From a bacterium (lineage in GTDB: Bacteria > Patescibacteriota > Patescibacteriia > Patescibacteriales > JAKAJF01), in assembly GCA_021788015.1 (NCBI GenBank), contig JAJYLD010000001.1, forward strand, positions 81,581 through 145,580: 64,000 bases of DNA. Direction: 5' to 3'. The notes under the pieces are model-generated. The model was given only the letters and a program-made list of their open reading frames with translations, did no database searches and was not told where the DNA came from. Below, one piece after another: positions 1-64,000 of this stretch; within the stretch, counting starts at the first letter, position 1, and the number at the start of each line of letters is the position of its first letter. Both the position numbers and the translations under genes were made by a program.

Positions 1-1
1 C

Positions 2-1186
2 ATGCTCTCGATCTCCGCTTTCAACGCTTTATTGAAGATAATCGAAGAACCGCCCAAGAACGTTGTTTTCATTCTTTGCACAACCGAAATTCATAAGGTG
101 CCAACCACCATCATTTCAAGATGCCAACGTTTCGATTTTAAACGAATCAGCCTCCTTGATGTTTTTAAAAAATTAAATTACATAGCCGAGAACGAGGGCG
201 TGAAAGTCGAAAAAGAAATTTTGGAAGCGATCGCGCGGCAATCCGAGGGCCACATGCGCGACGCGGAAAGCTTGTTCGGCCAGATTATTTCGATAAGCGG
301 AAAAAAAGTTTCGAAAGAAGAAGCCTTGCTTGTCATTCCGCGGAACGATTTGAGGGAAGTTATCGGTTTGATCGAATTTTTAAGCAAGAAAGACGCCGGC
401 GGAGGAATAGGACTGATCAATAAGCTTGTCGATGAAGGCATAGACCTTAAAATTTTCGTCGCCGACTTGATCGACGTTTTAAGAAAAATGCTCATTGCGA
501 AAGTGAATCCCGGGCTCGCGGAAAAATTAGGAATCGAATTCGGTGAAAGTTTTGAAAAAAAGATGAGCGAAATCGGACGGAGTTTATCCGTGCCGGAACT
601 TGTGATCATTGCGGAAAAATTTTTGAACGTAAGGGAAAATTTAAAAAACGCGAGCATAATTCAGCTTCCGATCGAGCTCGCCTTAATAGAATTTTGCGAA
701 TCGAAACAGCCTGTTCGCGCGGAATCGAATCGACCGAGCGAAAAAAAACCGGAAGCGGAAGCCGAAGAGAACTCGAGAGCGGAAATTATTAGCGGCGTTT
801 TAAATATCGATCATGAACAAATTTTGGAAAAATGGAACGAAGTTTTGGCAAAAGTGAAAAAATATAATCATTCTTTAACTTTTATTCTTCGCGTTTGCGA
901 ACCGCGCGATTTGAAAGATAATCGGCTCCGCCTCGCTTTCAAATATAAATTTCACAAAGACAGAATAAGCGAAGCGAACATAAAAATTTTGGTCGAAAAA
1001 GTTTTGCGGGAAGTGTACGGGGCTTCTTTGGCCGTCGAGGCGATAATCGATGAAAATTTGGAAATTAAAACAAGCGAGCCCGATCAGGCTCCCGCGCCGG
1101 AAGAGAAAAAAGAAGAAGAGCCGGAGCAGGGGCGAAACGCGATTGACAATTTATTAAAGACATTCGGAGGCAGGGTCGTCGGCTAG
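2..1186 (+). CDS. dnaX: DNA polymerase III subunit gamma/tau, 5'-truncated by window edge
   Basis: ORF open to window edge; AFNALLKIIEEPP...ISRCQRFDF clamp-loader motifs typical of DnaX. Confidence 0.9.
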   Translation: MLSISAFNALLKIIEEPPKNVVFILCTTEIHKVPTTIISRCQRFDFKRISLLDVFKKLNYIAENEGVKVEKEILEAIARQSEGHMRDAESLFGQIISISGKKVSKEEALLVIPRNDLREVIGLIEFLSKKDAGGGIGLINKLVDEGIDLKIFVADLIDVLRKMLIAKVNPGLAEKLGIEFGESFEKKMSEIGRSLSVPELVIIAEKFLNVRENLKNASIIQLPIELALIEFCESKQPVRAESNRPSEKKPEAEAEENSRAEIISGVLNIDHEQILEKWNEVLAKVKKYNHSLTFILRVCEPRDLKDNRLRLAFKYKFHKDRISEANIKILVEKVLREVYGASLAVEAIIDENLEIKTSEPDQAPAPEEKKEEEPEQGRNAIDNLLKTFGGRVVG

Positions 1187-1215
1187 TTGACAAGTGAATA
1201 AAAAATTTGTACAGT
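1187..1215 (+). promoter_or_regulatory. sigma70-like promoter candidate (TTGACA-17 nt-TACAGT)
   Basis: Perfect -35 TTGACA at 1187-1192, 17-nt spacer, TACAGT at 1210-1215, right after the dnaX stop. Confidence 0.3.
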
Positions 1216-1224
1216 ATTGCAAAT

Positions 1225-1450
1225 AGATATTGGAGGGGAAAGTTGAAAAAATGGTTCTTTACTCCGATGTTATCGACTCTGTCGGCCGAGGGAAAGGGTG
1301 GACGGATTCGGACATGCGGTATCTTGTAAAAAAATTAAATTGCGGTTATTGTCTTTTTCGGACTTCCGTATGCAAAGGTCCCGTTACGCTTCCCGACGGG
1401 GGAGCGGCGGCCGCTTGCTGGAAAATCAAACCGGGCTAATCAGCCTCTTT
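1225..1450 (+). ncRNA. candidate structured RNA of unknown class
   Basis: Visibly GC-richer than flanks; several local stems (cccgt...acggg, gcggccgc); ends in short hairpin ggct-aatc-agcc plus T-run; the ORFs here look non-protein-like. Confidence 0.25.
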
Positions 1451-1476
1451 TTTATTAAAAAAGTTTTACATAAATA

Positions 1477-1560
1477 TTATTCGGGGATCGTCCCTGAATG
1501 CATAAGCATTCGCGGGCAAACTAATGGCGGGACAGCGGACTACCCGGCCGTCCCACAGCC
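1477..1560 (+). other. degenerate copy of the tRNA-Gln 5' half (acceptor/D-arm/anticodon-stem side) with an internal insertion
   Basis: ttattcggggatcgtc (1477-1492) vs ttattccgggatcgtc (1683-1698); taatggcgggacagcgga resembles tagtggtaggacagcgga; no T-arm or 3' acceptor. Confidence 0.35.
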
Positions 1561-1686
1561 ATTTATTCTGAACAGCATGAAAATTATGCCTCTGCAAGGG
1601 AAAGAGAAAAATATTTAAAAAACTATAAGGGAGTAAGAGAAAAAAGAGAATCAATTTCCAATTTACAAAACAGATAAATTAATTAT

Positions 1687-1760
1687 TCCGGGATCGTCTA
1701 GTGGTAGGACAGCGGATTCTGGCTCCGCTAACCGAGGTTCGAATCCTTGTCCCGGAGCCA
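1687..1760 (+). tRNA. tRNA-Gln (anticodon CTG), CCA encoded
   Basis: Hand-folded cloverleaf: acceptor TCCGGGA/TCCCGGA, anticodon stem GCGGA/TCCGC, loop TTCTGGC, T-loop TTCGAAT, 3' GCCA. Confidence 0.9.
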
Positions 1761-1771
1761 ACAAAATAAAA

Positions 1772-1797
1772 TCAGTCAAAAAGACTGAGTTTATTTT
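1772..1797 (+). terminator. rho-independent terminator after tRNA-Gln
   Basis: tcagtc-aaaaa-gactga hairpin followed by a T-rich run. Confidence 0.6.
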
Positions 1798-1908
1798 GCT
1801 TGTGGAATGATGATCTTGTGTGTCGGCATGGGCTTCTGCTCTCTTAAAAATGAAAACATTTACTTTTAAAGTGAATGAGGATAAAATAGATATAACAAAT
1901 TAATTGTT

Positions 1909-2349
1909 ATGAACACCGAAAACAAGCCCATAATACAGCTGCTTGAGGAGAACGAGCTGAAAATCGGCAAATTGTATAAGATATACTCTCAAAAAATTCC
2001 CGATCAAGAAATATTTTGGTCAAGACTGTCGCGAGAAGAAGAACGGCATGCCGAGGAAATTTTTAAATTGGACGACGGTTCCGAAATGTTTATTGAAAAT
2101 GATTTTACCCGCGAAGCCATAAATTATGTCACCGGCTTTGTCGACGAAGAAATTAAAAAAGCCGAGAACGGCGAGATTTTAAAAAGCGAGGCCGTAAACA
2201 CCGCTTTGAGAGTGGAGCAATCCATCATAGAAAAGAAATGCCTCGACTTTTTCATTCCGTCAAATTCAAGAGCGAAAGAAGTTATGGGAAAACTTAACAG
2301 AGAAACCGATAAGCACATCAAGATGTTGCAAGAAATTAATCATGTTTAA
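1909..2349 (+). CDS. ferritin-like/rubrerythrin-like hypothetical protein
   Basis: 146-aa ORF, helical, EEERHAEE (ExxH) motif; function tentative. Confidence 0.55.
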   Translation: MNTENKPIIQLLEENELKIGKLYKIYSQKIPDQEIFWSRLSREEERHAEEIFKLDDGSEMFIENDFTREAINYVTGFVDEEIKKAENGEILKSEAVNTALRVEQSIIEKKCLDFFIPSNSRAKEVMGKLNRETDKHIKMLQEINHV

Positions 2350-2374
2350 ATAAAATTGGAAGGAGGAATCGTGC

Positions 2375-2512
2375 ATGCCTGAAAAAAGGAAGCAAAGTTC
2401 CGGAAAGAAAAGCGGCCGGCAATGCGGCAAGCAAAAGCCGCGCGCAAAAAAATCCCCGCCCAAACAGTCGAAGGCCAAAGGCGAACCCGCCAAATTTTCC
2501 GGCAACCCTTGA
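2375..2512 (+). CDS. small highly basic protein (45 aa), not in ORF track
   Basis: AGGAGGA 6 nt upstream of ATG; MPEKRKQSSGKKSGRQCGKQKPRAKK...; followed by terminator hairpins. Confidence 0.5.
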   Translation: MPEKRKQSSGKKSGRQCGKQKPRAKKSPPKQSKAKGEPAKFSGNP

Positions 2513-2523
2513 GATTAAAAAGC

Positions 2524-2576
2524 GCCGACTGTAAGTCGGCAAATCGAGCGGAATAAAAAACCGCTTTTTATTTTTT
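2524..2576 (+). terminator. tandem terminator hairpins
   Basis: gccgact-gta-agtcggc, then agcgg...ccgct followed by T-run. Confidence 0.55.
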
Positions 2577-2661
2577 GTAAAATCGGATTGACTTCCCGCT
2601 CATTTTGTGCTAAACTCAGACACCATTCCGAACAGTTTATTTGTGGAAATGAAACGCATAT

Positions 2662-3009
2662 ATGGAAACAATCGACAAAACTAAAAACAAAATCATAGTT
2701 TTTGCATTTGTCTTCGGCGCCGTTCTTTTGGCCGATTTTTTAAGGCATTACTACACGGGGAAAGAAGGCCTTGTAAGCTGGATTTTGTCCATACACGCGG
2801 TATGGCCGGTATTTTCACTTTTTATGATGATCGCGGTAATAATCTTTTACGGCGAAAATAAATTTATAATATACATACCGGCCGCCATCCATTTTGCGGT
2901 GGCATTTCTGGGATATCTGAATGTATATCTGAACTTCAGCTCGATAATCAACTATGACTGCCTCCTTTTCAATCTTATATTATTCGTTCTTTATTACATG
3001 GCCATTTAA
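2662..3009 (+). CDS. small integral membrane protein, hypothetical
   Basis: 115-aa ORF with 3-4 hydrophobic spans. Confidence 0.6.
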   Translation: METIDKTKNKIIVFAFVFGAVLLADFLRHYYTGKEGLVSWILSIHAVWPVFSLFMMIAVIIFYGENKFIIYIPAAIHFAVAFLGYLNVYLNFSSIINYDCLLFNLILFVLYYMAI

Positions 3010-3015
3010 AAATAC

Positions 3016-3360
3016 ATGATCAAACTCAAAAGAATTTACGAACAACCGGAAAAAGACGACGGTTTCAGAATTTTAACGGACCGGCTTTGGCCGCGAGGCG
3101 TGTCGAAAGAAAAAGCCAAACTCGATTTATGGCTTAAAGATATCGCGCCTTCGAACAATTTAAGAAAATGGTTCTCCCATGATCCCAAAAAATGGAAAGA
3201 ATTTCAAAAATGGTATAAAAAAGAACTCGCCGCCAACAAACAAACCGTCAATGAGTTGAAAAGAATCGTCAAAATCGAAAAGAAGGTAACACTTTTATAC
3301 GCCGCCAAAGATGAAATTCATAACGAGGCCGTCGTGATCGCGGATTTTCTGCAAAAGTGA
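3016..3360 (+). CDS. DUF488 (YeaO-like) family protein
   Basis: IKLKRIYE...GFRILTDRLWPRGVSKEKAKLDLWLKDIAPS..LRKWF pattern typical of DUF488. Confidence 0.8.
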   Translation: MIKLKRIYEQPEKDDGFRILTDRLWPRGVSKEKAKLDLWLKDIAPSNNLRKWFSHDPKKWKEFQKWYKKELAANKQTVNELKRIVKIEKKVTLLYAAKDEIHNEAVVIADFLQK

Positions 3361-3428
3361 TTTTATCCAATCATGAAAAAGGTGTATAATAAAGATATAT
3401 ACGGTTCTTAATTTTTAAGCATATATCT

Positions 3429-3845
3429 ATGCGCAAAAACACTCTCAGGGAAATCTCAAAATACGCCGCCGGGTTGGTGACGGGAGATTTAATCGGTCTC
3501 TTTTGGTTTTACTTTGGCGGCCGCCTGCCGATTAATTTTCTCGGCATCCCTTTCGGTTATCGCAACGCCGTTGAAGCCATGATCTTCGACGCTTTGCTTA
3601 TCGCGTTTTTGATTTATTACGGTTGGCGCATGTCCGATACGCCGAAATCGAGCGCGGAGAAAAAGTTTCATCTTGTCGCGGGCGCGCTTTTCGCCATCGT
3701 GGCGCTTTTGCATCTTTCCCGCATCATTTTCGGTTTGCATTTCGTTTTGGGTTCATGGAATGTCCCTTATTGGCTTAACGGTCTCGGCGCCGTAGTTACG
3801 GCCTTTCTGGCCTATGTCGCTTTTTCTTTAGCGAAAAACGAATAA
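3429..3845 (+). CDS. integral membrane protein, hypothetical
   Basis: 138-aa ORF, four hydrophobic segments. Confidence 0.6.
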   Translation: MRKNTLREISKYAAGLVTGDLIGLFWFYFGGRLPINFLGIPFGYRNAVEAMIFDALLIAFLIYYGWRMSDTPKSSAEKKFHLVAGALFAIVALLHLSRIIFGLHFVLGSWNVPYWLNGLGAVVTAFLAYVAFSLAKNE

Positions 3846-3864
3846 GTGAAAGTTTGAAAAATAA

Positions 3865-3894
3865 AACCACCGGTATCGGTGGTTTTTCGTTTTT
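3865..3894 (+). terminator. rho-independent terminator
   Basis: aaccaccg-gtat-cggtggtt hairpin plus T-runs; overlaps the ORF-track start of the next gene, supporting the later ATG. Confidence 0.75.
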
Positions 3895-3908
3895 GCTATA
3901 ATATAAAC

Positions 3909-4391
3909 ATGAAAACAAACAGCCTCTTAAAATTAATCGTCGCAATCATAATTTCGGAACTTGCAGGCGTGATCGGCTCTCTATTCACGGTTTCCTCCAT
4001 TCCGACTTGGTATACGGCATTGACCAAGCCGGCGCTTACGCCTCCGGCATGGGTTTTCGCTCCGGTCTGGACAATTTTATTCGCGCTAATGGGAATTGCG
4101 GCGTTTTTGGTTTGGGACAAGGGCCTGGAGCGCAAAGACGTGAAAGCGGCTCTGGCCGTATTCGCGGTCCAGCTTGTTTTAAACGCGCTTTGGTCGATTA
4201 TATTTTTCGGACTCCATAAACCGGGCGTGGCGTTTGGCGAAATTATTTTTCTTTGGCTAGCCATTCTCGCGACGATAATCGTTTTTGCCGGGATTTCCCG
4301 ACCGGCCGCCTGGCTGCTCGCGCCCTATATCGTTTGGGTCGGCTTCGCCGTTTATTTGAATTTTTCGATTTGGCAATTGACGCTTCGTTAA
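3909..4391 (+). CDS. tspO: TspO/MBR family tryptophan-rich sensory protein (host copy)
   Basis: WY..L.KP...PP.WVF.PVWT.L...MG...LW....F...L.NALWS..FFG; start trimmed to MKTNSLL. Confidence 0.85.
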   Translation: MKTNSLLKLIVAIIISELAGVIGSLFTVSSIPTWYTALTKPALTPPAWVFAPVWTILFALMGIAAFLVWDKGLERKDVKAALAVFAVQLVLNALWSIIFFGLHKPGVAFGEIIFLWLAILATIIVFAGISRPAAWLLAPYIVWVGFAVYLNFSIWQLTLR

Positions 4392-4400
4392 AAAAATAAT

Positions 4401-4832
4401 ATGGAGATTCATATTGATTATAATCCATCGCCCAAAGATCATTTTTTTATTTCCGTGCCATTGAATAAAAAAGAATGCATTTCTTTTGATCGCACCATAA
4501 AGGGCAAAAGAGTCATGAAACAAGTATTTAAAGAAAAAATTCCTTTTCCGGCCGGCATTAAATTTAATAGCGAATGGGACACGATAGTTATCAAAAACGG
4601 AAGTTTCAACAATAAGTTTCATGTGCGATGGGTGGATATGAATAAAAAAGATTGGTTGAACGGAGAAATTTGGGAAACGGTTAAGGAAAAATCGCTAGAA
4701 GACGATACGTCAAACCGACTTCTTTATTATTCGCGATTAATTTCCGACAATTATGACAATCTTTCCGAATACAAAAATGAAATTATGAATTTTGAAAAAT
4801 TAATCCAAAACAAAATTGATAAATTTGCATAA
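4401..4832 (+). CDS. hypothetical protein
   Basis: 143-aa ORF, no recognisable motif. Confidence 0.5.
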   Translation: MEIHIDYNPSPKDHFFISVPLNKKECISFDRTIKGKRVMKQVFKEKIPFPAGIKFNSEWDTIVIKNGSFNNKFHVRWVDMNKKDWLNGEIWETVKEKSLEDDTSNRLLYYSRLISDNYDNLSEYKNEIMNFEKLIQNKIDKFA

Positions 4833-4836
4833 GTGT

Positions 4837-6102
4837 ATGCCGAAATCAATACTTAAAAAAGTCATCGTTTCCAAACAAATACATTCGTCCGAATTTTTAA
4901 AATTCATGCCGGCCAGAGAAAAAAAGGAACTGCTTGAACAGGCCTTCGAACTTAGGGGCAAAAGAGTGGTGCACGTAAACGCCACGGCCGCTGGCGGCGG
5001 CGTGGCCGAAATATTAAAAAGTTTGATTCCGTATTTGCGATCTCTCGGCGTGCAAGCCGATTGGTACAGCATAAATCCGGAGGTCGGGAAAGAATTCTTT
5101 ACGGTGACCAATAAAATTCACAACGCTTTGCAAGGCGCCGCGGTTAAAATAACGAGCCCGGAATGGGCGGAATATCAGCGGGTAAACAAACAAATCGCTG
5201 ACGATCTCGACAAAATCGATTGCGACGTTTTGGTGATAAACGATCCCCAGCCTCTTCTCGCGGGAAGCTATTCCCATCCGGGCAAGGCCAAAATATACTT
5301 CAGCCATATCGACACTTCGGCGGCGTTCATGCCGGTTTGGAAAAAAATTTTCCCGGTAATAAGTTCTTATCGTAAAATCGTTTTTAGCAATCGCAGCTTC
5401 GTAAGCGGCGGCCTGCCTCGCCGTAAAATAAAAGTTTTTACTCCGGCCATCGATCCGTTGGCGTCGAAACAGAAAATTATTACCCGTAAGGAAGCCCGGC
5501 ATTATTTAAAAAACGAAGGCGACATACCGCCGGCCTGCCCTCTTGTCGCGCAAATATCGCGTTTCGACGTTTGGAAAAATCCCATGGGAGTGATCCAGGC
5601 TTTTCGCATGGTGGAGAACATGTATCCCGAAGCGCGATTGGCTCTTGTCGGTTTTAACGAAGCGAAAGACAATCCGGCGGCCGCGGCCGTGCATAAAGAC
5701 GTGGCGGCCGTGGCTGGAAACTCGAAGGACATCTTTATTTTTTTCGACCCGAAAGGAAAGAACATCGCCGAATTCACGGTCATGACGCAGAACGCCGCCG
5801 ATATTATCGTGCAAAATTCGACCAAAGAAGGATTCGGGCTCACGGTCGCGGAAGCGATGTGGAAGCGCCAGCCGGTTATCGGCGGTCCCGCTTCCGGAAT
5901 CCGCAAGCAAATTCAAAACGGCAAGAACGGCTTTATCGTAAAAACCCCCGAAGAATTGGCGGAAAAAGTCATTTTTCTTTTGTCTCATCCGAAAAAAAGA
6001 AAAGCGATGGGAAAGGCCGCTAGAAAAACCGTTCTGCAAAAATTTTTATTTCCGCGACTGGTTTTGGACCATTTTAAGCTCTATAAATCATGTTTAAAAT
6101 AA
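4837..6102 (+). CDS. GT4 family glycosyltransferase (TreT-like trehalose synthase type, from memory)
   Basis: VHVNATAAGGGVAEIL N-terminal motif and STKEGFGLTVAEAMWKRQPVIG C-terminal GT4 signature; start trimmed to avoid overlap. Confidence 0.8.
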   Translation: MPKSILKKVIVSKQIHSSEFLKFMPAREKKELLEQAFELRGKRVVHVNATAAGGGVAEILKSLIPYLRSLGVQADWYSINPEVGKEFFTVTNKIHNALQGAAVKITSPEWAEYQRVNKQIADDLDKIDCDVLVINDPQPLLAGSYSHPGKAKIYFSHIDTSAAFMPVWKKIFPVISSYRKIVFSNRSFVSGGLPRRKIKVFTPAIDPLASKQKIITRKEARHYLKNEGDIPPACPLVAQISRFDVWKNPMGVIQAFRMVENMYPEARLALVGFNEAKDNPAAAAVHKDVAAVAGNSKDIFIFFDPKGKNIAEFTVMTQNAADIIVQNSTKEGFGLTVAEAMWKRQPVIGGPASGIRKQIQNGKNGFIVKTPEELAEKVIFLLSHPKKRKAMGKAARKTVLQKFLFPRLVLDHFKLYKSCLK

Positions 6103-6106
6103 ATAT

Positions 6107-6901
6107 ATGAAAATTTGTTTGGTGAATATGAATATCGCATGGAAAAATAAAGAAGAAAATTTATTGTCCATGGGAAAACACATCCAAAAAGCGAAAAGCA
6201 TCGATTCAAAAATTGATACGATTGTTTTTCCGGAATTGTCGTGCATAGGATATGTGCTGGATGAAACCGCCGATAAATACAGTGAAAAGATGGACGGTAA
6301 CTGCGTTCAAGGAATTCAAAAAATGGCAAAAAAATATAATGTAAACATTATTTCCGGATTTTTGGAAAAAAGCGATAACGGAAAACCGTACAATGCCGTG
6401 TTCGCGACAAACAAAAAAGGAGGAATGGCCGGGAAATACAGAAAAAATCATTTATATTCCGAATCGGACGAAATTAAACTGTATTCCGCCGGAGAAGATT
6501 TGGCTTTGTTTGATTTGGACGGATGGAAATGCGGGCTGGCGATATGCTTCGATATCCGTTACCCGAGGTTGTTCGAAGCGCTCGCGGATAACGGAGCGGA
6601 AGTAATTTTCATTCCGGCCAACTGGACAAAGGGAGAAAATAAATTCGAAATGTTAAGAGTGTACGCGCAAGCGAGAGCGGGGGAGAATCAAATTTATTGC
6701 GCGACTGTTGATCGCGTCGGCCAGGATCCTTATTTCGAATATACGGGATCATGGATGTTATCCGATCCAATCGGAAACGATGTCAGCTTAAAGCACGATG
6801 GAATTTATCACATCGGTGAAATCAAGAAAGAAAGAATCGAAGAAATTCGAAAAAGATTGCCGCTTAAACCGTCATTCAAAAATAAATATTTTGTAAATTA
6901 A
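6107..6901 (+). CDS. carbon-nitrogen hydrolase (nitrilase superfamily)
   Basis: E-K-C triad context: FPELS, YRKNHLY, LAICFDIRYP. Confidence 0.85.
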   Translation: MKICLVNMNIAWKNKEENLLSMGKHIQKAKSIDSKIDTIVFPELSCIGYVLDETADKYSEKMDGNCVQGIQKMAKKYNVNIISGFLEKSDNGKPYNAVFATNKKGGMAGKYRKNHLYSESDEIKLYSAGEDLALFDLDGWKCGLAICFDIRYPRLFEALADNGAEVIFIPANWTKGENKFEMLRVYAQARAGENQIYCATVDRVGQDPYFEYTGSWMLSDPIGNDVSLKHDGIYHIGEIKKERIEEIRKRLPLKPSFKNKYFVN

Positions 6902-6904
6902 TTT

Positions 6905-7450
6905 ATGGCTCACGTTTTTCAAGGGGACGCGGAGAGACTCGACAATCCCCAACGAAGAAAATTATTGCCGCCCGACGCCATTCTGAATCAGCTGGGAATT
7001 CGGCCGGGGGATACGATCATAGATTTCGGCTGCGGAGTCGGTTATTTTACGATTCCCGCCCTGGAACTGGTCGGAGAAAACGGAAAGGTTATCGCCATAG
7101 ACATTTCAAAGAAGATGCTCGATGAATTGCGAAAACGGGCCGGCGCAAGAAAAAATTTGGAAATTATGCGGTCAAACAATACGGACAAGGCCCCCGATAA
7201 TGTCGATTTCATATTTTTAATAACGGTTCTTCATGAGTTGGAAGGACCTGAAAAATTTTTGGAAAAATGTTTTGCCAAACTTAACGAAAACGGAAGATTG
7301 ATAATAATCGATTGGCAAAAAAGGGAAACAGAATTCGGGCCGCCGCTTGAACATAGGATTGCAAAAGAAGAGGTTTTGGCCATGTCGGGGAAAAGACATA
7401 TTGAACACGATATAAATGAAAATTTTTATTTTCTGGAGTTTTTTGATTGA
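6905..7450 (+). CDS. class I SAM-dependent methyltransferase
   Basis: Motif I IIDFGCGVGYFT; 181 aa. Confidence 0.8.
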   Translation: MAHVFQGDAERLDNPQRRKLLPPDAILNQLGIRPGDTIIDFGCGVGYFTIPALELVGENGKVIAIDISKKMLDELRKRAGARKNLEIMRSNNTDKAPDNVDFIFLITVLHELEGPEKFLEKCFAKLNENGRLIIIDWQKRETEFGPPLEHRIAKEEVLAMSGKRHIEHDINENFYFLEFFD

Positions 7451-7511
7451 TCCGTACATCTGAAAAGGCCAAGATTTTCGGCTTAAAAATAACTTATCCA
7501 TAGGTTATCCT

Positions 7512-7540
7512 TTGACCACCGCTCGAAATTTTGCTAAAAT
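7512..7540 (+). promoter_or_regulatory. sigma70-like promoter candidate (TTGACC-17 nt-TAAAAT)
   Basis: Hexamers with 17-nt spacing about 130 nt upstream of the LUD-domain gene. Confidence 0.4.
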
Positions 7541-7670
7541 AGGACGGATTAATAGGGGCGTATTCCCGCGAAATAAAATTGGATCGCCTTAAATTCGCGG
7601 GAAGGCCAATGGCGAAACCGACTATTAACCGGTATGCTTTTTTGAGTATGCCGATTAGCGGTCGGTTTTT

Positions 7671-8285
7671 ATGTTAAATAAAAATTTTGAGAAATTGGCG
7701 AGCGAAAGCAAGATCGAAAAGACTTTGGAGGCTTTGGTCGGTAACGGTATGGAAACGATCATCGCCGAAAACAAGGAAGAAGCGAAAAAAATGATCTTCA
7801 ACATGATTCCGCTCGGAGTCGAAATCATGAACATGACATCTGTCACGCTTTCGGAATTGGGGATAGACAAGGAAATAAACGAATCGGAGAGATTCGCTTC
7901 CGTAAGAAAAAAAATGGCCACAACGGTGAATCACAAGGGCATCGAAAAAAGGAGGTTGGGAGCCGCTCACGAATGGGTAATCGGAAGCGCGCATGCCGTT
8001 ACCGAAGAAGGGCAAATCATGGTCGCTTCCGCCACCGGAAGTCAAATTCCTTCGTACGTTTACGGCGCTTTGAACGTGATGTTCATAATCGGAACGCAAA
8101 AAATCGTGAAAAATTTGGATGACGGTTTTAAAAGAATTTATAAGTACGCCCTGCCCCTTGAAAACGAACGCGCTTTGAAAGTGTACGGGGTTCCGAGCGG
8201 AGTCAATAAAATTTTAATTATAAACAAGGAAGTCGCGCCCGGCAGAATTACGGTTTTATTGGTAAAACAAAAATTGGGATTTTGA
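7671..8285 (+). CDS. LUD (DUF162, LutC-like) domain protein
   Basis: TSVTLSELGI...GSAHAVTEEGQIMVASATGSQ...GRITVLLVKQKLGF typical of LUD-domain proteins. Confidence 0.75.
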   Translation: MLNKNFEKLASESKIEKTLEALVGNGMETIIAENKEEAKKMIFNMIPLGVEIMNMTSVTLSELGIDKEINESERFASVRKKMATTVNHKGIEKRRLGAAHEWVIGSAHAVTEEGQIMVASATGSQIPSYVYGALNVMFIIGTQKIVKNLDDGFKRIYKYALPLENERALKVYGVPSGVNKILIINKEVAPGRITVLLVKQKLGF

Positions 8286-8306
8286 ATTAGAAAGGAGGTG
8301 AAAAAT

Positions 8307-8513
8307 ATGGTAAAATTAAATACATGGGGATATATTGCGGCCATACTTTTGATAATCGGCGGTTTGAACTGGGGCATTTACGGTTTGACGAGTTATGATA
8401 TTATCGACGCCATTTTCGGACTTTTAAGCGTCATTTCAAGAATAATTTATATTTTAGTCGGCATCTCGGCCATTTATTTCATCGTGATTTTATTGCAAAA
8501 GCCCGGTCAATAA
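8307..8513 (+). CDS. DUF378 small membrane protein
   Basis: IGGLNWGIYGL...D.I..IFG motif; AGGAGG 8 nt upstream of the ATG at 8307. Confidence 0.75.
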   Translation: MVKLNTWGYIAAILLIIGGLNWGIYGLTSYDIIDAIFGLLSVISRIIYILVGISAIYFIVILLQKPGQ

Positions 8514-8725
8514 TACATTCGAAAAATTTTACGTAAATTTTTTATGGTCGGAATTTTTATTCCGGCTATAATTGCTGCAGTCGACTTTCAATAATTGTCC
8601 ATTTGAAGCGGGAGAAGCAAGACGCCTTACGCTCTTTTAGGCAAGGATGCATATCGTTACCACCGGCGGGTTGATTTTTTATGTGCATGCATTTAAAATG
8701 TAAGTAGAATTATTTTTTTAAATTT

Positions 8726-9295
8726 ATGAAAACATACATTTGCGAAATTTGCGGGGAGGCGTTTTTGGGCGAGGGAAAGCCGACGGATTGCCCGTTTTGC
8801 GGAGCGCGTGCGGCATTCATAAAAGAGGGGAACGAAGCCAACCCGATCGTTAATCGCAATATCGCTGTAGGCGAAAAATCAAAAGCGAATTTGATCGCCG
8901 CCCTTAATTTGGAAAAAGCGGCCACCGCCATCTACCAATGCATGTCCGACAAAGCGGACACTTATGAAATAAAAACCATGTACAAAAGGCTTTCAAGGGT
9001 GGAAGCGGAACATGTAAGTTCGATCACCAAACTTTTAAAAATTGAAAAGCCGGCAATCGATGAGCAGGACTGCAGCGAAACAGATTTGGAAAATTTTGAA
9101 CGAACTCTGAAACTTGAAGAAAATGCAACTGATCTCTATATGAAATTCGCGCAAGAAGCCGACGAACCGGAAATTCGCATATTTTTTGCCGCCCTGTCGC
9201 AGGCGGAAGCCAATCATGTCAAATTAATCAAAAATTATTTAAATTATGAATCTGCCGGAACTACTTCTCATAATCTTGGGACTGGGGCTGTTTGA
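8726..9295 (+). CDS. rubrerythrin-family protein with N-terminal rubredoxin-like zinc ribbon
   Basis: CEICG...CPFCG ribbon; two E...ExxH di-iron motifs (VEAEHV, AEANHV). Confidence 0.75.
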   Translation: MKTYICEICGEAFLGEGKPTDCPFCGARAAFIKEGNEANPIVNRNIAVGEKSKANLIAALNLEKAATAIYQCMSDKADTYEIKTMYKRLSRVEAEHVSSITKLLKIEKPAIDEQDCSETDLENFERTLKLEENATDLYMKFAQEADEPEIRIFFAALSQAEANHVKLIKNYLNYESAGTTSHNLGTGAV

Positions 9296-10169
9296 AATTA
9301 TTTCAAGCATCGACAATGCCATCGTCAACGCGGAAGTGCTTTCAACCATGGGCAAAAAATCAAAAAGATGGTTTTTGCTTTGGGGTTTGTTTTTTGCCGT
9401 ATTCGTCGTCCGCGGCCTTTTGCCTTGGTTTATCGTTTGGTTTGCGACGCCGGGGCTCGGACCCGTAGGAGCGCTTACGGCGACTTTCAGCAAGGATCCG
9501 AAAATTTTACAGGCCGTCGAGATGTCGTCGCCGATGCTTTTGATCGGCGGCGGAATTTTTTTGATTTTTTTGTTTTTTTACTGGCTTTTCGTCGAAGAGA
9601 AACATTACGGCTTGATCGGCGAGAAATTTTTTCATTCCAAAGGCGTTTGGTTTTACGCCGTCGTTTCCGTCATTTTGGCATTCATCGTCTGGTTCGCCTT
9701 GAAAAAAAATCCGATGATGGCTTTCGGCGCGGTGGTCGGCTCGACCGCGTTTTTCATTACGCACGGGTTTAAAGAGAACGCGGAAGCGAGTGAAAAAAAC
9801 CTTTTAAAAAAAGGTTTGTCCGATTTAAGCAAGATTTTTTATCTTGAGGTAATCGACGCGACGTTTTCAATCGATGGCGTTTTGGGTGCGTTCGCGTTTA
9901 CTTTGTCCGTGCCTCTGATTTTAATCGGAAACGGAATCGGCGCTTATGTCGTTCGCAAACTGACCACGGGAAATGTGGAAAGAATCAAAAGATACATTTT
10001 TCTGAAAAACGGAGCCATGTATTCGATTTTATTTTTGGGGCTGATCATGATTCTGGACAGCTTTGGTTTTGATGTGCCGAGTTGGCTCTCGCCGATCGTA
10101 ACTTTCGCGGTCGTCGGCTATTTCTTTTTGAAATCGCGAAAGGTGATTAAGTTGGATTTGGTGGTATAA
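9246..10169 (+). CDS. DUF475 (TerC-related) integral membrane protein
   Basis: EIISSIDNAIVNAEVL signature, multi-pass membrane protein; exact start uncertain (overlaps upstream gene). Confidence 0.7.
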   Translation: MNLPELLLIILGLGLFEIISSIDNAIVNAEVLSTMGKKSKRWFLLWGLFFAVFVVRGLLPWFIVWFATPGLGPVGALTATFSKDPKILQAVEMSSPMLLIGGGIFLIFLFFYWLFVEEKHYGLIGEKFFHSKGVWFYAVVSVILAFIVWFALKKNPMMAFGAVVGSTAFFITHGFKENAEASEKNLLKKGLSDLSKIFYLEVIDATFSIDGVLGAFAFTLSVPLILIGNGIGAYVVRKLTTGNVERIKRYIFLKNGAMYSILFLGLIMILDSFGFDVPSWLSPIVTFAVVGYFFLKSRKVIKLDLVV

Positions 10170-10188
10170 AAAAATATTGTATATAATC

Positions 10189-10216
10189 GTAGAGACGTGG
10201 CATGCCGCGTCTCTAC
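10189..10216. terminator. bidirectional hairpin between convergent genes
   Basis: gtagagacg-tggcatgccg-cgtctctac perfect 9-bp stem. Confidence 0.6.
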
Positions 10217-10271
10217 TTTATGTTCACTACTGGCTCCGATGCCGTGCCCGGAACCAGAGCTAACAGAACAT

Positions 10272-11060
10272 CTATTTTTTTCTCGCTAAAATACAGAATA
10301 TGCCCGGTATATATCTTAACGAATGCCCCCAACTACCAGGTTTATCGTCTTTACTTTGATAAAGACCTTTGGGCATTTCTTCAACTCGTTCAATTACAAA
10401 ACCACATTCAACTAACCCATTGAAAGTTTCATCTAAGTAATGACGATATTCAAGAACTTTTTCTTTTTTTGATCTTTGTTGCTCTTTTACTGCGTAAGGT
10501 TTTGAAATACGATAACCCTTACCATCCCAATCTTCAAAATGAAACGCTTGCGGATTGTGAGCATCCGCGCGATACAAACCGCCACTTCTTAATACGCGAG
10601 CAACTTCGGAATATACTTTTTTTACATCCATAACATATGTCATTGACGGGGCTTGATACGCAATATCAAAAGAGTTGTCTTTAAGTATTGAGAGATTACT
10701 CATATCGCCCTGTATTGTTTTAATTTTGTAACCGTAATGAGCAGCCGCCTTTTTATCGCCTTCAAGTTGACCCTTTGCGATATCAACAACTGTTACATTG
10801 GCGCCAAGTAGTGCAAAAACCGCTGATTGTTGACCTCCGCCAGAAGCGAGACATAAAATATCTCTACCTTTAACGTTCGAAAGTATGCTAGCTGGATATA
10901 TATCGTTTAGTGGTTCGGGTAAATTTTTCAATTCTCCTTTGGCAATTTTTCGAAAAACTTTTACATCCAAATTCAACCAAGGTTTTGTAAAACCGCAATC
11001 TCCTTTAGCCATTTTTTCCCACCATTCTTTGTTGACAGCGGCATAATTATTTTTGTCCAT
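10272..11060 (-). CDS. class I SAM-dependent methyltransferase
   Basis: ILCLASGGGQQSAVFALLGANVTVVDI motif I; start trimmed to MDKNNY because the upstream 105 nt is a shared structured repeat. Confidence 0.75.
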   Translation of the reverse strand: MDKNNYAAVNKEWWEKMAKGDCGFTKPWLNLDVKVFRKIAKGELKNLPEPLNDIYPASILSNVKGRDILCLASGGGQQSAVFALLGANVTVVDIAKGQLEGDKKAAAHYGYKIKTIQGDMSNLSILKDNSFDIAYQAPSMTYVMDVKKVYSEVARVLRSGGLYRADAHNPQAFHFEDWDGKGYRISKPYAVKEQQRSKKEKVLEYRHYLDETFNGLVECGFVIERVEEMPKGLYQSKDDKPGSWGHSLRYIPGIFCILARKK

Positions 11061-11169
11061 AGTTTTGCGTTTCGGCAGCGTCTCCGATAGGGACTCTGCC
11101 GCGGTGAATGCGGCAATCATGGCGTCAGAGTCCTCTTCGAGAGACTCTGACGGAATCAAATTCATATTT
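11061..11169 (-). repeat. mosaic structured intergenic repeat (modules A and B plus hairpin with CCTATCGG loop)
   Basis: 11129-11165 matches 12096-12133; 11107-11127 matches 11634-11654; 10-bp perfect stem cgtcagagtc/gactctgacg; hairpin 11073-11101. Confidence 0.65.
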
Positions 11170-11493
11170 TTATTTTTCGTTTTCTTTTTTAAACGGCGGC
11201 GAGTTCACGATTACCGCCTTGAAAGTGCCTTTAAAATTATATTCCGTATCGGATGGAATAAAAATTACATCTCCCGGTTTGCCAATTAAGTTTTCGTTAA
11301 CAATAATTTCTCCTGCAAGAATATAATAAGCTCTGTCGCTGTTTATCGTAGTAGTTTCATTATGATTCGCGGCGTCTCCGACGGCAACACTGACTTTTTC
11401 GCTATCCGCGGCGGTTAAAAAATTAAATACCGAATACGAATCGGATATTTTTCTTATTATCGCGTTTTCTTTTCTGAAAATCTTTATATTCAT
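11170..11493 (-). CDS. cupin-fold protein
   Basis: 107 aa from MNIKIF; ...AYYILAGEIIV...GDVIFIPSDTEYNF beta-barrel pattern; upstream part of the track ORF is repeat sequence. Confidence 0.6.
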   Translation of the reverse strand: MNIKIFRKENAIIRKISDSYSVFNFLTAADSEKVSVAVGDAANHNETTTINSDRAYYILAGEIIVNENLIGKPGDVIFIPSDTEYNFKGTFKAVIVNSPPFKKENEK

Positions 11494-11659
11494 GAGCCTG
11501 GAGACAATATTTTGCGCTGGGCTGGCTCCGTGGCTTTGGCCCGGAGCCATTTTGCAAACGCGAATAAAAACAAAGTTTGTTAATTTCAACCGCTTGCATT
11601 TTGACTCCGGGTATAACCCGAGTCAGCAAGTTGGATGCGGCAATCATGGCGTCAAAATA
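11494..11659 (-). repeat. mosaic structured intergenic repeat (module B plus two hairpins)
   Basis: Hairpins tggctccg...cggagcca (11523-11549) and gactccggg...cccgagtc (11603-11624); module B at 11634-11654. Confidence 0.6.
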
Positions 11660-11917
11660 TTAAAAACCAGATTCAATTGTTCCGTGCCTTTTTTCGTCAT
11701 AGACAATGGTTCCAAAGTCTTCTCTACTCGTGACCATTTTTTCTGTTTGTCCGTTTATTTGCACGTCTACATTCCCACTATCAAATTTAATCCCTTTTTC
11801 TCCCATCCATTTCAAAAGTTCGGGTTCGTCTGGAGAAGTAAGGGCAAGATGAGAATACTTTTTTAATTCTTCTTCGGTTATTTGGATTGGAGCACTAAAA
11901 TTTTCAAATTTATTCAT
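11660..11917 (-). CDS. hypothetical protein
   Basis: 85 aa from MNKFENF; no recognised motif. Confidence 0.45.
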   Translation of the reverse strand: MNKFENFSAPIQITEEELKKYSHLALTSPDEPELLKWMGEKGIKFDSGNVDVQINGQTEKMVTSREDFGTIVYDEKRHGTIESGF

Positions 11918-11941
11918 ATTTTTTTGTTTTCTGTAAAGCAT

Positions 11942-12133
11942 TTTTTACAGAATAAATTATTATTTGTTTATTTTAAAAACCAATAATTTACCTTTGCTGA
12001 GGCTCCATAGTCCGATAGGCTGTGGAGCCAAAATGCGAACCGAGTTTACCGTCTGTACCGTGGCTCTACAGGGCTTCGCCACTATGGAGCCAACAAGTCC
12101 TCTTCGAGAGACTTTGACGGAACCAAATTACAT
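11942..12133 (-). repeat. mosaic structured intergenic repeat (module A plus two GGCTCC hairpins)
   Basis: Hairpins 12001-12029 (loop ccgatagg) and 12061-12092; module A copy 12096-12133 overlaps the stop of the upstream gene. Confidence 0.65.
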
Positions 12134-12433
12134 TTTCTCAGATTCAATCTTCTTAATTAACAAAAGTTCTGAATCGAGCAGCACCTCTGTTATCTTATGT
12201 TTTTCTGAATCTTTAAAATAAATAATTGAGTTTTTTTTAGCTTTTATTAATTTATTCTCTTCAGAATAAAAAATCAATTCTCCGGACAGAACAACGTAAA
12301 ATTCAAATGAGTTGAGATGATAATGAAAATCTTTTTCAGTATATCCTTTTTTAAATTTTTTCTTTCTAATAAACAAATCTTCATTATTTTCTCTGCCACA
12401 AACAACACCTTCTTTTATGTTATATTTTTTCAT
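12128..12433 (-). CDS. cupin-like small protein
   Basis: HYHLNSFEFYVVLSGELIF pattern; ATG 2 nt after the gyrB stop. Confidence 0.55.
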   Translation of the reverse strand: MKKYNIKEGVVCGRENNEDLFIRKKKFKKGYTEKDFHYHLNSFEFYVVLSGELIFYSEENKLIKAKKNSIIYFKDSEKHKITEVLLDSELLLIKKIESEKM

Positions 12434-12435
12434 GT

Positions 12436-14448
12436 TTATATATCCAAATTTTCAACTTTCTTCGCGTGGGTTTGGATGAAATGCTTGCGGGGGCCGACTT
12501 CGCCGCCCATGAGCATGTCGAATATCTCATCGGCGCGAGCCGCGTCTTCGACCGTAACCTGGCGCATAATGCGCTGCTTCGGGTCCATAGTCGTTTCCCA
12601 AAGCTGTCCAGGATTCATTTCGCCGAGACCTTTGTAGCGCTGGATATTTATTCTCGCCGGAGCTTTTTTTGTTTCTTTTGTTTCAGCTTCTTCAGCTTCA
12701 GCCGATTCACCCTCGGCTATTTCTTCGACCTCGACGACTTCGCCGCCGAGTTCTTTTATGATCTTATCTTTTTCTTCGTCCGAATAGGCGTAATTTATGT
12801 TCTGGCCCTTTTTAAGCTGGTATAAAGGCGGTTGGGCGATGTATAAATTGCCGTTATTGACCAGCGGAGTGAAATGACGATAGAACAAGGTCAAAAGCAG
12901 AGTGCGGATATGCGCTCCGTCAACGTCGGCATCGGTCATGATGATAATGCGATGATATCTTAATTTTCCCAAATCGAATTGATCGTCGATATTCGTGCCC
13001 AGAGCGATAACCAGATTTTTAATTTCATTATTGGCAAGCATTTTATCAAGACGCGCTCTTTCCACGTTCAAAATTTTTCCGCGCAAGGGAAGTATGGCCT
13101 GGAATTTTCGATCGCGGCCTTGTTTCGCCGAACCGCCGGCGGAATCGCCCTCGACGATGTACAGTTCGCATTCTTCCGGGTTGCGACTCGAACAGTCCGC
13201 CAATTTTCCGGGCAGAGTCATGCCTTCTAAAGCACCTTTTCTTAAAATCGTGGCGCGCGCGGTGCGGGCGGCGATTCTCGCCTGGGCCGACAAAACACAT
13301 TTACCGATAATCGCCTCGGCTTCTTTCGGATGTTCTTCCAAGAAAGTCGAAAAAGTTTCGCCGAAAATTTGTTCGACATACGTTTTCATTTCCGCATTGC
13401 CCAACTTTCCTTTTGTCTGGCCTTCGAATTGCGGATCGGTCAGTTTCACGCTGACGATGACGGTCAAACCTTCACGGACGTCCTCACCGGTCAAGTTTTC
13501 GTCTTTTTCACGAAGAAGATTATGCGATCTGGCGTATGAATTTAAAGTTCTTGTCAAAGCGGTTCTAAAGCCGACAATATGCGTTCCGCCTTCCGGATTA
13601 TGGATGTTATTGGCGAAAGCGAGAACCATTTCATTGAATTCGTCATTGTATTGGAGTGCGATCTCCACTTTCGAAGTGTCGACATCCTTGTCTATGTAAA
13701 AAATCGTTTCATTTTTTACGGTTTTGTTATGATTCAAAGCTTTGACATAGGCTTTGATTCCGCCTTCGAAATAAAATTTGTAGAATTTTTCTCTGTGACC
13801 TTCGCGTTTGTCCGCAACCGATATGGTAATGCCCTTGGTTAAATAGGCCTGTTGCCTTAATCTATCCAAAATTTTGCCCCAACTGAATTCCAGTTCCGTA
13901 AAAACGGAAGCGTCGGGCTTGAAAGTGATAATCGTTCCGGTTTTTTTTGTCGTTCCGACCGGTTTCGCCGGTTTTAACGGTTTGCCGATTTTGTATTCCT
14001 GCATCCAAACTTTTCCGTCGCGATGAACCTCAGCTTTTAAATATGAACTTAAAGCATTGACAACGGAAACGCCGACACCGTGCAAACCGCCGGAAACTTT
14101 ATAGCCGCCGCCGCCGAATTTTCCTCCGGCATGGAGCTTTGTCAAAACTGTTTCCAAGGCGGAAACGCCGGTAACCTTATGCTTCTCGACCGGAATGCCG
14201 CGACCGTTATCGCCGACTTCGACCATGCCGTCCGGAAGCAAAGTCACTCCGATTTCCGTCGCGTAACCGGCCATGGCTTCATCGATTCCGTTATCGACAA
14301 CTTCCCAAATCAAGTGATGCAAACCGGCCGCCGAAGTCGAACCGATGTACATGCCCGGCCTCTTTCTGACCGGCTCCAAACCTTCCAAAACCGTGATCGC
14401 GTCGGCTCCGTAAGTTGATTTAACATTTTTAACTTTTTTGTTGGCCAT
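12436..14448 (-). CDS. gyrB: DNA gyrase subunit B
   Basis: 670 aa; GLEPVRKRPGMYIG, GHKL ATPase, EGDSAGGSAKQGRDR Toprim, PLRGKILNVE motifs. Confidence 0.97.
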   Translation of the reverse strand: MANKKVKNVKSTYGADAITVLEGLEPVRKRPGMYIGSTSAAGLHHLIWEVVDNGIDEAMAGYATEIGVTLLPDGMVEVGDNGRGIPVEKHKVTGVSALETVLTKLHAGGKFGGGGYKVSGGLHGVGVSVVNALSSYLKAEVHRDGKVWMQEYKIGKPLKPAKPVGTTKKTGTIITFKPDASVFTELEFSWGKILDRLRQQAYLTKGITISVADKREGHREKFYKFYFEGGIKAYVKALNHNKTVKNETIFYIDKDVDTSKVEIALQYNDEFNEMVLAFANNIHNPEGGTHIVGFRTALTRTLNSYARSHNLLREKDENLTGEDVREGLTVIVSVKLTDPQFEGQTKGKLGNAEMKTYVEQIFGETFSTFLEEHPKEAEAIIGKCVLSAQARIAARTARATILRKGALEGMTLPGKLADCSSRNPEECELYIVEGDSAGGSAKQGRDRKFQAILPLRGKILNVERARLDKMLANNEIKNLVIALGTNIDDQFDLGKLRYHRIIIMTDADVDGAHIRTLLLTLFYRHFTPLVNNGNLYIAQPPLYQLKKGQNINYAYSDEEKDKIIKELGGEVVEVEEIAEGESAEAEEAETKETKKAPARINIQRYKGLGEMNPGQLWETTMDPKQRIMRQVTVEDAARADEIFDMLMGGEVGPRKHFIQTHAKKVENLDI

Positions 14449-14673
14449 ATTTTAATAAAAAATTACTAATTTTACATAAAAATATCCCGTGAAATTAGGG
14501 GTATTTATTACACTAATATTGTATCAAAAAATGTAAGTAGTGGCAAGGATTTTGACACTGGCTAATACGGGGTGAAACGCGGACTTACCCGACTTTTTGA
14601 TAGTGAGTTTACAATAGTTAGTTATTGTGCTAGAAAAAAGTTAATACTCAAAAATAATCTGGCAGGAGGACCA

Positions 14674-14955
14674 ATGGAACCCGTGACTCAAGAGAGAATG
14701 AATGATCTGGCCAATAAACATCCGGAGGAATTTTTGCGAATCAATAAAGCATTTTGTGCCAGTGAAGATGCCTTATCGTCCTTTATTAAAAAGCTCCAGG
14801 AAGACGGCTTAAAGCCCGGAGAAATTGGCGCAGTAGCCGGAGTCATGGCAAGTACTGTCTTCTCCGTAACGCTGGGTGTTTCTCTCGCCCAAGCCGGAGT
14901 CTCCAGGAAAGTCAAATCCGCTGTAGAAAGAGAAATAAAAAAAATTTTTAAATAG
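14674..14955 (+). CDS. hypothetical protein
   Basis: AGGAGG 4 nt upstream of the ATG at 14674; 93 aa. Confidence 0.5.
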   Translation: MEPVTQERMNDLANKHPEEFLRINKAFCASEDALSSFIKKLQEDGLKPGEIGAVAGVMASTVFSVTLGVSLAQAGVSRKVKSAVEREIKKIFK

Positions 14956-15130
14956 CTCTCGATTTTTTGGGAGTTTTTTATTATCGTGGGCAGTTCGGCA
15001 AAATCCCCGGTAGAGACTCCATCTAAACAAACATCTAATGCATACCTTACCCGCTCGTATACTTTGAGGAGAGGGTTTTGGGGTAAAGTTAAATTTGTCA
15101 GTGTCCCTTTCTTTATGTTAAAATAAATTT

Positions 15131-16054
15131 ATGGACACAAAAAATCAAAAACAGATAGAAGAAATAGAAAGGAAGTACCAAGACCCGCACGGGGTTAGCA
15201 TAAAAAAGCTAAACTTCGGATTGTGGTATATCGAACATAAAGACTTGATGCGCAAAGCCTTTTTGATTTTTTTGGGTTTGGTCGCCGCGATTTCCTGGGG
15301 TTACACGATTTACGGATTCGGGTATTACATCGCGAAAGGAATGCAAGAAGATGAAAATATCAATCGAAATTTAATCGCTACCGGAAACGTAAATTTGAAT
15401 TACCTTTCCCAAACTGCTCCGAAAAATTTGGCAATCGGCCAAGTTCAAGTCTTAAATTCCGGTTTCGACAACAAATTCGATTACATCGTAAAAATTACGA
15501 ATCCGAATCCGAAGATTTGGGCCGATTTCGAATACGATTTTGCGGGAAACGGAACGACGACGGAAACGGAAAGCGGTTTTATTCTGCCCGGCGATTCGAA
15601 ATACATCATGTCTCTCGCCAATGACGGTCCGTATCCGGAAGATTTGCGTTTACAAATCAACAATTTAACTTGGCACAGAATCGACGCCCACGAAATCGGA
15701 GATTGGCGTACTTTCAGGGACAATCATCTTGCCGGCTTGTCCGTCGCAAACATAAATTATTCTTCGGGCTTGGGTTCAAGTTCCGGCACCTCTACTCCCG
15801 GAGTCGACATGAATCATGTCTCGTTTGACGTTACGAATAATACGGCGTACAATTACGCGAATCTCGGTTTTGATATTCTTATGTCGGACGGAACCGACTT
15901 GGTCGCCGTTAACAAATACACCATCGACAGTTTGATGTCCTCGCAATCCCAGCATATAGACGTTATCTGGTCCGGCAGTTTGCCTTCCTCAAGCCAGATT
16001 TCAGTAATTCCCGAAGTCAACATTATGGATAAAAACGTTTATTTAAATTTTTAA
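15131..16054 (+). CDS. membrane-anchored hypothetical protein
   Basis: 307 aa, single N-terminal TM helix then a Ser/Thr/Asn-rich extracytoplasmic region. Confidence 0.6.
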   Translation: MDTKNQKQIEEIERKYQDPHGVSIKKLNFGLWYIEHKDLMRKAFLIFLGLVAAISWGYTIYGFGYYIAKGMQEDENINRNLIATGNVNLNYLSQTAPKNLAIGQVQVLNSGFDNKFDYIVKITNPNPKIWADFEYDFAGNGTTTETESGFILPGDSKYIMSLANDGPYPEDLRLQINNLTWHRIDAHEIGDWRTFRDNHLAGLSVANINYSSGLGSSSGTSTPGVDMNHVSFDVTNNTAYNYANLGFDILMSDGTDLVAVNKYTIDSLMSSQSQHIDVIWSGSLPSSSQISVIPEVNIMDKNVYLNF

Positions 16055-16088
16055 AACGAAGTTTCGGGAGGAATGGAAGGCAATAAAA

Positions 16089-17192
16089 ATGTTGGGCAGA
16101 ATTTACACATATTTAAAAAATTTCGACTGGATTTTATTTTTTGCGATTTTGCTTCTGGTTTGTTTCGGTTTGGCGGAAATTTACAGTGTCGCTTTGGGGC
16201 GAGGAGGAACGGATCTTCTCAATTTCAAAAAACAAATCATTTTCGTAATAATCGGTTTGATTATTTTTTTTGGTTTGGCGTTTTTCGATTATTATAATTT
16301 GCGCGGTCTCAGCCCGTATATTTATGTAGCCGGAGTTTTGATGCTTATCGCCGTTTTGGTTCTCGGCAAAACCGTTCGCGGAACGGGGAGATGGTTTTAT
16401 GTCTTGGGTCTCGGAATCCAGCCGGTGGAATTTATCAAGGTCGCGTTGATTTTATTCTTGGCGAAATATTTTTCGGGCGCGTCCTTGCGTTTGAATCCGT
16501 TAAAGCATTTGCTCCTTTCCGGATTGGGCGCTTCCGTGCTTTTTATACTCGTCTTGTTGCAGCCGGATTTCGGCTCGGCCATGCTTCTTTTCGCCCTTTG
16601 GCTTTTTATCCTTCTCGCGGCCGGTTTTAAAAAACGTTATTTCGCAATTCTATTTTTAATCCTGGCCGTCTTGGGAGCGGGAGCCTGGATGTTTTATTTC
16701 AAGCCTTATCAAAAAGAACGCATCTTGACTTTCATCAATCCGTCATCCGATCCTTTAAAGCAGGGATATAACGTTACTCAAGCCATGATCGCCGTCGGCG
16801 CGGGCAGAACTTTCGGCCAGGGCATAGGATTCGGTTCCCAATCGCAGTTGAAATTTCTTCCGGAAAGCCAGACCGACTTCATTTTCGCCGTAATTTCCGA
16901 AGAACTGGGATTTTTGGGCGTGGCCTTGGTCATTTTTTTCTTTTCCGTAATTTTCTATCGGAGTTTGGCGAGTTTGAAGCGAATCAACAATGATTTCGGC
17001 ATATTTTTCGTTTTGGGATCGGTGGGCTTGATTTTTATCGAAATGTTTATTAATATTGGTATGAACATGGGCATTGTGCCCGTTGTCGGATTCCCATTAC
17101 CATTTTTAAGCTATGGCGGTTCGGGAATCATTTCCAATCTGGCCATGTTCGGCGTAATTGAAAGCATAATAATCAGGTCGAAGATAAGGTAA
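16089..17192 (+). CDS. SEDS family peptidoglycan polymerase (FtsW/RodA)
   Basis: 10-TM protein with QPVEFIKV, PDFGSA, SDFIFAVISEELG, LPFLSYGGS motifs. Confidence 0.9.
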   Translation: MLGRIYTYLKNFDWILFFAILLLVCFGLAEIYSVALGRGGTDLLNFKKQIIFVIIGLIIFFGLAFFDYYNLRGLSPYIYVAGVLMLIAVLVLGKTVRGTGRWFYVLGLGIQPVEFIKVALILFLAKYFSGASLRLNPLKHLLLSGLGASVLFILVLLQPDFGSAMLLFALWLFILLAAGFKKRYFAILFLILAVLGAGAWMFYFKPYQKERILTFINPSSDPLKQGYNVTQAMIAVGAGRTFGQGIGFGSQSQLKFLPESQTDFIFAVISEELGFLGVALVIFFFSVIFYRSLASLKRINNDFGIFFVLGSVGLIFIEMFINIGMNMGIVPVVGFPLPFLSYGGSGIISNLAMFGVIESIIIRSKIR

Positions 17193-17205
17193 TGTGACGC
17201 CCATC

Positions 17206-17283
17206 CGCGAATCGCGAATATATTTTTGGTTTTATAACAAAAAAGTTCGGAGCATTCGGATTTTAATTCGGAGCATTCGGATT
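17206..17283. repeat. short tandem repeats after the SEDS gene (cgcgaat x2; 17-nt unit repeated at 21-nt period)
   Basis: cgcgaatcgcgaat at 17206-17219; ttcggagcattcggatt at 17246-17262 and 17267-17283. Confidence 0.8.
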
Positions 17284-17298
17284 GTATTTTAAATATTT

Positions 17299-17946
17299 AT
17301 GACAAGCAAAGAAATCAATTTAAGCGCACAAAAAAGAGAGAAAAGCGGATTGTCGCAATTGCGAAATCAAGGCTTTATTCCGGCTGTCGTGTACGGAGCG
17401 GGAGGGGTGAATGAAAATTTAAAAGTCAAAAAATCGGAATTTGATAAAGTTTTCGAAGCGGCCGGCGAATCCCATCTTATCAATTTGGGAATCGAAGGCG
17501 GATCGAACGTCAAGGTCTTGGTAAAAGACGTGCAAAGAAATCCGGTAAAAAATACGATTTTGCATATCGATTTTTTTAAAGTCGATATGGACAAGAAAAT
17601 TACAACCGAAATTCCTTTGCGTTTTGTCGGCGAATCGAAAGCGGTCAAAGAACAAGGCGGAACGTTGGTTAAAACGATCGATATGGTCGAAGTGAAATGT
17701 TTGGCCAAAGACTTGGTTGACACGATCGAAGTCGATATCGCCGCTCTGAAAGATTTGCACGACGCGATCAGAATGCACGATCTAAAACTTCCGCAAGGAA
17801 TCGAATTGGTCAGTCAGACCGACGAGATAGTGGTCATGGTCGCGGAACAGCAAAAAGAAGAGGCTCCGGCGGCTCCGGCGGCGGAAGCGGAAGCGACCGC
17901 GCAAGTCGAAGCGGAAGGAGAGAAAAAGGAAGAAGCGGGAAAATAA
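17299..17946 (+). CDS. rplY: 50S ribosomal protein L25/Ctc
   Basis: LRNQGFIPAVVYG...VLVKDVQRNPVKNTILHIDF typical of L25; acidic Ala/Glu tail. Confidence 0.9.
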   Translation: MTSKEINLSAQKREKSGLSQLRNQGFIPAVVYGAGGVNENLKVKKSEFDKVFEAAGESHLINLGIEGGSNVKVLVKDVQRNPVKNTILHIDFFKVDMDKKITTEIPLRFVGESKAVKEQGGTLVKTIDMVEVKCLAKDLVDTIEVDIAALKDLHDAIRMHDLKLPQGIELVSQTDEIVVMVAEQQKEEAPAAPAAEAEATAQVEAEGEKKEEAGK

Positions 17947-18017
17947 ACGCGAAGAATTCTACATAAAAATTTTAAAAGCACTTCGAGTCCGGGGTGCTTT
18001 TATATTCGCACAAAATC

Positions 18018-18106
18018 AACTCAAAACTCAAAATTCAAAACTCCCCAAGTTTTTGGTTTTAAGTTTTAGTTTTGACATTTGCGTTTTGAGTTTTGAGATA
18101 AAAAAG
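18018..18106. repeat. inverted arrays of heptamer repeats (aactcaa / ttttgag)
   Basis: aactcaa-aactcaa-aattcaa-aactccc, then gttttaa-gttttag...gttttga-gttttga; ctcaaaactcaaaa and ttttgagttttgag are reverse complements. Confidence 0.8.
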
Positions 18107-18119
18107 AGATGGCAAAATT

Positions 18120-18998
18120 TTATTTAATTTCAATTCCAACCAATCTATCAAGACAACGCGCGTCTTTTCTTATCTTAAAAGTATGGGGAGGAAGTTCATT
18201 TTTGGCGGTGGCGCGAAAAATTTTTACCTGCCTGTGATCGATTTCGCAAAGAAGAATGACCTCGGTGTTACTTTTTTTAATCCATTCTCTGATTTGCCCG
18301 AATAATTCAATATAGTATTGCATTCCGTTTTCGCCGGCGACCAAAGCTGATTTCGGTTCGTATTTCAATTCGGGAGCCGTTTCATTGTATTGATCCGGCG
18401 ACAAATAGGGGAGATTGGCGGTCAAAATAATTTTCAATTTTAAATTTTCAATTTTCAATTTTTTTAAAACAGGTTCTAGAAGATTTCCCCGTAAAAAAGA
18501 TATTTTATTTTCCACTCCGTGCGACTTTGCATTTTTACGTGCGACGGTTAATGCTTTTTGTGAAATGTCTATTCCAAAAAATTTTTGATTTTTGGTTTTT
18601 GGTTCTTTATTCAATATTTTTGCCAACGTGATAATGATACATCCCGACCCAGTACCGATATCAATGACATGCGTCACGCGTTGCGCGTTATGCGTTATGC
18701 GATCCAGCGCTTCCTCGGTCATCAATTCCGTTTCGGGACGAGGGACGAGAGTGTCCCTGGTAACAATAAAATCTAAACTATAGAACTCTTTGTGTCCGAG
18801 AATGTATGCCAAGGGTTCATGTTTTATCCGGCGGGAAATTTTTAATTTTAAATTTTTAATTTTAAATTTTGGTATTTCATATTCAGGATGCGCCAAAATA
18901 AAAGCTCGCGGTTTTTTTAAGACAGCTTCTAAAATCAAATCAAAATCCAATGAATCGACCTTGTTGAAATATTCAATCCGTAAATCTTTTATTGACAT
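18120..18998 (-). CDS. prmC: release factor glutamine N5-methyltransferase
   Basis: PLAYILGHKEF, LVPRPETE, IDIGTGSGCI, NLPY (NPPY variant); contains three in-frame heptamer-repeat tracts. Confidence 0.85.
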   Translation of the reverse strand: MSIKDLRIEYFNKVDSLDFDLILEAVLKKPRAFILAHPEYEIPKFKIKNLKLKISRRIKHEPLAYILGHKEFYSLDFIVTRDTLVPRPETELMTEEALDRITHNAQRVTHVIDIGTGSGCIIITLAKILNKEPKTKNQKFFGIDISQKALTVARKNAKSHGVENKISFLRGNLLEPVLKKLKIENLKLKIILTANLPYLSPDQYNETAPELKYEPKSALVAGENGMQYYIELFGQIREWIKKSNTEVILLCEIDHRQVKIFRATAKNELPPHTFKIRKDARCLDRLVGIEIK

Positions 18999-19050
18999 GA
19001 GTTTGTGTCCGTATTATCATTAAAATTTATTTTTTTCATAGGGGGACATA

Positions 19051-19550
19051 ATGGGGGCGATAAATAAAATTTTTTACCTGCACGTTCTTTTTGAACATTT
19101 AAAGAACGAAAATAAAGGTCTTTTCATAGCAACAAGGGGGAAACAAACAATTTTATCGGAGAATGGGAGTATTACGGCTTTGACGCGCCTAATCTTAATG
19201 CGGAATCATTTTTTTTCGAAATTATTGAATTTCTGGAATCAAAAGGATTGAAAATCTGTAAAAAAGACTTAAAAGATCAACATGGTTATGCGGAATTTTT
19301 TGTCGACGAAAAAGGTTTGGCGGCCGTATCTTTTTTGCGGCCATGGAACGTGCACGGATATTGTTTTCCAGAAACTCAAACAAGGGGGGGTATGAAAAAA
19401 TTCTTTGTAAAGAAGAAAACCAAGTCTCTTGAGGCCGTCTTAAAAAAGAAAATGGGCGAAGCCGGATTTCGTAAATTCCGGAAATCAGCCACTGATTTCA
19501 TATCTACTGGTAATATGTGGATGCTTCCTTACGAGCGCAACATGTTTTAA
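19051..19550 (+). pseudogene. possible frameshifted gene (two overlapping ORFs in different frames)
   Basis: The 19248 frame stays open back to 19116 with protein-like sequence but no ATG; the ATG ORF 19051-19251 overlaps it; likely shift near the G5/A-rich run at about 19136-19150. Confidence 0.35.
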
Positions 19551-19586
19551 ATGTAGACTTAAAAAGCGGTGAACAGCACCGCTTTT

Positions 19587-20648
19587 TTATTTTTTCATTC
19601 GCAATCTCAAATCTTCCTGTTTCAACGCATTGATCATTTCTTCCAAATCTCCGTCCATGAATCTGTCTATCGAATGCAGGGTAAGTTTTATTCGGTGATC
19701 GGTGACACGATCCTGCGGGAAGTTATAGGTTCTGACTTTGTCGCTGCGGTCTCCGGAACCGATCTGACTTTTTCTTTCCGCCGATTCTTTTTCCCGTTTT
19801 TCTTCTTCCATTTTAGCCAAGAGCCTTGATCTCAAAATCTGCAAAGCTTTTTCTTTGTTTTGGTGTTGGGATTTTTGATCCTGACAGCTCACGATTAACC
19901 CGGTCGGAATATGCAAAATGCGGATGGCCGAATAGGTCGTGTTAACCGATTGGCCGCCCGGACCGGACGAGCAGAAAGTATCGATGCGGATATCTTTCGG
20001 TTCGATTTTAAGATCGACTTCTTCCGCTTCGGGGAAAACGGCGACGGTCGCGGCCGAGGTATGGATGCGTCCCGCTTTCTCCGTTTCCGGCACCCTTTGC
20101 ACGCGGTGCGTTCCGGCTTCGTATTTTAAATTTCCGTAAACATTTTTTCCATTCACTCCGAAAATAATTTCCTTAAAACCGCCGATGCCGGTGCGGTTTG
20201 AATCCATGACATCAATTTTCCAGCCTTTTCTTTCGGCGTATCGCGAGTACATGCGAAAAAGATCGGCGGCGAACAAAGCGGACTCGTCTCCGCCGGTTCC
20301 GGCGCGGATTTCGATAATTGCATTTTTTTTATCATTCGGGTCGGCCGGATGAAGTTCCAATTCGATTTTATTTCTCAGGTCTTTGCTTTTTTCTTCATTC
20401 TCATTTATTTCCTCTTCGGCCATTTTTATCAGTTCCTCATCGGTCTCGCTCTTTAAAATCTCCCGGCTTTGTTTCAAATTTTCTTCAATTTTTTCCAATT
20501 CTAAAACCATCTCAACTATTTCTTTGAGTTCGGCCTGCTTCTTTCCGAGCTCCGCCATCTTTTTCGGATCAGACGTAACTTCGGGAGAAAAGAGCTTTTC
20601 ATTAAGCTCCGCGTATTCTTTTTTCACTGTTTCGAATTGCTTGTCCAT
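19587..20648 (-). CDS. prfA: peptide chain release factor 1
   Basis: GGQ motif ([11 protein letters not shown]) and [17 protein letters not shown] (PxT region). Confidence 0.95.
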
Positions 20649-20779
20649 TTTCTCAATTTTCTGCTAGAATTAAATTAAGTACGAATAAAGTATAGCAAAT
20701 TAGGGGGAAATGGCAAGTAATTTCCGTTGCGTCATAATCCTTTGCGAGACGATTCCGCTGCAATGTAAAATATAATAAT

Positions 20780-21370
20780 ATGGATATAAAAAATATTAAG
20801 AAAAAACTACAATTTTTAGAAGAAATTGAGAAGTTTAAAAAAATCGAAAGGGGTAATTATTTTTCTGATCAAACGAGAGGTGAAACTGACGCAGAACACA
20901 CTTGGCACTTGGTCATGTTTTTGCTTGTATTTGAGGACGAGCTTCCTCGTGAAATAGATAAAGTTAAGTTGTTAAAAATGGCTTCAGTACACGATTTAGC
21001 AGAAATATATGCCGGTGATGAATTTTTTCTTACTGGCAAGCTTGCCAAAAAAGACAAACAAAGAAAAGAGCTTAATGCCGCCAAAAAACTTTTTTCTAAA
21101 CTTCCAGATGAGCAAGCGCGTGAGTTTATGTTGTTGTTCAGGGAATATGAGGAAAGAAAAACGACGGAAGCTCAAATTGTAGCTGCGTTTGATAAAATAC
21201 AAGCCATTCATCAAAATATAAGTTCGGGTTGGCTGACATATAAAAAACACAGCTTATCAATCGAAAAAATAAAAGAGTATCATAAGACTCCAATGGAATA
21301 TAACAACCTTACTGCTCTTATATACAAGCTTATATTCGAAGAAGCTAAAAAGCGAAAATACGAAAAATAA
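20780..21370 (+). CDS. HD-domain phosphohydrolase (YfbR-like)
   Basis: ETDAEHTWH...VHDLAEIYAGD HD signature. Confidence 0.8.
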   Translation: MDIKNIKKKLQFLEEIEKFKKIERGNYFSDQTRGETDAEHTWHLVMFLLVFEDELPREIDKVKLLKMASVHDLAEIYAGDEFFLTGKLAKKDKQRKELNAAKKLFSKLPDEQAREFMLLFREYEERKTTEAQIVAAFDKIQAIHQNISSGWLTYKKHSLSIEKIKEYHKTPMEYNNLTALIYKLIFEEAKKRKYEK

Positions 21371-21378
21371 TTACCCTC

Positions 21379-21407
21379 GCTGGCTCCGGGTTGCACCCGG
21401 AGCCAGC
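21379..21407. repeat. GGCTCC-family hairpin
   Basis: gctggctccgggt-tgc-acccggagccagc, perfect 13-bp stem; no downstream T-run on the + strand. Confidence 0.75.
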
Positions 21408-21523
21408 GATCAAAAAATATAAAACAAAAATTATTTAGGATTTTGTTGGTTCGGGATTGTTTCAGAACTGTAACGAACAAAAAATAAAAAAACTGCCGGA
21501 TAAAACCATGCGGTTTGAGATTG

Positions 21524-21682
21524 CTATTTTGCGGCTCTTCCCACGAAACCGTTTTCCGGGTTGTTCGGGATAATGAATCCGTTTTCTTCCAGCATTTTGC
21601 CCAGTCTTTCTTCGTTCAGGGTTAATTTATGCCAATCCTTGCCGGCATAAATTCTCGCCACCAGCCTGCAGATTTCTTCCAT
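21524..21682 (-). CDS. small hypothetical protein (52 aa), not in ORF track
   Basis: GGGAGGTG 7 nt upstream of ATG; MEEICRLVARIYAGKDWHKLTLNEERLGKMLEENGF... Confidence 0.5.
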   Translation of the reverse strand: MEEICRLVARIYAGKDWHKLTLNEERLGKMLEENGFIIPNNPENGFVGRAAK

Positions 21683-21748
21683 TAAAAACACCTCCCTAGC
21701 AATTAGACATACTTAATCAAAAGAGTGTTTGTGTGTCTAAAACAATTT

Positions 21749-22303
21749 ATGAAATTAATCATAATCTTCGGTCCGCCGGCAGTCGGAAAAATGACGGTCG
21801 GACATGAACTTGAAAAAATTACGGGATTAAAAGTTTTCCATAATCACATGACCATAGATCTCCTCTGGCCGTTTTTTGAGTTTGACTCGCCGGGCTTCAG
21901 AAGACTTATGGAATTGTTCCGCCTGGAGATGTTTAAAGAAATTGTCAAAAGCGATTTAAAAGGAATGATTTTTACTTACGCTTGGGCGTTTGATAAAAAA
22001 TCGGATGCAAAGTTTATTGATAAAATTGTGGATATATTCAAGGGAAAGGAAATTTATTATGTTGAACTGGAAGCCGACTTGAAAGAAAGATTAAAGCGCA
22101 ATCGAACTTCGCATCGATTAGAACATAAGCCGACGAAAAGAAATTTAAAGCTTTCGGATCGATATCTGCATGAAGCGGAAACGAAATACAGATTGAACAC
22201 ATTTGATGGAGAATTTAAGCGAAAGAATTATATCAAAATTAACAATACGAAAATAAGCGCTAAGAAAACGGCGATGATGATTAAAGAAAGATTTGGATTG
22301 TAA
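21749..22303 (+). CDS. P-loop kinase-like ATPase
   Basis: Walker A FGPPAVGKMT; about 184 aa; start trimmed to MKLIIIFG. Confidence 0.7.
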   Translation: MKLIIIFGPPAVGKMTVGHELEKITGLKVFHNHMTIDLLWPFFEFDSPGFRRLMELFRLEMFKEIVKSDLKGMIFTYAWAFDKKSDAKFIDKIVDIFKGKEIYYVELEADLKERLKRNRTSHRLEHKPTKRNLKLSDRYLHEAETKYRLNTFDGEFKRKNYIKINNTKISAKKTAMMIKERFGL

Positions 22304-22308
22304 CAAAA

Positions 22309-22335
22309 AACCATCTCGTTTGAGATGGTTTTTTG
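22309..22335 (+). terminator. rho-independent terminator
   Basis: ccatctc-gttt-gagatgg followed by TTTTT. Confidence 0.8.
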
Positions 22336-22453
22336 CGTGGAGTCAAATAAAATTGTCATTGCGGCCCTGAGCCGCAATCCAGGGGTAAAACGCACAATGT
22401 CATAATGGAGCAGAGCCTAGCGCGGAGCGATAGCATCTCGGTGGTTTATGCAG

Positions 22454-22501
22454 ACACGAGATCCTATCGGTCGTTCGTTCCTCACTCCCTCCAGGATGAC
22501 A
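22454..22501 (+). repeat. dispersed repeat copy 1 (acacgagatcctatcg...ctccaggatgaca)
   Basis: Shares a 16-nt 5' block and a 13-nt 3' block with 23107-23140; a related tgtcattgcggc...gccgcaat hairpin lies at 22355-22385. Confidence 0.7.
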
Positions 22502-22523
22502 ATTGGAGTCCGGAATGACAAAA

Positions 22524-22559
22524 ACAAAAAAACCGCCCCTCTTTGGGACGGTTTTTTTG
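22524..22559. terminator. bidirectional terminator downstream of rpmE
   Basis: A-run, accgcccc...gggacggt hairpin, T-run. Confidence 0.7.
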
Positions 22560-22568
22560 AGTTCAAGT

Positions 22569-22847
22569 TTAATCTTTTTTTGCTTTCGCTTTCGCTTTCG
22601 TAGCTCGCTTTGCGGTTTTGCTTTTGTGTTTTGCCGCTTTTGCGGTTTTCGCTTCGACTTTCGCTTTGAATTTTTCAACGCGTCTCGCGCTATCGACTAA
22701 TTTCTGCTTGCCCGTGTAGAACGGATGGCAGGCCGAGCATATTTCAACTTTTAATTCGGGCAAAGTTGAACCGGTCGTAAAAGTATTTCCGCAAGCGCAG
22801 ATTACTTTCGCATCTTCGTAGTATTTTGGGTGGATTTTTTCTTTCAT
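22569..22847 (-). CDS. rpmE: 50S ribosomal protein L31 with Lys/Ala-rich C-terminal extension
   Basis: [10 protein letters not shown]...CACGN...[13 protein letters not shown]; tail [32 protein letters not shown]. Confidence 0.9.
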
Positions 22848-23106
22848 AATGTGTAATTAAAAAACAGATCACGAGTCCGTGCTGTCAAAATTTATAATAA
22901 CATAATTAAGAATTTTTGCAAGTTCTTATCTAATCGAAAGTACCACGACATTTAATATCTGTCAAGATTGACTTTTTTTTCTTAATGTATTAAATTAATG
23001 ACAGTGTTTGGTTACAAAAACCACACTTTTTATTTTTAATCTCTCATACCCTGGAAATTTTTCCTTGCAGAACTGTCGCCGGAGAAATGCATAGAATCTT
23101 GTTTAA

Positions 23107-23140
23107 ACACGAGATCCTATCGCTTCGCTCCAGGATGACA
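23107..23140 (+). repeat. dispersed repeat copy 2
   Basis: acacgagatcctatcgcttcgctccaggatgaca; same termini as 22454-22501 with a shorter interior. Confidence 0.7.
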
Positions 23141-23174
23141 TTTCTGTAACCGGGGTAGAGGCAAAAAGGAAACT

Positions 23175-23870
23175 ATGACAAAAGTTCCAACAATCGAAGA
23201 GATGCTTAAGGCAGGAATGCACTTCGGGCATCGCACATCAAAATGGCATCCGAAAATGGCGCCTTTTATTTTTGGCTCAAGAAACGGAGTGCACATTATT
23301 GATTTGGCCAAAGCGCAACAAAAATTGAACGAAGCTTTGGATTTTATAAAAAAGAGCGCCACCGAAGGAAAATTAATCCTTTTAGTCGGTACAAAAACTC
23401 AGGTTAAAAACGAATTAAAGAAAATTGCCGAAGAAGCGGGTGCTCCGTATGTTTCCGAAAAATGGCTTGGCGGGTTCTTGACTAATTTCCCTGTCATCAG
23501 GAAAATGATCAAAAAATACAAAGATCTTTTGGAACAGAAAGAAACAGGCAGGTTGGACAGATACACCAAAAAGGAGAGATTGGAAATTGAGCGCGAAATC
23601 GCTAGACTCGAATCAAGAGTCGGCGGCTTGGTCAACTTGAACAGAATCCCCGACGCAATCTTTATCTGGGATCTTAAAAAGGAAAAGACCGCTTTGGCGG
23701 AAGCGAAAAAGAAGAACGTCCCGATTATCGCCGTTTGCGACACCAATGTCAGTCCGGAAGGAGTAAGCTATGTCATTCCGGCGAACGACGACGCGACAAA
23801 AACGATAAAGATGATTTTAGGTTTGGTTAGGGACGCGATTAACGAAGGGAGGATTGAAGCAAAAAAGTAA
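23175..23870 (+). CDS. rpsB: 30S ribosomal protein S2
   Basis: MLKAGMHFGHRTSKWHPKM, typical S2. Confidence 0.97.
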   Translation: MTKVPTIEEMLKAGMHFGHRTSKWHPKMAPFIFGSRNGVHIIDLAKAQQKLNEALDFIKKSATEGKLILLVGTKTQVKNELKKIAEEAGAPYVSEKWLGGFLTNFPVIRKMIKKYKDLLEQKETGRLDRYTKKERLEIEREIARLESRVGGLVNLNRIPDAIFIWDLKKEKTALAEAKKKNVPIIAVCDTNVSPEGVSYVIPANDDATKTIKMILGLVRDAINEGRIEAKK

Positions 23871-23883
23871 AACGATCTCATAT

Positions 23884-24003
23884 CGCGTAACCTGCCTACC
23901 GGACAGGCAGGCGCGTAACGCGGAACACGTAACAAAAGTATAAAAAATTAAAAATAAACTCAACCCGTTAACTCTTTAACCCATTAACCGAATAATAAAA
24001 TAA
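23884..24003. repeat. short-period tandem repeats and hairpin after rpsB
   Basis: cgcgtaa flanking hairpin cctgcct-accggac-aggcagg, then cgcgtaa-cgcggaa-cacgtaa; 8-nt units cccgttaa-ctctttaa-cccattaa-ccgaataa-taaaataa at 23964-24003. Confidence 0.75.
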
Positions 24004-24055
24004 TTTTTTTATTGGTTATTAACGAGTCAACGGCTTAACGAGTTGCTATTAAAAT

Positions 24056-24886
24056 ATGGACATGAATACAATAAAAGAACTGCGAGATAAGAGCGGGGCT
24101 GGCATGGTTGATTGCAAAAAGACTTTGGAAGAAGCCGGCGGTGATCTTGAAAAAGCCATGGAAATATTAAGAAAAAAAGGAATCGCCAAAGCGGCGAAGA
24201 GAAGTGATCGTCAGGCCGGCGAGGGCGTGATTAAAGTCGAAGTGGATCCATCCGGGAAAGAAGGTTATATGCTCGAAGTCAACGCGGAAACGGATTTTGT
24301 CGCGCGTAACGAACAATTCATGAAATTTGCCGATGACGCATTCACTATTTTAAAATCGAAAAAAACCGCTGGCCGTGATGCTTTATTAAGCGCGGAAATG
24401 GACTCGGCTACTGTGAAAGGTATCATGGACAATTTAAGCGGAGTAATCGGAGAAAAATTGGATATAAAAGGAGCCGTGGTTTTATCTTCTGACGGAAGCA
24501 TTGCCGGATATTCGCATATGGGCGGAAGGATTGGAGTCTTAGTTTCTTTGAATAAACCGGTGAAAGAAGATTTGGCCCGCGATATCGCCATGCAGATCGC
24601 GGCGTCCAATCCGAAATATATCTCTCCGGATCAGGTTCCGGCCGCAGAAATCGAAAAAGAAAAAGACATCTACCGCGAGCAGATTAAAAAAGAAGGCAAG
24701 CCGGAAAATATGGTTGAGAAAATCCTTGAAGGAAAAATTAACAAATATTTCGAAGATGTTTGTTTGGTAAAACAGGAATACATAAAAGACGACGGCAAAA
24801 AAGTTCAGGATATTTTGGGCGACGCGAAAATCGAGAAATTCATAATTTTCAAATTGGCCGGGTCGCCGTTAACCTGCGGGATTTAG
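24056..24886 (+). CDS. tsf: translation elongation factor Ts
   Basis: IKELRDKSGAGMVDCKKTLEEAGGDLEKAMEILRKKG (UBA-like N-terminus) plus EF-Ts core. Confidence 0.95.
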   Translation: MDMNTIKELRDKSGAGMVDCKKTLEEAGGDLEKAMEILRKKGIAKAAKRSDRQAGEGVIKVEVDPSGKEGYMLEVNAETDFVARNEQFMKFADDAFTILKSKKTAGRDALLSAEMDSATVKGIMDNLSGVIGEKLDIKGAVVLSSDGSIAGYSHMGGRIGVLVSLNKPVKEDLARDIAMQIAASNPKYISPDQVPAAEIEKEKDIYREQIKKEGKPENMVEKILEGKINKYFEDVCLVKQEYIKDDGKKVQDILGDAKIEKFIIFKLAGSPLTCGI

Positions 24887-24969
24887 AAATAAGAAAAATA
24901 AGAGAAACAAGATCCAAAATAATCAAAAAATTTTTTCTTATTTTTCTTTTTATTCTTATTTTAATTTTC

Positions 24970-25845
24970 ATGAAATTAGTTCAAATACAATTTTCTCCCT
25001 GGGACAGGGCCTACAATTTCGATCCCGGCGAGTTGAGCTTAAAAAAAGGGGACAAGGTTGTGGTAAAAACGGATCTTGGCCTTGAAATCGGGGAGGTGAT
25101 TGATTTTGTCGAGACGGAAGTAAAAGAAAAAGAAGATGGAACTAAAGAAATCGTTATTTGTAAAAAAAATTGCGAGAATTGCCAAAATGAAGAAAAGACA
25201 AAAGAAGTAAAATCGATTTTGAGAATTGCCGGTCCGTCCGATTTTAAAAAAAAGGTGAACGAGGAAGAAAGGAGCAAGGCGCTGGATATATGCAAAAAGG
25301 CGGTCAAGAAGCTGGAACTGCCCATGAAAATAGTGGACGCATTTTTTTCTTATGACGGAACGCGTCTTACTTTCGCGTTTATCGCGGACGGCAGAATCGA
25401 TTTCCGCGAACTGGTCAAAGAACTGACGCGAACTTTCGGCAAAACCATCAGGCTTCAGCAAATAGGAATTCGCGACGAAGCGAAACTGATCGGCGATTTC
25501 GGCCATTGCGGTTTGCCTCTTTGCTGCAAAGGATTTTTAAAAGATTTGAATTCAATCACTTCGGAAATGGCCGAGGTTCAGCAATGCGCTCACCGCGGAT
25601 CGGAAAGGCTTTCCGGCATTTGCGGAAGATTGATGTGCTGTCTGGCTTATGAAGAAAAAGGTTATGCCGATTTGCAAAAAAATATGCCTCCGATCGGAAT
25701 GAAAGTGAACGTTGACGGTAAACGCGGAGTCGTTGTTGGCCATCACGTTTTAAAGCAGTCGGTCGACGTCGAGTTTCCGTCGGAAAAAGAAAGCGAGCAG
25801 CCGACCAGAATGGAAGTGGATTTGAATAGGAATAAAAAGAAATAA
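24970..25845 (+). CDS. PSP1/RicT (YaaT-like) domain protein
   Basis: GDKVVVKTDLGLEIGEV..., RLTFAFIADGRIDFRELVKEL, Cys cluster HCGLPLCC...CGRLMCC; start trimmed from the track ORF. Confidence 0.85.
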   Translation: MKLVQIQFSPWDRAYNFDPGELSLKKGDKVVVKTDLGLEIGEVIDFVETEVKEKEDGTKEIVICKKNCENCQNEEKTKEVKSILRIAGPSDFKKKVNEEERSKALDICKKAVKKLELPMKIVDAFFSYDGTRLTFAFIADGRIDFRELVKELTRTFGKTIRLQQIGIRDEAKLIGDFGHCGLPLCCKGFLKDLNSITSEMAEVQQCAHRGSERLSGICGRLMCCLAYEEKGYADLQKNMPPIGMKVNVDGKRGVVVGHHVLKQSVDVEFPSEKESEQPTRMEVDLNRNKKK

Positions 25846-25868
25846 ACAAATAAAATTTCAAGAGGTAG

Positions 25869-25894
25869 AGACGTGCCATTAGGCACGTCTTTTT
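25869..25894 (+). terminator. rho-independent terminator
   Basis: agacgtgcc-atta-ggcacgtct followed by TTTT. Confidence 0.85.
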
Positions 25895-25950
25895 GATCTT
25901 GTTTTCTTAAAAACATTTATAATAAAGAAAAAACGCGAAAGGGGGGCGCC

Positions 25951-26292
25951 GTGCTTTTACCTTTAATATCCAAGAAAAAAGTAACCGATCCGGAAGAAGC
26001 GGCTCAAATTATCATGTTCCGGTGTGAAAATTTGATTTTGGAATGCTACAAAAAGAAAGATGAACTCGAAGTTATAATTAAAGAATTGGTTTTACTCATG
26101 AAATCATTGATTGAAGCGGGGTTTAAAGATGAGGTGGAATATATCGATACTTTATTCGGAGCTGCTTTTAAACCCGAGCCCACATTAACAAGGGATGATA
26201 TTAGAAAGCTTATTTTTTTACACAGGGTTTTAAGGAGGCGAATAAAATGTAGACTTCTTGTAGATTTTTATATGGGTCTATATTTATCATGA
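25951..26292 (+). CDS. hypothetical protein (GTG start)
   Basis: 113-aa ORF, weak evidence only. Confidence 0.4.
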   Translation: MLLPLISKKKVTDPEEAAQIIMFRCENLILECYKKKDELEVIIKELVLLMKSLIEAGFKDEVEYIDTLFGAAFKPEPTLTRDDIRKLIFLHRVLRRRIKCRLLVDFYMGLYLS

Positions 26293-26467
26293 ATAGGGTT
26301 AACACCTGTTCTTTTTTTATTGTAATGATAAAATTTTTAATGCGGCTCTGGTTGGGCCACTCCGCGGGTGGTTCTTTTCTATACGTTACGCGTTATGAGT
26401 TATGCGATTTGTACTCTATCCCCGAAATGTTCTATAATAAATGTATAAATGTCTCAGTCTTATGAAT

Positions 26468-26582
26468 CCCGTTAGAGGCCGCGATCGCTTCAAGCGGGAA
26501 TGGATTAAAATATAATTTGTTTAATAAATAATTATGCAGATTGTGTCATCAAATTTTTTGATCGCGATCTGCCTCTAACGGG
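26468..26582. repeat. 115-bp element bounded by inverted repeats, abutting the gap start codon
   Basis: cccgttagaggc(cgcgatcg) at 26468-26487 vs (gatcgcg)atctgcctctaacggg at 26560-26582; ATG of gap at 26583. Confidence 0.75.
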
Positions 26583-27593
26583 ATGAACATTGCTATCAAC
26601 GGCTTTGGCAGAATCGGCCGGGCCACTTTTAAAGCGCTTCTCACAAAACCGAAAATGAACATCGTCGCCATAAACGACTTGACCGATACAAAAACTTTGG
26701 CGAATCTGTTAAAATACGACAGTTGCTACGGGATTTATGAAAAGAAAATAGGATACGCGGAAAACGGCATAATCGTGGGCGGAAAGAAATATAAAATTAC
26801 GGCCGAAAAAGATCCGACAAAATTGCCTTGGAAAACCTTAAAAGTCGATGTTGTTATCGAATCGACGGGCAGATTCAGGGCAAAGGAAGAGGCCGGCATG
26901 CATATCGCCGCGGGCGCGAAAAAAGTGATTATTTCCGCGCCGGCAAAAGGGGACGGCGTAAAAACTATCGTTCTCGGAGTCAATGAAAATGATTTTAAAA
27001 AAGAAGACAAAATCGTTTCCATGGCTTCATGCACGACAAATTGCCTCGCCCCGCTTACGGAAGTGATTCGACGGAATTTCGGCATTAAAAAAGCGATAAT
27101 GTCAACGGTCCATTCTTATACGGCCGACCAGCGCCTTGTCGACGGACCGCATACAGATCCGCGTCGATCCCGCGCGGCCGCTTTGAATATCATTCCGACA
27201 ACAACCGGCGCCGCCATAGCGGTTACCAAGACCATTCCCGAACTCGAAGGAAAATTTGACGGCATGTCGATGCGCGTCCCGACACCGGTCGGATCGATTT
27301 GCGACGTTGTTTTCGTTACCGAGAAGAAAGTCGATAAAGAAAAGGTTAACGCGGCAATCATAGCCGCGACCAAAAGCGAAAAATTGAAGGGAATTTTGGA
27401 AGCGACCGACGAACCGATCGTATCATCCGATATCGTCGGCAATCCGGCAAGTTCAATCGTGGATTTATTTTTAACCAAAGTGATTGACGGCGATCTTTTG
27501 AAAATGATTTCCTGGTATGATAACGAATGGGGATATTCGAACCGTTTGGCCGATTTATGCGAATATATTGCCAAAAATAAATTGATAAAATAA
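26583..27593 (+). CDS. gap: type I glyceraldehyde-3-phosphate dehydrogenase
   Basis: INGFGRIGR, SCTTNCLAP active site, WYDNEWGYS. Confidence 0.96.
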   Translation: MNIAINGFGRIGRATFKALLTKPKMNIVAINDLTDTKTLANLLKYDSCYGIYEKKIGYAENGIIVGGKKYKITAEKDPTKLPWKTLKVDVVIESTGRFRAKEEAGMHIAAGAKKVIISAPAKGDGVKTIVLGVNENDFKKEDKIVSMASCTTNCLAPLTEVIRRNFGIKKAIMSTVHSYTADQRLVDGPHTDPRRSRAAALNIIPTTTGAAIAVTKTIPELEGKFDGMSMRVPTPVGSICDVVFVTEKKVDKEKVNAAIIAATKSEKLKGILEATDEPIVSSDIVGNPASSIVDLFLTKVIDGDLLKMISWYDNEWGYSNRLADLCEYIAKNKLIK

Positions 27594-27596
27594 AAA

Positions 27597-28322
27597 ATGG
27601 AAAATAATCTATCGGCGGTTTCCGAGCTTTATAAAAATTCTTTCGCGATCTATAAAAAAGAATTTTGGAAACTCATCGGCATTTCATTAGTTCCGATTTT
27701 GGGAATTTTTCCGCTTTTCGCGATTTATCTCATATATTATTATTTCGGATCGTCGCTTGATCACGGATTTTTGTACGCCGTAAAAATTTTAATTTTAATT
27801 TTGGGAATCTTGGGCGTTTTTTTAGCGATTTACGCCGCGATTTTGGCGGATATCGGCATGAAAATTTTTCTGCGGGACAAAAACGGCATCGGCCAATCTT
27901 TGCGAAACGGGAGGAAAATATTCTGGAAATACGTCGCTCTGGAAATTTTGAAAATCGTGTTCATTTTATTATGGTCGTTGCTCTTAATCATCCCCGGTTT
28001 GATTTTTTTGGTTTTTTACAGCTTTGCCGAATTCGTTTTGATATTTGAAAATTACGCCCCCCGCGCCGCCTTGAAACGAAGCAAAGAATTGGTCAAAGGA
28101 AATTGGTGGGCCATTGCCTGGCGTTTGGTTTTGTTCATAATCATTTTTTATCTTCTGTTTTTAATTTTGTCGTTGCCGGCGTCTTTCTTCGCGGCCGATT
28201 CCGGTCCCTATCAGTTCTGGCAGTTTATCATCAAAATAATCAGATTTTTGGTCGGTCCGTTTTTTACCGTGTATATGTTTTTGATTTTTAAAGATTTGTT
28301 AGACATAAAAAAGAAAACATAA
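27597..28322 (+). CDS. integral membrane protein, hypothetical
   Basis: 241 aa, 5-6 TM helices. Confidence 0.6.
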   Translation: MENNLSAVSELYKNSFAIYKKEFWKLIGISLVPILGIFPLFAIYLIYYYFGSSLDHGFLYAVKILILILGILGVFLAIYAAILADIGMKIFLRDKNGIGQSLRNGRKIFWKYVALEILKIVFILLWSLLLIIPGLIFLVFYSFAEFVLIFENYAPRAALKRSKELVKGNWWAIAWRLVLFIIIFYLLFLILSLPASFFAADSGPYQFWQFIIKIIRFLVGPFFTVYMFLIFKDLLDIKKKT

Positions 28323-28792
28323 TGGATAAACAATCCCCTCAAACCAAACTTGAAAACTCGGAACGCAAATTTCCTCGCGTCGGCATCGGCGTTATGATTG
28401 AAAATAAAAAAGGAGAAATTCTTCTCGGCTTAAGGCAAGGATCGCACGGAGCCGGAGAATGGAGCTTCCCCGGAGGTCATTTGGAGTGGGGCGAAACTAT
28501 TTTTGAAACGGCCAGACGAGAAGTAAAAGAAGAAACCGGACTTGATGTTTATAAATTTGAACTCATCTCTGTTTTTGATGAATTGCGTTATTTGGAATCG
28601 GAAGGAAAACATTATTTGGGGATAGGCGTGAAAGCGGTCTATAATGGTGGCGATCCAAAAGTTATGGAAGAGGAGAAATTTAAAGAATGGGACTGGTTTG
28701 CTGTCGATCAATTACCTAAAAGGTTGTTTGAAGGGACGGAGATTATGCTCAAAAATTTTAAAGAGGGAAAAATCTACCAAAATTATGTTTAA
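28322..28792 (+). CDS. NUDIX hydrolase
   Basis: Nudix box GGHLEWGETIFETARREVKEETGL. Confidence 0.85.
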   Translation: MDKQSPQTKLENSERKFPRVGIGVMIENKKGEILLGLRQGSHGAGEWSFPGGHLEWGETIFETARREVKEETGLDVYKFELISVFDELRYLESEGKHYLGIGVKAVYNGGDPKVMEEEKFKEWDWFAVDQLPKRLFEGTEIMLKNFKEGKIYQNYV

Positions 28793-29267
28793 TATATTTT
28801 CAGACAAAAACAAAAAAAAGCGGGTCGGGGTTTTTTCTTTGACCTGCGATGAGGGGTGCAGCATTTATCTGACGGAAATTTTTAATAAGAAATTATTGGG
28901 GTGGCTCGAGAAAATCGAGATTGTAAATTTTTTAGCAATCAAAGATTTCGTGGAAATAAAAAATTTGGACATAGCTTTGGTTGAAGGCGTGGTAACGAGC
29001 GAAAAAGACAAAAAGTTGATCGAAGAAGTCAGAAAAAATACGAAAGTCCTTGTCGCTATGGGCACTTGCGCGATAACCGCCCTGCCTTCGGGCCAGAGGA
29101 ATAATTTTAATAAAGACCAGCTCGCGCAAATAAAGGACCATTTGAAAAAATATAAATTTTTGCCAAAAGCTTTGTCGGTAAAAGAAGCGGTAAAGACGGA
29201 CGACGAAATTCCCGGATGCCCGATTGATCCGAAGAAGTTTGTGGAGGTGTTTGAGAAATATATTTAG
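28785..29267 (+). CDS. [NiFe]-hydrogenase small subunit (NuoB/delta-like, short form)
   Basis: 160 aa from MFNIFSD; Cys motifs LTCDEGCS, GTCA, GCP; sits upstream of the large subunit. Confidence 0.7.
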   Translation: MFNIFSDKNKKKRVGVFSLTCDEGCSIYLTEIFNKKLLGWLEKIEIVNFLAIKDFVEIKNLDIALVEGVVTSEKDKKLIEEVRKNTKVLVAMGTCAITALPSGQRNNFNKDQLAQIKDHLKKYKFLPKALSVKEAVKTDDEIPGCPIDPKKFVEVFEKYI

Positions 29268-29300
29268 CTTGTAGGTTGTAGGAAGTAGCTCGTAGGAATT
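29268..29300. repeat. heptamer tract (cttgtag-gttgtag-gaagtag-ctcgtag) and left inverted repeat
   Basis: Starts right after the stop at 29265-29267; agctcgtaggaatt (29287-29300) pairs with aattcctacaagct (29694-29707). Confidence 0.8.
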
Positions 29301-29314
29301 TATTATTAAAATTT

Positions 29315-29683
29315 ATGGAGGGAAATAATAAAATTAGTTCTTATAAAGATTTGGTTGTTTGGCAAAAATCAATGGAGCTGGTTACGGAGATTTACAAGAT
29401 AACAAAAAATTTCCCAAAAGAAGAGATTTATGGTTTGATATCTCAAATGCGGAGATGTGTAATTTCTATTCCCTCCAATATCGCCGAAGGAAGAAGGCGG
29501 GGAAGTAAAAAAGAATTTTTAAGGTTTTTATTAACAAGCTATGGTTCCGGAGCTGAATTGGAAACCCAAATTGAAATAGCTAAAAGGTTAAAATTTTGTG
29601 AGGAAAATAAATTTTCAGAGGCGGGTCAACTTTTGGATGAGATTATGAGAATTTTGAATAAAATGACATATAACTTAAATTAA
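29315..29683 (+). CDS. four-helix-bundle protein (23S rRNA intervening-sequence protein family)
   Basis: DLVVWQKSMELV..IYKIT..FPKEEIYGLISQMRRCVISIPSNIAEG....GSGAELETQ signature. Confidence 0.85.
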   Translation: MEGNNKISSYKDLVVWQKSMELVTEIYKITKNFPKEEIYGLISQMRRCVISIPSNIAEGRRRGSKKEFLRFLLTSYGSGAELETQIEIAKRLKFCEENKFSEAGQLLDEIMRILNKMTYNLN

Positions 29684-29718
29684 GCTATAAGCTAATTCCT
29701 ACAAGCTACCAGCTAAAC
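29684..29718. repeat. heptamer tract (gctataa-gctaatt-cctacaa-gctacca-gctaaac) and right inverted repeat
   Basis: Five 7-nt units directly after the stop at 29681-29683. Confidence 0.8.
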
Positions 29719-29721
29719 CTT

Positions 29722-31017
29722 ATGCATACATGCGATCTCGACGTTTCAATCAACAAACTTTCCAAAATCGAAGGGCATGCCGATTTGGACATAAAAATCA
29801 GGGACGGAAAAGTTGAAAACGTAGATCTGCGCATTATGGAAAATTTACGTTTTTTTAACGAAGCCGTGCAGGGTCAGTCTTATGCCGCCGTTCCGCAGTT
29901 GGTTTCACGCATTTGCGGGACCTGCTCGATCGCGCATCTGACCGGTTGCATCGAAGCGGTCGAAAAAACTTTGGACGTAACTCCGAGCGCGCAGACCATG
30001 ATCTTAAGAAAATTGACCATGTACAGCCTGATGATCCGCGATCACGCTTTGCATCTTTATTTTTTCGTGTTGCCGGATTTGTTCGGACTCGATTCCGCTT
30101 TGGATTTGCCGGACGACAAAAAAGAATTGATTCATGAAGCCTTGCACGTAAAAGAAGCCGGGAATAATTTGTCGAACTTAATCGCCGGTCGGGCCGTGCA
30201 CGCGCCATTCGAGCAGGTCGGCGGTTTCTCGAACGAAATCGACAAAAAGAAAATTCCGGCAATAATCAAAGAATTGAAAAGCATTCGTCCGTTCATCATG
30301 AATTTGGCCGAACTTTTTTATCATTGTCCATGGGAGTTTAAACGAAAAACGAATTTTGTCGCCTTGGCTACGCCCGATTTTTCTTATCTCGAGGGCAAGA
30401 TAAAAACATCGACCGGAGAAGTAATCGAAGAGAAAGATTATTGGGATCATCTCCATAGCGTTATTTTGCCGTATTCGCAGGCGAGCGGATTCGAGTTCGA
30501 GGGCAAAGAATTTATGGTCGGAGCTTTGGCGCGATTGAATTTAAACAAGGAAAGTTTGCATCAGAACACGAAAAGAGACATGGAAAAATTCTTAAAGGTT
30601 TTTCCTTCCGAAAACGTTTATCACAACAATTTGGCCCAAGCGATCGAGATTATGCATTCTATAGATCACGCGGTTGAAATTCTGGAAACGACCGATTTTA
30701 AAAAAGAAGCGCCGGCCAAACCGAAAAAATTTTCCGGCGAGGGCGTGGGCGTTGTCGAGGCGCCGCGCGGCACTTTGTATTATTGGCTGGGAATCGACAA
30801 TGGAAAAGTGCGCTACGCCAATTTGGTAATCCCGACGGCGCAGAATTTAGTCAATCTTCGCGAAGACGTCAAAAAAATTGTTAATGATATTCTTGCCGCG
30901 AACAAGGATGCGGTTGTTTTGGAGGGCGAGATTAAAAAAGAAGTCGAGAAATTGATTCGCGCTTACGATCCTTGCATGTCTTGCGCGACGCATTTTTTAA
31001 GAGTGAATTGGTTGTAA
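29722..31017 (+). CDS. [NiFe]-hydrogenase large subunit (cytosolic group 3-like)
   Basis: N-terminal RICGTCSIAH and C-terminal DPCMSCATH Ni-Fe ligand motifs; 431 aa. Confidence 0.9.
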   Translation: MHTCDLDVSINKLSKIEGHADLDIKIRDGKVENVDLRIMENLRFFNEAVQGQSYAAVPQLVSRICGTCSIAHLTGCIEAVEKTLDVTPSAQTMILRKLTMYSLMIRDHALHLYFFVLPDLFGLDSALDLPDDKKELIHEALHVKEAGNNLSNLIAGRAVHAPFEQVGGFSNEIDKKKIPAIIKELKSIRPFIMNLAELFYHCPWEFKRKTNFVALATPDFSYLEGKIKTSTGEVIEEKDYWDHLHSVILPYSQASGFEFEGKEFMVGALARLNLNKESLHQNTKRDMEKFLKVFPSENVYHNNLAQAIEIMHSIDHAVEILETTDFKKEAPAKPKKFSGEGVGVVEAPRGTLYYWLGIDNGKVRYANLVIPTAQNLVNLREDVKKIVNDILAANKDAVVLEGEIKKEVEKLIRAYDPCMSCATHFLRVNWL

Positions 31018-31146
31018 CGCTTCGCTAGGAGTTACTTTTTGTAACCAAAAAGTAACCAAAAAGTTTTGGGGGCTCCAATTCGCTATCACGTTGATTAATA
31101 TTTAGTTCTCTCGCCATGGCGCTCAATTCCGCCCCCAAACCCCATG
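31018..31146. repeat. dispersed modular repeat, copy 1
   Basis: cgcttcgc.aggagttacttt, aagtaaccaa, gggggctccaatt, ctcaattccgcccccaaaccccatg all recur at 55500-55662. Confidence 0.75.
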
Positions 31147-31545
31147 ATTGTTTAAAACGAAATCTGATTTATATTTTTGAAGTAATTGGTTTATTTTTTT
31201 TAGAGCCGTCTTTTCATTCATCTCCATCGGCACACCGATAATTTTTACTTTTTGCAGCGCACCGATTTTTTTTAACAGTTTCAAATTGAATCCCAGATCG
31301 AAATCATGCATCGAGTATTTGGGATCGTTTTTTATTTGGTCGAGATCTTCGATTAGAATAACATCTTTAATTCCTTCGACTGTGTCGATGATAAAAAGTT
31401 CGCCGTTTTCCGGATGCAAATTTTCGTTCGGATCTTGAATTATAAAATTTATATCCGGAAAAGCTTTTTCAAGTTTCGGCTTTAAACGGATAGGCAAGTT
31501 ATCGAACGTAAGCAGGGGATTGCCGAAGATGTAAATAGTATTCAT
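31123..31545 (-). CDS. hydrogenase maturation protease-like protein
   Basis: IYIFGNPLLTFDNLP...FIIDTVEG pattern and genomic context; the last ~8 codons lie in repeat sequence. Confidence 0.6.
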   Translation of the reverse strand: MNTIYIFGNPLLTFDNLPIRLKPKLEKAFPDINFIIQDPNENLHPENGELFIIDTVEGIKDVILIEDLDQIKNDPKYSMHDFDLGFNLKLLKKIGALQKVKIIGVPMEMNEKTALKKINQLLQKYKSDFVLNNHGVWGRN

Positions 31546-31586
31546 ATTGATTTAAATTATACATTATTGTAAACTAAATAAAAAAT

Positions 31587-31793
31587 ATGTGTTTTAATAT
31601 ACCTAAGAAGATAACGGCGAAAGAAGGAAACGTTTTTACGGTTTCCGATTTTGGCGGGGCGAAAGAAACCGTGAGAAGTCTCATAGATGTCGATATAGAT
31701 GATTATGTTTTAATCGAGAACGGCGTCATTATAGAAAAATTCGATAAAAATAAAATAAACGAGTTCTTTGAGGGAGGAGAAAAAACATTATGA
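31587..31793 (+). CDS. hypC: hydrogenase assembly chaperone HypC/HupF
   Basis: Starts MCFNIPKKI (essential N-terminal Cys2); 68 aa. Confidence 0.8.
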   Translation: MCFNIPKKITAKEGNVFTVSDFGGAKETVRSLIDVDIDDYVLIENGVIIEKFDKNKINEFFEGGEKTL

Positions 31794-32452
31794 AGATAAC
31801 GGGCGAAGCCATACGGGATTTGGCAATAATGGCTTTGAGTTGCAAGCCGATCATGGGCGAAACGCTCACGGGGAACCAGAGGTACATAATCGAAACGACC
31901 AAGTCGGGAAAAGGCGCCATGACCGAAGAAGAATTTCTGGGCGGAATGCCGCTCCCGAGCAAAACCTATTCGAAAATTTTCGATTATGCCAGAGAAATAG
32001 ATGTGGCGGAAGTTGACGAAGAAATAATCTGGAAATTCTTCGGAAGCGATCCGCATGTAGAGAAAATTCGCAATCAGGTTCGGGAAAACAACCTGCCGCA
32101 GCGATTCGGCAAGATGATTCTTTTCGCCCATATTCTTATTCCGATTACGATTACCGGAGACAAAGACGGATTATTTTCCGGGGTTTACGGAAATGCCGGC
32201 GTCGAGGTCAAGCTGGAAAGCCTTATTCCGGTAACCGCGATGTCAATCAAGGAAGGCGACAGGGTTTTGGTGCATTACGCCTCGATAATCGCCAACCGGT
32301 TCGGATCCGAAATCGAGAATTATCTTCTTGAAACGCAGGCGCGAAACAATGATTTTATGGAAGCCTGCAAGGTCACAAAAAGAATCGATTATTCAAGATT
32401 TTGGGACTTGTGCAAGTGGACGCAAAACAACGTCAAAGAGCAAGGATTATAA
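31790..32452 (+). CDS. hypothetical protein translationally coupled to hypC
   Basis: ATGA start/stop overlap; C-terminal IKEGDRVLVHYASIIANRF resembles the HypC beta-barrel end. Confidence 0.6.
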   Translation: MKITGEAIRDLAIMALSCKPIMGETLTGNQRYIIETTKSGKGAMTEEEFLGGMPLPSKTYSKIFDYAREIDVAEVDEEIIWKFFGSDPHVEKIRNQVRENNLPQRFGKMILFAHILIPITITGDKDGLFSGVYGNAGVEVKLESLIPVTAMSIKEGDRVLVHYASIIANRFGSEIENYLLETQARNNDFMEACKVTKRIDYSRFWDLCKWTQNNVKEQGL

Positions 32453-32457
32453 AATAC

Positions 32458-32481
32458 GGAGCGAGAAAATCGCTCCTTTTT
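32458..32481 (+). terminator. rho-independent terminator
   Basis: ggagcga-gaaaa-tcgctcc followed by TTTTT. Confidence 0.85.
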
Positions 32482-32598
32482 ATTTACATCCGCGCGAGTC
32501 AGCGTTTCAGTCCGCATTGGTCCGTGTCAAGCAAAGTTGATCTTTTTTGATAAAAGAATTAGAATAAAATATAAACCAAAAAACAGGGGAGGAGATAT

Positions 32599-32790
32599 AT
32601 GAATCTTCTTGGCGCTTTAATCGGCGTATTTATTTCGTTCGCTCTTTTGATTTATTCGCTCTATCTGTTTATAGGGAAGTGGCTCATTTCGGGGGTATCC
32701 GTATTTTTTATTTCCTTTCTGGCCTTGGTTGCCTTCATCTTAATAATCATATATAAGAGTGAGGCAATCGACCAAAAAAGCCAACCCTAG
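32599..32790 (+). CDS. small membrane protein
   Basis: 63 aa, two TM helices; GGGGAGGAG upstream. Confidence 0.5.
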   Translation: MNLLGALIGVFISFALLIYSLYLFIGKWLISGVSVFFISFLALVAFILIIIYKSEAIDQKSQP

Positions 32791-32801
32791 TCAATTTTAA
32801 C

Positions 32802-32827
32802 ATGGTCTTGACGAGACCATTTTTTTA
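32802..32827 (+). terminator. rho-independent terminator
   Basis: atggtct-tgacg-agaccat followed by T7. Confidence 0.85.
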
Positions 32828-32902
32828 TGTTATGATATAGCATTGGTCTTTGTAAATTTAAAAAATAAAATTCCCACAAACAGGGGAGAAAGGCAGGTAG
32901 TA

Positions 32903-33058
32903 ATGTTCACATTATCACCGGATGTAGAATTGCATTTGGTTTTTATCGGAATGATTTTCGTCTTCGGCCTCATTGGTTGGGGTGGATACAAGCTTTATGG
33001 CAGCCCGGCACAGGTTGCCACAGATGAAAAGCCCAACGAGAAGGGGGGTGCGGAATAA
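32903..33058 (+). CDS. small membrane protein (51 aa)
   Basis: Start trimmed to MFTLSPD after a GGGGAGAAAGG RBS-like sequence. Confidence 0.4.
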   Translation: MFTLSPDVELHLVFIGMIFVFGLIGWGGYKLYGSPAQVATDEKPNEKGGAE

Positions 33059-33504
33059 TGAAAAGGAAAAGGGCAATTGCTCTTGCCGTTTTGCTCGCGG
33101 TAGCCGTTGGCCTCTTTCCTCATGGAAAAATGTCCCTCTGGCTTTCAGCTGTTACTTTCTTTGGTGCTTGTGTCATTTTTCTTGCAGGAGAGAGGCGATC
33201 TTCTAAGGAGTGGCTTTTCGCCGCTCTGGGTATTTCTGTAGTGATTTCGGCATTTTGGGGTGGCACAGTGGCATTTAATAACACTATCGTTCCTAAGCCG
33301 TTTCCCTGGGCAGAAGTGTTCAGGGTGGGAATGATCGGGACAGCCATTCTTGTCGCCGCAATGGAGATTTGGCTCCTAATTGAGGAGAAAATGTCTCCGA
33401 AGCGGCGGCAACGCGTTGTCGCCCGCATGAGGGGCAACGCCTTTAAAGAGGTCCAGGCCGAAAGAAAGGTTTGGGCGGCGCAAGGCAAAATGCCGCCAAG
33501 ATAA
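33058..33504 (+). CDS. integral membrane protein, hypothetical
   Basis: 148 aa, four TM helices; ATGA-type coupling to the upstream ORF. Confidence 0.55.
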   Translation: MKRKRAIALAVLLAVAVGLFPHGKMSLWLSAVTFFGACVIFLAGERRSSKEWLFAALGISVVISAFWGGTVAFNNTIVPKPFPWAEVFRVGMIGTAILVAAMEIWLLIEEKMSPKRRQRVVARMRGNAFKEVQAERKVWAAQGKMPPR

Positions 33505-33693
33505 GAAAACAAACTATGAGGGGTGAGTCAAGAAAGACTTTCGCCCCTTATTTCTTTTTTATCCTTGATTTTAGATTAAAAATGTAATATAATTAGTTCA
33601 AATTAGGTCAGCGTGAAGCTGGCTTTTATGATATAATAATAACGCGAAGCTACGAATTGAAAATGCGAAACCACAAACATACGAATTAATTTT

Positions 33694-35187
33694 ATGCAAA
33701 TTCCGGATTACGTAGAAAAAATTGTAAAAAAATTGGAAAGCGGCGGATTTGAAGCCTACATTGTCGGCGGATGCGTGCGCGATCTTTTGCGCGGCGTAAA
33801 ACCGAAAGACTGGGATGTAACGACGAACGCCAGGCCGGAACAGATTTTAAAAATTATTATCGAGGGCAAATACGAAAATGTTTACGGAACGGTTTTGGTT
33901 CCGCATAAAGAAGAAGGCGAAACTTTGGATATTGTCGAAGTGACGACTTACCGTTCGGAGCAGGAATACAGCGACCGCCGCCATCCGGATAAAATCACTT
34001 TCGAAGACAAGCTTGAAAAAGACCTGGAAAGAAGGGATTTTACGATCAATGCCATGGCCTTAAAAAAATTAAAAATTAAAAATGAAAAATTAAAAATTTA
34101 TGAACACAAAATTAATCTGAGCGGAAACGAATTTCTGCTGATTGATCTCTTCGGCGGGCAGAAAGATTTAAGTAAGAAAATCATCCGCGCGGTCGGAGAA
34201 CCGGAAGAAAGATTTAAAGAGGACGCCTTGCGCATGCTCAGGGCCATCCGATTTTCCTGTCAGCTCGATTTCGGAATCGAACCGAAGACCGAAAGGGCGA
34301 TAAAAAAATTGGCGGGAAGCATAAAATACATTTCCGGAGAACGCATCAGGGACGAACTTGTTAAAATTTTTGAAACCGACAAAGCCTACGACGGGATCAC
34401 GAAACTGCGTGAATTGAAACTTTTACAATACATAATTCCCGAGCTCGAACGGGGAGTGGGCATGGCGCAAAAAGGTCATCATCTTTATTCCGTGTTCAAT
34501 CATTCGGTTTTGTCTTTGAAATTTTGTCCATCAAAAGACTGGCGGGTGAAATTGGCCTGCCTTACGCATGATATCGCCAAACCGAACACGAGAAAAATAA
34601 TAAAAGGCGACGTAACTTTTTATAATCATGACATTATCGGCGCGAAAGTGACGAAAAAAATCATGGAACGTCTAAAATTTTCGGGTAAAGACACGGAGAA
34701 AGTGACCACGCTTGTAAAAAATCATATGTTTTATTATAATGTTGGGGAAGTTACGGAAAGTTCGGTAAGAAGATTGATCGTGAAAGTGGGCGAGGAAAAT
34801 TTGAAGGACCTAATCGACTTGCGCATCGCGGACCGTCTCGGTTCGGGCGTTCCGAAAGCGAAACCGTACAAACTCCGCCATCTCGAGTACATGATGAAGA
34901 AAGTGAGAAAGCATCCGGTTTCGGTAAAGATGTTAAAAATAAACGGTAGCGATATCATGCAGCTTTTACAAATCGAGCCGGGACCGAAAATCGGCGCGAT
35001 TCTTGACGTTTTGTTAAGCGAAGTGATCGAGGATCCGAAATTGAATACGAAAGAATATTTGGAAAAGAGAGCCGTCGAATTAAATGAAATGGAATTGGAA
35101 ACATTACGAAAAAAAGCGAAAGAAACAATCGACGAGAAAAAAATGGAAGATGATGAGGAATTAAAAAAAGAATTTTGGGTGAAATAG
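33694..35187 (+). CDS. cca: CCA-adding tRNA nucleotidyltransferase with HD domain
   Basis: YIVGGCVRDLL, RRDFTINAMA, EDALRMLRAIRF, HD region HDIAKP; contains a ~19-aa insertion with a heptamer-repeat tract. Confidence 0.9.
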   Translation: MQIPDYVEKIVKKLESGGFEAYIVGGCVRDLLRGVKPKDWDVTTNARPEQILKIIIEGKYENVYGTVLVPHKEEGETLDIVEVTTYRSEQEYSDRRHPDKITFEDKLEKDLERRDFTINAMALKKLKIKNEKLKIYEHKINLSGNEFLLIDLFGGQKDLSKKIIRAVGEPEERFKEDALRMLRAIRFSCQLDFGIEPKTERAIKKLAGSIKYISGERIRDELVKIFETDKAYDGITKLRELKLLQYIIPELERGVGMAQKGHHLYSVFNHSVLSLKFCPSKDWRVKLACLTHDIAKPNTRKIIKGDVTFYNHDIIGAKVTKKIMERLKFSGKDTEKVTTLVKNHMFYYNVGEVTESSVRRLIVKVGEENLKDLIDLRIADRLGSGVPKAKPYKLRHLEYMMKKVRKHPVSVKMLKINGSDIMQLLQIEPGPKIGAILDVLLSEVIEDPKLNTKEYLEKRAVELNEMELETLRKKAKETIDEKKMEDDEELKKEFWVK

Positions 35188-35212
35188 CGCATATCGCGTA
35201 TCGCGTATCGTG
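35185..35212. repeat. heptamer tract after cca (tagcgca-tatcgcg-tatcgcg-tatcgtg)
   Basis: Starts at the stop codon of cca. Confidence 0.8.
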
Positions 35213-35222
35213 GAACACTTAA

Positions 35223-36824
35223 TTATGTGAACATGGGCCTATAGTATAGCGGTAGAACAGTGCATTCGCATTGCACAGACGGCGGTTCGATTCCGCCTAG
35301 GTCCACCAAATGAGAATTTTCATCAGCGAAATGCTGATTTAGCTCGTAAATTACTCCTAATTTGGCAGTTCCAAATCCTTTTTTGCGTTCATACGGGATT
35401 CCATCTGGAAAGACCAACTTTTGGAACTTCGGCTGTAAGTGCGATACAAGATCGAACCACTGCCGGCCAAGATCCTTTATGAATTTAGTGGCGTAGATGA
35501 CCGTGCCCTCAAGATCGAACTGTTCGATCCGGGCTTCGTTCACCGATATCCTCGTGGCTGTAATCTCGTTTTCTACTTCGTCCTTACGCTCCATGAATTC
35601 CTCTTTCGTATAGGACCCATCCTCTCGCATTTCATAGATGCGTTTTTTCTTTGCCTCCAGTATCTCTATTTTCTTATTCCATTTCTCAACTTCCATCTCA
35701 AATCTCTGGCCTTTGGCTTGCCAAACATCTATGGCGACTTCTTTCAGAGCGGACAAAAATTCCCCATTTGGAGTGATCCTCGCCAGATATTCAATAAACT
35801 CTCTTTCCAAATCGGCTTTCTTTATGCTTTTTCCAAATTCAGCACAGGTCTTATTCTTGCAGTGATAATAGTTATATCTGCCTCCCATGCCTCCGCGCGG
35901 TGCGCTTCCGGTCAGTGCCCGGCCACACGCGCCGCAGAGTACGGTGCGTCTTAACGGGAAATCTGGATTATACTTGTTGTACTTTGCGACGACTCGCTTT
36001 TTGCCTGACAGGATCATCAAAATTTGGTACATCTCGTTTTTGGTGATCATCGGTTTATGCAATCCTTCAACGTCTTTTTCTGTCCACGGATTGGTAATAA
36101 TGCCGGCATAAAATTTCAGATAGTTGGTTACCAATCGGCTCACCAGCTGAGGCGGTGTTTTCTTTCCGGTCAAATCTTTAAGACCCCATTCATCCAATTT
36201 TCGGGCAAGCTCGCTCTGCGAATGTAGTCCTTGGGCGAATTCTTTTAGTCCGCGTTGGATAATCGGGAAAATTTCCTCGTGTGGCGGATCGGGCTGGGTC
36301 TTTTTCTCGCCGTGTTTTTTGTTCTGAAGGCACCTGTATCCGATCGGCGGTTTCCACGGATAGATACCTTGGTTGATTCGGGCGAGCATGCCGTCACTGC
36401 ATCTCTGTTTTCTTATAGCATTATCAAACTCGGCAATGCCGGCGAGAAATGTCTCCAGCAGTTTGGCTACCGGCTCGTTTCCGATCGGTTCTGTGACTGA
36501 ATGCAGTGTTGTGCCGTATGTGGCCAGAATTTTTCTGATGGCAAAATGGTCATCGGCATTTCGGGCAAAGCGATCCACGCGCAAAACCACGAAGGCTTGG
36601 ACCTTGTCTTTGTTTTTGCGACAGAACTCAAGGGCTTCGAGGAATTTCTTTCGGTTGTTAAGGCTTAAATCTTTGGCACTTTCGCCTTCCTCTTTGAAAA
36701 CCGAAACGATCTCGATGCCTTTGTCTTGGCAGTATTTCTTGCAAAGATCCTCTTGGAATTCCAAAGAGGTTCCTTTGACCTGTTCGTCGCTTGATACTCT
36801 TGTGTAAATTATTCCTCGCATCAT
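35223..36824 (-). CDS. large serine recombinase (resolvase/invertase N-domain, recombinase domain, zinc ribbon, coiled coil)
   Basis: IIYTRVSSDEQ catalytic Ser motif; CGACGRAL...YYHCKNKTC ribbon; last 27 codons are antisense to tRNA-Ala. Confidence 0.9.
   Translation of the reverse strand: MMRGIIYTRVSSDEQVKGTSLEFQEDLCKKYCQDKGIEIVSVFKEEGESAKDLSLNNRKKFLEALEFCRKNKDKVQAFVVLRVDRFARNADDHFAIRKILATYGTTLHSVTEPIGNEPVAKLLETFLAGIAEFDNAIRKQRCSDGMLARINQGIYPWKPPIGYRCLQNKKHGEKKTQPDPPHEEIFPIIQRGLKEFAQGLHSQSELARKLDEWGLKDLTGKKTPPQLVSRLVTNYLKFYAGIITNPWTEKDVEGLHKPMITKNEMYQILMILSGKKRVVAKYNKYNPDFPLRRTVLCGACGRALTGSAPRGGMGGRYNYYHCKNKTCAEFGKSIKKADLEREFIEYLARITPNGEFLSALKEVAIDVWQAKGQRFEMEVEKWNKKIEILEAKKKRIYEMREDGSYTKEEFMERKDEVENEITATRISVNEARIEQFDLEGTVIYATKFIKDLGRQWFDLVSHLQPKFQKLVFPDGIPYERKKGFGTAKLGVIYELNQHFADENSHLVDLGGIEPPSVQCECTVLPLYYRPMFT
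35235..35308 (+). tRNA. tRNA-Ala (anticodon CGC), CCA encoded
   Basis: Acceptor GGGCCTA/TAGGTCC with G3:U70, anticodon stem GTGCA/TGCAC, loop TTCGCAT, T-arm GGCGG-TTCGATT-CCGCC. Confidence 0.85.
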
Positions 36825-36923
36825 ATTTTTGGCATAGATTTCTCAACACACAACATACGCTTTTTTGGGCAACAAGCTAAGCGGTAGTTGCCCACAGTTC
36901 TCAAACTTTTGCTGATTTGCACT

Positions 36924-36952
36924 ATTTATCTCCATTTATCTCTATTTATTTT
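36924..36952. promoter_or_regulatory. iteron/operator-like 10-bp-period repeats upstream of the recombinase gene
   Basis: atttatctc-c-atttatctc-t-atttatttt; hairpin gggcaac...gttgccc nearby (about 36866-36892). Confidence 0.4.
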
Positions 36953-37041
36953 CTTCAAACGCAGGGTTTTGTTGGATTTTATCGGGTTTAAACATTGATC
37001 TTTTTCACCGTTTTCCAGCAATTAATTGTAAATAACTGTAA

Positions 37042-37626
37042 TCATTGATTAGGATTCGGGTTCTCTTTCGGCGCAGACTTTTTTGGATTGGTTTTCCCGA
37101 TCTCGATCCAGTTATAAATCATCTCGGCAGTTTCTTTCGGATACTGGTTTCTGGATAGGCGCAGTTTGATTTCGTAAGGGATAAGATTCCAGCGTTCTTG
37201 GAACGACATTTCGGATATTCGCATCTCGTTAAAGTTTATATTTTCTTTTGGCTTGCCTTCGACCCTGTCCAATATTTCCTTGATCGCGGCCAGCTTCACA
37301 GCATCGTCGGAACTACCCATAAGAGCCACAAGCATTTCGTTGGCCAGGCGGAAATTTTCCTCACGGACCCTGGCACCGGCTTTTCGGACGATCTCCATTG
37401 TTTCGGCATGAATCTGATCCATTTCGTTTTCATAAACGCAATATGCCTTATAAAGCCGGCCGTCCTCTTTGAACCAGTCTTTGATGGTTTGCTGGCTGAA
37501 TTTCGCAGGTCTACTTTTCGGGCACTTATTATTCAGGCCGTCGGCAATATTTTGATAGGAATATCCTTTATATTTCAGCTCAAACGCCAGCTTATGATAT
37601 GAGGATAGATGTTTTATATCTGCCAT
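37042..37626 (-). CDS. HTH DNA-binding protein (small-terminase-like or sigma-like, tentative)
   Basis: 194 aa; GYSYQNIADGL HTH-like segment; ...AVKLAAIKEILDRVEGKP helical region. Confidence 0.45.
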   Translation of the reverse strand: MADIKHLSSYHKLAFELKYKGYSYQNIADGLNNKCPKSRPAKFSQQTIKDWFKEDGRLYKAYCVYENEMDQIHAETMEIVRKAGARVREENFRLANEMLVALMGSSDDAVKLAAIKEILDRVEGKPKENINFNEMRISEMSFQERWNLIPYEIKLRLSRNQYPKETAEMIYNWIEIGKTNPKKSAPKENPNPNQ

Positions 37627-37637
37627 AAAAAGTAGAG

Positions 37638-37838
37638 TTAAGTAGACTTTTTCTTTTGGCCATCGACCACGATTACAGTCGGTTGTTCGGTCAATTTCTT
37701 AATGATGAAATTAGTCGCCGACATTCTGATCGTCTTATCTTTGCTGTTCAATAGCGATATCAGTGTCCTGGCCGCTTTAGTCAGATTTTTCTTGAATATC
37801 GCTTCCGCTTTTTCTTTTGGTGTCTTTTGTTTGCTCAT
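37638..37838 (-). CDS. hypothetical small protein
   Basis: 66 aa, 4-11 nt from neighbours in the same operon. Confidence 0.45.
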   Translation of the reverse strand: MSKQKTPKEKAEAIFKKNLTKAARTLISLLNSKDKTIRMSATNFIIKKLTEQPTVIVVDGQKKKST

Positions 37839-37842
37839 AGGT

Positions 37843-38622
37843 TTATTGGTTAAGGTTTAATAATGAATTGAAATACGCACCCCGTTTTCTGATTTTATGT
37901 TCTGGTTGGTCTCTGACGGATCGATATGCTTCCTCAATTCTTGGGAGTCCGAATTTTCTTAAAGCTGACAAAATGAAAGTCATATCTTTTTCTCCCAGCT
38001 CTTGGGCGATTTCCCAGCATCGCTGTTCCTCGTAAGACTTGGGAACAAATCCTCTTACCGGTCGTCGACCTGTCGATCGGTTATTTTTATTTTCATTCTC
38101 GTTATCGTTATTGGAACTTCTGCCGTTTTGATTTTCCGAAGTGAAAGAAAACCTTTCTACCAAAGCATTTTTATCGTCTTTCAACTTCTGCCGAACCTCG
38201 CTTACTTCTGCCGGCACTTCTGCCACAGTTTGTCCTGATGTATCACTTTCACTTCTGCTAGACTTCTGCTGAAGCCGAGTCTCAAGGTTTACAAAACCAC
38301 CGTCAGATAAGGGATAATTGCTAATATCAACATGGAATGAACTTCTGCGACCTTGCTGTACGGCAAACCATACCCACTTCTTACGCTTAAGGTTTAACAT
38401 CAGCCGGTTGATCATGTTCTTGGAGTATTTTTCCTTGAAGTCTTTGGATAATCCGGCGTAGCTAACCTGGGACCGGCCGTTTCGTGGGTTAGCATTGAGC
38501 CAGAGCCAAACCAGTAAGGCATATTCCTCAAACCGCAAATGACCGTCGACAAGGGCGGTCTTGATGCTTCGAGGAAGCTTTACGTAATCGTTATTGTCTA
38601 TTTTGAATGGTAGATTTTCCAT
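37843..38622 (-). CDS. winged-helix replication/DNA-binding-like protein
   Basis: 259 aa; N-terminal wHTH-like region (YALLVWLWLNANPRNGRSQVSYAGLSKDF), Asn/Ser-rich linker, C-terminal helical domain. Confidence 0.5.
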   Translation of the reverse strand: MENLPFKIDNNDYVKLPRSIKTALVDGHLRFEEYALLVWLWLNANPRNGRSQVSYAGLSKDFKEKYSKNMINRLMLNLKRKKWVWFAVQQGRRSSFHVDISNYPLSDGGFVNLETRLQQKSSRSESDTSGQTVAEVPAEVSEVRQKLKDDKNALVERFSFTSENQNGRSSNNDNENENKNNRSTGRRPVRGFVPKSYEEQRCWEIAQELGEKDMTFILSALRKFGLPRIEEAYRSVRDQPEHKIRKRGAYFNSLLNLNQ

Positions 38623-38644
38623 ATTTCATATTCATTGGACCGGC

Positions 38645-38911
38645 TTACTCTACGGCATCGTTGTACATGAGCGATTTAAGTTCCTTGATCGCTGTCACAA
38701 ATGCCCGGGCATTAACCTCGACCAAGCCGGCAAAGTACGCGCTTACCAGCTGTGGCCGGTTGGGCTGATCGGCGAAAATGAAACGATACCGGCGTGAGTC
38801 GGCTTTGTTTATGCCAAAGAGCTGAAATCCCTTGGCCGAGAGGAAAGCGGCCGCGTAGAAGTCGCTTGTAGCGAAGTTATTGTTGTTGTCCGGTTGGTTT
38901 TTCATGTTCAT
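38645..38911 (-). CDS. DUF5659-like small protein (from memory)
   Basis: TSDFYAAAFLSAKGFQL...SRRYRFIF...LVEVNARAF pattern; start ambiguous. Confidence 0.45.
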   Translation of the reverse strand: MNMKNQPDNNNNFATSDFYAAAFLSAKGFQLFGINKADSRRYRFIFADQPNRPQLVSAYFAGLVEVNARAFVTAIKELKSLMYNDAVE

Positions 38912-39092
38912 TTTGATTGTTATTTTTATTCTCCTGCGTTTCGCTCTTGGCTTTGATGCGTTCAGCCTGCCATTGCTCAAACATAAGTTCGGCCAGCATG
39001 TACAGGCCGTCCCGGATTTCCTCGACCTCTTGGTCGGAGAGTTTCGGATTATTGATTAATTGTTTTACTCGCTCGACACTTAACATATGCAT
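38877..39092 (-). CDS. hypothetical small protein
   Basis: 71 aa, helical, Gln/Asn-rich tail. Confidence 0.45.
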   Translation of the reverse strand: MHMLSVERVKQLINNPKLSDQEVEEIRDGLYMLAELMFEQWQAERIKAKSETQENKNNNQNEHEKPTGQQQ

Positions 39093-39147
39093 TCATCGTA
39101 GCGAGCGAGCCACTATGCCTTAAATAGTCCGCGGAGAAATTTTGGCA

Positions 39148-39174
39148 AACAAAAAACGCTCATTTTGTGAGCGT
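39148..39174 (-). terminator. rho-independent terminator (minus strand)
   Basis: Minus-strand acgctca-caaaa-tgagcgt followed by T6. Confidence 0.8.
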
Positions 39175-39213
39175 GTTGCCAAAGTTATTAACACTACTTG
39201 AGGACTACGAGCG

Positions 39214-39897
39214 TCACTTCAAAAAAATTCTATACTTTGGGTTAATGCGATAGCCGTCAGTACGACGACCTTCGATAAGTTTTACGATTTTCAAATCGTG
39301 TTTGGCTTTAGCGTTTATTTTCATAATCGCTGAACGGATTGATGAGTCGCTATTAGCACCGGTTGCCGTGCGTATATCTGGTGTAGCCTGATATCCTTTG
39401 CCAATCAGGTATTTAATAATCTGATGACGGGATTGTTCTTTGCCCATCGGGTAGCAGTATTTACTTTTCGGTTCACGATATAAATCGGCCTCGGCCGACA
39501 AGTGGAGGATTGTCTGGTTTAATTCAACTGGTTTGGTTTTGCCTTGAGAAAAATATTCGGCAAAAGAAATTGCGGCTACTTTGGCAAATGTGTTTATAAA
39601 ATGCTGGTCATATTCAGTTAATCCTTCAAATTTGCTGGTTCGGCGTTCCAAGAGGGACCGGATGCTCTTTACCTCAAGCTTTGTTTCAATAATCTCTTTC
39701 GTTAGAAGTCCGATCGCCGGCTGATTGCGTTTTATGATTTGATCACTATCAGATATGCCTACCGATTTCATCGATGACCGCAAAATCTTTTCGGTAGTTG
39801 CGATGGATAATTGATAAGTCGATATCAAGCTTACCGGTTTTCTTATATTAAATTTGTATTTAGTGGCCAGCCCGGCCTTTTTCATTTTCATACTCAT
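39214..39897 (-). CDS. hypothetical protein with C-terminal OmpR-like winged-helix
   Basis: 227 aa; ...SSIRSAIMKINAKAK...IEGRRTDGYRINPKY resembles the wHTH recognition wing. Confidence 0.5.
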   Translation of the reverse strand: MSMKMKKAGLATKYKFNIRKPVSLISTYQLSIATTEKILRSSMKSVGISDSDQIIKRNQPAIGLLTKEIIETKLEVKSIRSLLERRTSKFEGLTEYDQHFINTFAKVAAISFAEYFSQGKTKPVELNQTILHLSAEADLYREPKSKYCYPMGKEQSRHQIIKYLIGKGYQATPDIRTATGANSDSSIRSAIMKINAKAKHDLKIVKLIEGRRTDGYRINPKYRIFLK

Positions 39898-39940
39898 TTT
39901 GGTGAATAAGACCCATTTTATAGCTCAAATTCACTAATTT

Positions 39941-39984
39941 CCGGGCTATAGCCCGGTTGCTTGTATTTTCCTTTTATGTATAAT
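39941..39984 (+). promoter_or_regulatory. 16-bp perfect palindrome abutting a strong sigma70-like promoter
   Basis: ccgggctatagcccgg (39941-39956), then TTGCTT-16 nt-TATAAT (39957-39984), 55 nt upstream of the plus-strand gene train. Confidence 0.55.
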
Positions 39985-40039
39985 ATAATACTTGTAATAA
40001 ACAAAAAGGGCAAATAATGATTAATACACCTAAAATACT

Positions 40040-41311
40040 ATGCAAAAAGGCCTAATAAAAGAAGTAATAAGCAAGCAAAGCCAGGAAAAAGAAGTCCTGT
40101 CCCGTTTGGATTACGTGGAGAGAACTAAGGCGGTTCAAGCCCCTGAATGGATGTCCTCGCCTTTGGTTAAGGTTGTGCTAGGACCGAGACGCGCCGGTAA
40201 GTCGGTATTTTCCCTCATGTTGCTCAAGGGCAAGCCTTTTCTCTATTTTAATTTTGACGATCCGGCATTGGTTGGAGAAAAATTGGATTTGTATGAGCTT
40301 GTCGACGAACTGCATAAATTCTACGGAGACACGAAATTTGTTTTGTTCGACGAAATACAAAATCTTAAGGGCTGGGAGTTGTTTGCAAACCGTCTGCATC
40401 GCCAGGGCTACAATCTTGTTTTGACTGGTTCAAATGCCAATCTTTTGTCGATGGAACTCGCGACCCATTTGACCGGCCGGCATTTGCCGATAGAAATACT
40501 GCCGTTTGATTTTCAGGAATTTTTGAAGGCTAAGAATTTTTCCCAGCTCGATCAGAAATCGGAACTTTTGAAATTACTGGATCAGTACATGGCGTTCGGC
40601 GGTTTTCCGGAAGTGGTTATAAAAAATCAGCATCCGCGTGGATATTTGGATGTGCTATTTGATGCATTGCTTTTCAAGGATGTCGTGAAGCGACACAAGG
40701 TTCGTTTTTCCGAACAAATAGACCAGCTTGGTTCGTATCTGATAAACAATGTTTCCAATCAATACAGTTTTCGCAAACTTGCTAACGTTTTGAAATTTAA
40801 GAGCAATGTGACACTTGAACGGTATCTGAAATATCTCGAAGAAGCGTATGTTGTTTTTTCTCTTTCCGGCTTTTCTGCCAAGGCCGGCGAACGTCTCCGA
40901 TCGCCTAAAAAGATTTATACCGTAGACAACGGCTTCGTTGCTTCCAAAGCCGTTCAACATTCTCCTGACAATGGAAAGCTTATGGAGAACTTGGTATTCA
41001 CAGAACTGGTAAAAAGAGGATTTGAACCGAATCGAGAATTATTCTATTACAAAACTCGCAACGGCAAGGAGGTTGATTTCGCTATTCGCAATGGCTACGA
41101 GACCTCCGAACTTATTCAGGTCTGCTACGATTTGAGAAATTCCGATGTTGAGCAGAGAGAAATAAAGGCATTAACCGAGGCCTCCGATGAACTAAAAGTT
41201 TCCAATTTGACGATACTGACATGGGACGATGAGCGGGAGGTAAAGAAAGACGGGAAAACCATACAATTCAAACCGCTCTGGAAGTGGCTTCTTGATAAAA
41301 ATCAAAAGTAA
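40040..41311 (+). CDS. AAA+ ATPase of the AAA_14/DUF4143 (COG1373) type
   Basis: Walker A GPRRAGKS, Walker B VLFDEIQ, C-terminal GKEVDFAI...ELIQVCY block. Confidence 0.8.
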   Translation: MQKGLIKEVISKQSQEKEVLSRLDYVERTKAVQAPEWMSSPLVKVVLGPRRAGKSVFSLMLLKGKPFLYFNFDDPALVGEKLDLYELVDELHKFYGDTKFVLFDEIQNLKGWELFANRLHRQGYNLVLTGSNANLLSMELATHLTGRHLPIEILPFDFQEFLKAKNFSQLDQKSELLKLLDQYMAFGGFPEVVIKNQHPRGYLDVLFDALLFKDVVKRHKVRFSEQIDQLGSYLINNVSNQYSFRKLANVLKFKSNVTLERYLKYLEEAYVVFSLSGFSAKAGERLRSPKKIYTVDNGFVASKAVQHSPDNGKLMENLVFTELVKRGFEPNRELFYYKTRNGKEVDFAIRNGYETSELIQVCYDLRNSDVEQREIKALTEASDELKVSNLTILTWDDEREVKKDGKTIQFKPLWKWLLDKNQK

Positions 41312-41316
41312 ATTAT

Positions 41317-41775
41317 ATGTCGCAGGAAATCGCCATCAAAAACTTAATATTCGTAGATTGCGAAGGGCACGGGCCGGCGCCAACATTGAACGATCCGGTT
41401 GGTTTTGAGTTTGGCGCAGTCGCTTATCCATCACGGCAGACATTCCACGGGACCGGCGCAACCAAAGAAACATTCGAGAATTTTGACAAATGGATTGCAT
41501 CAGTGATTGAACAAGGATTCAGACCGCTATTTGTCAGCGACAACCCGGCTTACGACTGGCAATTTATTAATTATTACTTCCATTCGTTCCTCGGCAAAAA
41601 TCCCTTCGGTCATTCCGCAAGGCGGATCGGTGATTTTTATGCTGGCCTTGTCGGGGACTTTACCGATGCAAGCTCTTGGAAAAAACTGCGAATCACCGCG
41701 CATGATCACAATCCGGTTCACGATGCCATGGGCAATCTCGAAGCATTCGAGAGAATATTAAATGGAGAAAGATAA
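41317..41775 (+). CDS. DEDDh-type 3'-5' exonuclease
   Basis: FVDCEGHG (DxE), SDNPAYDWQF (D), HNPVHDAMGN (Hx4D); 152 aa; 5-nt gap after the ATPase. Confidence 0.7.
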   Translation: MSQEIAIKNLIFVDCEGHGPAPTLNDPVGFEFGAVAYPSRQTFHGTGATKETFENFDKWIASVIEQGFRPLFVSDNPAYDWQFINYYFHSFLGKNPFGHSARRIGDFYAGLVGDFTDASSWKKLRITAHDHNPVHDAMGNLEAFERILNGER

Positions 41776-41786
41776 ATAATAAATTT

Positions 41787-43391
41787 ATGCCAAAGGAAAT
41801 CGCCAATAAAACCAAAGATGTAAGCATAAGTATGACCAAAGAGCAGGAGCGCACGGAGTTGCATCGTGCTATTTGGCAGATTGCAAATGATTTGCGTGGA
41901 AGTGTTGACGGGTGGGATTTCAAGTCATATGTGCTCGGTATGCTTTTCTATCGCTTCATCAGTGAGAACTTAACTAACTACATCAATACCGACGAACGAC
42001 GAGCCGGTAAAAAGGATTTTGATTACGCTAGGCTTTCAGACAAAGAGGCTGAATTCGGCCGAACGGACACAGTAAAAGAGAAAGGTTTTTATATTCTCCC
42101 AAGCGAGCTTTTTGTAAATGTAAGAAATAAAGCTCGCAATGATGCCAATCTTAACGAAACTCTGAATACTGTTTTTAGAAATATTGAAAACTCGGCAAAA
42201 GGGGCAAACAGTGAGGATGATTTGAAGGGCTTATTTGATGATTTAGACGTGAATTCGAACAAGCTTGGCAGTACAGTGGAGAAAAGAAATCAAAAACTGG
42301 TTAAACTCCTTGAAGCAATCGGCGATCTGCGACTTGGCAATTATTCAGACAATACGATTGATGCGTTCGGCGATGCGTATGAATTCTTGATGACCATGTA
42401 CGCTTCAAACGCCGGAAAGTCTGGCGGTGAATTCTATACTCCCCAGGAGGTCAGTGAACTTTTGGCTCGAATCGCTACTGTTGGTAAAAAAGAAGTTAAC
42501 AAAGTTTATGATCCAGCCTGTGGTTCCGGTTCGCTTCTTTTGAAATTCGCCAAAGTTCTCGGCAAAGAAAACGTACGATTGGGTTTCTATGGACAGGAAA
42601 TAAATATAACCACTTATAACCTGTGCCGTATCAACATGTTTTTGCACGATATCAATTACAATCATTTTGATATTGAGCATGGCGACACGTTGACGGACCC
42701 GAAACATTGGGACGACGAACCTTTCGACGCCATTGTCTCCAATCCTCCCTATTCAATCCGCTGGGATGGCGACGGCAATCCGTTATTAATAAACGATCCT
42801 CGTTTTTCACCGGCCGGAGTGCTGGCCCCCAAGAGCAAGGCAGATTTGGCTTTCACCATGCATATGCTCGCTTGGCTCTCTACGAGCGGGACGTCCGTCA
42901 TAGTTGAATTTCCGGGAGTTCTTTATCGTGGCGGTGCCGAGCAAAAGATTCGCAAATATTTGATAGACAATAACTATATTGATGCGGTCATCCAGCTACC
43001 GCCCGATCTTTTCTTTGGCACAACAATCGCGACTTGCATTATTGTTCTTAAAAAGAGCAAAAAAGACAACAAGACCTTATTCATTGATGCCTCCGCCGAA
43101 TTTGTGCGAGGTGGGAACAAGAATAAATTGACTGAAGCCAATCGATCCAAGATTTTGGAGGCTTTTTCCGCACGAAAGGACGCAGAGCACTTTGCAAAAC
43201 TAATTGAAAACAAAGCTATTGCCCAAAATGACTACAATATTGCCGTTTCGAGTTATGTGGAAGGAGAAGATACGCGTGAAGCAGTTGATATCACCGAGCT
43301 CAATGCCCGAATAAAGGTTCTTGTTGCTCGGCAACAAGAACTCCGTACCGCGATCGATCAAATCGTGGCGGATATCGAGGGCAATAAATAA
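41787..43391 (+). CDS. hsdM: type I restriction-modification methyltransferase subunit
   Basis: Motif I YDPACGSGSLL, motif IV IVSNPPYSIRW, N-terminal HsdM-type helical domain. Confidence 0.95.
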   Translation: MPKEIANKTKDVSISMTKEQERTELHRAIWQIANDLRGSVDGWDFKSYVLGMLFYRFISENLTNYINTDERRAGKKDFDYARLSDKEAEFGRTDTVKEKGFYILPSELFVNVRNKARNDANLNETLNTVFRNIENSAKGANSEDDLKGLFDDLDVNSNKLGSTVEKRNQKLVKLLEAIGDLRLGNYSDNTIDAFGDAYEFLMTMYASNAGKSGGEFYTPQEVSELLARIATVGKKEVNKVYDPACGSGSLLLKFAKVLGKENVRLGFYGQEINITTYNLCRINMFLHDINYNHFDIEHGDTLTDPKHWDDEPFDAIVSNPPYSIRWDGDGNPLLINDPRFSPAGVLAPKSKADLAFTMHMLAWLSTSGTSVIVEFPGVLYRGGAEQKIRKYLIDNNYIDAVIQLPPDLFFGTTIATCIIVLKKSKKDNKTLFIDASAEFVRGGNKNKLTEANRSKILEAFSARKDAEHFAKLIENKAIAQNDYNIAVSSYVEGEDTREAVDITELNARIKVLVARQQELRTAIDQIVADIEGNK

Positions 43392-43395
43392 AGTT

Positions 43396-44946
43396 ATGAA
43401 AAATCAAAAGCTCTCAATTTATTTAATTAAAGATGGTGTCACGAATCACGTTGACATTGTTAAAGATGTAAATATAAAAGAGACTTTTGATAATGGCATT
43501 TTGTACTACAAAAAATCTTTCTCAAAAGAGCCGGCATGGACAGATAACTTTTTTAATAAAAGCATAGATGCATTAAAAAACTCTACTGCATCCGGTTTGT
43601 ATATCACAAAGGTAAAACACAGCAATAAAGATATTTATTTCGGCATCTCTTTTGGGCACGGATGGCAGATGTTCAAAGATGGCGTTATTGTTGAGCAGTT
43701 TGGTATTAAGACAGCCCTCAGCATTATCAAAAGTGAAGTAAAGAAAATTGAAAAGAAGAATTTTAAGAATGGGTTGAAAGATGTGTCAGAGCAACTCGGA
43801 AGGATTGGGACGGTTGCAGACTTCGGTTTTGATATAGAGCAAGACATTATGAGAGCGGTTGTTGGCGAACCGGAGAATCAAGAATCGTATGGAAAGAATG
43901 TTGTAGGTAAAGATGCGATAAGCATATCTATTAAAAAGAGTGTGGATGAAATCAACGATGTGCTTCTCGAACTGTACAAGGCTTACATTTCTAATAAATA
44001 CAAAGAAAGATTTGACTGGTTTGATAATTTTTCAGCAGTTCATGACAAAAAACTGATCGCCGATTTAGATAATAAAATCAGTGCAAAAATAAATAATGAC
44101 AATAATACAGATGTAATTTATTGGTTGTCTATTCCGGAGGTTGTAGAGTGGGAAAATACAAAATGCTTTAAATATAGTGCCAAAAATAACGCGCCAGAGT
44201 ATCAAGATATCACTTTTGAAGATTTCAAAGATTCGTTGAAAGATGATGAAAAAAATAATATCACTATAGATTTACTCAAAGGCAAAAAGGTACAGCAGAT
44301 AGATACAAATGATCAAATAGTAAAAGAATGGTCTATATATAAGTGTCTATATTCGGAAGTTGACTTAAATAATGAGAAGTATTTATTGGTGGCCGCCAAA
44401 TACTACAGAGTGGATGCGACATATAAAAATAAAATCGAGAGTGAATATGTAGTTGATACAAATTTTACTTTACCAAACTGGGATAAGGCAGATCATGAGA
44501 ATGACTATAATAAAAAAGTTGAGACTAATGATGCTACAAATTATCAATGTCTTGATGGTGGTTCCAATCAAAATAATTTAATTGGAAAGGGCAAAATTGA
44601 ATTTGCCGATCTCGTGAAGTCCGATAAACATCTGATCCACGTAAAGAAATACGGGGCAAGTGCCGTATTGAGTCACTTGTTTAGTCAAGGATTGGTATCT
44701 GCTGATTTACTGCTTACGGATAAACCATTCAGAAAAGAAGTAAATGGGAAACTGAAGACCTCGCACAAAAGCGTGGTCTCAGAGAGTGATCCGAATCCTG
44801 TAGAGTATACAATTGTTTATGCCATAGGCACCAGCAAGAATGACCTGAAATTACCATTTTTCAGCATTATTAATTACAGGAACATCAAGAAGCAATTGAA
44901 TCTGTATCGTTACAATGTTTTATTGATAAAAATCAATCAAGTTTAA
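43396..44946 (+). CDS. uncharacterised 516-aa protein embedded between hsdM and hsdS (resembles TIGR04141/DUF6119-type proteins, from memory)
   Basis: 4 nt after the hsdM stop and 1 nt before the hsdS ATG; AT-richer than flanks; C-terminal GKIEFADLV...LIHVKKYGASAVLSHLFSQG block. Confidence 0.75.
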   Translation: MKNQKLSIYLIKDGVTNHVDIVKDVNIKETFDNGILYYKKSFSKEPAWTDNFFNKSIDALKNSTASGLYITKVKHSNKDIYFGISFGHGWQMFKDGVIVEQFGIKTALSIIKSEVKKIEKKNFKNGLKDVSEQLGRIGTVADFGFDIEQDIMRAVVGEPENQESYGKNVVGKDAISISIKKSVDEINDVLLELYKAYISNKYKERFDWFDNFSAVHDKKLIADLDNKISAKINNDNNTDVIYWLSIPEVVEWENTKCFKYSAKNNAPEYQDITFEDFKDSLKDDEKNNITIDLLKGKKVQQIDTNDQIVKEWSIYKCLYSEVDLNNEKYLLVAAKYYRVDATYKNKIESEYVVDTNFTLPNWDKADHENDYNKKVETNDATNYQCLDGGSNQNNLIGKGKIEFADLVKSDKHLIHVKKYGASAVLSHLFSQGLVSADLLLTDKPFRKEVNGKLKTSHKSVVSESDPNPVEYTIVYAIGTSKNDLKLPFFSIINYRNIKKQLNLYRYNVLLIKINQV

Positions 44947-44947
44947 T

Positions 44948-46117
44948 ATGCCAAAACATCAAAGCAAAATAGAAAAATTGATCGCCGAACACTGCCCCAA
45001 AGGGGTTGAGTTTAAGAAGTTAGGAGAAGTTTGCGAAATTGCCGACAATAAAAGGAAGCCGGTAGCGTCAAGTTTACGCGTAGCTGGCAAAATACCTTAC
45101 TATGGTGCAAACAACATACAGGACTACGTTGAAGGTTTTACTCATGAAGGTGATTATGTATTGATTGCGGAAGACGGCTCCGCGAGTCTGGAGAATTATT
45201 CAATACAATTTGCTTCTGGTAAATTTTGGGCAAATAACCACGTTCATGTTGTAAGAGGGTGCAACGAACTCAATAACAAATTTCTATTTCATTACCTTAG
45301 GAGTATGAACTTTGTTCCTTATCTGACTGGTGGGACTCGAGCAAAGTTGACTAAGGGAAAAATGTTGGAGATTAAAATTCCCATCCCACCACTTGACATC
45401 CAGCAAGAAGTCGCAAAAATCCTCAATACTTTTACGAAACTAGAAGCAGAGCTAGAAGCAGAGCTAGAAGCGAGAAAGAAGCAGTACGAACATTATCGCT
45501 CTGAGCTCCTGACGTTCAAGGACGGAACCGAGAGAGAGAGAGTAAGATGGGCCGCGCTGAGTGAAATAGGAAAAGTATCTATGTGTAAAAGAATTTTCAA
45601 AAATCAAACATCTGCAACCGGCGATATACCGTTCTACAAGATCGGGACTTTTGGTAAAGAACCAGACGCTTTTATTTCGCAGGAAATTTTTGACGAATAT
45701 CGCAAAAAATATTCATTTCCTAAAAAAGGCGATGTTCTTATATCTGCCTCGGGTACGATCGGCAGAATGGTTATTTATGACGGCAAGCCAGCATATTTTC
45801 AGGATTCAAATATTATCTGGATTGATAATGACGAGAGTAAAGTGCTTAATAAATTTTTGTATTATTTGTACGCGATAGTGAAATGGCAGACTGAAGGTGG
45901 CACAATCAAACGGCTCTATAACGACAATCTAAAGAAAATTAAAATCCCTGTACCATCGCTTGATGAGCAAAAACGTGTCGTGTCTGTCCTAGATAAATTT
46001 GACGCTCTTGTGAACGATATTTCTATCGGTTTGCCGGCAGAGCTTTCCGCGCGCAGGTCTCAGTATGAATACTATCGAGGCAAGCTCTTAACCTTTAACG
46101 AATATGTCCCAGCATAA
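44948..46117 (+). CDS. hsdS: type I restriction-modification specificity subunit
   Basis: Two TRD halves separated by a central coiled-coil (LEAELEAELEARKKQYEHYRSELLTF) and a C-terminal conserved ARRSQYEYYRGKLLTF. Confidence 0.9.
   Translation: MPKHQSKIEKLIAEHCPKGVEFKKLGEVCEIADNKRKPVASSLRVAGKIPYYGANNIQDYVEGFTHEGDYVLIAEDGSASLENYSIQFASGKFWANNHVHVVRGCNELNNKFLFHYLRSMNFVPYLTGGTRAKLTKGKMLEIKIPIPPLDIQQEVAKILNTFTKLEAELEAELEARKKQYEHYRSELLTFKDGTERERVRWAALSEIGKVSMCKRIFKNQTSATGDIPFYKIGTFGKEPDAFISQEIFDEYRKKYSFPKKGDVLISASGTIGRMVIYDGKPAYFQDSNIIWIDNDESKVLNKFLYYLYAIVKWQTEGGTIKRLYNDNLKKIKIPVPSLDEQKRVVSVLDKFDALVNDISIGLPAELSARRSQYEYYRGKLLTFNEYVPA
45440..45475 (+). repeat. 12-bp tandem repeat x3 in the hsdS central conserved region
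   Basis: ctagaagcagag-ctagaagcagag-ctagaagcgaga encoding LEAE-LEAE-LEAR. Confidence 0.9.
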
Positions 46118-49100
46118 TAAATACAATTTAGTCGCGGAAAACACGCAGAGCACCGTTGTTTCGGAATATACACCGGACAATGTTCGCGTTGCTCACTACC
46201 AGAGCGAGGCCGAACTCGAAAAAGCATTTATTAAACAGCTTGAGACGCAAGCGTATGAATATATCACCGTCACATCCGAAGCTGAGCTGATACACAATCT
46301 ACGCAGTCAATTGGAAAAGTTGAACGGCTTTGCATTCAGTGATAACGAATGGGAACGATTCCTTGCGAGCGAACTCGCTAATCCAAATCAAGGCATTGAA
46401 GAGAAAACAGCAACGATTCAGGAGGATTATATTAAAAACCTGACACGTGATGATGGTTCGGTAAAAAATATATACCTCATCAAAAAAGATAATATTCACG
46501 ACAATAGTCTGCAGGTTATTAATCAATATGCCACTGAAGACGGCCAAAGAGCCAATCGTTATGATGTCACGGTTTTAGTGAACGGGTTACCGCTCGTTCA
46601 TATAGAGCTCAAACGGCGAGGCGTTGCGATTCAAGAAGCGTTTAATCAGATCAACCGTTATCACCGGGAGAGTTTTTGGGCGTCGGCCGGTCTTTTCGAA
46701 TACATCCAGTTGTTTGTTATATCCAATGGCACACACACTAAATATTACAGCAATACGACTCGTGCTACGCATATCAAAGAAGCAAGCGAGGGTGTGATAA
46801 AGAAAGGAAAACGTACCAGCAATAGTTTTGAATTTACCAGCTGGTGGGCTGACGCTACCAATCGCCCGATCACGGATTTGATAGATTTCGCAAAAACATT
46901 TTTCGCTAAACACACGCTTTTAAATATTTTAACCCGTTATTGCGTGTTCACGACTGATCGTATGTTGCTCGTAATGCGCCCGTATCAGATCGTAGCAACG
47001 GAACGGATATTAAACCGCATAGAAGTAAGCACAAACTATAAAAAACTCGGCACAGTGGAAGCTGGCGGATATATATGGCATACCACCGGCTCGGGCAAAA
47101 CTTTAACCAGTTTCAAAACCGCACAACTGGTAAGCAGACTGCCGTATATCGACAAGGTTGTATTTGTGGTTGATCGGAAAGATTTGGATTATCAAACCAT
47201 GCGAGAATATGACAAATTTGAAAAAGGTGCGGCTAATAGCAACACTTCCACTTCCATTTTGAAGCGTCAGCTCGAGGATTTTAATGCTCGGATAATCATA
47301 ACCACTATTCAGAAGCTGGACCGGTTTGTCGAACGAAACTCCGGTCATACGATTTTTGATGGTCATGTGGTTCTTATTTTTGACGAGTGCCACCGTTCGC
47401 AATTCGGTGACATGCATTCCGCTATAACCAAAGCGTTCAAGAATTACCACATTTTTGGATTTACCGGCACGCCAATTTTTGCGGTTAACGCTTCATCGAG
47501 CGGTCGGCCTGACCTAAGAACCACAGAGCAGGCTTTTGGCGAAAAGCTTCACACTTATACAATCGTCGATGCAATCGCCGATAAGAACGTTTTGCCGTTC
47601 AAAGTTGATTATGTATCTACTGTCCGCGAAGCTGAAGATATCGAAGACAAAAAAGTAAGCGACATTGACCGAGAAGCGGTTCTGTCCGCCCCCGAGCGCT
47701 TAACAAATATCGTCAGCTATATACGAGAGCATTTTGATCAGAAGACCAAGCGCAACAGTTTTTATAAATTGAAAGAGCGAAGATTGGCTGGCTTTAACTC
47801 AATCTTTGCTGTTTCCTCAATTGATGTTGCCAAGAAATATTATGCTGAATTCAAAAAGCAGTTGGCCGGCGTTTCCAGCGACAAAAGGCTAAAAGTCGCA
47901 TTGATTTATAGTTTCGGTGTCAATGACGAAGATGCCGATGGAATGATCGACGAAAACTCAGAAGATACGTCAGGGCTTGACGCAAGCTCTAGAGATTTTT
48001 TGGACTCCGCTATTACTGATTATAATGCTATGTTCGGTACTTCCTACGACACGTCATCGGATAAATTCCAGAATTACTACAAGGATGTCAGCCAAAGAGT
48101 AAAAGACCGCGAGATAGACGTTCTCATCGTGGTCAATATGTTTTTGACCGGATTTGATGCGACAACGCTCAATACTTTGTGGGTAGATAAAAATTTGCGG
48201 TTGCATGGCCTTTTGCAGGCATATTCACGCACGAACAGAATTCTCAACAGCGTGAAGACTTTTGGCAATGTTATTTGTTTCAGAAATCTTGAAAAAGCAA
48301 CAAACGAGTCAATTGCTCTTTTTGGCGACAAAGAAGCAAGTGGTATCGTGCTTTTGAAATCATATGCCGAATACTACAACGGCTATAAAGACGGCAACAA
48401 AGAAGTGCGCGGCTACAAGAGTCTGGTAGAAGAACTGATGGAGAAGTTTCCGGTCGGACAGACGATTATTGGCGAGCAAAACCAAAAGGATTTTATAAAG
48501 CTCTACAGTGCTATTTTACGAGTTCGTAATATTTTGGTAACTTTTGACGAATTTATCGGCAATGAAATTCTGACCGAAAGAGATGTGCAGGATTATCACA
48601 GTATGTACATCGATCTCTATAACGAATTTCGTAAAAGCACAGAGGAAGAAAAAGAAAATATCAATGATGATTTGGTGTTTGAAATGGAACTCATCAAACA
48701 AATTGAGATAAATATCGATTATGTTTTGGGCCTGATCAAAAAATACCACGAGGATCATGTTAAAAACCGCGAACTTCTGGTTGATATTAATAAAGCAATA
48801 GATTCAAGTGTTGAATTGCGTAATAAGAAAGACCTGATCAATCAATTTATCTCCTCTCTTGATGTTCATTCGGTTGTGGACGATGATTGGCAGAAATTCG
48901 TCGACGAGAAGAAGATTGAAGAGCTTGAGAAGATTATTGCCAATGAAAAGCTCGATCGCGATGCAACTTACAAGTTCGTAAAAAACGCCTTTCGCGATGG
49001 CAGTGTGCCTACGACAGGCACGGCGATCACTAAAGTCCTACCGCCTGTATCCCGTTTTTCGCCGACCGGTGAACGCACAAAGAAACGCGAGACCGTTCTC

Positions 49101-49169
49101 GCTAAATTAACAGGTTTCTTTGAAAGATTTTTTGATATTTCCGGTGGCAAGTTCTCCGAAAAAGAATAA
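46104..49169 (+). CDS. hsdR: type I restriction endonuclease/helicase subunit
   Basis: 1021 aa; SF2 motifs HTTGSGKTLTSF and IFDECHRSQ; start overlaps the hsdS end by 14 nt. Confidence 0.95.
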   Translation: MSQHNKYNLVAENTQSTVVSEYTPDNVRVAHYQSEAELEKAFIKQLETQAYEYITVTSEAELIHNLRSQLEKLNGFAFSDNEWERFLASELANPNQGIEEKTATIQEDYIKNLTRDDGSVKNIYLIKKDNIHDNSLQVINQYATEDGQRANRYDVTVLVNGLPLVHIELKRRGVAIQEAFNQINRYHRESFWASAGLFEYIQLFVISNGTHTKYYSNTTRATHIKEASEGVIKKGKRTSNSFEFTSWWADATNRPITDLIDFAKTFFAKHTLLNILTRYCVFTTDRMLLVMRPYQIVATERILNRIEVSTNYKKLGTVEAGGYIWHTTGSGKTLTSFKTAQLVSRLPYIDKVVFVVDRKDLDYQTMREYDKFEKGAANSNTSTSILKRQLEDFNARIIITTIQKLDRFVERNSGHTIFDGHVVLIFDECHRSQFGDMHSAITKAFKNYHIFGFTGTPIFAVNASSSGRPDLRTTEQAFGEKLHTYTIVDAIADKNVLPFKVDYVSTVREAEDIEDKKVSDIDREAVLSAPERLTNIVSYIREHFDQKTKRNSFYKLKERRLAGFNSIFAVSSIDVAKKYYAEFKKQLAGVSSDKRLKVALIYSFGVNDEDADGMIDENSEDTSGLDASSRDFLDSAITDYNAMFGTSYDTSSDKFQNYYKDVSQRVKDREIDVLIVVNMFLTGFDATTLNTLWVDKNLRLHGLLQAYSRTNRILNSVKTFGNVICFRNLEKATNESIALFGDKEASGIVLLKSYAEYYNGYKDGNKEVRGYKSLVEELMEKFPVGQTIIGEQNQKDFIKLYSAILRVRNILVTFDEFIGNEILTERDVQDYHSMYIDLYNEFRKSTEEEKENINDDLVFEMELIKQIEINIDYVLGLIKKYHEDHVKNRELLVDINKAIDSSVELRNKKDLINQFISSLDVHSVVDDDWQKFVDEKKIEELEKIIANEKLDRDATYKFVKNAFRDGSVPTTGTAITKVLPPVSRFSPTGERTKKRETVLAKLTGFFERFFDISGGKFSEKE

Positions 49170-49180
49170 TCTATGCAAAT

Positions 49181-50635
49181 ATGAGCACTAATATTCAAAA
49201 ATGGGAAAAGAAAGATATAGCAATCAAAGACCTTTCGCTTTGGGATGAGAATCCGCGATTTCCAGAAGAGTATTTTAGTAAGACCGAATCCGAACTCATA
49301 GAATATTTCTTGCGAAAGAAGGAATTCAAAATCGATTCTTTTGCGAAAGAAGTTGCAAAGGAATTTGATCTTCCTCAACTGGAAAGAATAGTTGTCTTTC
49401 AATACAAAGGAAAGAATATTGTCTTGGAGGGAAATCGTCGTCTGATTGTGTATAAATTACTGCTTAATCCGGTGCTGACCAGCAATCCATCATCAAAAAC
49501 TCTTTTCGAAAGTTTACAAAGACAGACAAAAATAAAAGATTCCTTCGGGCTTGAAGCAAATGTTACCACAATCAAAGATGAGGGATTACGTTTTGTAGAT
49601 AGAAAACATAACAGAGGAAATAATGAGGTGGGTTGGGGTGAACCTGAGCGTAGAAATTTCGCAGTACGCCGTTCTCATGGTGGGAGCAAGGATATTCTCC
49701 GGGTTGAATTAGCCAATGCGGTTAAGAGGCTTTCATTACCAGATTCCATTAAAGAAGCAGTGCTTAGCAGGGGCTTAGTTACCACTTTTTACCGCATCGT
49801 GGATAGCATATCTGCACGTAAAAAGTTAGGATATGAAGTTTCTGAAAGTGGTACCTTAGGCATTAAAGACCAGAAAAAATTCGACAGCTTACTCAAGGTA
49901 ATCGCATATAATATTTGGGCAAAGAAAGACTTTAATGGCGAAGATGTTGATTCGCGCTCACTTAACAAGACGAGAGCCATAGAGAGTTACATTTCAGGTA
50001 TACAAGTTAAAAATGCGACTCGTGTTGATAACGAAATAAAGAAAAGCACAAAAGAGACTTTGTTTGGAGAACAGGTAATTCTCACTCCTGCTAGAACAAA
50101 AAGCAATCAACTTTCCGGCGAGCGTAAGTATTTAATCAACTCATCAATTTATATCCAAAGTTTCAGGATTAACGATATTTACGATGAATTGCGAAAGAAA
50201 ATTGAAGTAGATAACGCTCCCAATGCAGTGGCGGTTCTTTTCCGTGTTTTTATGGAATGCTCGATTGATTGCTATATTGATACTCACAAATTGAAAATAA
50301 AAGATGATACAAAGTTGGCTGGGAAAATCCTGAAGGTTGTCGATCATCTTGAAGATGCTATTGCTCTACGCCGTCTTGCCGAAGAAGGCAATAAAACACC
50401 AACACCGGAGGAGTTTAAGAAAGTAAAGGAGAAAGTTAAATTTAAGAATATGAGGAGAGTGGCGACGAAAGACAATAACAGCATACTTTCAGTCGAAACA
50501 TTCCATGATTTTGTTCATGATTATAAAACATCGCCGATACCATCCGAGTTAAAAAAATACTGGGAGAATCTCGATAGTTTCTTTGTGGCACTATGGAGTT
50601 CTTTCGCGACAGTTAAAAAGAAGAAAAGCAAATGA
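49181..50635 (+). CDS. ParB/Srx-fold N-terminal domain protein with an uncharacterised ~380-aa C-terminal region
   Basis: LWDENPRF and VLEGNRRLIVYKLL ParB-like boxes; 484 aa. Confidence 0.65.
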   Translation: MSTNIQKWEKKDIAIKDLSLWDENPRFPEEYFSKTESELIEYFLRKKEFKIDSFAKEVAKEFDLPQLERIVVFQYKGKNIVLEGNRRLIVYKLLLNPVLTSNPSSKTLFESLQRQTKIKDSFGLEANVTTIKDEGLRFVDRKHNRGNNEVGWGEPERRNFAVRRSHGGSKDILRVELANAVKRLSLPDSIKEAVLSRGLVTTFYRIVDSISARKKLGYEVSESGTLGIKDQKKFDSLLKVIAYNIWAKKDFNGEDVDSRSLNKTRAIESYISGIQVKNATRVDNEIKKSTKETLFGEQVILTPARTKSNQLSGERKYLINSSIYIQSFRINDIYDELRKKIEVDNAPNAVAVLFRVFMECSIDCYIDTHKLKIKDDTKLAGKILKVVDHLEDAIALRRLAEEGNKTPTPEEFKKVKEKVKFKNMRRVATKDNNSILSVETFHDFVHDYKTSPIPSELKKYWENLDSFFVALWSSFATVKKKKSK

Positions 50636-51477
50636 AAATACTAACCAGCAAAAGTCGAAAAAACTACCACAGCCCCCTTCGCTATCCCGGAGGGAAAACT
50701 TCGTTACTCCCTTTTTTTGAAAAGGTTATTGAAGATCGTGGTTTGGAGAAAATAACATACATTGAACCGTTTGCCGGTGGTGCTGGCGCGGCCCTGGCCC
50801 TGCTTTTATTCGGGAAGGTTGATCGCATCGTGATTAATGATCTGGATAAGGCTATCTATGCCTTTTGGAGGTCATCTATATTTAATTCCGCCAAATTTAT
50901 TAAAAAAATAAAATCGACTCCAGTAACGATTAGCGAATGGAAAAAACAAAAAGCTATTTATAACGATTCGAAAGCCAGCCTCTTTGATCTTGGTTTTGCC
51001 ACTTTTTTTCTCAATAGAACTAACACTTCCGGTATTTTGGATGGCGGACCTATTGGAGGTTTAAAACAAAAAAGTAAATACAAAATCGATGCCAGGTTTA
51101 ACAAAGACATTTTAATAGAACGAATACGGCAGATAGCTCTCTATAAATACAAAATATCAGTTTTTAATAAGGATGGACTTCATCTGATTGGTGAGTATCT
51201 GAATAAAAAAAATGCATTTATATATCTTGATCCTCCTTATTTTGAAAAGGGTGCAACTCTTTACTTAAACCACTACAAGAAAGAAGACCATGAGACTTTA
51301 GCCAAAAAACTGAACAGCAATCCAGATGCGTTTTGGCTTTTAACTTACGATAATAAAAAAGAAATTAAATCCCTTTATCTGGATCGGAAGATTGTTAACT
51401 TCTCACTTAACTACAACGCTTATGAGTCACGCAAAGGCAGAGAAGTGATGATCCTTTCGGATGCATTTGTTGGGTAA
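50632..51477 (+). CDS. dam: Dam-class (D12) DNA N6-adenine methyltransferase
   Basis: SPLRYPGGK, motif I EPFAGGAGA, motif IV YLDPPYFEKG; ATGA overlap with the upstream gene. Confidence 0.9.
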   Translation: MKILTSKSRKNYHSPLRYPGGKTSLLPFFEKVIEDRGLEKITYIEPFAGGAGAALALLLFGKVDRIVINDLDKAIYAFWRSSIFNSAKFIKKIKSTPVTISEWKKQKAIYNDSKASLFDLGFATFFLNRTNTSGILDGGPIGGLKQKSKYKIDARFNKDILIERIRQIALYKYKISVFNKDGLHLIGEYLNKKNAFIYLDPPYFEKGATLYLNHYKKEDHETLAKKLNSNPDAFWLLTYDNKKEIKSLYLDRKIVNFSLNYNAYESRKGREVMILSDAFVG

Positions 51478-51488
51478 GAATTATAAAT

Positions 51489-51965
51489 ATGAAAATAAAC
51501 AACACATTCAAACTCATCATCGCTATCGTCATCTCTGAACTTGCTGGTATCATCGGGTCAATATTTACGACTCCATCCATTGCTGGCTGGTATGCTGGGA
51601 TTGTGAAGCCGGCTCTTAATCCTCCGGCATGGGTCTTTGGACCGGTCTGGACGACACTGTTTGCCCTGATGGGCATTTCAGCGTTCTTGATCTGGAAGAA
51701 AGGACTTGACCGCAAGGATGTAAGAATCGCTCTCGGTATATTTATCGGCCAGCTCGTTTTGAACATGCTCTGGTCAATCATCTTTTTCGGTCTACATTCT
51801 CCGGCCGGCGCTTTTATTGAACTCTTTATCCTTTGGTTCGTTATCTTCGCCATGATCATTGTATTCACACGTATATCTAAACCCTCGGCCTGGCTTCTTA
51901 CACCATACATCCTCTGGGTGACATTTGCCGGGTATTTGAACTTTATGATTTGGATTCTTAATTAA
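51489..51965 (+). CDS. tspO: TspO/MBR family protein (element-borne paralog)
   Basis: About two-thirds identical, by hand alignment, to the host copy at 3909-4391. Confidence 0.85.
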   Translation: MKINNTFKLIIAIVISELAGIIGSIFTTPSIAGWYAGIVKPALNPPAWVFGPVWTTLFALMGISAFLIWKKGLDRKDVRIALGIFIGQLVLNMLWSIIFFGLHSPAGAFIELFILWFVIFAMIIVFTRISKPSAWLLTPYILWVTFAGYLNFMIWILN

Positions 51966-51969
51966 TTGT

Positions 51970-52152
51970 ATGGCCGATAAAAATGATCCAATTGAAGACG
52001 AAATTCCCGAAGACGAAGCTCCTGACGAGGAAGTCAAAGAACTGATGGAAAACCACGATCTCGATCAGGACACAGCCGAGCGCGTGCAGGAAATCATGGA
52101 AGAGTATAGCGTTGACGAAGACGACGCTGTTGAGCTCGAGGAACTTCTTTAA
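51970..52152 (+). CDS. hyper-acidic small protein (60 aa)
   Basis: 27 Asp/Glu vs 3 Lys/Arg by my count; 4 nt after tspO. Confidence 0.55.
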   Translation: MADKNDPIEDEIPEDEAPDEEVKELMENHDLDQDTAERVQEIMEEYSVDEDDAVELEELL

Positions 52153-52293
52153 CAAGCGTGAGGAAAAAGCGAAATCCAAAATTTAAGGTTGAAGTGATTT
52201 ATAAAGAGCTTCCGGACAAAAAGGACCGGGTACGCCAGCTTTGGGATTTGCTTGTTGGTTTGCCCGACCCCGAAACTCCCAAACAAGAAAAAG

Positions 52294-53418
52294 ATGGAAG
52301 AAATAAAAACAATCAGAAATCTTAAGGACGAGCAGTCTTATCGCGACCGCTACGATCATTTTGTTGTGGATGAATGCCGGGGCATGGAACGCAGGTTTCT
52401 GGAAGGCGAAAAGAAAACCGACTCCGAAGAGGAGAAACGTGCTCGCCGGGTCTCTTTGTATCTAAGCTTGTATTTTCTTAAGGGCGAAATGTTCTCCGGC
52501 CGGTCTGAAAAGATCCGGGAATGGATGAATAGTGACTCTGAAAAAGATAATCGATTGGACCGGGCGAATCCTCGCCATGACATATTCTGCCTCAATTGCC
52601 AGTCACCGATGGCTTGCACGATGAAATTTATGTCCGGACCGGATGATGACCGGGTTTTGTTTCTATTCCGTTGTCCCGAATGCGGAAAAGGACGGGGATT
52701 TTATGATAACGGTGAAGAATACCGACCCACGCCCCACAAATGCGCCAAGTGCGGAGAAGTAGTCTTGTCGGTTGATACGCGCGAAGGTGATAAGGTTACG
52801 AGTATCTACGATTGTACCCGTTGCGGTTTTAAAGAGACAAGCGTTTTGGAATTGGGTGGTAACACGGAAGATAGGGATAAGCAGTTTATCGCCGATCGGG
52901 AGAGATTCTGCTTGTCGGAAGCGGCCGGCATGGAGTTTATAAGCTTCAAAGCCAAATTCGAGCATTTGAAAAATGTTATCGCTGAGCATGAAGAGAAGAA
53001 AAAACAAAAAGACCTTTATGATGAAGTGGCAAAGATTGAAAAGTTGAATGTTGCCGATCTGGAGAAGCACCTGGGCCCGGCATTAGAAAAAGAAGGATTT
53101 ATAAAGCTCGATCTGGGCAAACCTGAACTGATGAAAGGTGTGGTCATTAATTTCACCGTGCAGGACAGTAGATCAGGCGTTCATGAGCACGACCGTAAAT
53201 CCGCCCTCCGGAAGACAATCGGCGAAGCTTTATCCAATACCAATTGGAGAATGGCCGAGGATACGCTTACGTACAGTCTCGGCATTCTTTCCGGACGATT
53301 GCGAGGCCTCGAAAGCGAAGAAGACATTGTCGAGCTGGTCAAATCACGTCTTAGGAAAATGGAGAAAAAGCTAGCCGATAAAGATTCGCAAAAAGCTAAT
53401 CTTGATCAATCAGTTTGA
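52294..53418 (+). CDS. multi-zinc-ribbon protein, hypothetical
   Basis: Four Cys pairs: CLNC, CPEC, CAKC, CTRC; start trimmed to MEEIKTI. Confidence 0.6.
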   Translation: MEEIKTIRNLKDEQSYRDRYDHFVVDECRGMERRFLEGEKKTDSEEEKRARRVSLYLSLYFLKGEMFSGRSEKIREWMNSDSEKDNRLDRANPRHDIFCLNCQSPMACTMKFMSGPDDDRVLFLFRCPECGKGRGFYDNGEEYRPTPHKCAKCGEVVLSVDTREGDKVTSIYDCTRCGFKETSVLELGGNTEDRDKQFIADRERFCLSEAAGMEFISFKAKFEHLKNVIAEHEEKKKQKDLYDEVAKIEKLNVADLEKHLGPALEKEGFIKLDLGKPELMKGVVINFTVQDSRSGVHEHDRKSALRKTIGEALSNTNWRMAEDTLTYSLGILSGRLRGLESEEDIVELVKSRLRKMEKKLADKDSQKANLDQSV

Positions 53419-53707
53419 ATTGCTTCATTTCCTCGATTGCTGTTTCCATATCTCCGAGAACTTTTTGATATATAGCTTTGGTCTTGTCTGATTTTGGATT
53501 TGCTTCGGCAAATTGGATATCGTCATCGTCCACGAAGCCGGCTAGGGAGATATAAGCGCCGGCAAGAAGTCTGATCCTGTCTTTAATTGCTTGTTTAATT
53601 TTGGCTTTAGGTTCCGGAAGCGAGGATAGCGGATTCATCGATCCGCGCTGATGTGGTAATCGTAGATTTTTTGCGTCCCGGAGGACGGCTTCGATGTCCT
53701 CGTTCAT
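53396..53707 (-). CDS. hypothetical protein
   Basis: 103 aa from MNEDIEAV; convergent with, and overlapping by 23 nt, the zinc-ribbon gene. Confidence 0.5.
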   Translation of the reverse strand: MNEDIEAVLRDAKNLRLPHQRGSMNPLSSLPEPKAKIKQAIKDRIRLLAGAYISLAGFVDDDDIQFAEANPKSDKTKAIYQKVLGDMETAIEEMKQFKLIDQD

Positions 53708-53834
53708 AGACAAGCAAGAACATACGCTTGCCCTCGGCACAAGTCCAGTTATTTACCTTGCCAGCCGGTAAATAAAATCAAAAGCTTTAATTTGTCTGGA
53801 GTTTTGGTGAGTTTATTTTCTATGAGAGTCATAA

Positions 53835-53851
53835 TTGCTTAACTTAAGCAA
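53835..53851. promoter_or_regulatory. perfect 8+1+8 palindrome (operator-like)
   Basis: ttgcttaa-c-ttaagcaa about 130 nt upstream of the minus-strand gene starting at 53707. Confidence 0.45.
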
Positions 53852-54129
53852 ATCGTTTTAGGCTCTCAATTTTGGTCAAACCGGTGGGCTATGGTCGAGG
53901 ATGGTATCAAACGTCTACTGTCGATACAACTCTCGCCCCAGGGGCAAACACGGGGCAGAAATCGGTGGGTTAAGTTCTGGTCCGGTTAGTTCCATTCACA
54001 AACTCGGAAAAATCGGCTAAACTGTGATTATCTGGTAGCAAGCAGTGCTTCGTGAGCGATCTTGAGTTGATTCCATTCGGCCAATTCTCGCAATATTTCG
54101 TTCCATTGGTTGCGTATCAAGTCCACAAC

Positions 54130-54906
54130 ATGGAAAAAGAATTAAATTTCGCAATCGATTTAGCAAAAAAAGCCGGAGAGATAATCAAGGCTAATTTTGT
54201 TTTTGGCATGAAAAAGGAATGGAAAAAAGATAACTCGCCCGTGACTGAGACCGATTTAAAAATAAATCAACTTGTCATCGATTCCGTAAAAAAAGAATTT
54301 CCGGATCATAAAATTTTGGCCGAAGAGGGGAGCGATATGTCGGGAAACGGCGACTACGTTTGGGTTTGCGATCCGGTTGACGGGACGATTCCGTTTTCGC
54401 ACGGCGTGCCGACTTGCGTTTTTTCTTTGGCCCTGGTTAAAAATGGCGAAAGTATCTTAGGCGTTGTTTACGATCCGTTTATGGATAGGATGTATTCCGC
54501 TGTAAAAGGCCAAGGCGCTTTTTTGAACGGAGATAAAATTTCGGTTTCAAAAGCGAACACAATCAAAAACACGATTGTCGGTTTAACTTTCTGGAAAGAA
54601 GCGCCTTTCCAGTTTTATGAATCCGAAAAAATTCTAAAAGAAAACAGTGTAAAATTGATTAACGTCCTTTCCGTTATTTACATGAGCATGATGGTGGCCA
54701 GCGGAGAATTCAGTACGGTAGTCTTTCCCGGGAATGCCGCCCATGACGCGGCAACAGTAAAAATAATCGTGGAGGAGGCGGGCGGAAAAGTTACGGATCT
54801 TTTTGGGAATGAACAAAGATATGATCGGGAAACAAAAGGCTTTCTCGCCACGAACGGAATTTTACATGACGAGTTTCTAAGAATTATCAAGGAAAGCATG
54901 AAATAA
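54130..54906 (+). CDS. inositol monophosphatase family protein
   Basis: WVCDPVDGT and AEEG.. motifs; start trimmed to MEKELNF. Confidence 0.85.
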   Translation: MEKELNFAIDLAKKAGEIIKANFVFGMKKEWKKDNSPVTETDLKINQLVIDSVKKEFPDHKILAEEGSDMSGNGDYVWVCDPVDGTIPFSHGVPTCVFSLALVKNGESILGVVYDPFMDRMYSAVKGQGAFLNGDKISVSKANTIKNTIVGLTFWKEAPFQFYESEKILKENSVKLINVLSVIYMSMMVASGEFSTVVFPGNAAHDAATVKIIVEEAGGKVTDLFGNEQRYDRETKGFLATNGILHDEFLRIIKESMK

Positions 54907-54927
54907 AAAAAACGGGCTTGATTCCGT

Positions 54928-55161
54928 TTATCTTGCGGGGTATACTAATTCGTTCTCTTCCATACGGAAGGTTGCGCCGCGTTTTACCGCATTGTGTGCG
55001 TGCTTATGTAACTCCTCCTTTAATATCTCCCCCGCAAGATATCTTTCTAAAATGTCAAAAGGTAAAAGAGGCTCTTTAAGGCGCGAGCATAGAATGAATT
55101 GTCCCCCTTCCACTTTTATAAAAAGTTTTCCTGGCTCTATTTTTTTAAAAGGTACTTCCAT
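54928..55161 (-). CDS. hypothetical protein
   Basis: 77 aa from MEVPFKK; GGAGGTG RBS. Confidence 0.5.
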   Translation of the reverse strand: MEVPFKKIEPGKLFIKVEGGQFILCSRLKEPLLPFDILERYLAGEILKEELHKHAHNAVKRGATFRMEENELVYPAR

Positions 55162-55216
55162 TTTTACACCTCCGATCTTTTTCTTTAATTTTAAAATAAA
55201 GTTTACAATTGTCAAC

Positions 55217-55558
55217 ATGCCAAAAAAGTTTCAGCGTAAAATTGAGAATTTTGTTTGCGAGCGCTGCGGATATGAAGTGAGCGGCAACGGCTATACGAAT
55301 CATTGTCCGAAATGCCTTTGGTCAAAGCATGTCGATATAAATCCGGGCGATCGTGCTTCGAAATGCAAAGGATTGATGGAACCGATCGGATTGGAAATGA
55401 AAAACGGGGAATATGTTTTAATTCATAAATGCGTGAAATGCGGACATGTGAAAAAGAATAAAAAAACGGAAAAGGATGATATGGAGGAGATTTTAAAGAC
55501 GCTTCGCCGGGAGTTACTTTCTTGCCCTCCAAAGGCGGGTAAATATCCAAGAAAGTAA
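55217..55558 (+). CDS. RNHCP domain protein
   Basis: CERCG...YTNHCPKCLWSKHVD...CVKCGH; the last ~19 codons lie in the dispersed repeat. Confidence 0.75.
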   Translation: MPKKFQRKIENFVCERCGYEVSGNGYTNHCPKCLWSKHVDINPGDRASKCKGLMEPIGLEMKNGEYVLIHKCVKCGHVKKNKKTEKDDMEEILKTLRRELLSCPPKAGKYPRK

Positions 55559-55662
55559 CCAACCTGCCCGCAATGCTTCGCATAGCGATGCGGGCGGGGA
55601 AGTTTCGGGGACTCCAATTTCCCGACACCTGTCGGGACTCAATTCCGCCCCCAGACCCCGTG
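55500..55662. repeat. dispersed modular repeat, copy 2
   Basis: Same four blocks as 31018-31146 plus extra hairpins gcccgca...tgcgggc and cccgaca-cc-tgtcggg. Confidence 0.75.
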
Positions 55663-55700
55663 GTGTTTCTAATGTCTAAATTTTGTTATAATTTTTAGTT

Positions 55701-56513
55701 ATGTTAGGATTTTTTGATTCGGGCCTGGGAGGGCTGACAATTTTAAAAGAGGTGGAAAAAATAATGCCGGAATATTCGTATGTTTATTTGGGCGATAATG
55801 CTCGTGCGCCTTACGGTCCGCATGGCGAAGAAATGATTTATAATTTCACGAAAGAGGGCGTTGCGGAATTATTCGGAAGGGGAACGGAGCTTGTTGTCCT
55901 GGCCTGTAATACTTCTTCGGCCGTCGCTTTAAAAAAAATTCAACAAGAATTTTTGCCGAAAGAATTTCCCGATAAGCGCGTACTCGGAATAATCATTCCG
56001 ACTGCCGAAGAGATCGGTAATACTTCTTCGGCCGAAGAAATTGGTGTTTTGGGCACGGAAGCGACGATCAATTCAAAAGTTTACGAAAAAGAAATTGAAA
56101 AGCATTTTCCGGAATTAAAAATTCATGGCCAATCCTGCCCGCTTTTGGTTCCGATAATTGAAGCGGGAGAAACGGAATGGGAAGGTCTGGAATCGGCTAC
56201 GAAAAAATATCTAGTAGAGCTTTTTAAAAAAAGCGAAAAAGTAGATTCAATAATTTTGGGGTGCACGCATTATGGCATTATTGAAGATTTGATTGCGAAA
56301 AACATTCCCGCAAATGTCAAAATAATTTCACAGGGTAAGATTATAGCTGAAAAATTAAAGAATTATTTGAGCAGGCATCCCGAAATCGACGGGAAAATCG
56401 AAAAGAACGGAAAGAGAATTTTTTTGACCACGGAAAATTCGGATAGAATTTCCAAATTGGCGGGCTTATTTTTGGGCAAGGCGGTAAATTTTGAGAAGAC
56501 CCGACTCGATTGA
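55701..56513 (+). CDS. murI: glutamate racemase
   Basis: GFFDSGLGGLT, VLACNTSS, ILGCTHY catalytic Cys motifs. Confidence 0.92.
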   Translation: MLGFFDSGLGGLTILKEVEKIMPEYSYVYLGDNARAPYGPHGEEMIYNFTKEGVAELFGRGTELVVLACNTSSAVALKKIQQEFLPKEFPDKRVLGIIIPTAEEIGNTSSAEEIGVLGTEATINSKVYEKEIEKHFPELKIHGQSCPLLVPIIEAGETEWEGLESATKKYLVELFKKSEKVDSIILGCTHYGIIEDLIAKNIPANVKIISQGKIIAEKLKNYLSRHPEIDGKIEKNGKRIFLTTENSDRISKLAGLFLGKAVNFEKTRLD

Positions 56514-56527
56514 TTGCGAATCGCGAA
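56514..56527. repeat. heptamer pair ttgcgaa-tcgcgaa after murI
   Basis: gcgaatcgcgaatat is identical to the tract after the SEDS gene (17205-17221). Confidence 0.8.
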
Positions 56528-56632
56528 TATTTTACCAACTTTGATAAACTTGTGGATTTGTAAATTAACTTAACAAATTCTTTTTTTTGTGGTAAATTGA
56601 AATCAGGCCTAGAAGAGAGGCTTATTTTTAAT

Positions 56633-56703
56633 CGGGCTGTGGTATAACGGTATTACGCACGCTTCGGGTGCGTGTAATCCGGGTTCAATTCCCGGCAGCC
56701 CGA
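56633..56703 (+). tRNA. tRNA-Pro (anticodon CGG), CCA not encoded
   Basis: Acceptor CGGGCTG/CAGCCCG, anticodon stem CACGC/GCGTG, loop TTCGGGT, T-arm CCGGG-TTCAATT-CCCGG, discriminator A. Confidence 0.85.
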
Positions 56704-56740
56704 CATCTTCCTCTTTCCGACTGCAGTCGGTAGTAATAAA

Positions 56741-58873
56741 ATGAATTTTTTTAATTCGATTTACATAGCCATTCAACATTCGTCCGTATTCGGATATTTG
56801 CTTTTTGCTTCGGTTTTTTTTCTCGAATCGTTGGCTTTTATCGGACTTCTGATTCCCGGCACCGTTTTCTTGATGATTGCCGGATTTTTGGTCGCTCGCA
56901 ATATTTTCGACCCCGAGATAATTATTCCACTCGCTCTTTTTTCGACTCTGCTCGGCGACCTGATAAGTTTTTATTGGGGTACCAAAGGAAAAGATTATTT
57001 CAAATTTGAAAATAAATTATTAAAAACGTCATATCTCGAAAAAGGAGAGAAATTTTTCGACGCTCATGGAAATAAAAGCGTTTTTTTGGGAAGATTCATC
57101 GGACCGATTCGGCCGCTAACTTCGTTTATCGCCGGACTGTGCCGAATGAAAAAAATAAAATTTTACATTTTAAATTTTTTAAGCGCCGTTTTTTGGGTCG
57201 GAATTTACTTTGTTTTGGGATATTTCTTCGGTCAAGCTTTCCGGGTCATCGAATTGTGGTCCAACAGGCTCGGGCTTTTTCTTTTCGGACTTTTTATTTT
57301 TTTCATCCTGGTTTATTTGTTGAAAATTTTTGTTATCAAAGAAAGCAAATACGTCTTTTCCTTCCTTAAATCAATTTTTGAATCGATAAAAGAAGCGTTA
57401 TTTGAAAATGAAGACGTTAAAAAACTGATCGAAAAGTATCCGAGAATTTTCAGATTTATTAAAAAAAGATTAAATTATAAAATATTCACCGGTTTTCCTT
57501 TAACATTGCTCGCTGTCGTTTTCATTTATTTCATTTTTTCATTTTTGGCCGTACTGAGAAACGTATTAACTTCCGGAGTTATAGTGGATATCGATTTGAG
57601 GGTCCTGAATTTGCTCGAAATTTTTCGCCATCCCTTGCTAACCAGAGCCTTTCTTTGGATAACTGTTTTGGGCAAGGGCAGTCTTATCGCGATTTTTACC
57701 GTTTTGTTTTCCATTCTTCTTTTGGCGTGGAAAAAAAGATATTATCTGATTTCTTTGTGGGTGGCTGTCGTAAGCAGCGCGATTTTTGAACTTTTGCTAA
57801 AAATGATTATTAAAAGACCGAGGCCGGAAGACGCGGTTTACATCGAAAAAGGTTTTTCTTTTCCAAGCGGTCATGCCGCTTTGTCCACGGCTTTGTACGG
57901 TTTTTTGATTTATTTTTTCTGGCGTAATCTCAAAAGATGGAAGACAAAAATCAATATTTTATTTTTTAATATATCGTTAATCATAATCGTTTCCTTAAGC
58001 AGACTGTATTTGGGCGTTCATTATTTCAGCGATGTTTGGGCCGGTTTTCTTTTGGGCGCTTCGGGATTGATTCTCGGTATCACTATCGGAGAATGGCTTG
58101 CTTTCAAATTTGAATATAAAAAAGAAAAAATTTCGATAAATTCAAAAATGAAAATCATTTCAGTCGCCGTCATTTTGTTGGCCGTCGGTTCGTATTTTTT
58201 TTCCGCCCGCAGTTTCAAGCCTCTTTTAAAGGACGAAGAACCGCGGAATCCGATCGTAATAAACTCTCCATACGACCTTTTAAATTCAACAAGTTTTCCT
58301 AGATACACCGAAACTTTAACGGGAACGAGACAAGAGCCTTTAAGTTTTGTAATTATCGCCGACAATCAGGAAGAAATAATCAACATGTTTGAAAAAGCCC
58401 ATTGGCATTTGGCCGACCAGATCGATTTTCATTCTTTGGGGAAAATGGTTAAAGCCTTGGGAGAAAAGAAAGGTTATGAAGACGCGCCGATGACGCCTTC
58501 GTTTTGGAATACCGAGGTTCATACTTTGGGTTTTGAAAAACTTGTCAATTCAAACAGTATCAAAAAAAGGCATCATATAAGATTATGGGATACGGGTTAC
58601 GTTTTGAAAAACGGCAAAGTCATTTACGTCGGTTCGGCAAGCTTTGATGTCGGTTTGAAATGGGGATTAAGTTTTATGGAATTGGGGTTAACGCATAAAA
58701 TCAGTCCCGATGTCGATACGGAAAGAGAACTTGTTTTTGGCGATTTATCGAAAACGGGATTGATTCGGAGCGCGAAAGAAGAACAATTCGTTCCGCCAAC
58801 TTTGGGACAAAATTTTACCGGAGACCAATTTTTTACGGACGGGAAAATTTATATTATCACGGTTAAGCAATAA
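56741..58873 (+). CDS. DedA(VTT)-PAP2 phosphatase-LssY_C-like fusion membrane protein
   Basis: N-terminal DedA pattern (FLESLAFIGLLIPG...GRFIGPIRP), PAP2 motifs KRPRP...PSGH...SRLYLGVHYFSD, soluble C-terminal domain. Confidence 0.8.
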   Translation: MNFFNSIYIAIQHSSVFGYLLFASVFFLESLAFIGLLIPGTVFLMIAGFLVARNIFDPEIIIPLALFSTLLGDLISFYWGTKGKDYFKFENKLLKTSYLEKGEKFFDAHGNKSVFLGRFIGPIRPLTSFIAGLCRMKKIKFYILNFLSAVFWVGIYFVLGYFFGQAFRVIELWSNRLGLFLFGLFIFFILVYLLKIFVIKESKYVFSFLKSIFESIKEALFENEDVKKLIEKYPRIFRFIKKRLNYKIFTGFPLTLLAVVFIYFIFSFLAVLRNVLTSGVIVDIDLRVLNLLEIFRHPLLTRAFLWITVLGKGSLIAIFTVLFSILLLAWKKRYYLISLWVAVVSSAIFELLLKMIIKRPRPEDAVYIEKGFSFPSGHAALSTALYGFLIYFFWRNLKRWKTKINILFFNISLIIIVSLSRLYLGVHYFSDVWAGFLLGASGLILGITIGEWLAFKFEYKKEKISINSKMKIISVAVILLAVGSYFFSARSFKPLLKDEEPRNPIVINSPYDLLNSTSFPRYTETLTGTRQEPLSFVIIADNQEEIINMFEKAHWHLADQIDFHSLGKMVKALGEKKGYEDAPMTPSFWNTEVHTLGFEKLVNSNSIKKRHHIRLWDTGYVLKNGKVIYVGSASFDVGLKWGLSFMELGLTHKISPDVDTERELVFGDLSKTGLIRSAKEEQFVPPTLGQNFTGDQFFTDGKIYIITVKQ

Positions 58874-59169
58874 TGATTGTTATGTCTTTTATTTTCAGGG
58901 AAAAAATAAAAAAAGAATTGGATAAAAAAAAAGAAATATATTTGCGCGTTAAAGCGAGGCCGGGCGCGAGCCGAACGGCCTTTTCGAGCGTTTCGAACGA
59001 TCCCGAAGGCGAAATTTTTAAAATTGACGTGGCCGCCCCGCCGGAGAAAGGAAAGGCGAATCAGGAGTTGATTAAATTTTTATCTCACGAACTTGGAGGA
59101 GAAGCGCTTATAATTTCTGGCCAGAGCAGTAAGTTGAAATTAGTAAAAATTAGAAATCCTAAATTCTAA
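58873..59169 (+). CDS. DUF167 (YggU-like) protein
   Basis: VKARPGASRTAF...IDVAAPPEKGKANQELIKFLS; start may be 58882. Confidence 0.7.
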   Translation: MIVMSFIFREKIKKELDKKKEIYLRVKARPGASRTAFSSVSNDPEGEIFKIDVAAPPEKGKANQELIKFLSHELGGEALIISGQSSKLKLVKIRNPKF

Positions 59170-59250
59170 ATCCTATATCTGAAACCTTTTCGAATTTTGG
59201 TTATTGAATTTTGAATTTATTTCGGATTTCGTGCTTCGGATTCCGAATTT
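59154..59250. repeat. heptamer tracts spanning the DUF167 stop and the intergenic region
   Basis: aaatcct-aaattct-aaatcct-atatctg; then gaatttt/gaattta and ttcggat/cttcgga units. Confidence 0.75.
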
Positions 59251-59297
59251 CAAAACTTTTTTATTTATATTTTTGTTTTGATTTTTTAATTTTATTT

Positions 59298-60038
59298 ATG
59301 TTCAAAGATAAAAATATCCCAAAACACGTCGGCATCATAATGGACGGAAACAGAAGATGGGCCATGGAAAGAAATTTACTAACTTTCGAAGGTCATCTCA
59401 AAGGTTATCAGAAAATGAGAGAATCCAAAGAATGGTTTTTTGCGAGAGGAGTGGAAATTATTTCCTATTTCGCTTTCTCGACGGAAAATTGGAATCGCTC
59501 TCGCGAGGAAGTAAATTATCTCATGAAGCTTCTCGAAGAGGCCTTGCAAAAAGAAGGCGAGGAAGCGGTCGAGAAGGGCTATAAGGTTTTAATAAGCGGC
59601 CGAATCGATGAATTACCCGGGGATTTGCCGGAATTATGTTACGATGCCATGAATAAAACCAAACCGGGTCGAAACGGAACCATAAATATCTGTTTAAATT
59701 ATGGCGGCCGCGCGGAAATCGTCGATGCAGTTAAAAAAATATTCAAAAATAACATAGAATTGGAGCAGATTCACGAGGGCATGATCAGAAAGCATCTTTA
59801 CAACGGCGATCTGTCCGATCCGGATATAATCGTTCGCACATCGGGAGAAGAGCGGATTTCCGGTTTTCTTCTTTGGGAATCATCTTACGCGGAATTGATG
59901 TTTATGAAAAAATTTTGGCCGGAATTCGAGGAGCATGACGTGAATTTGATTTTGGAAGAATACGGAAGAAGGAAGAGAAGATTCGGCGGAGACTGGAAAA
60001 CGGAAATCGGTATTGAGAAGGCGGAAACAAGAAGTTAA
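59298..60038 (+). CDS. uppS: isoprenyl (undecaprenyl) diphosphate synthase
   Basis: PKHVGIIMDGNRRWA, FSTENWNRS, IRTSGEERISGFLLW. Confidence 0.92.
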   Translation: MFKDKNIPKHVGIIMDGNRRWAMERNLLTFEGHLKGYQKMRESKEWFFARGVEIISYFAFSTENWNRSREEVNYLMKLLEEALQKEGEEAVEKGYKVLISGRIDELPGDLPELCYDAMNKTKPGRNGTINICLNYGGRAEIVDAVKKIFKNNIELEQIHEGMIRKHLYNGDLSDPDIIVRTSGEERISGFLLWESSYAELMFMKKFWPEFEEHDVNLILEEYGRRKRRFGGDWKTEIGIEKAETRS

Positions 60039-60058
60039 AATTTTGAAAATAAAAAAAA

Positions 60059-60089
60059 GAAGCCCGATTAAATTTTTCGGGCTTTTTTA
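60059..60089. terminator. bidirectional terminator
   Basis: A-run, agcccga-loop-tcgggct, T-run between convergent genes. Confidence 0.8.
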
Positions 60090-60502
60090 AAATTTTTGCG
60101 AAGACAATCCATGGCCGCTTTGTGGTTCGCCGTTAATTCGGCAACCCTTTTTCGCTCCAGACTGTTAAGGGTTTCCCCTTTGGGAATACAGGGCGTGTTT
60201 CGCCCTTTTATTATCACCCATATGACCGTTTTTAATGAGATTTCGTCCAGTCTATTTATAGACCGCTCTTTTATGGGCCGATAATTCGGCGGCAGTTTGA
60301 CGCATTCCCCCAATCTTCCGGTATTTTCAACCATAACGGGGCTGACCGGCCCTCTTCTTCTCCCCTTGAGAAGAAGCAATCCGTTTTTTTGGATAGTCAT
60401 GACTACAAACTCCTTACCTTCGAATAAAACAATGCTGCCCTCGGAAATTTTTTTGTCGGCCTGCGCTTTTTTCCTTCTTCGCACGGTATCGGTCGGTTGC
60501 AT
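60068..60502 (-). CDS. hypothetical basic protein
   Basis: 144-aa ORF, no recognised motif. Confidence 0.5.
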   Translation of the reverse strand: MQPTDTVRRRKKAQADKKISEGSIVLFEGKEFVVMTIQKNGLLLLKGRRRGPVSPVMVENTGRLGECVKLPPNYRPIKERSINRLDEISLKTVIWVIIKGRNTPCIPKGETLNSLERKRVAELTANHKAAMDCLRKNFKKARKI

Positions 60503-60610
60503 CGTATCGATGAATCCTCCTTTATATGGTCATTAATTTGATAAATTAGCATAGAAAACAAATAAATGCAAACTCTTTAAATTTTACTGAAAATCAGGTA
60601 TAATTAGTTC

Positions 60611-61906
60611 ATGTCAAAAAGCCGATTTAACAAATATTCTCCCTTGGCCGACAGGATGAGGCCGAAATCGCTTGATGAATTTTTGGGACAAGAAGAGATT
60701 GTAGGAAAGAACTCTTTATTAAGAAAAGCGATCGAAAGCGACAATCTGCCATCGATGATTTTTTGGGGTCCGCCCGGAAGCGGCAAGACGACCCTCGCGT
60801 TTATCATCGCGAAGATGACGAAATCGGATTTTATTCAGATGAGTGCCGTTACGAGCGGAGTGGATGAATTGCGAAAAACGATTAAACGGGCCGAGGAAAA
60901 TAAAAGACTGGAAATCGAAACCATTCTTTTTATAGACGAGATTCATCGTTGGAACAAGGCGCAGCAAGATGCCCTTTTGCCGCATGTCGAGCGGGGGACG
61001 ATTATTTTGATCGGCGCGACAACGGAAAATCCGAGTTTCGAAGTGCGAGCGGCCTTGCTTTCAAGATGCCGCGTTTTTGTTTTAAGGCAGCTTGACGCGA
61101 ATCAAATCGCGGAAATCATCAAGCGAGCCCTCGCGGACAAAGAGAACGGCTTTGGAAGGATGTACGCCCAAGGCGGATCCGCCTCTGGCGGAAAAATAAA
61201 AATCAATGCCAAAACGATTGACGCGCTCGCGAGCATGAGTAACGGCGACGCCCGCGTGGCTTTGAATGTTTTGGAATACGCGGTAACCTCACTCCCGGCT
61301 CCTCTCCTAATTAGGAAAGGGGAGAAAGGGGTGAGGATATCTACCGACCTTATTAAAGAGGCTTTTCAAAAATCATATTTGTTTTACGATAAAGACGGCG
61401 AAGAACATTACAATATCATTTCAGCTTTGCATAAGTCCATGCGCGGATCGGACCCCGACGCGGCTTTGTATTGGCTCGCGCGTATGCTCGAGGCCGGTGA
61501 AGATCCTCTGTACGTCGCGAGGAGAATCGTGCGTTTCGCTTCCGAAGATATCGGACTCGCGAATTCGCTCGCGTTGAATCAAGCCATTGCCGCATATCAA
61601 GCCTGTCATTTCATCGGCATGCCCGAATGCAACGTGATTTTGGCGCAAGCGGTCGTATATATGGCGAGATGTAAAAAATCAAATGATTTGTACGTTGCCT
61701 ACGGCAAAGCGGCGAAAGACGTTCGTGATTACGGCAATTTGCCCGTGCCTTTGCATATTCGCAACGCGCCGACGAAACTGATGAAAGAGCTCGGATACGG
61801 GAAAGATTATAAGTACAGCCCGAATTTCGGATATGAAGAAAAGCAAGAGTATCTGCCGGAGAAGTTGAAGGGAAGAAAATATTTGAAAGAAAATAGAAAA
61901 AATTAA
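60611..61906 (+). CDS. rarA: replication-associated recombination protein A (AAA+ ATPase)
   Basis: PLADRMRP, Walker [52 protein letters not shown]. Confidence 0.92.
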
Positions 61907-61919
61907 ATTTTTTAGTAAA

Positions 61920-62525
61920 ATGAAAAGATTATTTTTAACATCGATAAAAATCGATTTACTTGCCAGTTTAATTTCTAGCGATCCATGCCGATTAAAGGTT
62001 GTATTTATTCCAACGGCTGCTGATCCTTATGAAGATAAATGGTTTGTTGAAGCTGATCGAAAAAAATTAAATGAACTGGGTTTTAAATTTATCGAATTAG
62101 ACCTAAAGGATAAAACAAAGGAAAACCTTGAACTTATATTGCAGGATGCAAATATTTTGTATGTAGCTGGCGGTAATAGTTTCTATTTATTGCAAAAAAT
62201 GAGAGAGAGTGGTTTGGATAAAATACTTCCCGATTTGGTGGATAATGGCCTTTTGTACTCAGGATCAAGCGCGGGAGCAGTAGTGACCGGACCGACAATT
62301 GAACCCGTAAGTTTATTAGATGATCCTTTAAAAGCGCCTGAACTAAAATCTTTTGACGGATTAAATCTGGTAAATTTTTTGGTATTGCCGCACTATGGAA
62401 ATAAGAAATACAGTGAAAAACATCAAAATATAATAAAGAATTATTCAAACAAGGGGTTTGATTTAGTGCCAATTACCGATGAACAGTCTATTATTGCAGA
62501 AGGTGATAATTATAAAATAGTTTAA
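61920..62525 (+). CDS. peptidase S51 (dipeptidase E-like)
   Basis: YVAGGNSFYLL...YSGSSAGAVV nucleophile Ser context. Confidence 0.8.
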   Translation: MKRLFLTSIKIDLLASLISSDPCRLKVVFIPTAADPYEDKWFVEADRKKLNELGFKFIELDLKDKTKENLELILQDANILYVAGGNSFYLLQKMRESGLDKILPDLVDNGLLYSGSSAGAVVTGPTIEPVSLLDDPLKAPELKSFDGLNLVNFLVLPHYGNKKYSEKHQNIIKNYSNKGFDLVPITDEQSIIAEGDNYKIV

Positions 62526-62648
62526 TAGTTTCCATCGGCTTTATAATCTCGTTAGCAAGCTGCGATCCGCAGTTTGCAATATGACTCCACGCAAAGTATG
62601 GAGCCAGCAATGGAAAGAAGTATCTATAATAAAGAAAAACGTAAAATT

Positions 62649-62957
62649 ATGAAATCTATAATTATTTATGTGACGCATAAAAATTTAAAGGAAGCCAAAA
62701 AGATTGGTTCCTATTTGCTGCAAAAAGGATTGATCGCCTGCGCGAATTATTTTCCGATTGAAAGCGCTTCGAGATGGACCGGTAAAATCGTGACCGTTAA
62801 AGAAGCCGTTTCCGTATTAAAAACAAGCAAAAAAAACTGGCATAAAGTGGAAAAAGAAATAGAAAAAATTCATCCGTATAAAGTGCCATGCATAATGAAA
62901 ATCGAAGTGGAGGCAAATAAGAGTTACGCGAAATGGATTCAAAAAGAAACAATATAA
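62649..62957 (+). CDS. cutA: divalent-cation tolerance protein CutA
   Basis: LIACANY.PIES..RW.GKI...E...LKT....W..VE..I...HPY.VPCI pattern; start trimmed to MKSIIIY. Confidence 0.8.
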   Translation: MKSIIIYVTHKNLKEAKKIGSYLLQKGLIACANYFPIESASRWTGKIVTVKEAVSVLKTSKKNWHKVEKEIEKIHPYKVPCIMKIEVEANKSYAKWIQKETI

Positions 62958-63060
62958 AGAAATTTGAGACCTTTGAGATCTTTGGGGCCTCTTGAGATTT
63001 TTGGGATTAGAATTTCAACGATCCCGAGTATCCTAAAAATCTCAATTGTCTCATCAAAAT

Positions 63061-64000
63061 ATGGACTACAACAAAAAAGCAATTGAATTGCACAAGAAAC
63101 ACAAAGGAAAATTTTCCGTCGCTTCAAAGGTGGCTTTAAAAACGCGTGACGATCTTTCGATCGCTTACACTCCGGGCGTGGCGGCGGTTTGCACTGAAAT
63201 TGCAAAAAATAAAAAACTTTCCTGGGAATTGACCAATCGTTCCAATATGGTCGCGATCGTAACGGACGGAACGGCGATTTTGGGATTGGGCGATATTGGG
63301 CCGGAAGCGGGTATGCCGGTTATGGAAGGGAAAGCGATTATTTTTAAAGAGTTCGCCGGAGTCGACGCCGTACCCTTGTGCATTAAAACGAAAGACGTCG
63401 ATGAAATCGTGAATTTCTGCAAAATGATCGAGCCGAGTTTCGGCGGTGTTAACCTTGAAGACATTTCCGCGCCGAGATGCTTTGAAGTCGTGAAGCGTCT
63501 TGAAAGAGAATTGAATATTCCGGTTTTTCATGACGATCAGGACGGGACGGCCATAGTGGTTTTGGCCGCTCTTATCAACGCTTGCCGCGTAACCGGAAAA
63601 GTGATGCGGAAATTAAAAGTCGTGATTAACGGGTCCGGAGCGGCCGGAATCGCAATCGCGCGTCTGCTTATGAGTCAGGGTGTTCGCGATTTGATTTTAA
63701 TCGACAGAATCGGAACGATTTATCCCGGTCGGAAAGATTTAAATCCGATCAAAAAAGAAATAGCCGAAAAGACGAACAAGAGAAAAGTAAAAGGCAGACT
63801 TGAAGAAGCTTTGTCCGGAGCGGATGTGTTTATCGGAGTTTCGGTCGGTAACATCGTTACGTCCGAAATGATAAAATCGATGACTAAGGATGCGATCGTT
63901 TTCGCCATGGCCAATCCGATCCCCGAAATCATGCCCGGCATCGCCTTGAAAGCCGGAGCGGGCGTAGTCGGAACGGGCAGATCGGATTTTCCGAATCAAA
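63061..64000 (+). CDS. NAD(P)-dependent malic enzyme, 3'-truncated by window edge (absent from ORF track)
   Basis: Hand translation from the ATG at 63061 is open to the window end: DLSIAYTPGVAAVC, VTDGTAILGLGDIGP, FGGVNLEDISAPRCF, VFHDDQDGTAIV, INGSGAAGIA. Confidence 0.9.
   Translation, partial: MDYNKKAIELHKKHKGKFSVASKVALKTRDDLSIAYTPGVAAVCTEIAKNKKLSWELTNRSNMVAIVTDGTAILGLGDIGPEAGMPVMEGKAIIFKEFAGVDAVPLCIKTKDVDEIVNFCKMIEPSFGGVNLEDISAPRCFEVVKRLERELNIPVFHDDQDGTAIVVLAALINACRVTGKVMRKLKVVINGSGAAGIAIARLLMSQGVRDLILIDRIGTIYPGRKDLNPIKKEIAEKTNKRKVKGRLEEALSGADVFIGVSVGNIVTSEMIKSMTKDAIVFAMANPIPEIMPGIALKAGAGVVGTGRSDFPNQ

Follow-up and report, generated by a model that had tools for sequence, protein, structure and literature searches.

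Degenerate heptanucleotide repeat tracts in a Patescibacteria genome and their association with a four-helix-bundle gene

Distribution of heptanucleotide tracts in the window

The window, i.e., the whole 64,000-nt stretch of Patescibacteria DNA analysed here, contains short tandem arrays of degenerate heptanucleotides (65–93% matches by Tandem Repeats Finder, TRF) between and within genes such as prmC, rpsB, tsf, the hydrogenase subunit genes and the CCA-adding enzyme gene. Comparison with a shuffled control, which had been named beforehand, revealed an excess of period-7 tracts over dinucleotide shuffles within the window, with 7–13 observed against 0–1.2 depending on the threshold. The strict threshold gave 7 lag-7 segments against 0.0 (30 dinucleotide shuffles), and looser ones gave 10–13 against 0.7–1.2. 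Under the same control, lags 4, 5, 8, 10, 11 and 13 stayed mostly around chance level, lag 8 reaching 6 segments against 1.45 at the loosest threshold, and the elevation of lags 6, 9 and 12 was expected from coding periodicity. TRF reported period 7 at 18018–18043, 18051–18097, 35188–35210 and 59154–59179 and period 8 at 23962–23989, and the weaker tracts at 23912, 26384, 29265 and 29681 were detected by a lag-7 diagonal score (cut-off of at least 10). Every tract listed in the first-pass annotation was present, either exactly or shifted by 1–3 nt.

That annotation had placed the tracts at gene boundaries, each with its own unit. The positional bias was borne out, as 7 of 13 tracts were intergenic in a window that is 86% coding (binomial p = 7e-4), and five overlapped or abutted the upstream stop codon (29265 TAG, 29681 TAA, 35185 TAG, 56511 TGA and 59167 TAA). 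However, the tracts are not exclusive to boundaries, and the strongest ones, overlooked before, lie within ORFs. Likewise, units did differ among tracts, but two unit families recur, CGCRTAA (about 18667–18701, 23877–23932, 26379–26406 and 35188–35215) and AAAATTN (18429, 18836, 34064 and 57150). The mobile element was indeed free of tracts; since the host DNA at 1–17 kb was likewise tract-free, this contrast has little weight.

Three tract regions fold into hairpins that carry no gene. Between the convergent L25 and prmC genes, a 5′ arm of (AACTCAA)×3.7 and a 3′ arm of the (TTTTGAG) type occupy 18018–18097 (TRF scores 45 and 52), and their RNA fold (−23.9 kcal/mol, z = −3.4) was matched by 0 of 200 shuffles; a separate, GC-rich, terminator-like hairpin adjoins them at 17975–18003. 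The other two lie on the forward strand. The hairpin after rpsB (23884–23933, z = −2.5) has CGCGTAA-type arms and the core CCTGCCTACCGGACAGGCAGG, followed by cgcgtaa-cgcggaa-cacgtaa, and the hairpin at 23957–24045 (−20.3 kcal/mol, z = −4.3), with arms of 8-nt period (AACCCATT type), ends about 10 nt 5′ of the tsf start codon.

No significant fold was found for four further tract regions, starting at 17206, 26384, 35184 and 59154 and all read on the forward strand. A solo tract of the (TTACGCG/TTATGCG) family (26384–26417) stands directly 3′ of a terminator-like hairpin at 26354–26374, and the solo tract (CGCGTAT)×3.3 (35184–35212) overlaps the TAG that terminates the CCA-adding enzyme gene, with tRNA-Ala following after 22 nt. 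The gap of about 129 nt between yggU and uppS is filled by three abutting period-7 tracts at 59154–59251 (TRF), (AAATCCT)×3.7, (TTTTGAA)×4.4 and (ATTTCGG)×4.7, the first of which codes for the yggU C-terminus RNPKF*. The weakest member is CGCGAAT×2 (17206–17221; the two units span 17206–17219), 13 nt past the rodA/ftsW stop codon. Its reported repetition at 56514–56527 held in that a 15-mer, GCGAATCGCGAATAT, does recur; the second copy actually lies at 56516–56530 on the forward strand, 2 nt past the murI stop codon, and is weakly significant, two matches being reached in 5 of 100 shuffles.

The strongest tracts comprise four in prmC and one in the CCA-adding enzyme gene. On the reverse strand, prmC contains (AATTTTC)×4.9 at 18429–18462, coding for LKIENLKLKI within the loop that precedes the NLPY motif (position 3), where tracts with other units occur in other Patescibacteria; (TTTTTGG)×3.3 at 18582–18604 (TRF), in the loop that joins LAK to DIS (position 2); a tract of the (CGCATAA) family at about 18668–18701, coding for RITHNAQRVTH immediately 5′ of the IDxGTGSG motif (position 0); and (AAATTTT)×5 at 18836–18870, coding for KFKIKNLKLKI as part of the N-terminal domain (position 1). 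The CCA-adding enzyme gene carries (AAAAATT)×5 on the forward strand (34064–34098, TRF score 63), which codes for KKLKIKNEKLKI. Across six independent loci, prmC made up 4.5% of the sequence and contained 15 of the 41 tracts (p = 1e-10). In locus L032, an identical 29-nt tract occurs at two positions of a single gene.

The element between the hydrogenase genes and its syntenic relatives

Between the genes of the hydrogenase small and large subunits lies a 454-nt element, all parts of which are read on the forward strand. Its 5′ arm, of (CTTGTAG)-type units ×4.5 (29265–29296), starts at the TAG stop of the small subunit gene, and its 3′ arm, of (GCTACAA)-type units ×5 (29681–29718), runs from the TAA stop of the enclosed gene to 4 nt upstream of the large subunit start. 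The MFE fold and the centroid fold both pair the two tracts, which are the two arms of one stem of about 30 bp whose loop contains a four-helix-bundle gene (29315–29683) of the 23S rRNA IVS protein (IVP)/S23p family. The gene product matched PF05635 (E = 4.5e-40), TIGR02436 (129.6 bits, cutoff 24) and PDB 2gsc (E = 1.3e-22). The score of the DGR Avd model lay under its cutoff. The family is not known to have any catalytic or mobility function. No other tract of the window uses the arm unit, and no target-site duplication was visible at the junction. At 29265, the first unit is similar to the 3′ end of the small subunit gene itself (TATTTAG), from which it may derive, and this fits growth in place.

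Comparison with syntenic relatives showed that the element is an insertion. The hydrogenase genes are separated by 5 nt in L161 and by 1 nt in L162; the 53-nt gap of L163 contains a tract, and that of L164 (403 nt) contains a nested heptamer hairpin without cargo (−172 kcal/mol, z = −18.6). The hydrogenase protein termini at the junction are intact in all five cases, including the window. Other orthologous junctions of relatives also either lacked tracts or had unrelated ones. The L25/prmC gap of L161 is 78 nt long and tract-free, and yggU and uppS overlap without a gap in L163, where the CCA-adding enzyme gene carries a tract with a different unit at the identical codon position. The core motif of the rpsB hairpin, CCTGCCTACCGGACAGGCAGG, is also present in L164 and L001.

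Association of the tracts with IVP genes

The bracketing of IVP genes by tracts recurred in the majority of unrelated genomes, plasmids and phages examined, and the sole other IVP gene among the first 80 loci, in L032, showed the same stem-around-ORF architecture as the window. Across 80 metagenome loci, lag-7 tracts numbered 4.42 per kb within the ±120-nt flanks of IVP genes and 0.33 per kb elsewhere, a 13-fold difference; lag 8 gave 1.89 against 0.17 per kb, and all other lags were flat beside IVP genes in these loci. Among the 69 IVP loci with both flanks available, a tract was found upstream in 39, downstream in 33 and on both sides in 28. All six annotated IVP genes examined on cyanobacterial plasmids were bracketed, as were those of six out of six viral loci, one of which has 8-nt units. 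In Xanthomonas, repeat #15 of the GGGAATC type abuts or overlaps the start of the IVP homolog XCC0516 in a published table (PMC4692102). A strong association of the tracts with this gene family is thus shown in many genomes.

The arms of these elements have a constant layout. They have a median length of 33 nt. The distance from the end of the upstream arm to the ATG has a median of 6 nt, and the stop codon marks the start of the downstream arm. Of the 5′ arms, 36 of 40 were G-rich; all 31 of the 3′ arms were C-rich; and 27 of 41 upstream arms had stops in all three frames. In 24 loci, the downstream unit was the reverse complement of the upstream one with at most one mismatch in 13 and at most two in 20, and arm pairs were never direct repeats. 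The arms thus covary, units varying from locus to locus while complementarity persists. Tracts of one genome were also shown to share units: within a locus, 34% of tract pairs differed by at most 1 nt, the corresponding values being 3.8% for pairs from different loci and 2.4% for random 7-mers, and at sites at least 700 nt apart sharing still amounted to 23%, against 2.4–3.8%.

Relation to known repeats and possible origins

Heptanucleotide repeats have been known from cyanobacteria since 1990 and, to our knowledge, have never been explained. The tracts of the window match this STRR-type class in having about 4–5 units, in lying close 3′ of stop codons and in often forming inverted pairs. The first-pass annotation knew of no description of such a class, but STRR and the repeats of Xanthomonas and Beggiatoaceae are described examples. 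A lineage-specific process, offered there as one option, is contradicted by the finding of the same kind of tract in other Patescibacteria, in a Saganbacteria MAG and in several further phyla. No STRR from Patescibacteria were reported in the literature searched, and their occurrence there is new.

Cyanobacterial STRR are 7-bp repeats forming hairpins, e.g., between hupS and hupL (PMC2670836), and the tracts of the window resemble them in unit length, mostly intergenic position, hairpin capacity, several unit families per genome and even the location between the genes of the small and large hydrogenase subunits. On plasmids of Nostoc, Calothrix and Anabaena, heptamer arrays abut four-helix-bundle genes. 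The window arrays differ in being shorter (3–5 units) and more degenerate, in their Patescibacteria host and in that several lie in ORFs at recurrent loop positions. The Xanthomonas GGGAATC and Nostoc GGGGAYT repeats have mostly four, often heterogeneous units, are 89–93% intergenic with the upstream ORF end on average 28 nt away, form 70–75 convergent inverted pairs, are absent from plasmids and concern different genes in related species (Rehm et al., 2015, PMC4692102). They are like the window tracts in unit number, intergenic position and inverted pairing, whereas Xanthomonas has one dominant G-rich unit, interpreted as G-quadruplex-forming, and the window has many units, mostly AT-rich or CG-containing. 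The TAACTGA repeats of Beggiatoaceae, Cyanobacteria and Bacteroidetes (MacGregor, 2015, PMC4679880) likewise form arrays (2–6 copies) at gene junctions with stops in three frames, some overlapping stop codons or lying in ORF peripheries, but they consist of a single unit, are nearly always direct rather than inverted and stand mainly immediately 5′ of start codons.

An anatomical parallel to the hydrogenase-junction element is found in ORF-containing 23S rRNA intervening sequences (IVS). That of Coxiella measures 428–444 nt, has a 28-bp terminal stem with an S23p ORF in the loop and is cut by RNase III (PMC4990558). With Leptospira included, such IVS (about 430–450 nt, stem of about 28 bp) share complementary termini and the four-helix-bundle ORF with the window element (454 nt, about 30 bp), but they reside in helix 25 or 45 of 23S rRNA and RNase III excision is known for them, whereas the window element lies between protein-coding genes and its arms have 7-nt periodicity. 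REPIN-RAYT systems also combine dispersed intergenic hairpins of inverted pairs with a repeat-flanked gene; in the window, however, that gene encodes a four-helix-bundle protein instead of an IS200/IS605-type transposase, and the arms differ in sequence within the genome.

The chief rival to the reading as stem-loop insertions is that the tracts are a pure mutational by-product, in which DNA polymerase slips preferentially in a 7-nt register at any site, and arrays persist where neutral, as in intergenic DNA and protein loops, and then decay through point mutations. Its appeal lies in the period-7 specificity of the excess in the window and in many unrelated loci, in the degeneracy of the tracts, in the similarity of the first unit at 29265 to the 3′ end of the gene and in the fact that in-ORF tracts sit in loops longer than those of proteins from other phyla. 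In addition, heptanucleotides are described as the most frequent type of long simple-sequence repeat in the majority of prokaryote genomes, and a 7-nt polymerase footprint has been proposed (Mrazek, 2007, as cited in PMC4679880 and PMC4692102). Nevertheless, slippage does not predict arm pairs that stay complementary as the unit changes, the sharing of units between distant sites, the concentration beside one gene family, the constant G-rich/C-rich polarity or the duplicated tract in L032, and we regard it as unlikely on its own. The slippage or duplication suggested in the first-pass annotation may well lengthen arrays, but it fails on complementary arms, shared units and the IVP link.

Less probable still is a signal read through its periodicity by a protein, e.g., a post-transcriptional regulator, or a multimeric nucleic-acid-binding protein with one unit per subunit, which would govern the translation or stability of adjacent genes. 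The tracts do stand a few nucleotides from stop and start codons, their usual 4–5 units recall four-helix-bundle homologs, which show five chains in crystals and have been called homopentamers, and regulator binding was proposed for TAACTGA repeats (MacGregor, 2015, PMC4679880). Orthologous junctions without tracts or with unrelated ones and the presence of tracts in ORFs speak against it, and because units differ among tracts of one genome, sequence-specific reading is unlikely. Intrinsic terminators or 3′-end signals, also suggested earlier, would suit the tracts right behind stop codons and those folding into hairpins, but the terminator scan did not call heptamer hairpins; its sole call within a tract was a weak 5-pair stem (26389–26406) in a solo tract. 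Canonical terminators instead stand beside tracts, one called by the scan (26354–26374) and one seen in the sequence (17975–18003), termination between co-transcribed hydrogenase subunit genes would be harmful, and in-ORF tracts exist as well, so this explanation is very improbable. The least credible is phase variation, in which gain or loss of units switches genes on and off: a 7-nt unit does shift the frame, and prmC of a few relatives has perfect arrays, (TACTCAC)×5 in L003 and (CGTAATT)×4 in L161, but tracts lie in or beside housekeeping rather than surface or variable genes, and those of the window are degenerate and would slip poorly.

We therefore favour, with a probability of roughly 55%, the reading that the tracts are STRR-like arms of IVS-like stem-loop insertions acting in RNA. 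Several observations run against it: the hairpin at 18018–18097 has a G/C polarity opposite to that of IVP hairpins, five tract regions of the window have neither a partner arm nor a significant fold, no IVP remnant was found in the cargo-less hairpins, the IVP gene is antisense to the flanking operon in two cyanobacterial loci, and in-ORF tracts, which are concentrated in prmC, lie in direct orientation and so cannot be hairpin arms. The missing target-site duplication, an IVP arm unit found in no other tract of the window, the possible descent of the first unit at 29265 from the end of the gene and the lack of a known catalytic or mobility function of the family likewise count against it. 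Under the stem-loop insertion reading, insertions would lodge exactly at cistron junctions, and two mutually reverse-complementary arrays of about 33 nt would form a stem of about 30 bp in the transcript. The full form, with the IVP-family gene in its loop (29265–29718), would have the anatomy of ORF-bearing rRNA intervening sequences excised by RNase III, and the three hairpins without cargo would be the form lacking the gene. The remaining intergenic tracts may represent single arms beside stop codons, and the in-ORF tracts may be relics that kept the reading frame and were tolerated because they lie in surface loops of PrmC and of the CCA-adding enzyme. Arms would spread via copying inside one genome, and slippage in 7-nt steps would lengthen them. 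Stop triplets in three frames may provide translational insulation, and a role of the stems at the RNA level, in RNase III processing or 3′-end protection, is plausible.

Heptanucleotide tracts in the window

The window derives from a Patescibacteria (CPR) genome. Every heptanucleotide tract listed in the first-pass annotation was confirmed in the sequence. Tandem Repeats Finder reported period 7 at 13 places in the window (65–93% matches), and match runs were scored along each diagonal with 30 dinucleotide-preserving shuffles as the control. The results showed 7 lag-7 segments (match runs at offset 7) at the strict threshold versus 0.0 in the 30 shuffles, and 10–13 versus 0.7–1.2 at looser thresholds; over all thresholds the window gave 7–13 tracts against 0–1.2 in shuffles. 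Lags 4, 5, 8, 10, 11 and 13 were mostly near chance (lag 8 gave 6 versus 1.45 at the loosest threshold), and lags 6, 9 and 12 were elevated, as predicted by coding sequence. The tract observation is therefore confirmed.

According to Pfam annotation, the reported tracts sit among housekeeping genes, including rodA/ftsW (16089–17192), L25 (17299–17946), prmC (18120–18998, minus strand), prfA (19587–20648, minus strand), rpsB (23175–23870), tsf (24056–24886), gap (26583–27593), the NiFe hydrogenase small subunit gene (ending at 29267), a 23S_rRNA_IVP family gene (29315–29683), the hydrogenase large subunit gene (29722–31017), the CCA-adding enzyme gene (33694–35187), murI (55701–56513), and yggU (58873–59169) followed by uppS. 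Downstream of tRNA-Ala (35235) lie a serine recombinase gene and then a type I restriction system. Rfam found three tRNAs and no rRNA in the whole window.

The placement of the tracts at gene boundaries held in part. Seven of the 13 fall in the non-coding 14% of the window (p = 7e-4), and five touch or run into the upstream gene's stop codon, but 5–6 lie inside ORFs; the strongest ones, of which prmC contains four and the CCA-adding enzyme gene one, had been missed. Nor is each unit private to its tract, since the units group into families such as CGCRTAA, with two recurrent families within 64 kb. The CGCGAAT tract at 17206 is present but comprises two units, and the recurrence of its 15-mer (17207 and 56516) was dropped as evidence on its own because it was too weak. 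The mobile element is indeed free of tracts, but the host DNA at 1–17 kb is equally empty, and the lack of tracts in the element was therefore dropped as an argument.

Several other features were recorded in the same regions. The large serine recombinase gene (35223–36824, minus strand) overlaps at its 3′ end the opposite-strand tRNA-Ala (35235–35308), and beyond it the block 35223–56500 carries the type I restriction-modification system (about 43.3–49.2 kb) and other genes. In L163, a syntenic locus of a relative, the CCA-adding enzyme gene is followed by genes for an HD-domain protein, a prolyl isomerase and an RNHCP protein, and then by a VTT/PAP2 gene; the three intervening genes have no counterparts in the window. 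This gene order implied that the block is an insertion, and no repeat of the tRNA end marking its far boundary was found. Between the gap and small-subunit genes, L161 (6699–9485) and L163 (6656–9481) hold two additional hydrogenase-associated subunits, Complex1_51K and a Fer2_4/Fe_hyd_lg_C protein, in place of which the window (27597–29267) and L162 hold a NUDIX gene, accompanied in the window only by a DUF975-like membrane protein gene. The PSP1-to-gap spacer measures 737 nt in the window (25846–26582) versus 95–109 nt in L161 and L163. It contains a 113-aa ORF (25951–26292) with no Pfam or NCBIfam match, which was rejected as a second kind of cargo because neither a family match nor convincing flanking arms were present, and a perfect 14-nt inverted repeat (26466–26479/26571–26584) extends into the gap start codon as far as its second base. 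After tsf (24887–24968), 9-nt-period arrays, A-rich AAATAAGAA ×2.9 facing T-rich TTTTTCTTA ×3.4, form a weak hairpin (−18.1 kcal/mol, z = −1.9); the same junction in L163 carries a period-7 tract, (AAATTCT)n. The interval 17246–17290, upstream of L25, contains an 18-nt direct repeat, ttcggagcattcggatt ×2, and this region self-folds (−22.4 kcal/mol), but not better than shuffles.

The element between the hydrogenase genes and its counterparts

The tracts at 29265–29296 and 29681–29718 are reverse complements of each other and, in both MFE and centroid folds, form an approximately 30-bp stem around a four-helix-bundle gene. This gene belongs to the 23S rRNA intervening-sequence protein (S23p) family, referred to here as IVP (PF05635, E = 4.5e-40; TIGR02436, 129.6 bits), and its product matches PDB 2gsc, a five-chain entry for XCC0516 of Xanthomonas campestris. 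Identity with the Avd protein of diversity-generating retroelements was rejected, with NF033474 scoring 34.9 bits against a cutoff of 80 and hydrogenase subunits as neighbours. The ORF-bearing 23S rRNA intervening sequence of Coxiella measures 428–444 nt, has a 28-bp terminal stem with an S23p ORF in the loop, and is excised by RNase III (PMC4990558). The window element likewise has an S23p/PF05635 ORF in the loop, and its complementary termini form the stem of about 30 bp; unlike the rRNA intervening sequences, which lie in helix 25 or 45, it is located between the hydrogenase small- and large-subunit genes. Among the first 80 loci a second family member was found only in L032, a Patescibacteria prmC locus, where it is bracketed alike. 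As a separate observation, homologs of the four-helix-bundle protein show 65–74% identity across many Patescibacteria lineages, versus at most 55% for PrmC (P0122–P0240 versus P0002–P0120), which fits either strong constraint or horizontal movement of this small gene.

To examine the association across genomes, we collected 80 metagenome loci with homologs of the window IVP protein, 69 of which had both flanks available. A period-7 tract was present within 120 nt upstream in 39/69, downstream in 33/69 and on both sides in 28/69 of these loci. The density of period-7 tracts was 4.42 per kb in the IVP flanks versus 0.33 per kb over the remainder of those loci, and that of period 8 was 1.89 versus 0.17 per kb, with enrichment in no further period. 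Among 24 two-arm loci, the downstream unit was the reverse complement of the upstream unit with at most one mismatch in 13 and at most two in 20, whereas direct-repeat arms were never seen. The units themselves vary between loci, indicating that complementarity is conserved and sequence is not. The median arm length of 33 nt comes close to the five or so units (about 28–35 nt) noted at first. The upstream arm ends at a median of 6 nt from the start codon, the downstream arm begins at the stop codon, and 27 of 41 upstream arms carry stops in all three frames. The 5′ arms are G-rich in 36/40 and the 3′ arms C-rich in 31/31; by symmetry this is true of either strand, so it was not retained as an orientation rule relative to the IVP gene and describes hairpin polarity only. 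The window hairpin at 18018–18097 has the opposite polarity.

The association extends to replicons of other kinds. In 72,556 plasmids, IVP homologs were almost only cyanobacterial (Nostoc 12, Calothrix 4, and others), and all six annotated ‘four helix bundle protein’ plasmid genes that we inspected abut heptamer arrays. On a Nostoc edaphicum plasmid (L165) the arms are (AGTAGGG)×8 and (TCCCTAC)×5, between the ribonucleotide reductase beta and alpha genes, and on an Anabaena sp. 90 plasmid (L170) they are (AGGTGAC/AGGGAAC)×39 and (CTGTCAC)×4, between cas6 and cas4. All six viral IVP loci are bracketed, one of them by 8-nt units. A Calothrix plasmid (L166) carries a heptamer-armed four-helix-bundle gene between toxin-secretion genes; there and in L165 the gene lies on the strand opposite to the surrounding operon. 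The start of XCC0516 itself is overlapped by GGGAATC repeat #15, the gene being given as ‘conserved’ only (Rehm et al. supplementary table, PMC4692102). No paper linking the four-helix-bundle family with heptamer repeats was found in the literature searched, most subscription journals lying outside the search.

Insertion at junctions, shared units and tracts within genes

The databases contained no close relative of the window prmC through which unit turnover could be followed; homologs of its product come under the source names Parcubacteria, Falkowbacteria and Moranbacteria, and the best non-self match has 55% identity. The comparison was therefore made with four syntenic loci (L161–L164) found through homologs of the hydrogenase large subunit (78–81% identity). 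The small-to-large subunit junction measures 5 nt in L161, 1 nt in L162, 53 nt in L163, 403 nt in L164 and, in the window, 454 nt; in each of the five, the C-terminus of the small subunit and the N-terminus of the large one are intact. The L163 junction holds an (ATTTTGA)n tract, and the L164 insert is a cargo-less nested hairpin, paired arms around no IVP gene: the outer arms are (AAAATGG)n/(CCATTTT)n, the middle stem is perfect over 31 bp, the inner arms are (AATGACG)n/(CGTCATT)n, and at the centre lies a CCTGCCTACCGGCAGGCAGG hairpin that is also found 3′ of rpsB in the window (fold −172 kcal/mol, z = −18.6). The L163, L164 and window inserts together imply at least three independent events at one junction of ≤5 nt. 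Similarly, the yggU and uppS genes, which overlap in L163, stand apart in the window, where 129 nt of insert filled with tracts lies between them. No target-site duplication was evident. At these junctions the comparisons point to insertion rather than to an ancient signal.

No decayed IVP genes were found within the cargo-less hairpins. For the solo tracts, single arms with no partner, the regions folded (26340–26440, 35180–35236, 56505–56600, 17190–17300 and 59125–59262) did no better than shuffles, and these tracts are not claimed as hairpins. An approximately 20-nt palindromic hairpin, CCTGCCTACCGG(A)CAGGCAGG, was seen in three different Patescibacteria genomes (window 23891–23911, L164 4130–4149 and L001 178–197), in two of the three at the centre of heptamer-armed hairpins; a similar palindromic motif may encode peptides such as PGELAGRQ in some PrmC homologs.

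A survey of 80 prmC neighbourhoods, one genome per species, revealed enrichment in several Patescibacteria loci, with 6–10 period-7 tracts per 12–21-kb locus in L001, L002, L003 and L032, and further tracts in one MAG each of Saganbacteria, proteobacteria and Poribacteria and in Bacillota and Chloroflexota, usually in the form [unit]n, spacer, [reverse-complement unit]n. Tract pairs within one locus were ≤1 nt apart in unit in 34% of cases, and in 23% when at least 700 nt distant, against 3.8% for pairs from different loci and 2.4% for random 7-mers drawn from the same loci. Units are also common to in-ORF and intergenic tracts of a single genome (CGCRTAA in the window; likewise L032).

The in-ORF tracts concentrate in prmC, which holds 15/41 tracts in 4.5% of the sequence (p = 1e-10, six independent Patescibacteria loci), making the gene a hot spot. 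Alignment of PrmC proteins placed the tract-encoded residues in four recurrent loops, located before RRxKxEPxAY, before IDxGTGSG, between LAK and DIS, and before NLPY, which are shorter in non-Patescibacteria proteins and whose units vary by genome. Tract peptides include ITNYELRITNY from (ATTACGA)n and KFKIKNLKLKI from (AAAATTN)n; L161 prmC has (CGTAATT)×4 at the place of the ITNYELRITNY type, and an identical 29-nt tract lies in two loops of L032 prmC. The prmC tracts (L001–L004, L032, L161 and window 18120–18998) are in-frame and sometimes duplicated within one gene in direct orientation. The CCA-adding enzyme gene of L163 carries a tract with a different unit at the same codon position as in the window.

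A known repeat class and its interpretation

Heptanucleotide arrays were first recognised in bacteria 35 years ago and serve widely in strain fingerprinting. Mrazek and colleagues are cited as having found that heptanucleotides outnumber the other long simple-sequence repeats in most prokaryote genomes, and as having proposed a 7-nt polymerase footprint (cited in PMC4679880, PMC4692102). In filamentous cyanobacteria, 7-bp STRR sequences, named for being short, tandemly repeated and repetitive, form hairpins, notably in the gap separating the hydrogenase genes hupS and hupL, and lack an established function (PMC2670836); the hydrogenase junction hit in the window corresponds to this site. The GGGAATC repeats of Xanthomonas mostly have four units, are 89–93% intergenic at a mean of 28 nt from the upstream ORF, often occur as convergent inverted pairs, are absent from plasmids and lie beside different genes in sister species (PMC4692102), and in our assessment the window matches each of these traits. 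The TAACTGA repeats of Beggiatoaceae carry stops in all frames and sometimes overlap ORF ends (PMC4679880).

Like STRR sequences, the window tracts are head-to-tail tandem 7-nt copies in excess over chance and over other unit lengths, lie mainly in intergenic DNA near the end of the upstream ORF, though 5–6 are inside ORFs, and form convergent stem-loop pairs (18018/18051–18097, 29265/29681 and 23884–23933). As to the iteration of one or a few units across a genome, the 64 kb covered here shows many units with two recurrent families, and units are shared within loci at 34% against 2.4–3.8%. The tracts of the window are a newly found occurrence, in Patescibacteria, of a repeat class that is known but lacks an explanation, and the literature searched on heptanucleotide repeats made no mention of Patescibacteria. 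Accordingly, the first-pass observation stands and its interpretation is partly right: it fails in its statement that no description of such an element class was known, as the STRR, GGGAATC and TAACTGA repeats show, and in its suggestion of a lineage-specific process, the same tracts being present in other Patescibacteria and several further phyla.

The tracts are most likely STRR-like arms of stem-loop insertions resembling intervening sequences, on the basis of the observed excess of period-7 tracts, their stems, the insertions seen on comparison with relatives, the sharing of units within genomes and the association with a four-helix-bundle gene. The main rival, pure slippage, explains why the arrays have this period and why they decay, but leaves the covarying inverted arms, the unit sharing and the gene association unexplained. 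As for intrinsic termination, the terminator scan called none of the heptamer hairpins, its sole call within a tract being a weak stem of 5 pairs at 26389–26406, in a solo tract, and separate terminator-like hairpins lie at 26354–26374 (scan) and 17975–18003 (seen in the sequence); the heptamer hairpins are not canonical terminators. Phase-variable contingency repeats were likewise rejected, given the 65–93% matches of the tracts and their position beside housekeeping rather than variable or surface genes, and a REPIN-RAYT system was rejected because the arm-flanked gene encodes a four-helix bundle and not an IS200/IS605-like tyrosine transposase. The reading as arms of stem-loop insertions does not account for the solo tracts that do not fold, the direct-orientation prmC tracts and the polarity at 18018–18097.

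If the tracts are such arms, their stems would act in RNA, as RNase III substrates or as 3′-end protectors, and the 5′ arms, their unit length of 7 not being divisible by 3, could halt translation arriving from upstream in whichever frame. Unit number would change by slippage, and arms would be copied between sites. More tentatively, at a probability of roughly 0.3, STRR, GGGAATC and the window tracts could all be ends of a single family of IVS-like stem-loops, widespread but so far unrecognised. Its full form would carry a gene for a pentameric, Avd-related four-helix-bundle protein, and its non-autonomous derivatives would be the hairpins without cargo and the solo tracts. Arms of 7-nt period would be recognised, or their formation helped, by this protein, possibly with each subunit taking one unit, in keeping with the usual 4–5 units; the match between a pentamer and about five units is noted here as a coincidence. 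Such a family, if real, would explain the arrays in rRNA, RNase P RNA, operon junctions, plasmids and phages.

These results tie the heptanucleotide arrays to a partner, the four-helix-bundle family also encoded within rRNA intervening sequences, and to an anatomy, a stem around a gene or around nothing, and make the question of the arrays testable in culturable organisms such as Nostoc and Xanthomonas. The added value lies in the reproducible link with the four-helix-bundle/IVS protein module, through which, if it holds genome-wide, the STRR problem gains an experimental entry. For annotation, the tracts give spurious ORF extensions and odd C-termini. In Patescibacteria, the array process writes short peptides into the surface loops of essential enzymes.

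Follow-up and report, generated by a model that had tools for sequence, protein, structure and literature searches.

Locus organisation and gene content

In the 64,000-nt stretch of DNA analysed here (the window), two genes on the forward strand, 40040-41311 and 41317-41775, lie where an earlier note on this sequence had placed them, separated by a 5-nt gap (41312-41316). The upstream gene encodes a PDC-S01-type AAA+ ATPase and the downstream gene a DEDDh exonuclease of the Cap18 family. The features of the pair and its immediate flanks are listed below.

39961-39989, + strand: putative promoter of the ATPase cassette, assigned from conservation (-35 TTGTAT, 39961-39966; 17-nt spacer; -10 TATAAT, 39984-39989)
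39990-40039, + strand: 5' leader of the ATPase mRNA, near-invariant in the alignment
40017-40055, + strand: putative 12-codon upstream ORF (uORF) overlapping the ATPase start codon, read from the sequence
40040-41311, + strand: PDC-S01-type AAA+ ATPase gene, 423 aa (Pfam, PADLOC)
40181-40204, + strand: Walker A motif of the ATPase, GPRRAGKS (residues 48-55)
40340-40360, + strand: Walker B motif of the ATPase, VLFDEIQ (residues 101-107)
41075-41077: ATPase D346, in the C-terminal block GKEVDFAI (residues 342-349)
41117-41125: ATPase Q360-V-C362, in the C-terminal block ELIQVCY (residues 357-363)
41311-41341, + strand: left copy of a 31-nt leader direct repeat, covering the gap and exonuclease codons 1-8 (MSQEIAIK)
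41317-41775, + strand: Cap18-family DEDDh 3'-5' exonuclease gene, 152 aa (phmmer, PADLOC, Foldseek)
41356-41364, + strand: DCE motif of the exonuclease (D14/E16)
41536-41556, + strand: SDNPAYD motif of the exonuclease (residues 74-80)
41707-41724, + strand: HNPVHD motif of the exonuclease (residues 131-136)
41781-41811, + strand: right copy of the leader repeat, encoding MPKEIANKTK and heading a DUF7695 Zn-ribbon gene

The ATPase consists, in order, of an AAA_14 domain, a DUF4143 domain with a winged-helix-like region, and a C-terminal restriction-endonuclease-like domain. The AAA_14 and DUF4143 assignments made previously were backed by Pfam (PF13173, 3.6e-29, residues 43-162; PF13635, 1.3e-25), and all the motifs claimed for the protein (Walker A, Walker B and GKEVDFAI...ELIQVCY) were located. 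The PADLOC model for PDC-S01 (PDLC04787) matched residues 24-420 on profile positions 9-409 of 412 (1.2e-105). This full-length match, the AAA_14 and DUF4143 domains and both Walker motifs liken the protein to PDC-S01, as does the fact that in many relatives the gene stands alone behind a promoter of its own, which fits a single-gene candidate. PDC-S01 is such a candidate, among the most abundant in prokaryotes, found in islands rich in restriction-modification (R-M) genes and without demonstrated function (PMC12988326); the one representative tested failed to protect E. coli B from T4, T5 or T7 (bioRxiv 10.1101/2024.09.26.614923).

Residues G48, R50, G53, K54, D104, E105, E316 and D346 are invariant in the alignment of ATPase homologues. 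The C-terminal domain, which lies in the confident part of the AF2 model, has an alpha-beta-beta-beta-alpha-beta fold carrying E316 and D346. At the third nuclease-motif position, unlike PDC-S01, the clade of the window ATPase reads Q360-V-C362 where the canonical motif is (D/E)xK; other DUF4143 proteins (loci L049 and L199a) have the canonical E-x-K. The QVx variant is common to ATPases without the exonuclease, distant ones included, which gives no support to the idea that the exonuclease compensates for a lost nuclease site in its partner. The AF2 model had an overall pLDDT of 64, being confident for the N-terminal ATPase and residues 310-420, and the Foldseek matches to generic AAA+ and Orc1-like ATPases add little because the model is poor overall. 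A PDB sequence search returned no homologue of the ATPase, and an NCBIfam search returned a name for neither protein.

The exonuclease belongs to the Cap18/CBASS-Exo family

The downstream protein had been described simply as a DEDDh exonuclease. Its DEDDh motif set is indeed complete, with D14, E16, D75, D80, H131 and D136 (and likewise N76) invariant in 35 homologues; the protein is, however, not a generic enzyme of this kind but a member of the Cap18/CBASS-Exo family, which was the best match by both sequence and fold. E. coli upec-117 Cap18 (PDB 7T2S) was the sole significant phmmer match in the PDB (2.5e-15). It also ranked first in Foldseek (1.6e-9), leading by approximately five orders of magnitude over RNase T, the next match, and over the PolC exonuclease domain, the DnaQ domain and RNase AS; the AF2 model used in this search (pLDDT 94.4) has a DEDDh / RNase H-like alpha/beta fold. 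The exonuclease further matched the PADLOC 'Effector/Exonuclease' model PDLC00753 (2.1e-21), had no match in Pfam, and has 2910 homologues at E<=1e-3.

Cap18 and the window exonuclease have in common an extended Exo II motif, N-x-x-(Y/F)-D-W-x-F-I-N-Y-Y-F-H-x-(F/Y)-L-G-x-N-P-F-G, and both are complete DEDDh proteins encoded by accessory genes at the 3' end of defence operons. Cap18/Exo enzymes are characterised by selective cleavage of 2'-5' linked di- or oligonucleotides and by a dimer with a stacking Phe; in the window protein, F97 of NPFG is nearly invariant and aligns with the NPFG of Cap18. They differ in length (152 aa versus 177-187 aa for Cap18 and the V. cholerae and S. marcescens Exo proteins), and the sequence match to 7T2S covers residues 48-149 only, the N-terminal third failing to align. 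As the base-recognition residues of V. cholerae Exo lie in this unaligned third, the substrate specificity of CBASS Exo is not transferable to the window protein. The partners differ too: Cap18/Exo proteins serve CBASS, whereas those of the window lineage accompany PDC-S01, SoFic and others. Searches of the genes in the downstream train (described below) with Pfam and PADLOC found no CBASS cyclase, effector or regulator; only the relatives of the exonuclease at L057 and L062 adjoin a cyclase (PDLC00803, 3.6e-78), at a gap of 3-4 nt. In CBASS, Exo/Cap18 is an accessory, and a system with catalytically dead cap18 still protected (bioRxiv 10.1101/2022.01.04.474952); Exo breaks down a 2'-5' intermediate, and deleting the exonuclease is toxic (bioRxiv 10.1101/2025.03.04.641389).

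A conserved putative promoter precedes two genes under purifying selection

A strong promoter had been proposed at 39957-39984. The conserved element instead spans 39961-39989, and its positions are invariant in an alignment of 11 loci with and without the exonuclease. The claim of strength rests on this conservation, since the generic consensus scan omits 39961-39989; in the region as a whole, neither promoters nor terminators stood out in the generic scan from what shuffled sequences give, with promoter-like sites no more frequent. In the 5' leader that follows (positions 83-126 of alignment A4), nearly every position is invariant, a conservation that exceeds that of the coding region. Against five co-linear loci, dN/dS was ~0.03-0.07 for the ATPase and the exonuclease (~0.03-0.05 for the exonuclease), and both are real genes under purifying selection.

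The pair recurs and is co-inherited in the window lineage, yet is not obligate

Exonuclease neighbourhoods were scanned in one genome per species, taking the best 80 exonuclease loci. In 22 of these 80 species-level loci, the gene immediately before the exonuclease, in the same orientation, encodes a PDC-S01-type ATPase. This frequency is rough because most loci come from MAG contigs and the scans were limited to the best 80 matches. The gap across same-strand pairs ranges from -34 to +6 nt, further pairs occur in metagenome contigs, and pairs are also found in divergent orientation (L066, L179). Where the exonuclease is at least 79% identical, an ATPase is found upstream in 20 of the 25 loci with informative upstream sequence. 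The paired ATPases form three divergent PDC-S01 subclades. The pairing is thus not unique to the window, although the 5-nt gap itself is weak evidence of coupling, tight spacing being common in compact Patescibacteria genomes, and the association could in part be a defence-island effect, the partners being among the most abundant island genes.

Among the closest loci, the two genes are inherited together. A homology block (39927/39961-41775) stops exactly at the exonuclease stop codon in L013, L020, L022, L162 and L177, and ends at the same point in L019, where the contig itself begins within the block; promoter, ATPase and exonuclease co-diverge as a unit in five loci. Synonymous divergence (dS) of the ATPase and the exonuclease within the window subclade was 0.74/0.77 and 1.2/1.4, with dN ~0.05 for both. 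Divergence of the two genes is matched in L005, L013, L019, L020 and L022, and strongly discordant between subclades.

Nevertheless, among the 14 close homologues of the ATPase (86-95% identity) for which sufficient sequence follows the gene, ~10 lack the exonuclease and ~4 carry it; at 63-69% identity, it is present in ~2-3 of 12, and an ATPase-only block (39960-41295) is found in ~10 close relatives. The definition of PDC-S01 includes no exonuclease, whereas ~30% of the close relatives of the window ATPase have a Cap18-like exonuclease directly downstream. Of the two-gene module suggested previously, the recurrence, the shared block and the matching dS therefore hold, and the obligate pairing does not: the two genes are recurrent and co-inherited in the window lineage, yet are no obligate two-component system.

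The exonuclease is exchanged between unrelated partners as a promoterless cassette

Between window and subclade-B loci, dS of the ATPase is saturated (dN 0.28), while that of the exonuclease is 1-2 (4.6 for L001; dN 0.02-0.06). Synonymous divergence of the exonuclease so far below that of its partners indicates that it is exchanged between them as a cassette, and its homology block starts ~10 nt before the ATG, indicating that the cassette has no promoter of its own. Copies are 85-95% identical whether the partner is ATPase A, ATPase B, the 477-aa type or SoFic, and the different partner types are mixed across the exonuclease tree, which is built on 152 residues and carries no support values. 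More distant relatives follow RhuM (PDC-S05), AbiEi-AbiEii or 2TM-CD-NTase (minimal CBASS), the non-ATPase partners having been identified by Pfam and PADLOC; relatives at ~60% identity are placed after the CD-NTase in 2TM-cyclase-exo operons. Within its module, the exonuclease gene invariably comes last.

Where the partner differs, homology is confined to the exonuclease, running from 41304-41341, the region of the left leader copy, to 41663-41832. The leader repeat belongs to family D2, its left copy being 77% identical to 41781-41811, and an 18-mer leader pattern has two matches within the window, both of them repeat copies. The Zn-ribbon gene headed by the right copy (Pfam DUF7695, 1.9e-13) is fused in frame to hsdM in the window. 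In L001, L007, L010, L017, L018, L031, L044 and L192 the leader heads a 62-aa Zn-ribbon gene, and truncated leader scars are found in L027, L030, L166 and L197. The repeat derives from the small DUF7695 Zn-ribbon gene, and insertion through this leader beside Zn-ribbon genes could account for repeated pairing with no functional link. The cassette itself probably moves by homologous or illegitimate recombination. Like integron cassettes, the exonuclease is promoterless and has a ~31-nt repeat on both sides; unlike them, it has no integron integrase, attI or attC-type structure, and its boundary repeat is itself translated sequence, from the 5' end of a Zn-ribbon gene, and is present in only two copies in the window.

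Small, promiscuous partners are known elsewhere. Panacea/PanA-type antitoxins are hyperpromiscuous accessory or antitoxin domains of toxin-antitoxin and defence modules, and the exonuclease resembles them as a small conserved gene linked to, and exchanged among, many unrelated partners. It differs in being an intact, downstream enzyme that is almost invariant between partners, many of which exist alone.

Three other accounts of the exonuclease were considered and rejected. A conserved housekeeping gene marking a hotspot does not fit ~150 relatives in 185,579 species genomes, distributed sporadically and on elements with recombinase or primase genes. Rosetta-stone fusions of ATPase and exonuclease were not found, the long 'exonuclease' proteins being intein-containing or bearing unannotated extensions. 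A phage origin of the pair is not borne out by the exonuclease relatives on virus contigs (38-75% identity), which occur without any of the partners named above.

The pair is the first cargo of an integrative element

Two flanking regions complete the island:

35223-39897, - strand: integrative element backbone (serine recombinase, g194, g66, g259, DUF5659 protein, g71, g227)
41787-51477, + strand: co-directional train after the exonuclease (type I hsdM, DUF6119/TIGR04141, hsdS, hsdR, PD-Lambda-5 A and PD-Lambda-5 B, a D12 methyltransferase; Pfam, PADLOC, NCBIfam)

The serine recombinase (Pfam Resolvase and Zn_ribbon_recom) adjoins tRNA-Ala (35235-35308), and the window pair occupies the first cargo position of this element. 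The same backbone precedes ATPase, exonuclease and Zn-ribbon gene in L010 and L017. No attL/attR direct repeats were found for the island, as expected for a serine recombinase. Gaps and overlaps between train genes are at most 11 nt, and the terminator scan found no convincing + strand terminator between them.

The genes that follow the exonuclease vary widely. Among the best 80 loci, type I hsdM follows it only in the window, L004, L005, L010 and L020, within 11 nt in the window and L005. Elsewhere it is followed by a type III Mod (L027), an EcoRI-like methyltransferase (L006) or a PLD-helicase (L011, L012, L015, L023), and in many loci by the housekeeping gene mnmA or small genes, with no R-M genes. 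With hsdM following in so few loci, we rejected a tie of the exonuclease to type I R-M, and the earlier suggestion that it helps the adjacent R-M system is correspondingly weak.

Functional interpretation

With moderate confidence, we interpret 39961-41775 as a self-promoted, stand-alone PDC-S01-type ATPase cassette with a portable, promoterless Cap18-family exonuclease accessory that would share its transcript. In most relatives the ATPase module would act as an independent unit, an ATP-driven, DNA-binding sensor or effector whose nuclease-like domain lacks the canonical lysine. Through recombination at the conserved ~30-nt leader it shares with the DUF7695 Zn-ribbon gene, the exonuclease cassette has moved behind three PDC-S01 subclades, SoFic, RhuM, AbiEi-AbiEii and 2TM-CD-NTase, in modules carried mostly on Patescibacteria mobile islands. 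Its product may act in trans on the 3' end of a nucleic acid or oligonucleotide, with no partner-specific protein contact, and would either finish degradation or cap and limit the response in the manner of its CBASS relatives.

A more specific role, modelled on CBASS, would make the exonuclease a safety catch, resembling an antitoxin, which continuously destroys a nucleotide-derived product or 3' adduct of the upstream module and so averts self-damage until infection; its portability would then follow from action on a small shared substrate. The toxicity of deleting its closest characterised relatives, which are negative regulators (bioRxiv 10.1101/2025.03.04.641389), points this way, as do the ~60%-identity relatives in 2TM-cyclase-exo operons, the other partners, which are nucleotidyl- or AMP-transferases and toxins (AbiEii, SoFic, RhuM), its invariable position at the end of the module and its lack of partner-specific sequence change. 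We nonetheless consider this role unlikely: no nucleotide product is known for the PDC-S01 ATPase, AbiE loci already have the antitoxin AbiEi, most close homologues of the ATPase occur without it and are presumably non-toxic, and the window protein does not retain the region with which CBASS Exo recognises bases. Extended to a universal, portable catch for unrelated abortive-infection modules (CD-NTase, AbiEii, SoFic, RhuM, PDC-S01), the proposal becomes very doubtful. Such a catch would be pluggable because the modules make, or are triggered by, a common nucleotide-linked product (2'-5' linked or 3'-nucleotidylated) that the exonuclease removes.

It is quite unlikely that the two genes lack any functional link, their pairing reflecting only the Zn-ribbon leader as an insertion site and the crowding of defence genes on mobile islands. 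Leader repeats do lie at both exonuclease boundaries, and leader scars are seen downstream of ATPases without the exonuclease; the Zn-ribbon gene, too, is found behind the ATPase in L179 and L192 and behind Fic in L063, and the relatives on virus contigs occur without these partners. However, the arrangement is kept under purifying selection with matched divergence, the association persists in divergent orientation for Fic and ATPase alike, and three elements with the same backbone keep ATPase and exonuclease as first cargo while the ATPase subclade swaps.

An obligate two-component defence system, in which a sensing or translocating ATPase forms a complex with an exonuclease dedicated to it as effector and neither works alone, is decidedly improbable. 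The exonuclease is missing from ~70% of close ATPase homologues, QVx is shared with distant ATPases that lack it, no fusion proteins were found, and at 85-95% identity across partners it shows no partner-specific adaptation. These observations outweigh the recurrence of the pair, with its genes 5 nt apart or overlapping, in more than 20 species-level loci (among the best 80) and across three ATPase subclades, the co-divergence of the block in five loci, and the help that an external nuclease could give an ATPase whose QVC motif has no canonical lysine.

That the exonuclease is an R-M helper, degrading the DNA ends left by type I restriction in organisms without RecBCD-type nucleases, is highly improbable: hsdM lies within 11 nt of it in the window and L005, and R-M-type genes or the PLD-helicase follow in the other close loci named above (L004, L006, L010, L020 and L027; L011, L012, L015 and L023), but mnmA or small non-R-M genes follow in many loci, the hsdM junction in the window is a secondary fusion into the leader of the Zn-ribbon gene, and the downstream R-M types are mutually unrelated.

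Implications

Were the exonuclease a mere passenger, the locus would be an ordinary one, combining a known candidate gene with a known type of accessory. On sequence grounds it is a recurrent modular arrangement of a known candidate defence gene with a portable Cap18-like accessory, and it offers an example of promoterless cassettes shuffled at a short conserved leader in very small genomes. Studies of Cap18-type exonucleases have so far concerned them as accessories of CBASS; the repeated placement of one exonuclease lineage behind PDC-S01, SoFic, RhuM, AbiE and minimal CBASS on Patescibacteria islands is evidence for a general accessory role of Cap18-like enzymes in immune modules, as opposed to one specific to CBASS. 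If the universal safety catch were true, PDC-S01 and Fic/RhuM would use nucleotide-derived intermediates that have so far gone unrecognised. The exonuclease provides a testable handle on the function of PDC-S01.

The gene pair and the identity of the exonuclease

Both genes were found at exactly the coordinates, strand and spacing that the earlier note had given them, with every ATPase and exonuclease motif it quoted present in the sequence:

40040–41311, + strand: ATPase, 423 aa, AAA_14 (Pfam, 3.6e−29) and DUF4143 (1.3e−25)
41317–41775, + strand: exonuclease, 152 aa, 5 nt past the ATPase ORF

The exonuclease returned no match in a Pfam search. It matches the PADLOC 'Effector/Exonuclease' profile (2.1e−21), which we take to be a CBASS exonuclease model because its number adjoins those of the CBASS cyclase models. 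Residues D14, E16, D80, H131 and D136 are invariant in an alignment of 35 homologues. The sole significant PDB sequence match (2.5e−15) is 7T2S, described in papers citing it as E. coli upec-117 Cap18, a CBASS-associated 3′–5′ exonuclease; the same entry ranks first (1.6e−9) in a fold search with the AlphaFold model (pLDDT 94.4), followed by RNase T, the PolC exonuclease domain and RNase AS. Sequence and modelled fold thus mark the protein as a predicted Cap18-family enzyme. The 7T2S match covers residues 48–149, whereas the N-terminal third is unaligned and shorter than in Cap18 (152 versus 177–187 aa in total). With 2910 clusters at E ≤ 1e−3 in a 90% database and 834 clusters at 50% identity, the family is of moderate size, and the named close matches are Patescibacteria MAGs. 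One homologue (P0386, 542 aa) is split by a LAGLIDADG intein, and the SNF2 helicase 5′ of the exonuclease in L042 also contains an intein (L-numbers denote relatives' loci from collection scans).

A constant exonuclease with variable partners

In a one-genome-per-species scan, ORFs were called around the best 80 exonuclease loci and the neighbours classified, with representatives of the classes verified by Pfam and PADLOC.

Genes upstream of the exonuclease among the best 80 loci (MAG contigs, mechanical ORF calls)
PDC-S01-type ATPase: 22 loci, directly upstream, same strand, gap −34 to +6 nt
SoFic-type Fic: 5 loci on the same strand, 3 divergent
AbiEi–AbiEii: 5 loci, three-gene operon with the exonuclease last
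RhuM / PDC-S05: 2 loci
2TM protein and CBASS cyclase (PDLC00803, 3.6e−78): 2 loci
SNF2 helicase, M78 peptidase, HATPase–DUF4325 protein: 1 locus each

ATPase–exonuclease pairs therefore occur in many loci; the earlier note had held that a pairing confined to this one locus would refute its proposed module, and the survey shows the opposite. The ATPases concerned form three divergent subclades, namely the window type (5 loci), subclade B, ~65% identical to the window ATPase (8 loci), and a 477–489-aa type, ~20% identical (7 loci); L036 has a more distant ATPase directly upstream, and L066 one in divergent orientation. Where the exonuclease is ≥79% identical to that of the window, a PDC-S01 ATPase stands upstream in 20 of the 25 loci with informative upstream sequence. 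Across the survey, what stays constant is the exonuclease; its partner varies.

The two cyclase loci (L057, 5715–7510; L062, 5722–7516) are minimal CBASS-like operons of a 168-aa transmembrane protein, a 255-aa oligonucleotide cyclase and a 171-aa exonuclease, adjoined by a ~210-aa gene in divergent orientation. Relatives on IMG/VR contigs (38–75% identity) are without any of these defence partners. Such relatives are encoded on 76 virus-classified contigs (L085–L160), many of 100–500 kb and several with SNF2 helicases nearby; a Cap18-like enzyme carried by a phage might counteract CBASS or work as a nuclease in replication.

The ATPase also occurs without the exonuclease

Along its full length, the ATPase matches PDC-S01, a candidate-defence profile of PADLOC (1.2e−105). 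That family is a candidate, and one representative tested negative (bioRxiv 10.1101/2024.09.26.614923; PMC12988326). A PDB sequence search gave no relative of the ATPase, and Foldseek with its AF2 model (mean pLDDT 64, poor in the middle) returned generic AAA+/Orc1-type ATPases. The AAA+ core and residues 310–420 are confidently modelled, the latter as a predicted α-β-β-β-α-β unit with E316, D346 and, in place of a canonical (D/E)xK, Q360-V-C362. The idea that the exonuclease replaces a dead nuclease gains no specific support from this, since the QVx variant is also seen in distant DUF4143 proteins without the exonuclease; other DUF4143 proteins have E-x-K.

A metagenome scan starting from the ATPase yielded 43 loci. 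At 86–95% ATPase identity, the exonuclease is present in L162, L167, L168 and L177 and absent in L161, L163–L166, L169, L171, L173, L193 and L197; at 63–69% identity, L181 and L182/L183 have it, L179 has it in divergent orientation, and about ten loci are without it. Where it is lacking, the genes that follow the ATPase are unrelated, with an HtrA-like protease as one example and a methyltransferase plus a DUF262-like gene as another. With so many loci lacking the exonuclease, the ATPase behaves as a stand-alone gene, as PDC-S01 is defined.

Co-inheritance and exchange

Within the window subclade, Nei–Gojobori estimates show the two genes diverging together under strong purifying selection (ATPase dS 0.74–2.3, dN ~0.05; exonuclease dS 0.77–2.7, dN 0.02–0.07), and here they appear to be co-inherited. 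Against subclade-B loci, ATPase dS is saturated (dN 0.28), while exonuclease dS is 1–2 (4.6 for L001) and dN 0.02–0.06, as low as beside a 477-aa ATPase or SoFic. An exonuclease so little diverged beside saturated ATPases points to a lineage younger than its partners' divergence and exchanged among them. Partner types are mixed in its neighbour-joining tree, a low-resolution tree without support values.

Blastn revealed three kinds of homology block around the pair. Promoter, ATPase and exonuclease form one block, from 39927/39961 to exactly the exonuclease stop at 41775, in L013, L020, L022, L162 and L177; it also ends there in L019, whose contig begins inside the block, and runs on into hsdM in L005. 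A second block holds promoter and ATPase only (39960–41295), and a third, found wherever the partner differs, the exonuclease only (41304–41341 to 41663–41832).

A conserved promoter does stand near the position the earlier note had proposed (39957–39984), shifted by ~5 nt: TTG(C/T)AT-17 nt-TATAAT at 39961–39989 is invariant in an 11-locus alignment, with or without the exonuclease. The ATPase 5′ leader is almost invariant in the same loci, again irrespective of the exonuclease, and better conserved than the coding sequence. It contains a 12-codon upstream ORF (MINTPKILCKKA, 40017–40055) with an AAGGG-type ribosome-binding site, overlapping the start codon of the ATPase in another frame, which suggests a regulatory leader. 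Directly 5′ of the promoter lies a perfect 16-nt GC-rich palindrome (CCGGGCTATAGCCCGG, 39941–39956), partially conserved in L005 only; it may act as an operator or terminate transcription arriving from upstream.

A 31-nt imperfect direct repeat flanks the exonuclease gene (41311–41341 and 41781–41811), and an 18-mer pattern from its core matches these two places only within the window. The right copy belongs to a 62-aa Zn-ribbon gene (DUF7695), of which it forms the 5′ end (MPKEIANKTK); this gene is found 3′ of the exonuclease in seven loci (L001, L007, L010, L017, L018, L031, L054), directly 3′ of the ATPase in L179 and L192, and 3′ of Fic in L063. In the window, the first ~10–15 codons of hsdM (41787–41831; MPKEIANKTKDVSIS) are this 5′ end, fused in frame, and the canonical HsdM N-terminus (MTKEQERTELH) starts at Met16; the hsdM start looks like a recombination joint, with cargo fused into the Zn-ribbon leader. 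The leader codons are fused to a PLD-helicase in L023 and left as truncated scars in L027, L030, L166 and L197. The first eight exonuclease codons (MSQEIAIK), which precede the first strand of the fold, resemble them too. On the simplest reading, the Zn-ribbon leader, 3′ of an expressed island gene, would be the entry point for a promoterless exonuclease cassette as well as for other cargo.

Mobile-element context

The exonuclease is followed, on its own strand and with no gap exceeding 11 nt, by hsdM of a type I system, a DUF6119/TIGR04141 gene, hsdS and hsdR, and finally by a PD-Lambda-5 A/B pair. The DUF6119/TIGR04141 'sporadically distributed protein' between hsdM and hsdS (43321–44946; 541 aa; Pfam 9e−119) matched no PADLOC model. 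The PD-Lambda-5 pair ending the train (49181–51477) comprises a 484-aa protein and a D12-class adenine methyltransferase; a related pair lies ~3 kb 3′ of the exonuclease of L024.

On the opposite strand, 5′ of the ATPase, small genes (g194, g66, g259, a DUF5659 protein, g71 and g227) accompany a serine recombinase abutting tRNA-Ala. The ~35.2–51.5 kb stretch, bounded by the CCA-adding enzyme with tRNA-Ala and by a TspO gene, looks like an integrated element. The recombinase ORF crosses the complement of tRNA-Ala (35235–35308), its last ~28 codons being antisense to the tRNA (35223–35308), an overlap that suggests integration at the tRNA gene or into it; a search for att direct repeats of the element found none. 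L010 and L017 share this backbone, each followed by ATPase, exonuclease and Zn-ribbon gene, but with a different ATPase subclade. Homologues of g71 (71 aa, 38877–39092) directly follow the Zn-ribbon gene in L001 (8645–8785) and the exonuclease in L026 (679–828); the exonuclease module is accompanied in its moves by small genes of this family of elements.

In L001, yceG and mnmA enclose the pair, which adjoins a primase-helicase gene; L004 has Fic and exonuclease at the same site, between yceG and the mnmA side. Several modules among L001, L004, L021, L030 and L171 lie directly upstream of mnmA, a position that appears to be a chromosomal hotspot used repeatedly by such modules in Patescibacteria.

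Functional interpretation

Both genes are intact and under selection. The earlier note's alternative, a helper of the adjacent R-M system, is unlikely, the pair not being R-M-bound. Its two-gene defence module survives as a recurrent, partly co-inherited arrangement and not as an obligate pair, many close ATPases being without the exonuclease, itself a portable Cap18-family accessory. The two genes would be co-transcribed from the promoter at 39961–39989, the ATPase serving as an ATP-dependent DNA-binding sensor or effector and the exonuclease acting in trans on a 3′ end or short oligonucleotide. The exonuclease carries no partner-specific changes, and many partners occur without it; it may either finish degradation or limit the response. 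Among its CBASS relatives, protection against lambda persists when the exonuclease is catalytically dead (bioRxiv 10.1101/2022.01.04.474952), and a preprint describes them as negative regulators that hydrolyse a 2′–5′ linked intermediate (bioRxiv 10.1101/2025.03.04.641389).

The novelty is modest but real. ATPase and exonuclease are each of a known kind; what is new is that one Cap18-like lineage has been shuffled, as an accessory, among five or more unrelated defence modules, PDC-S01 being its commonest partner.
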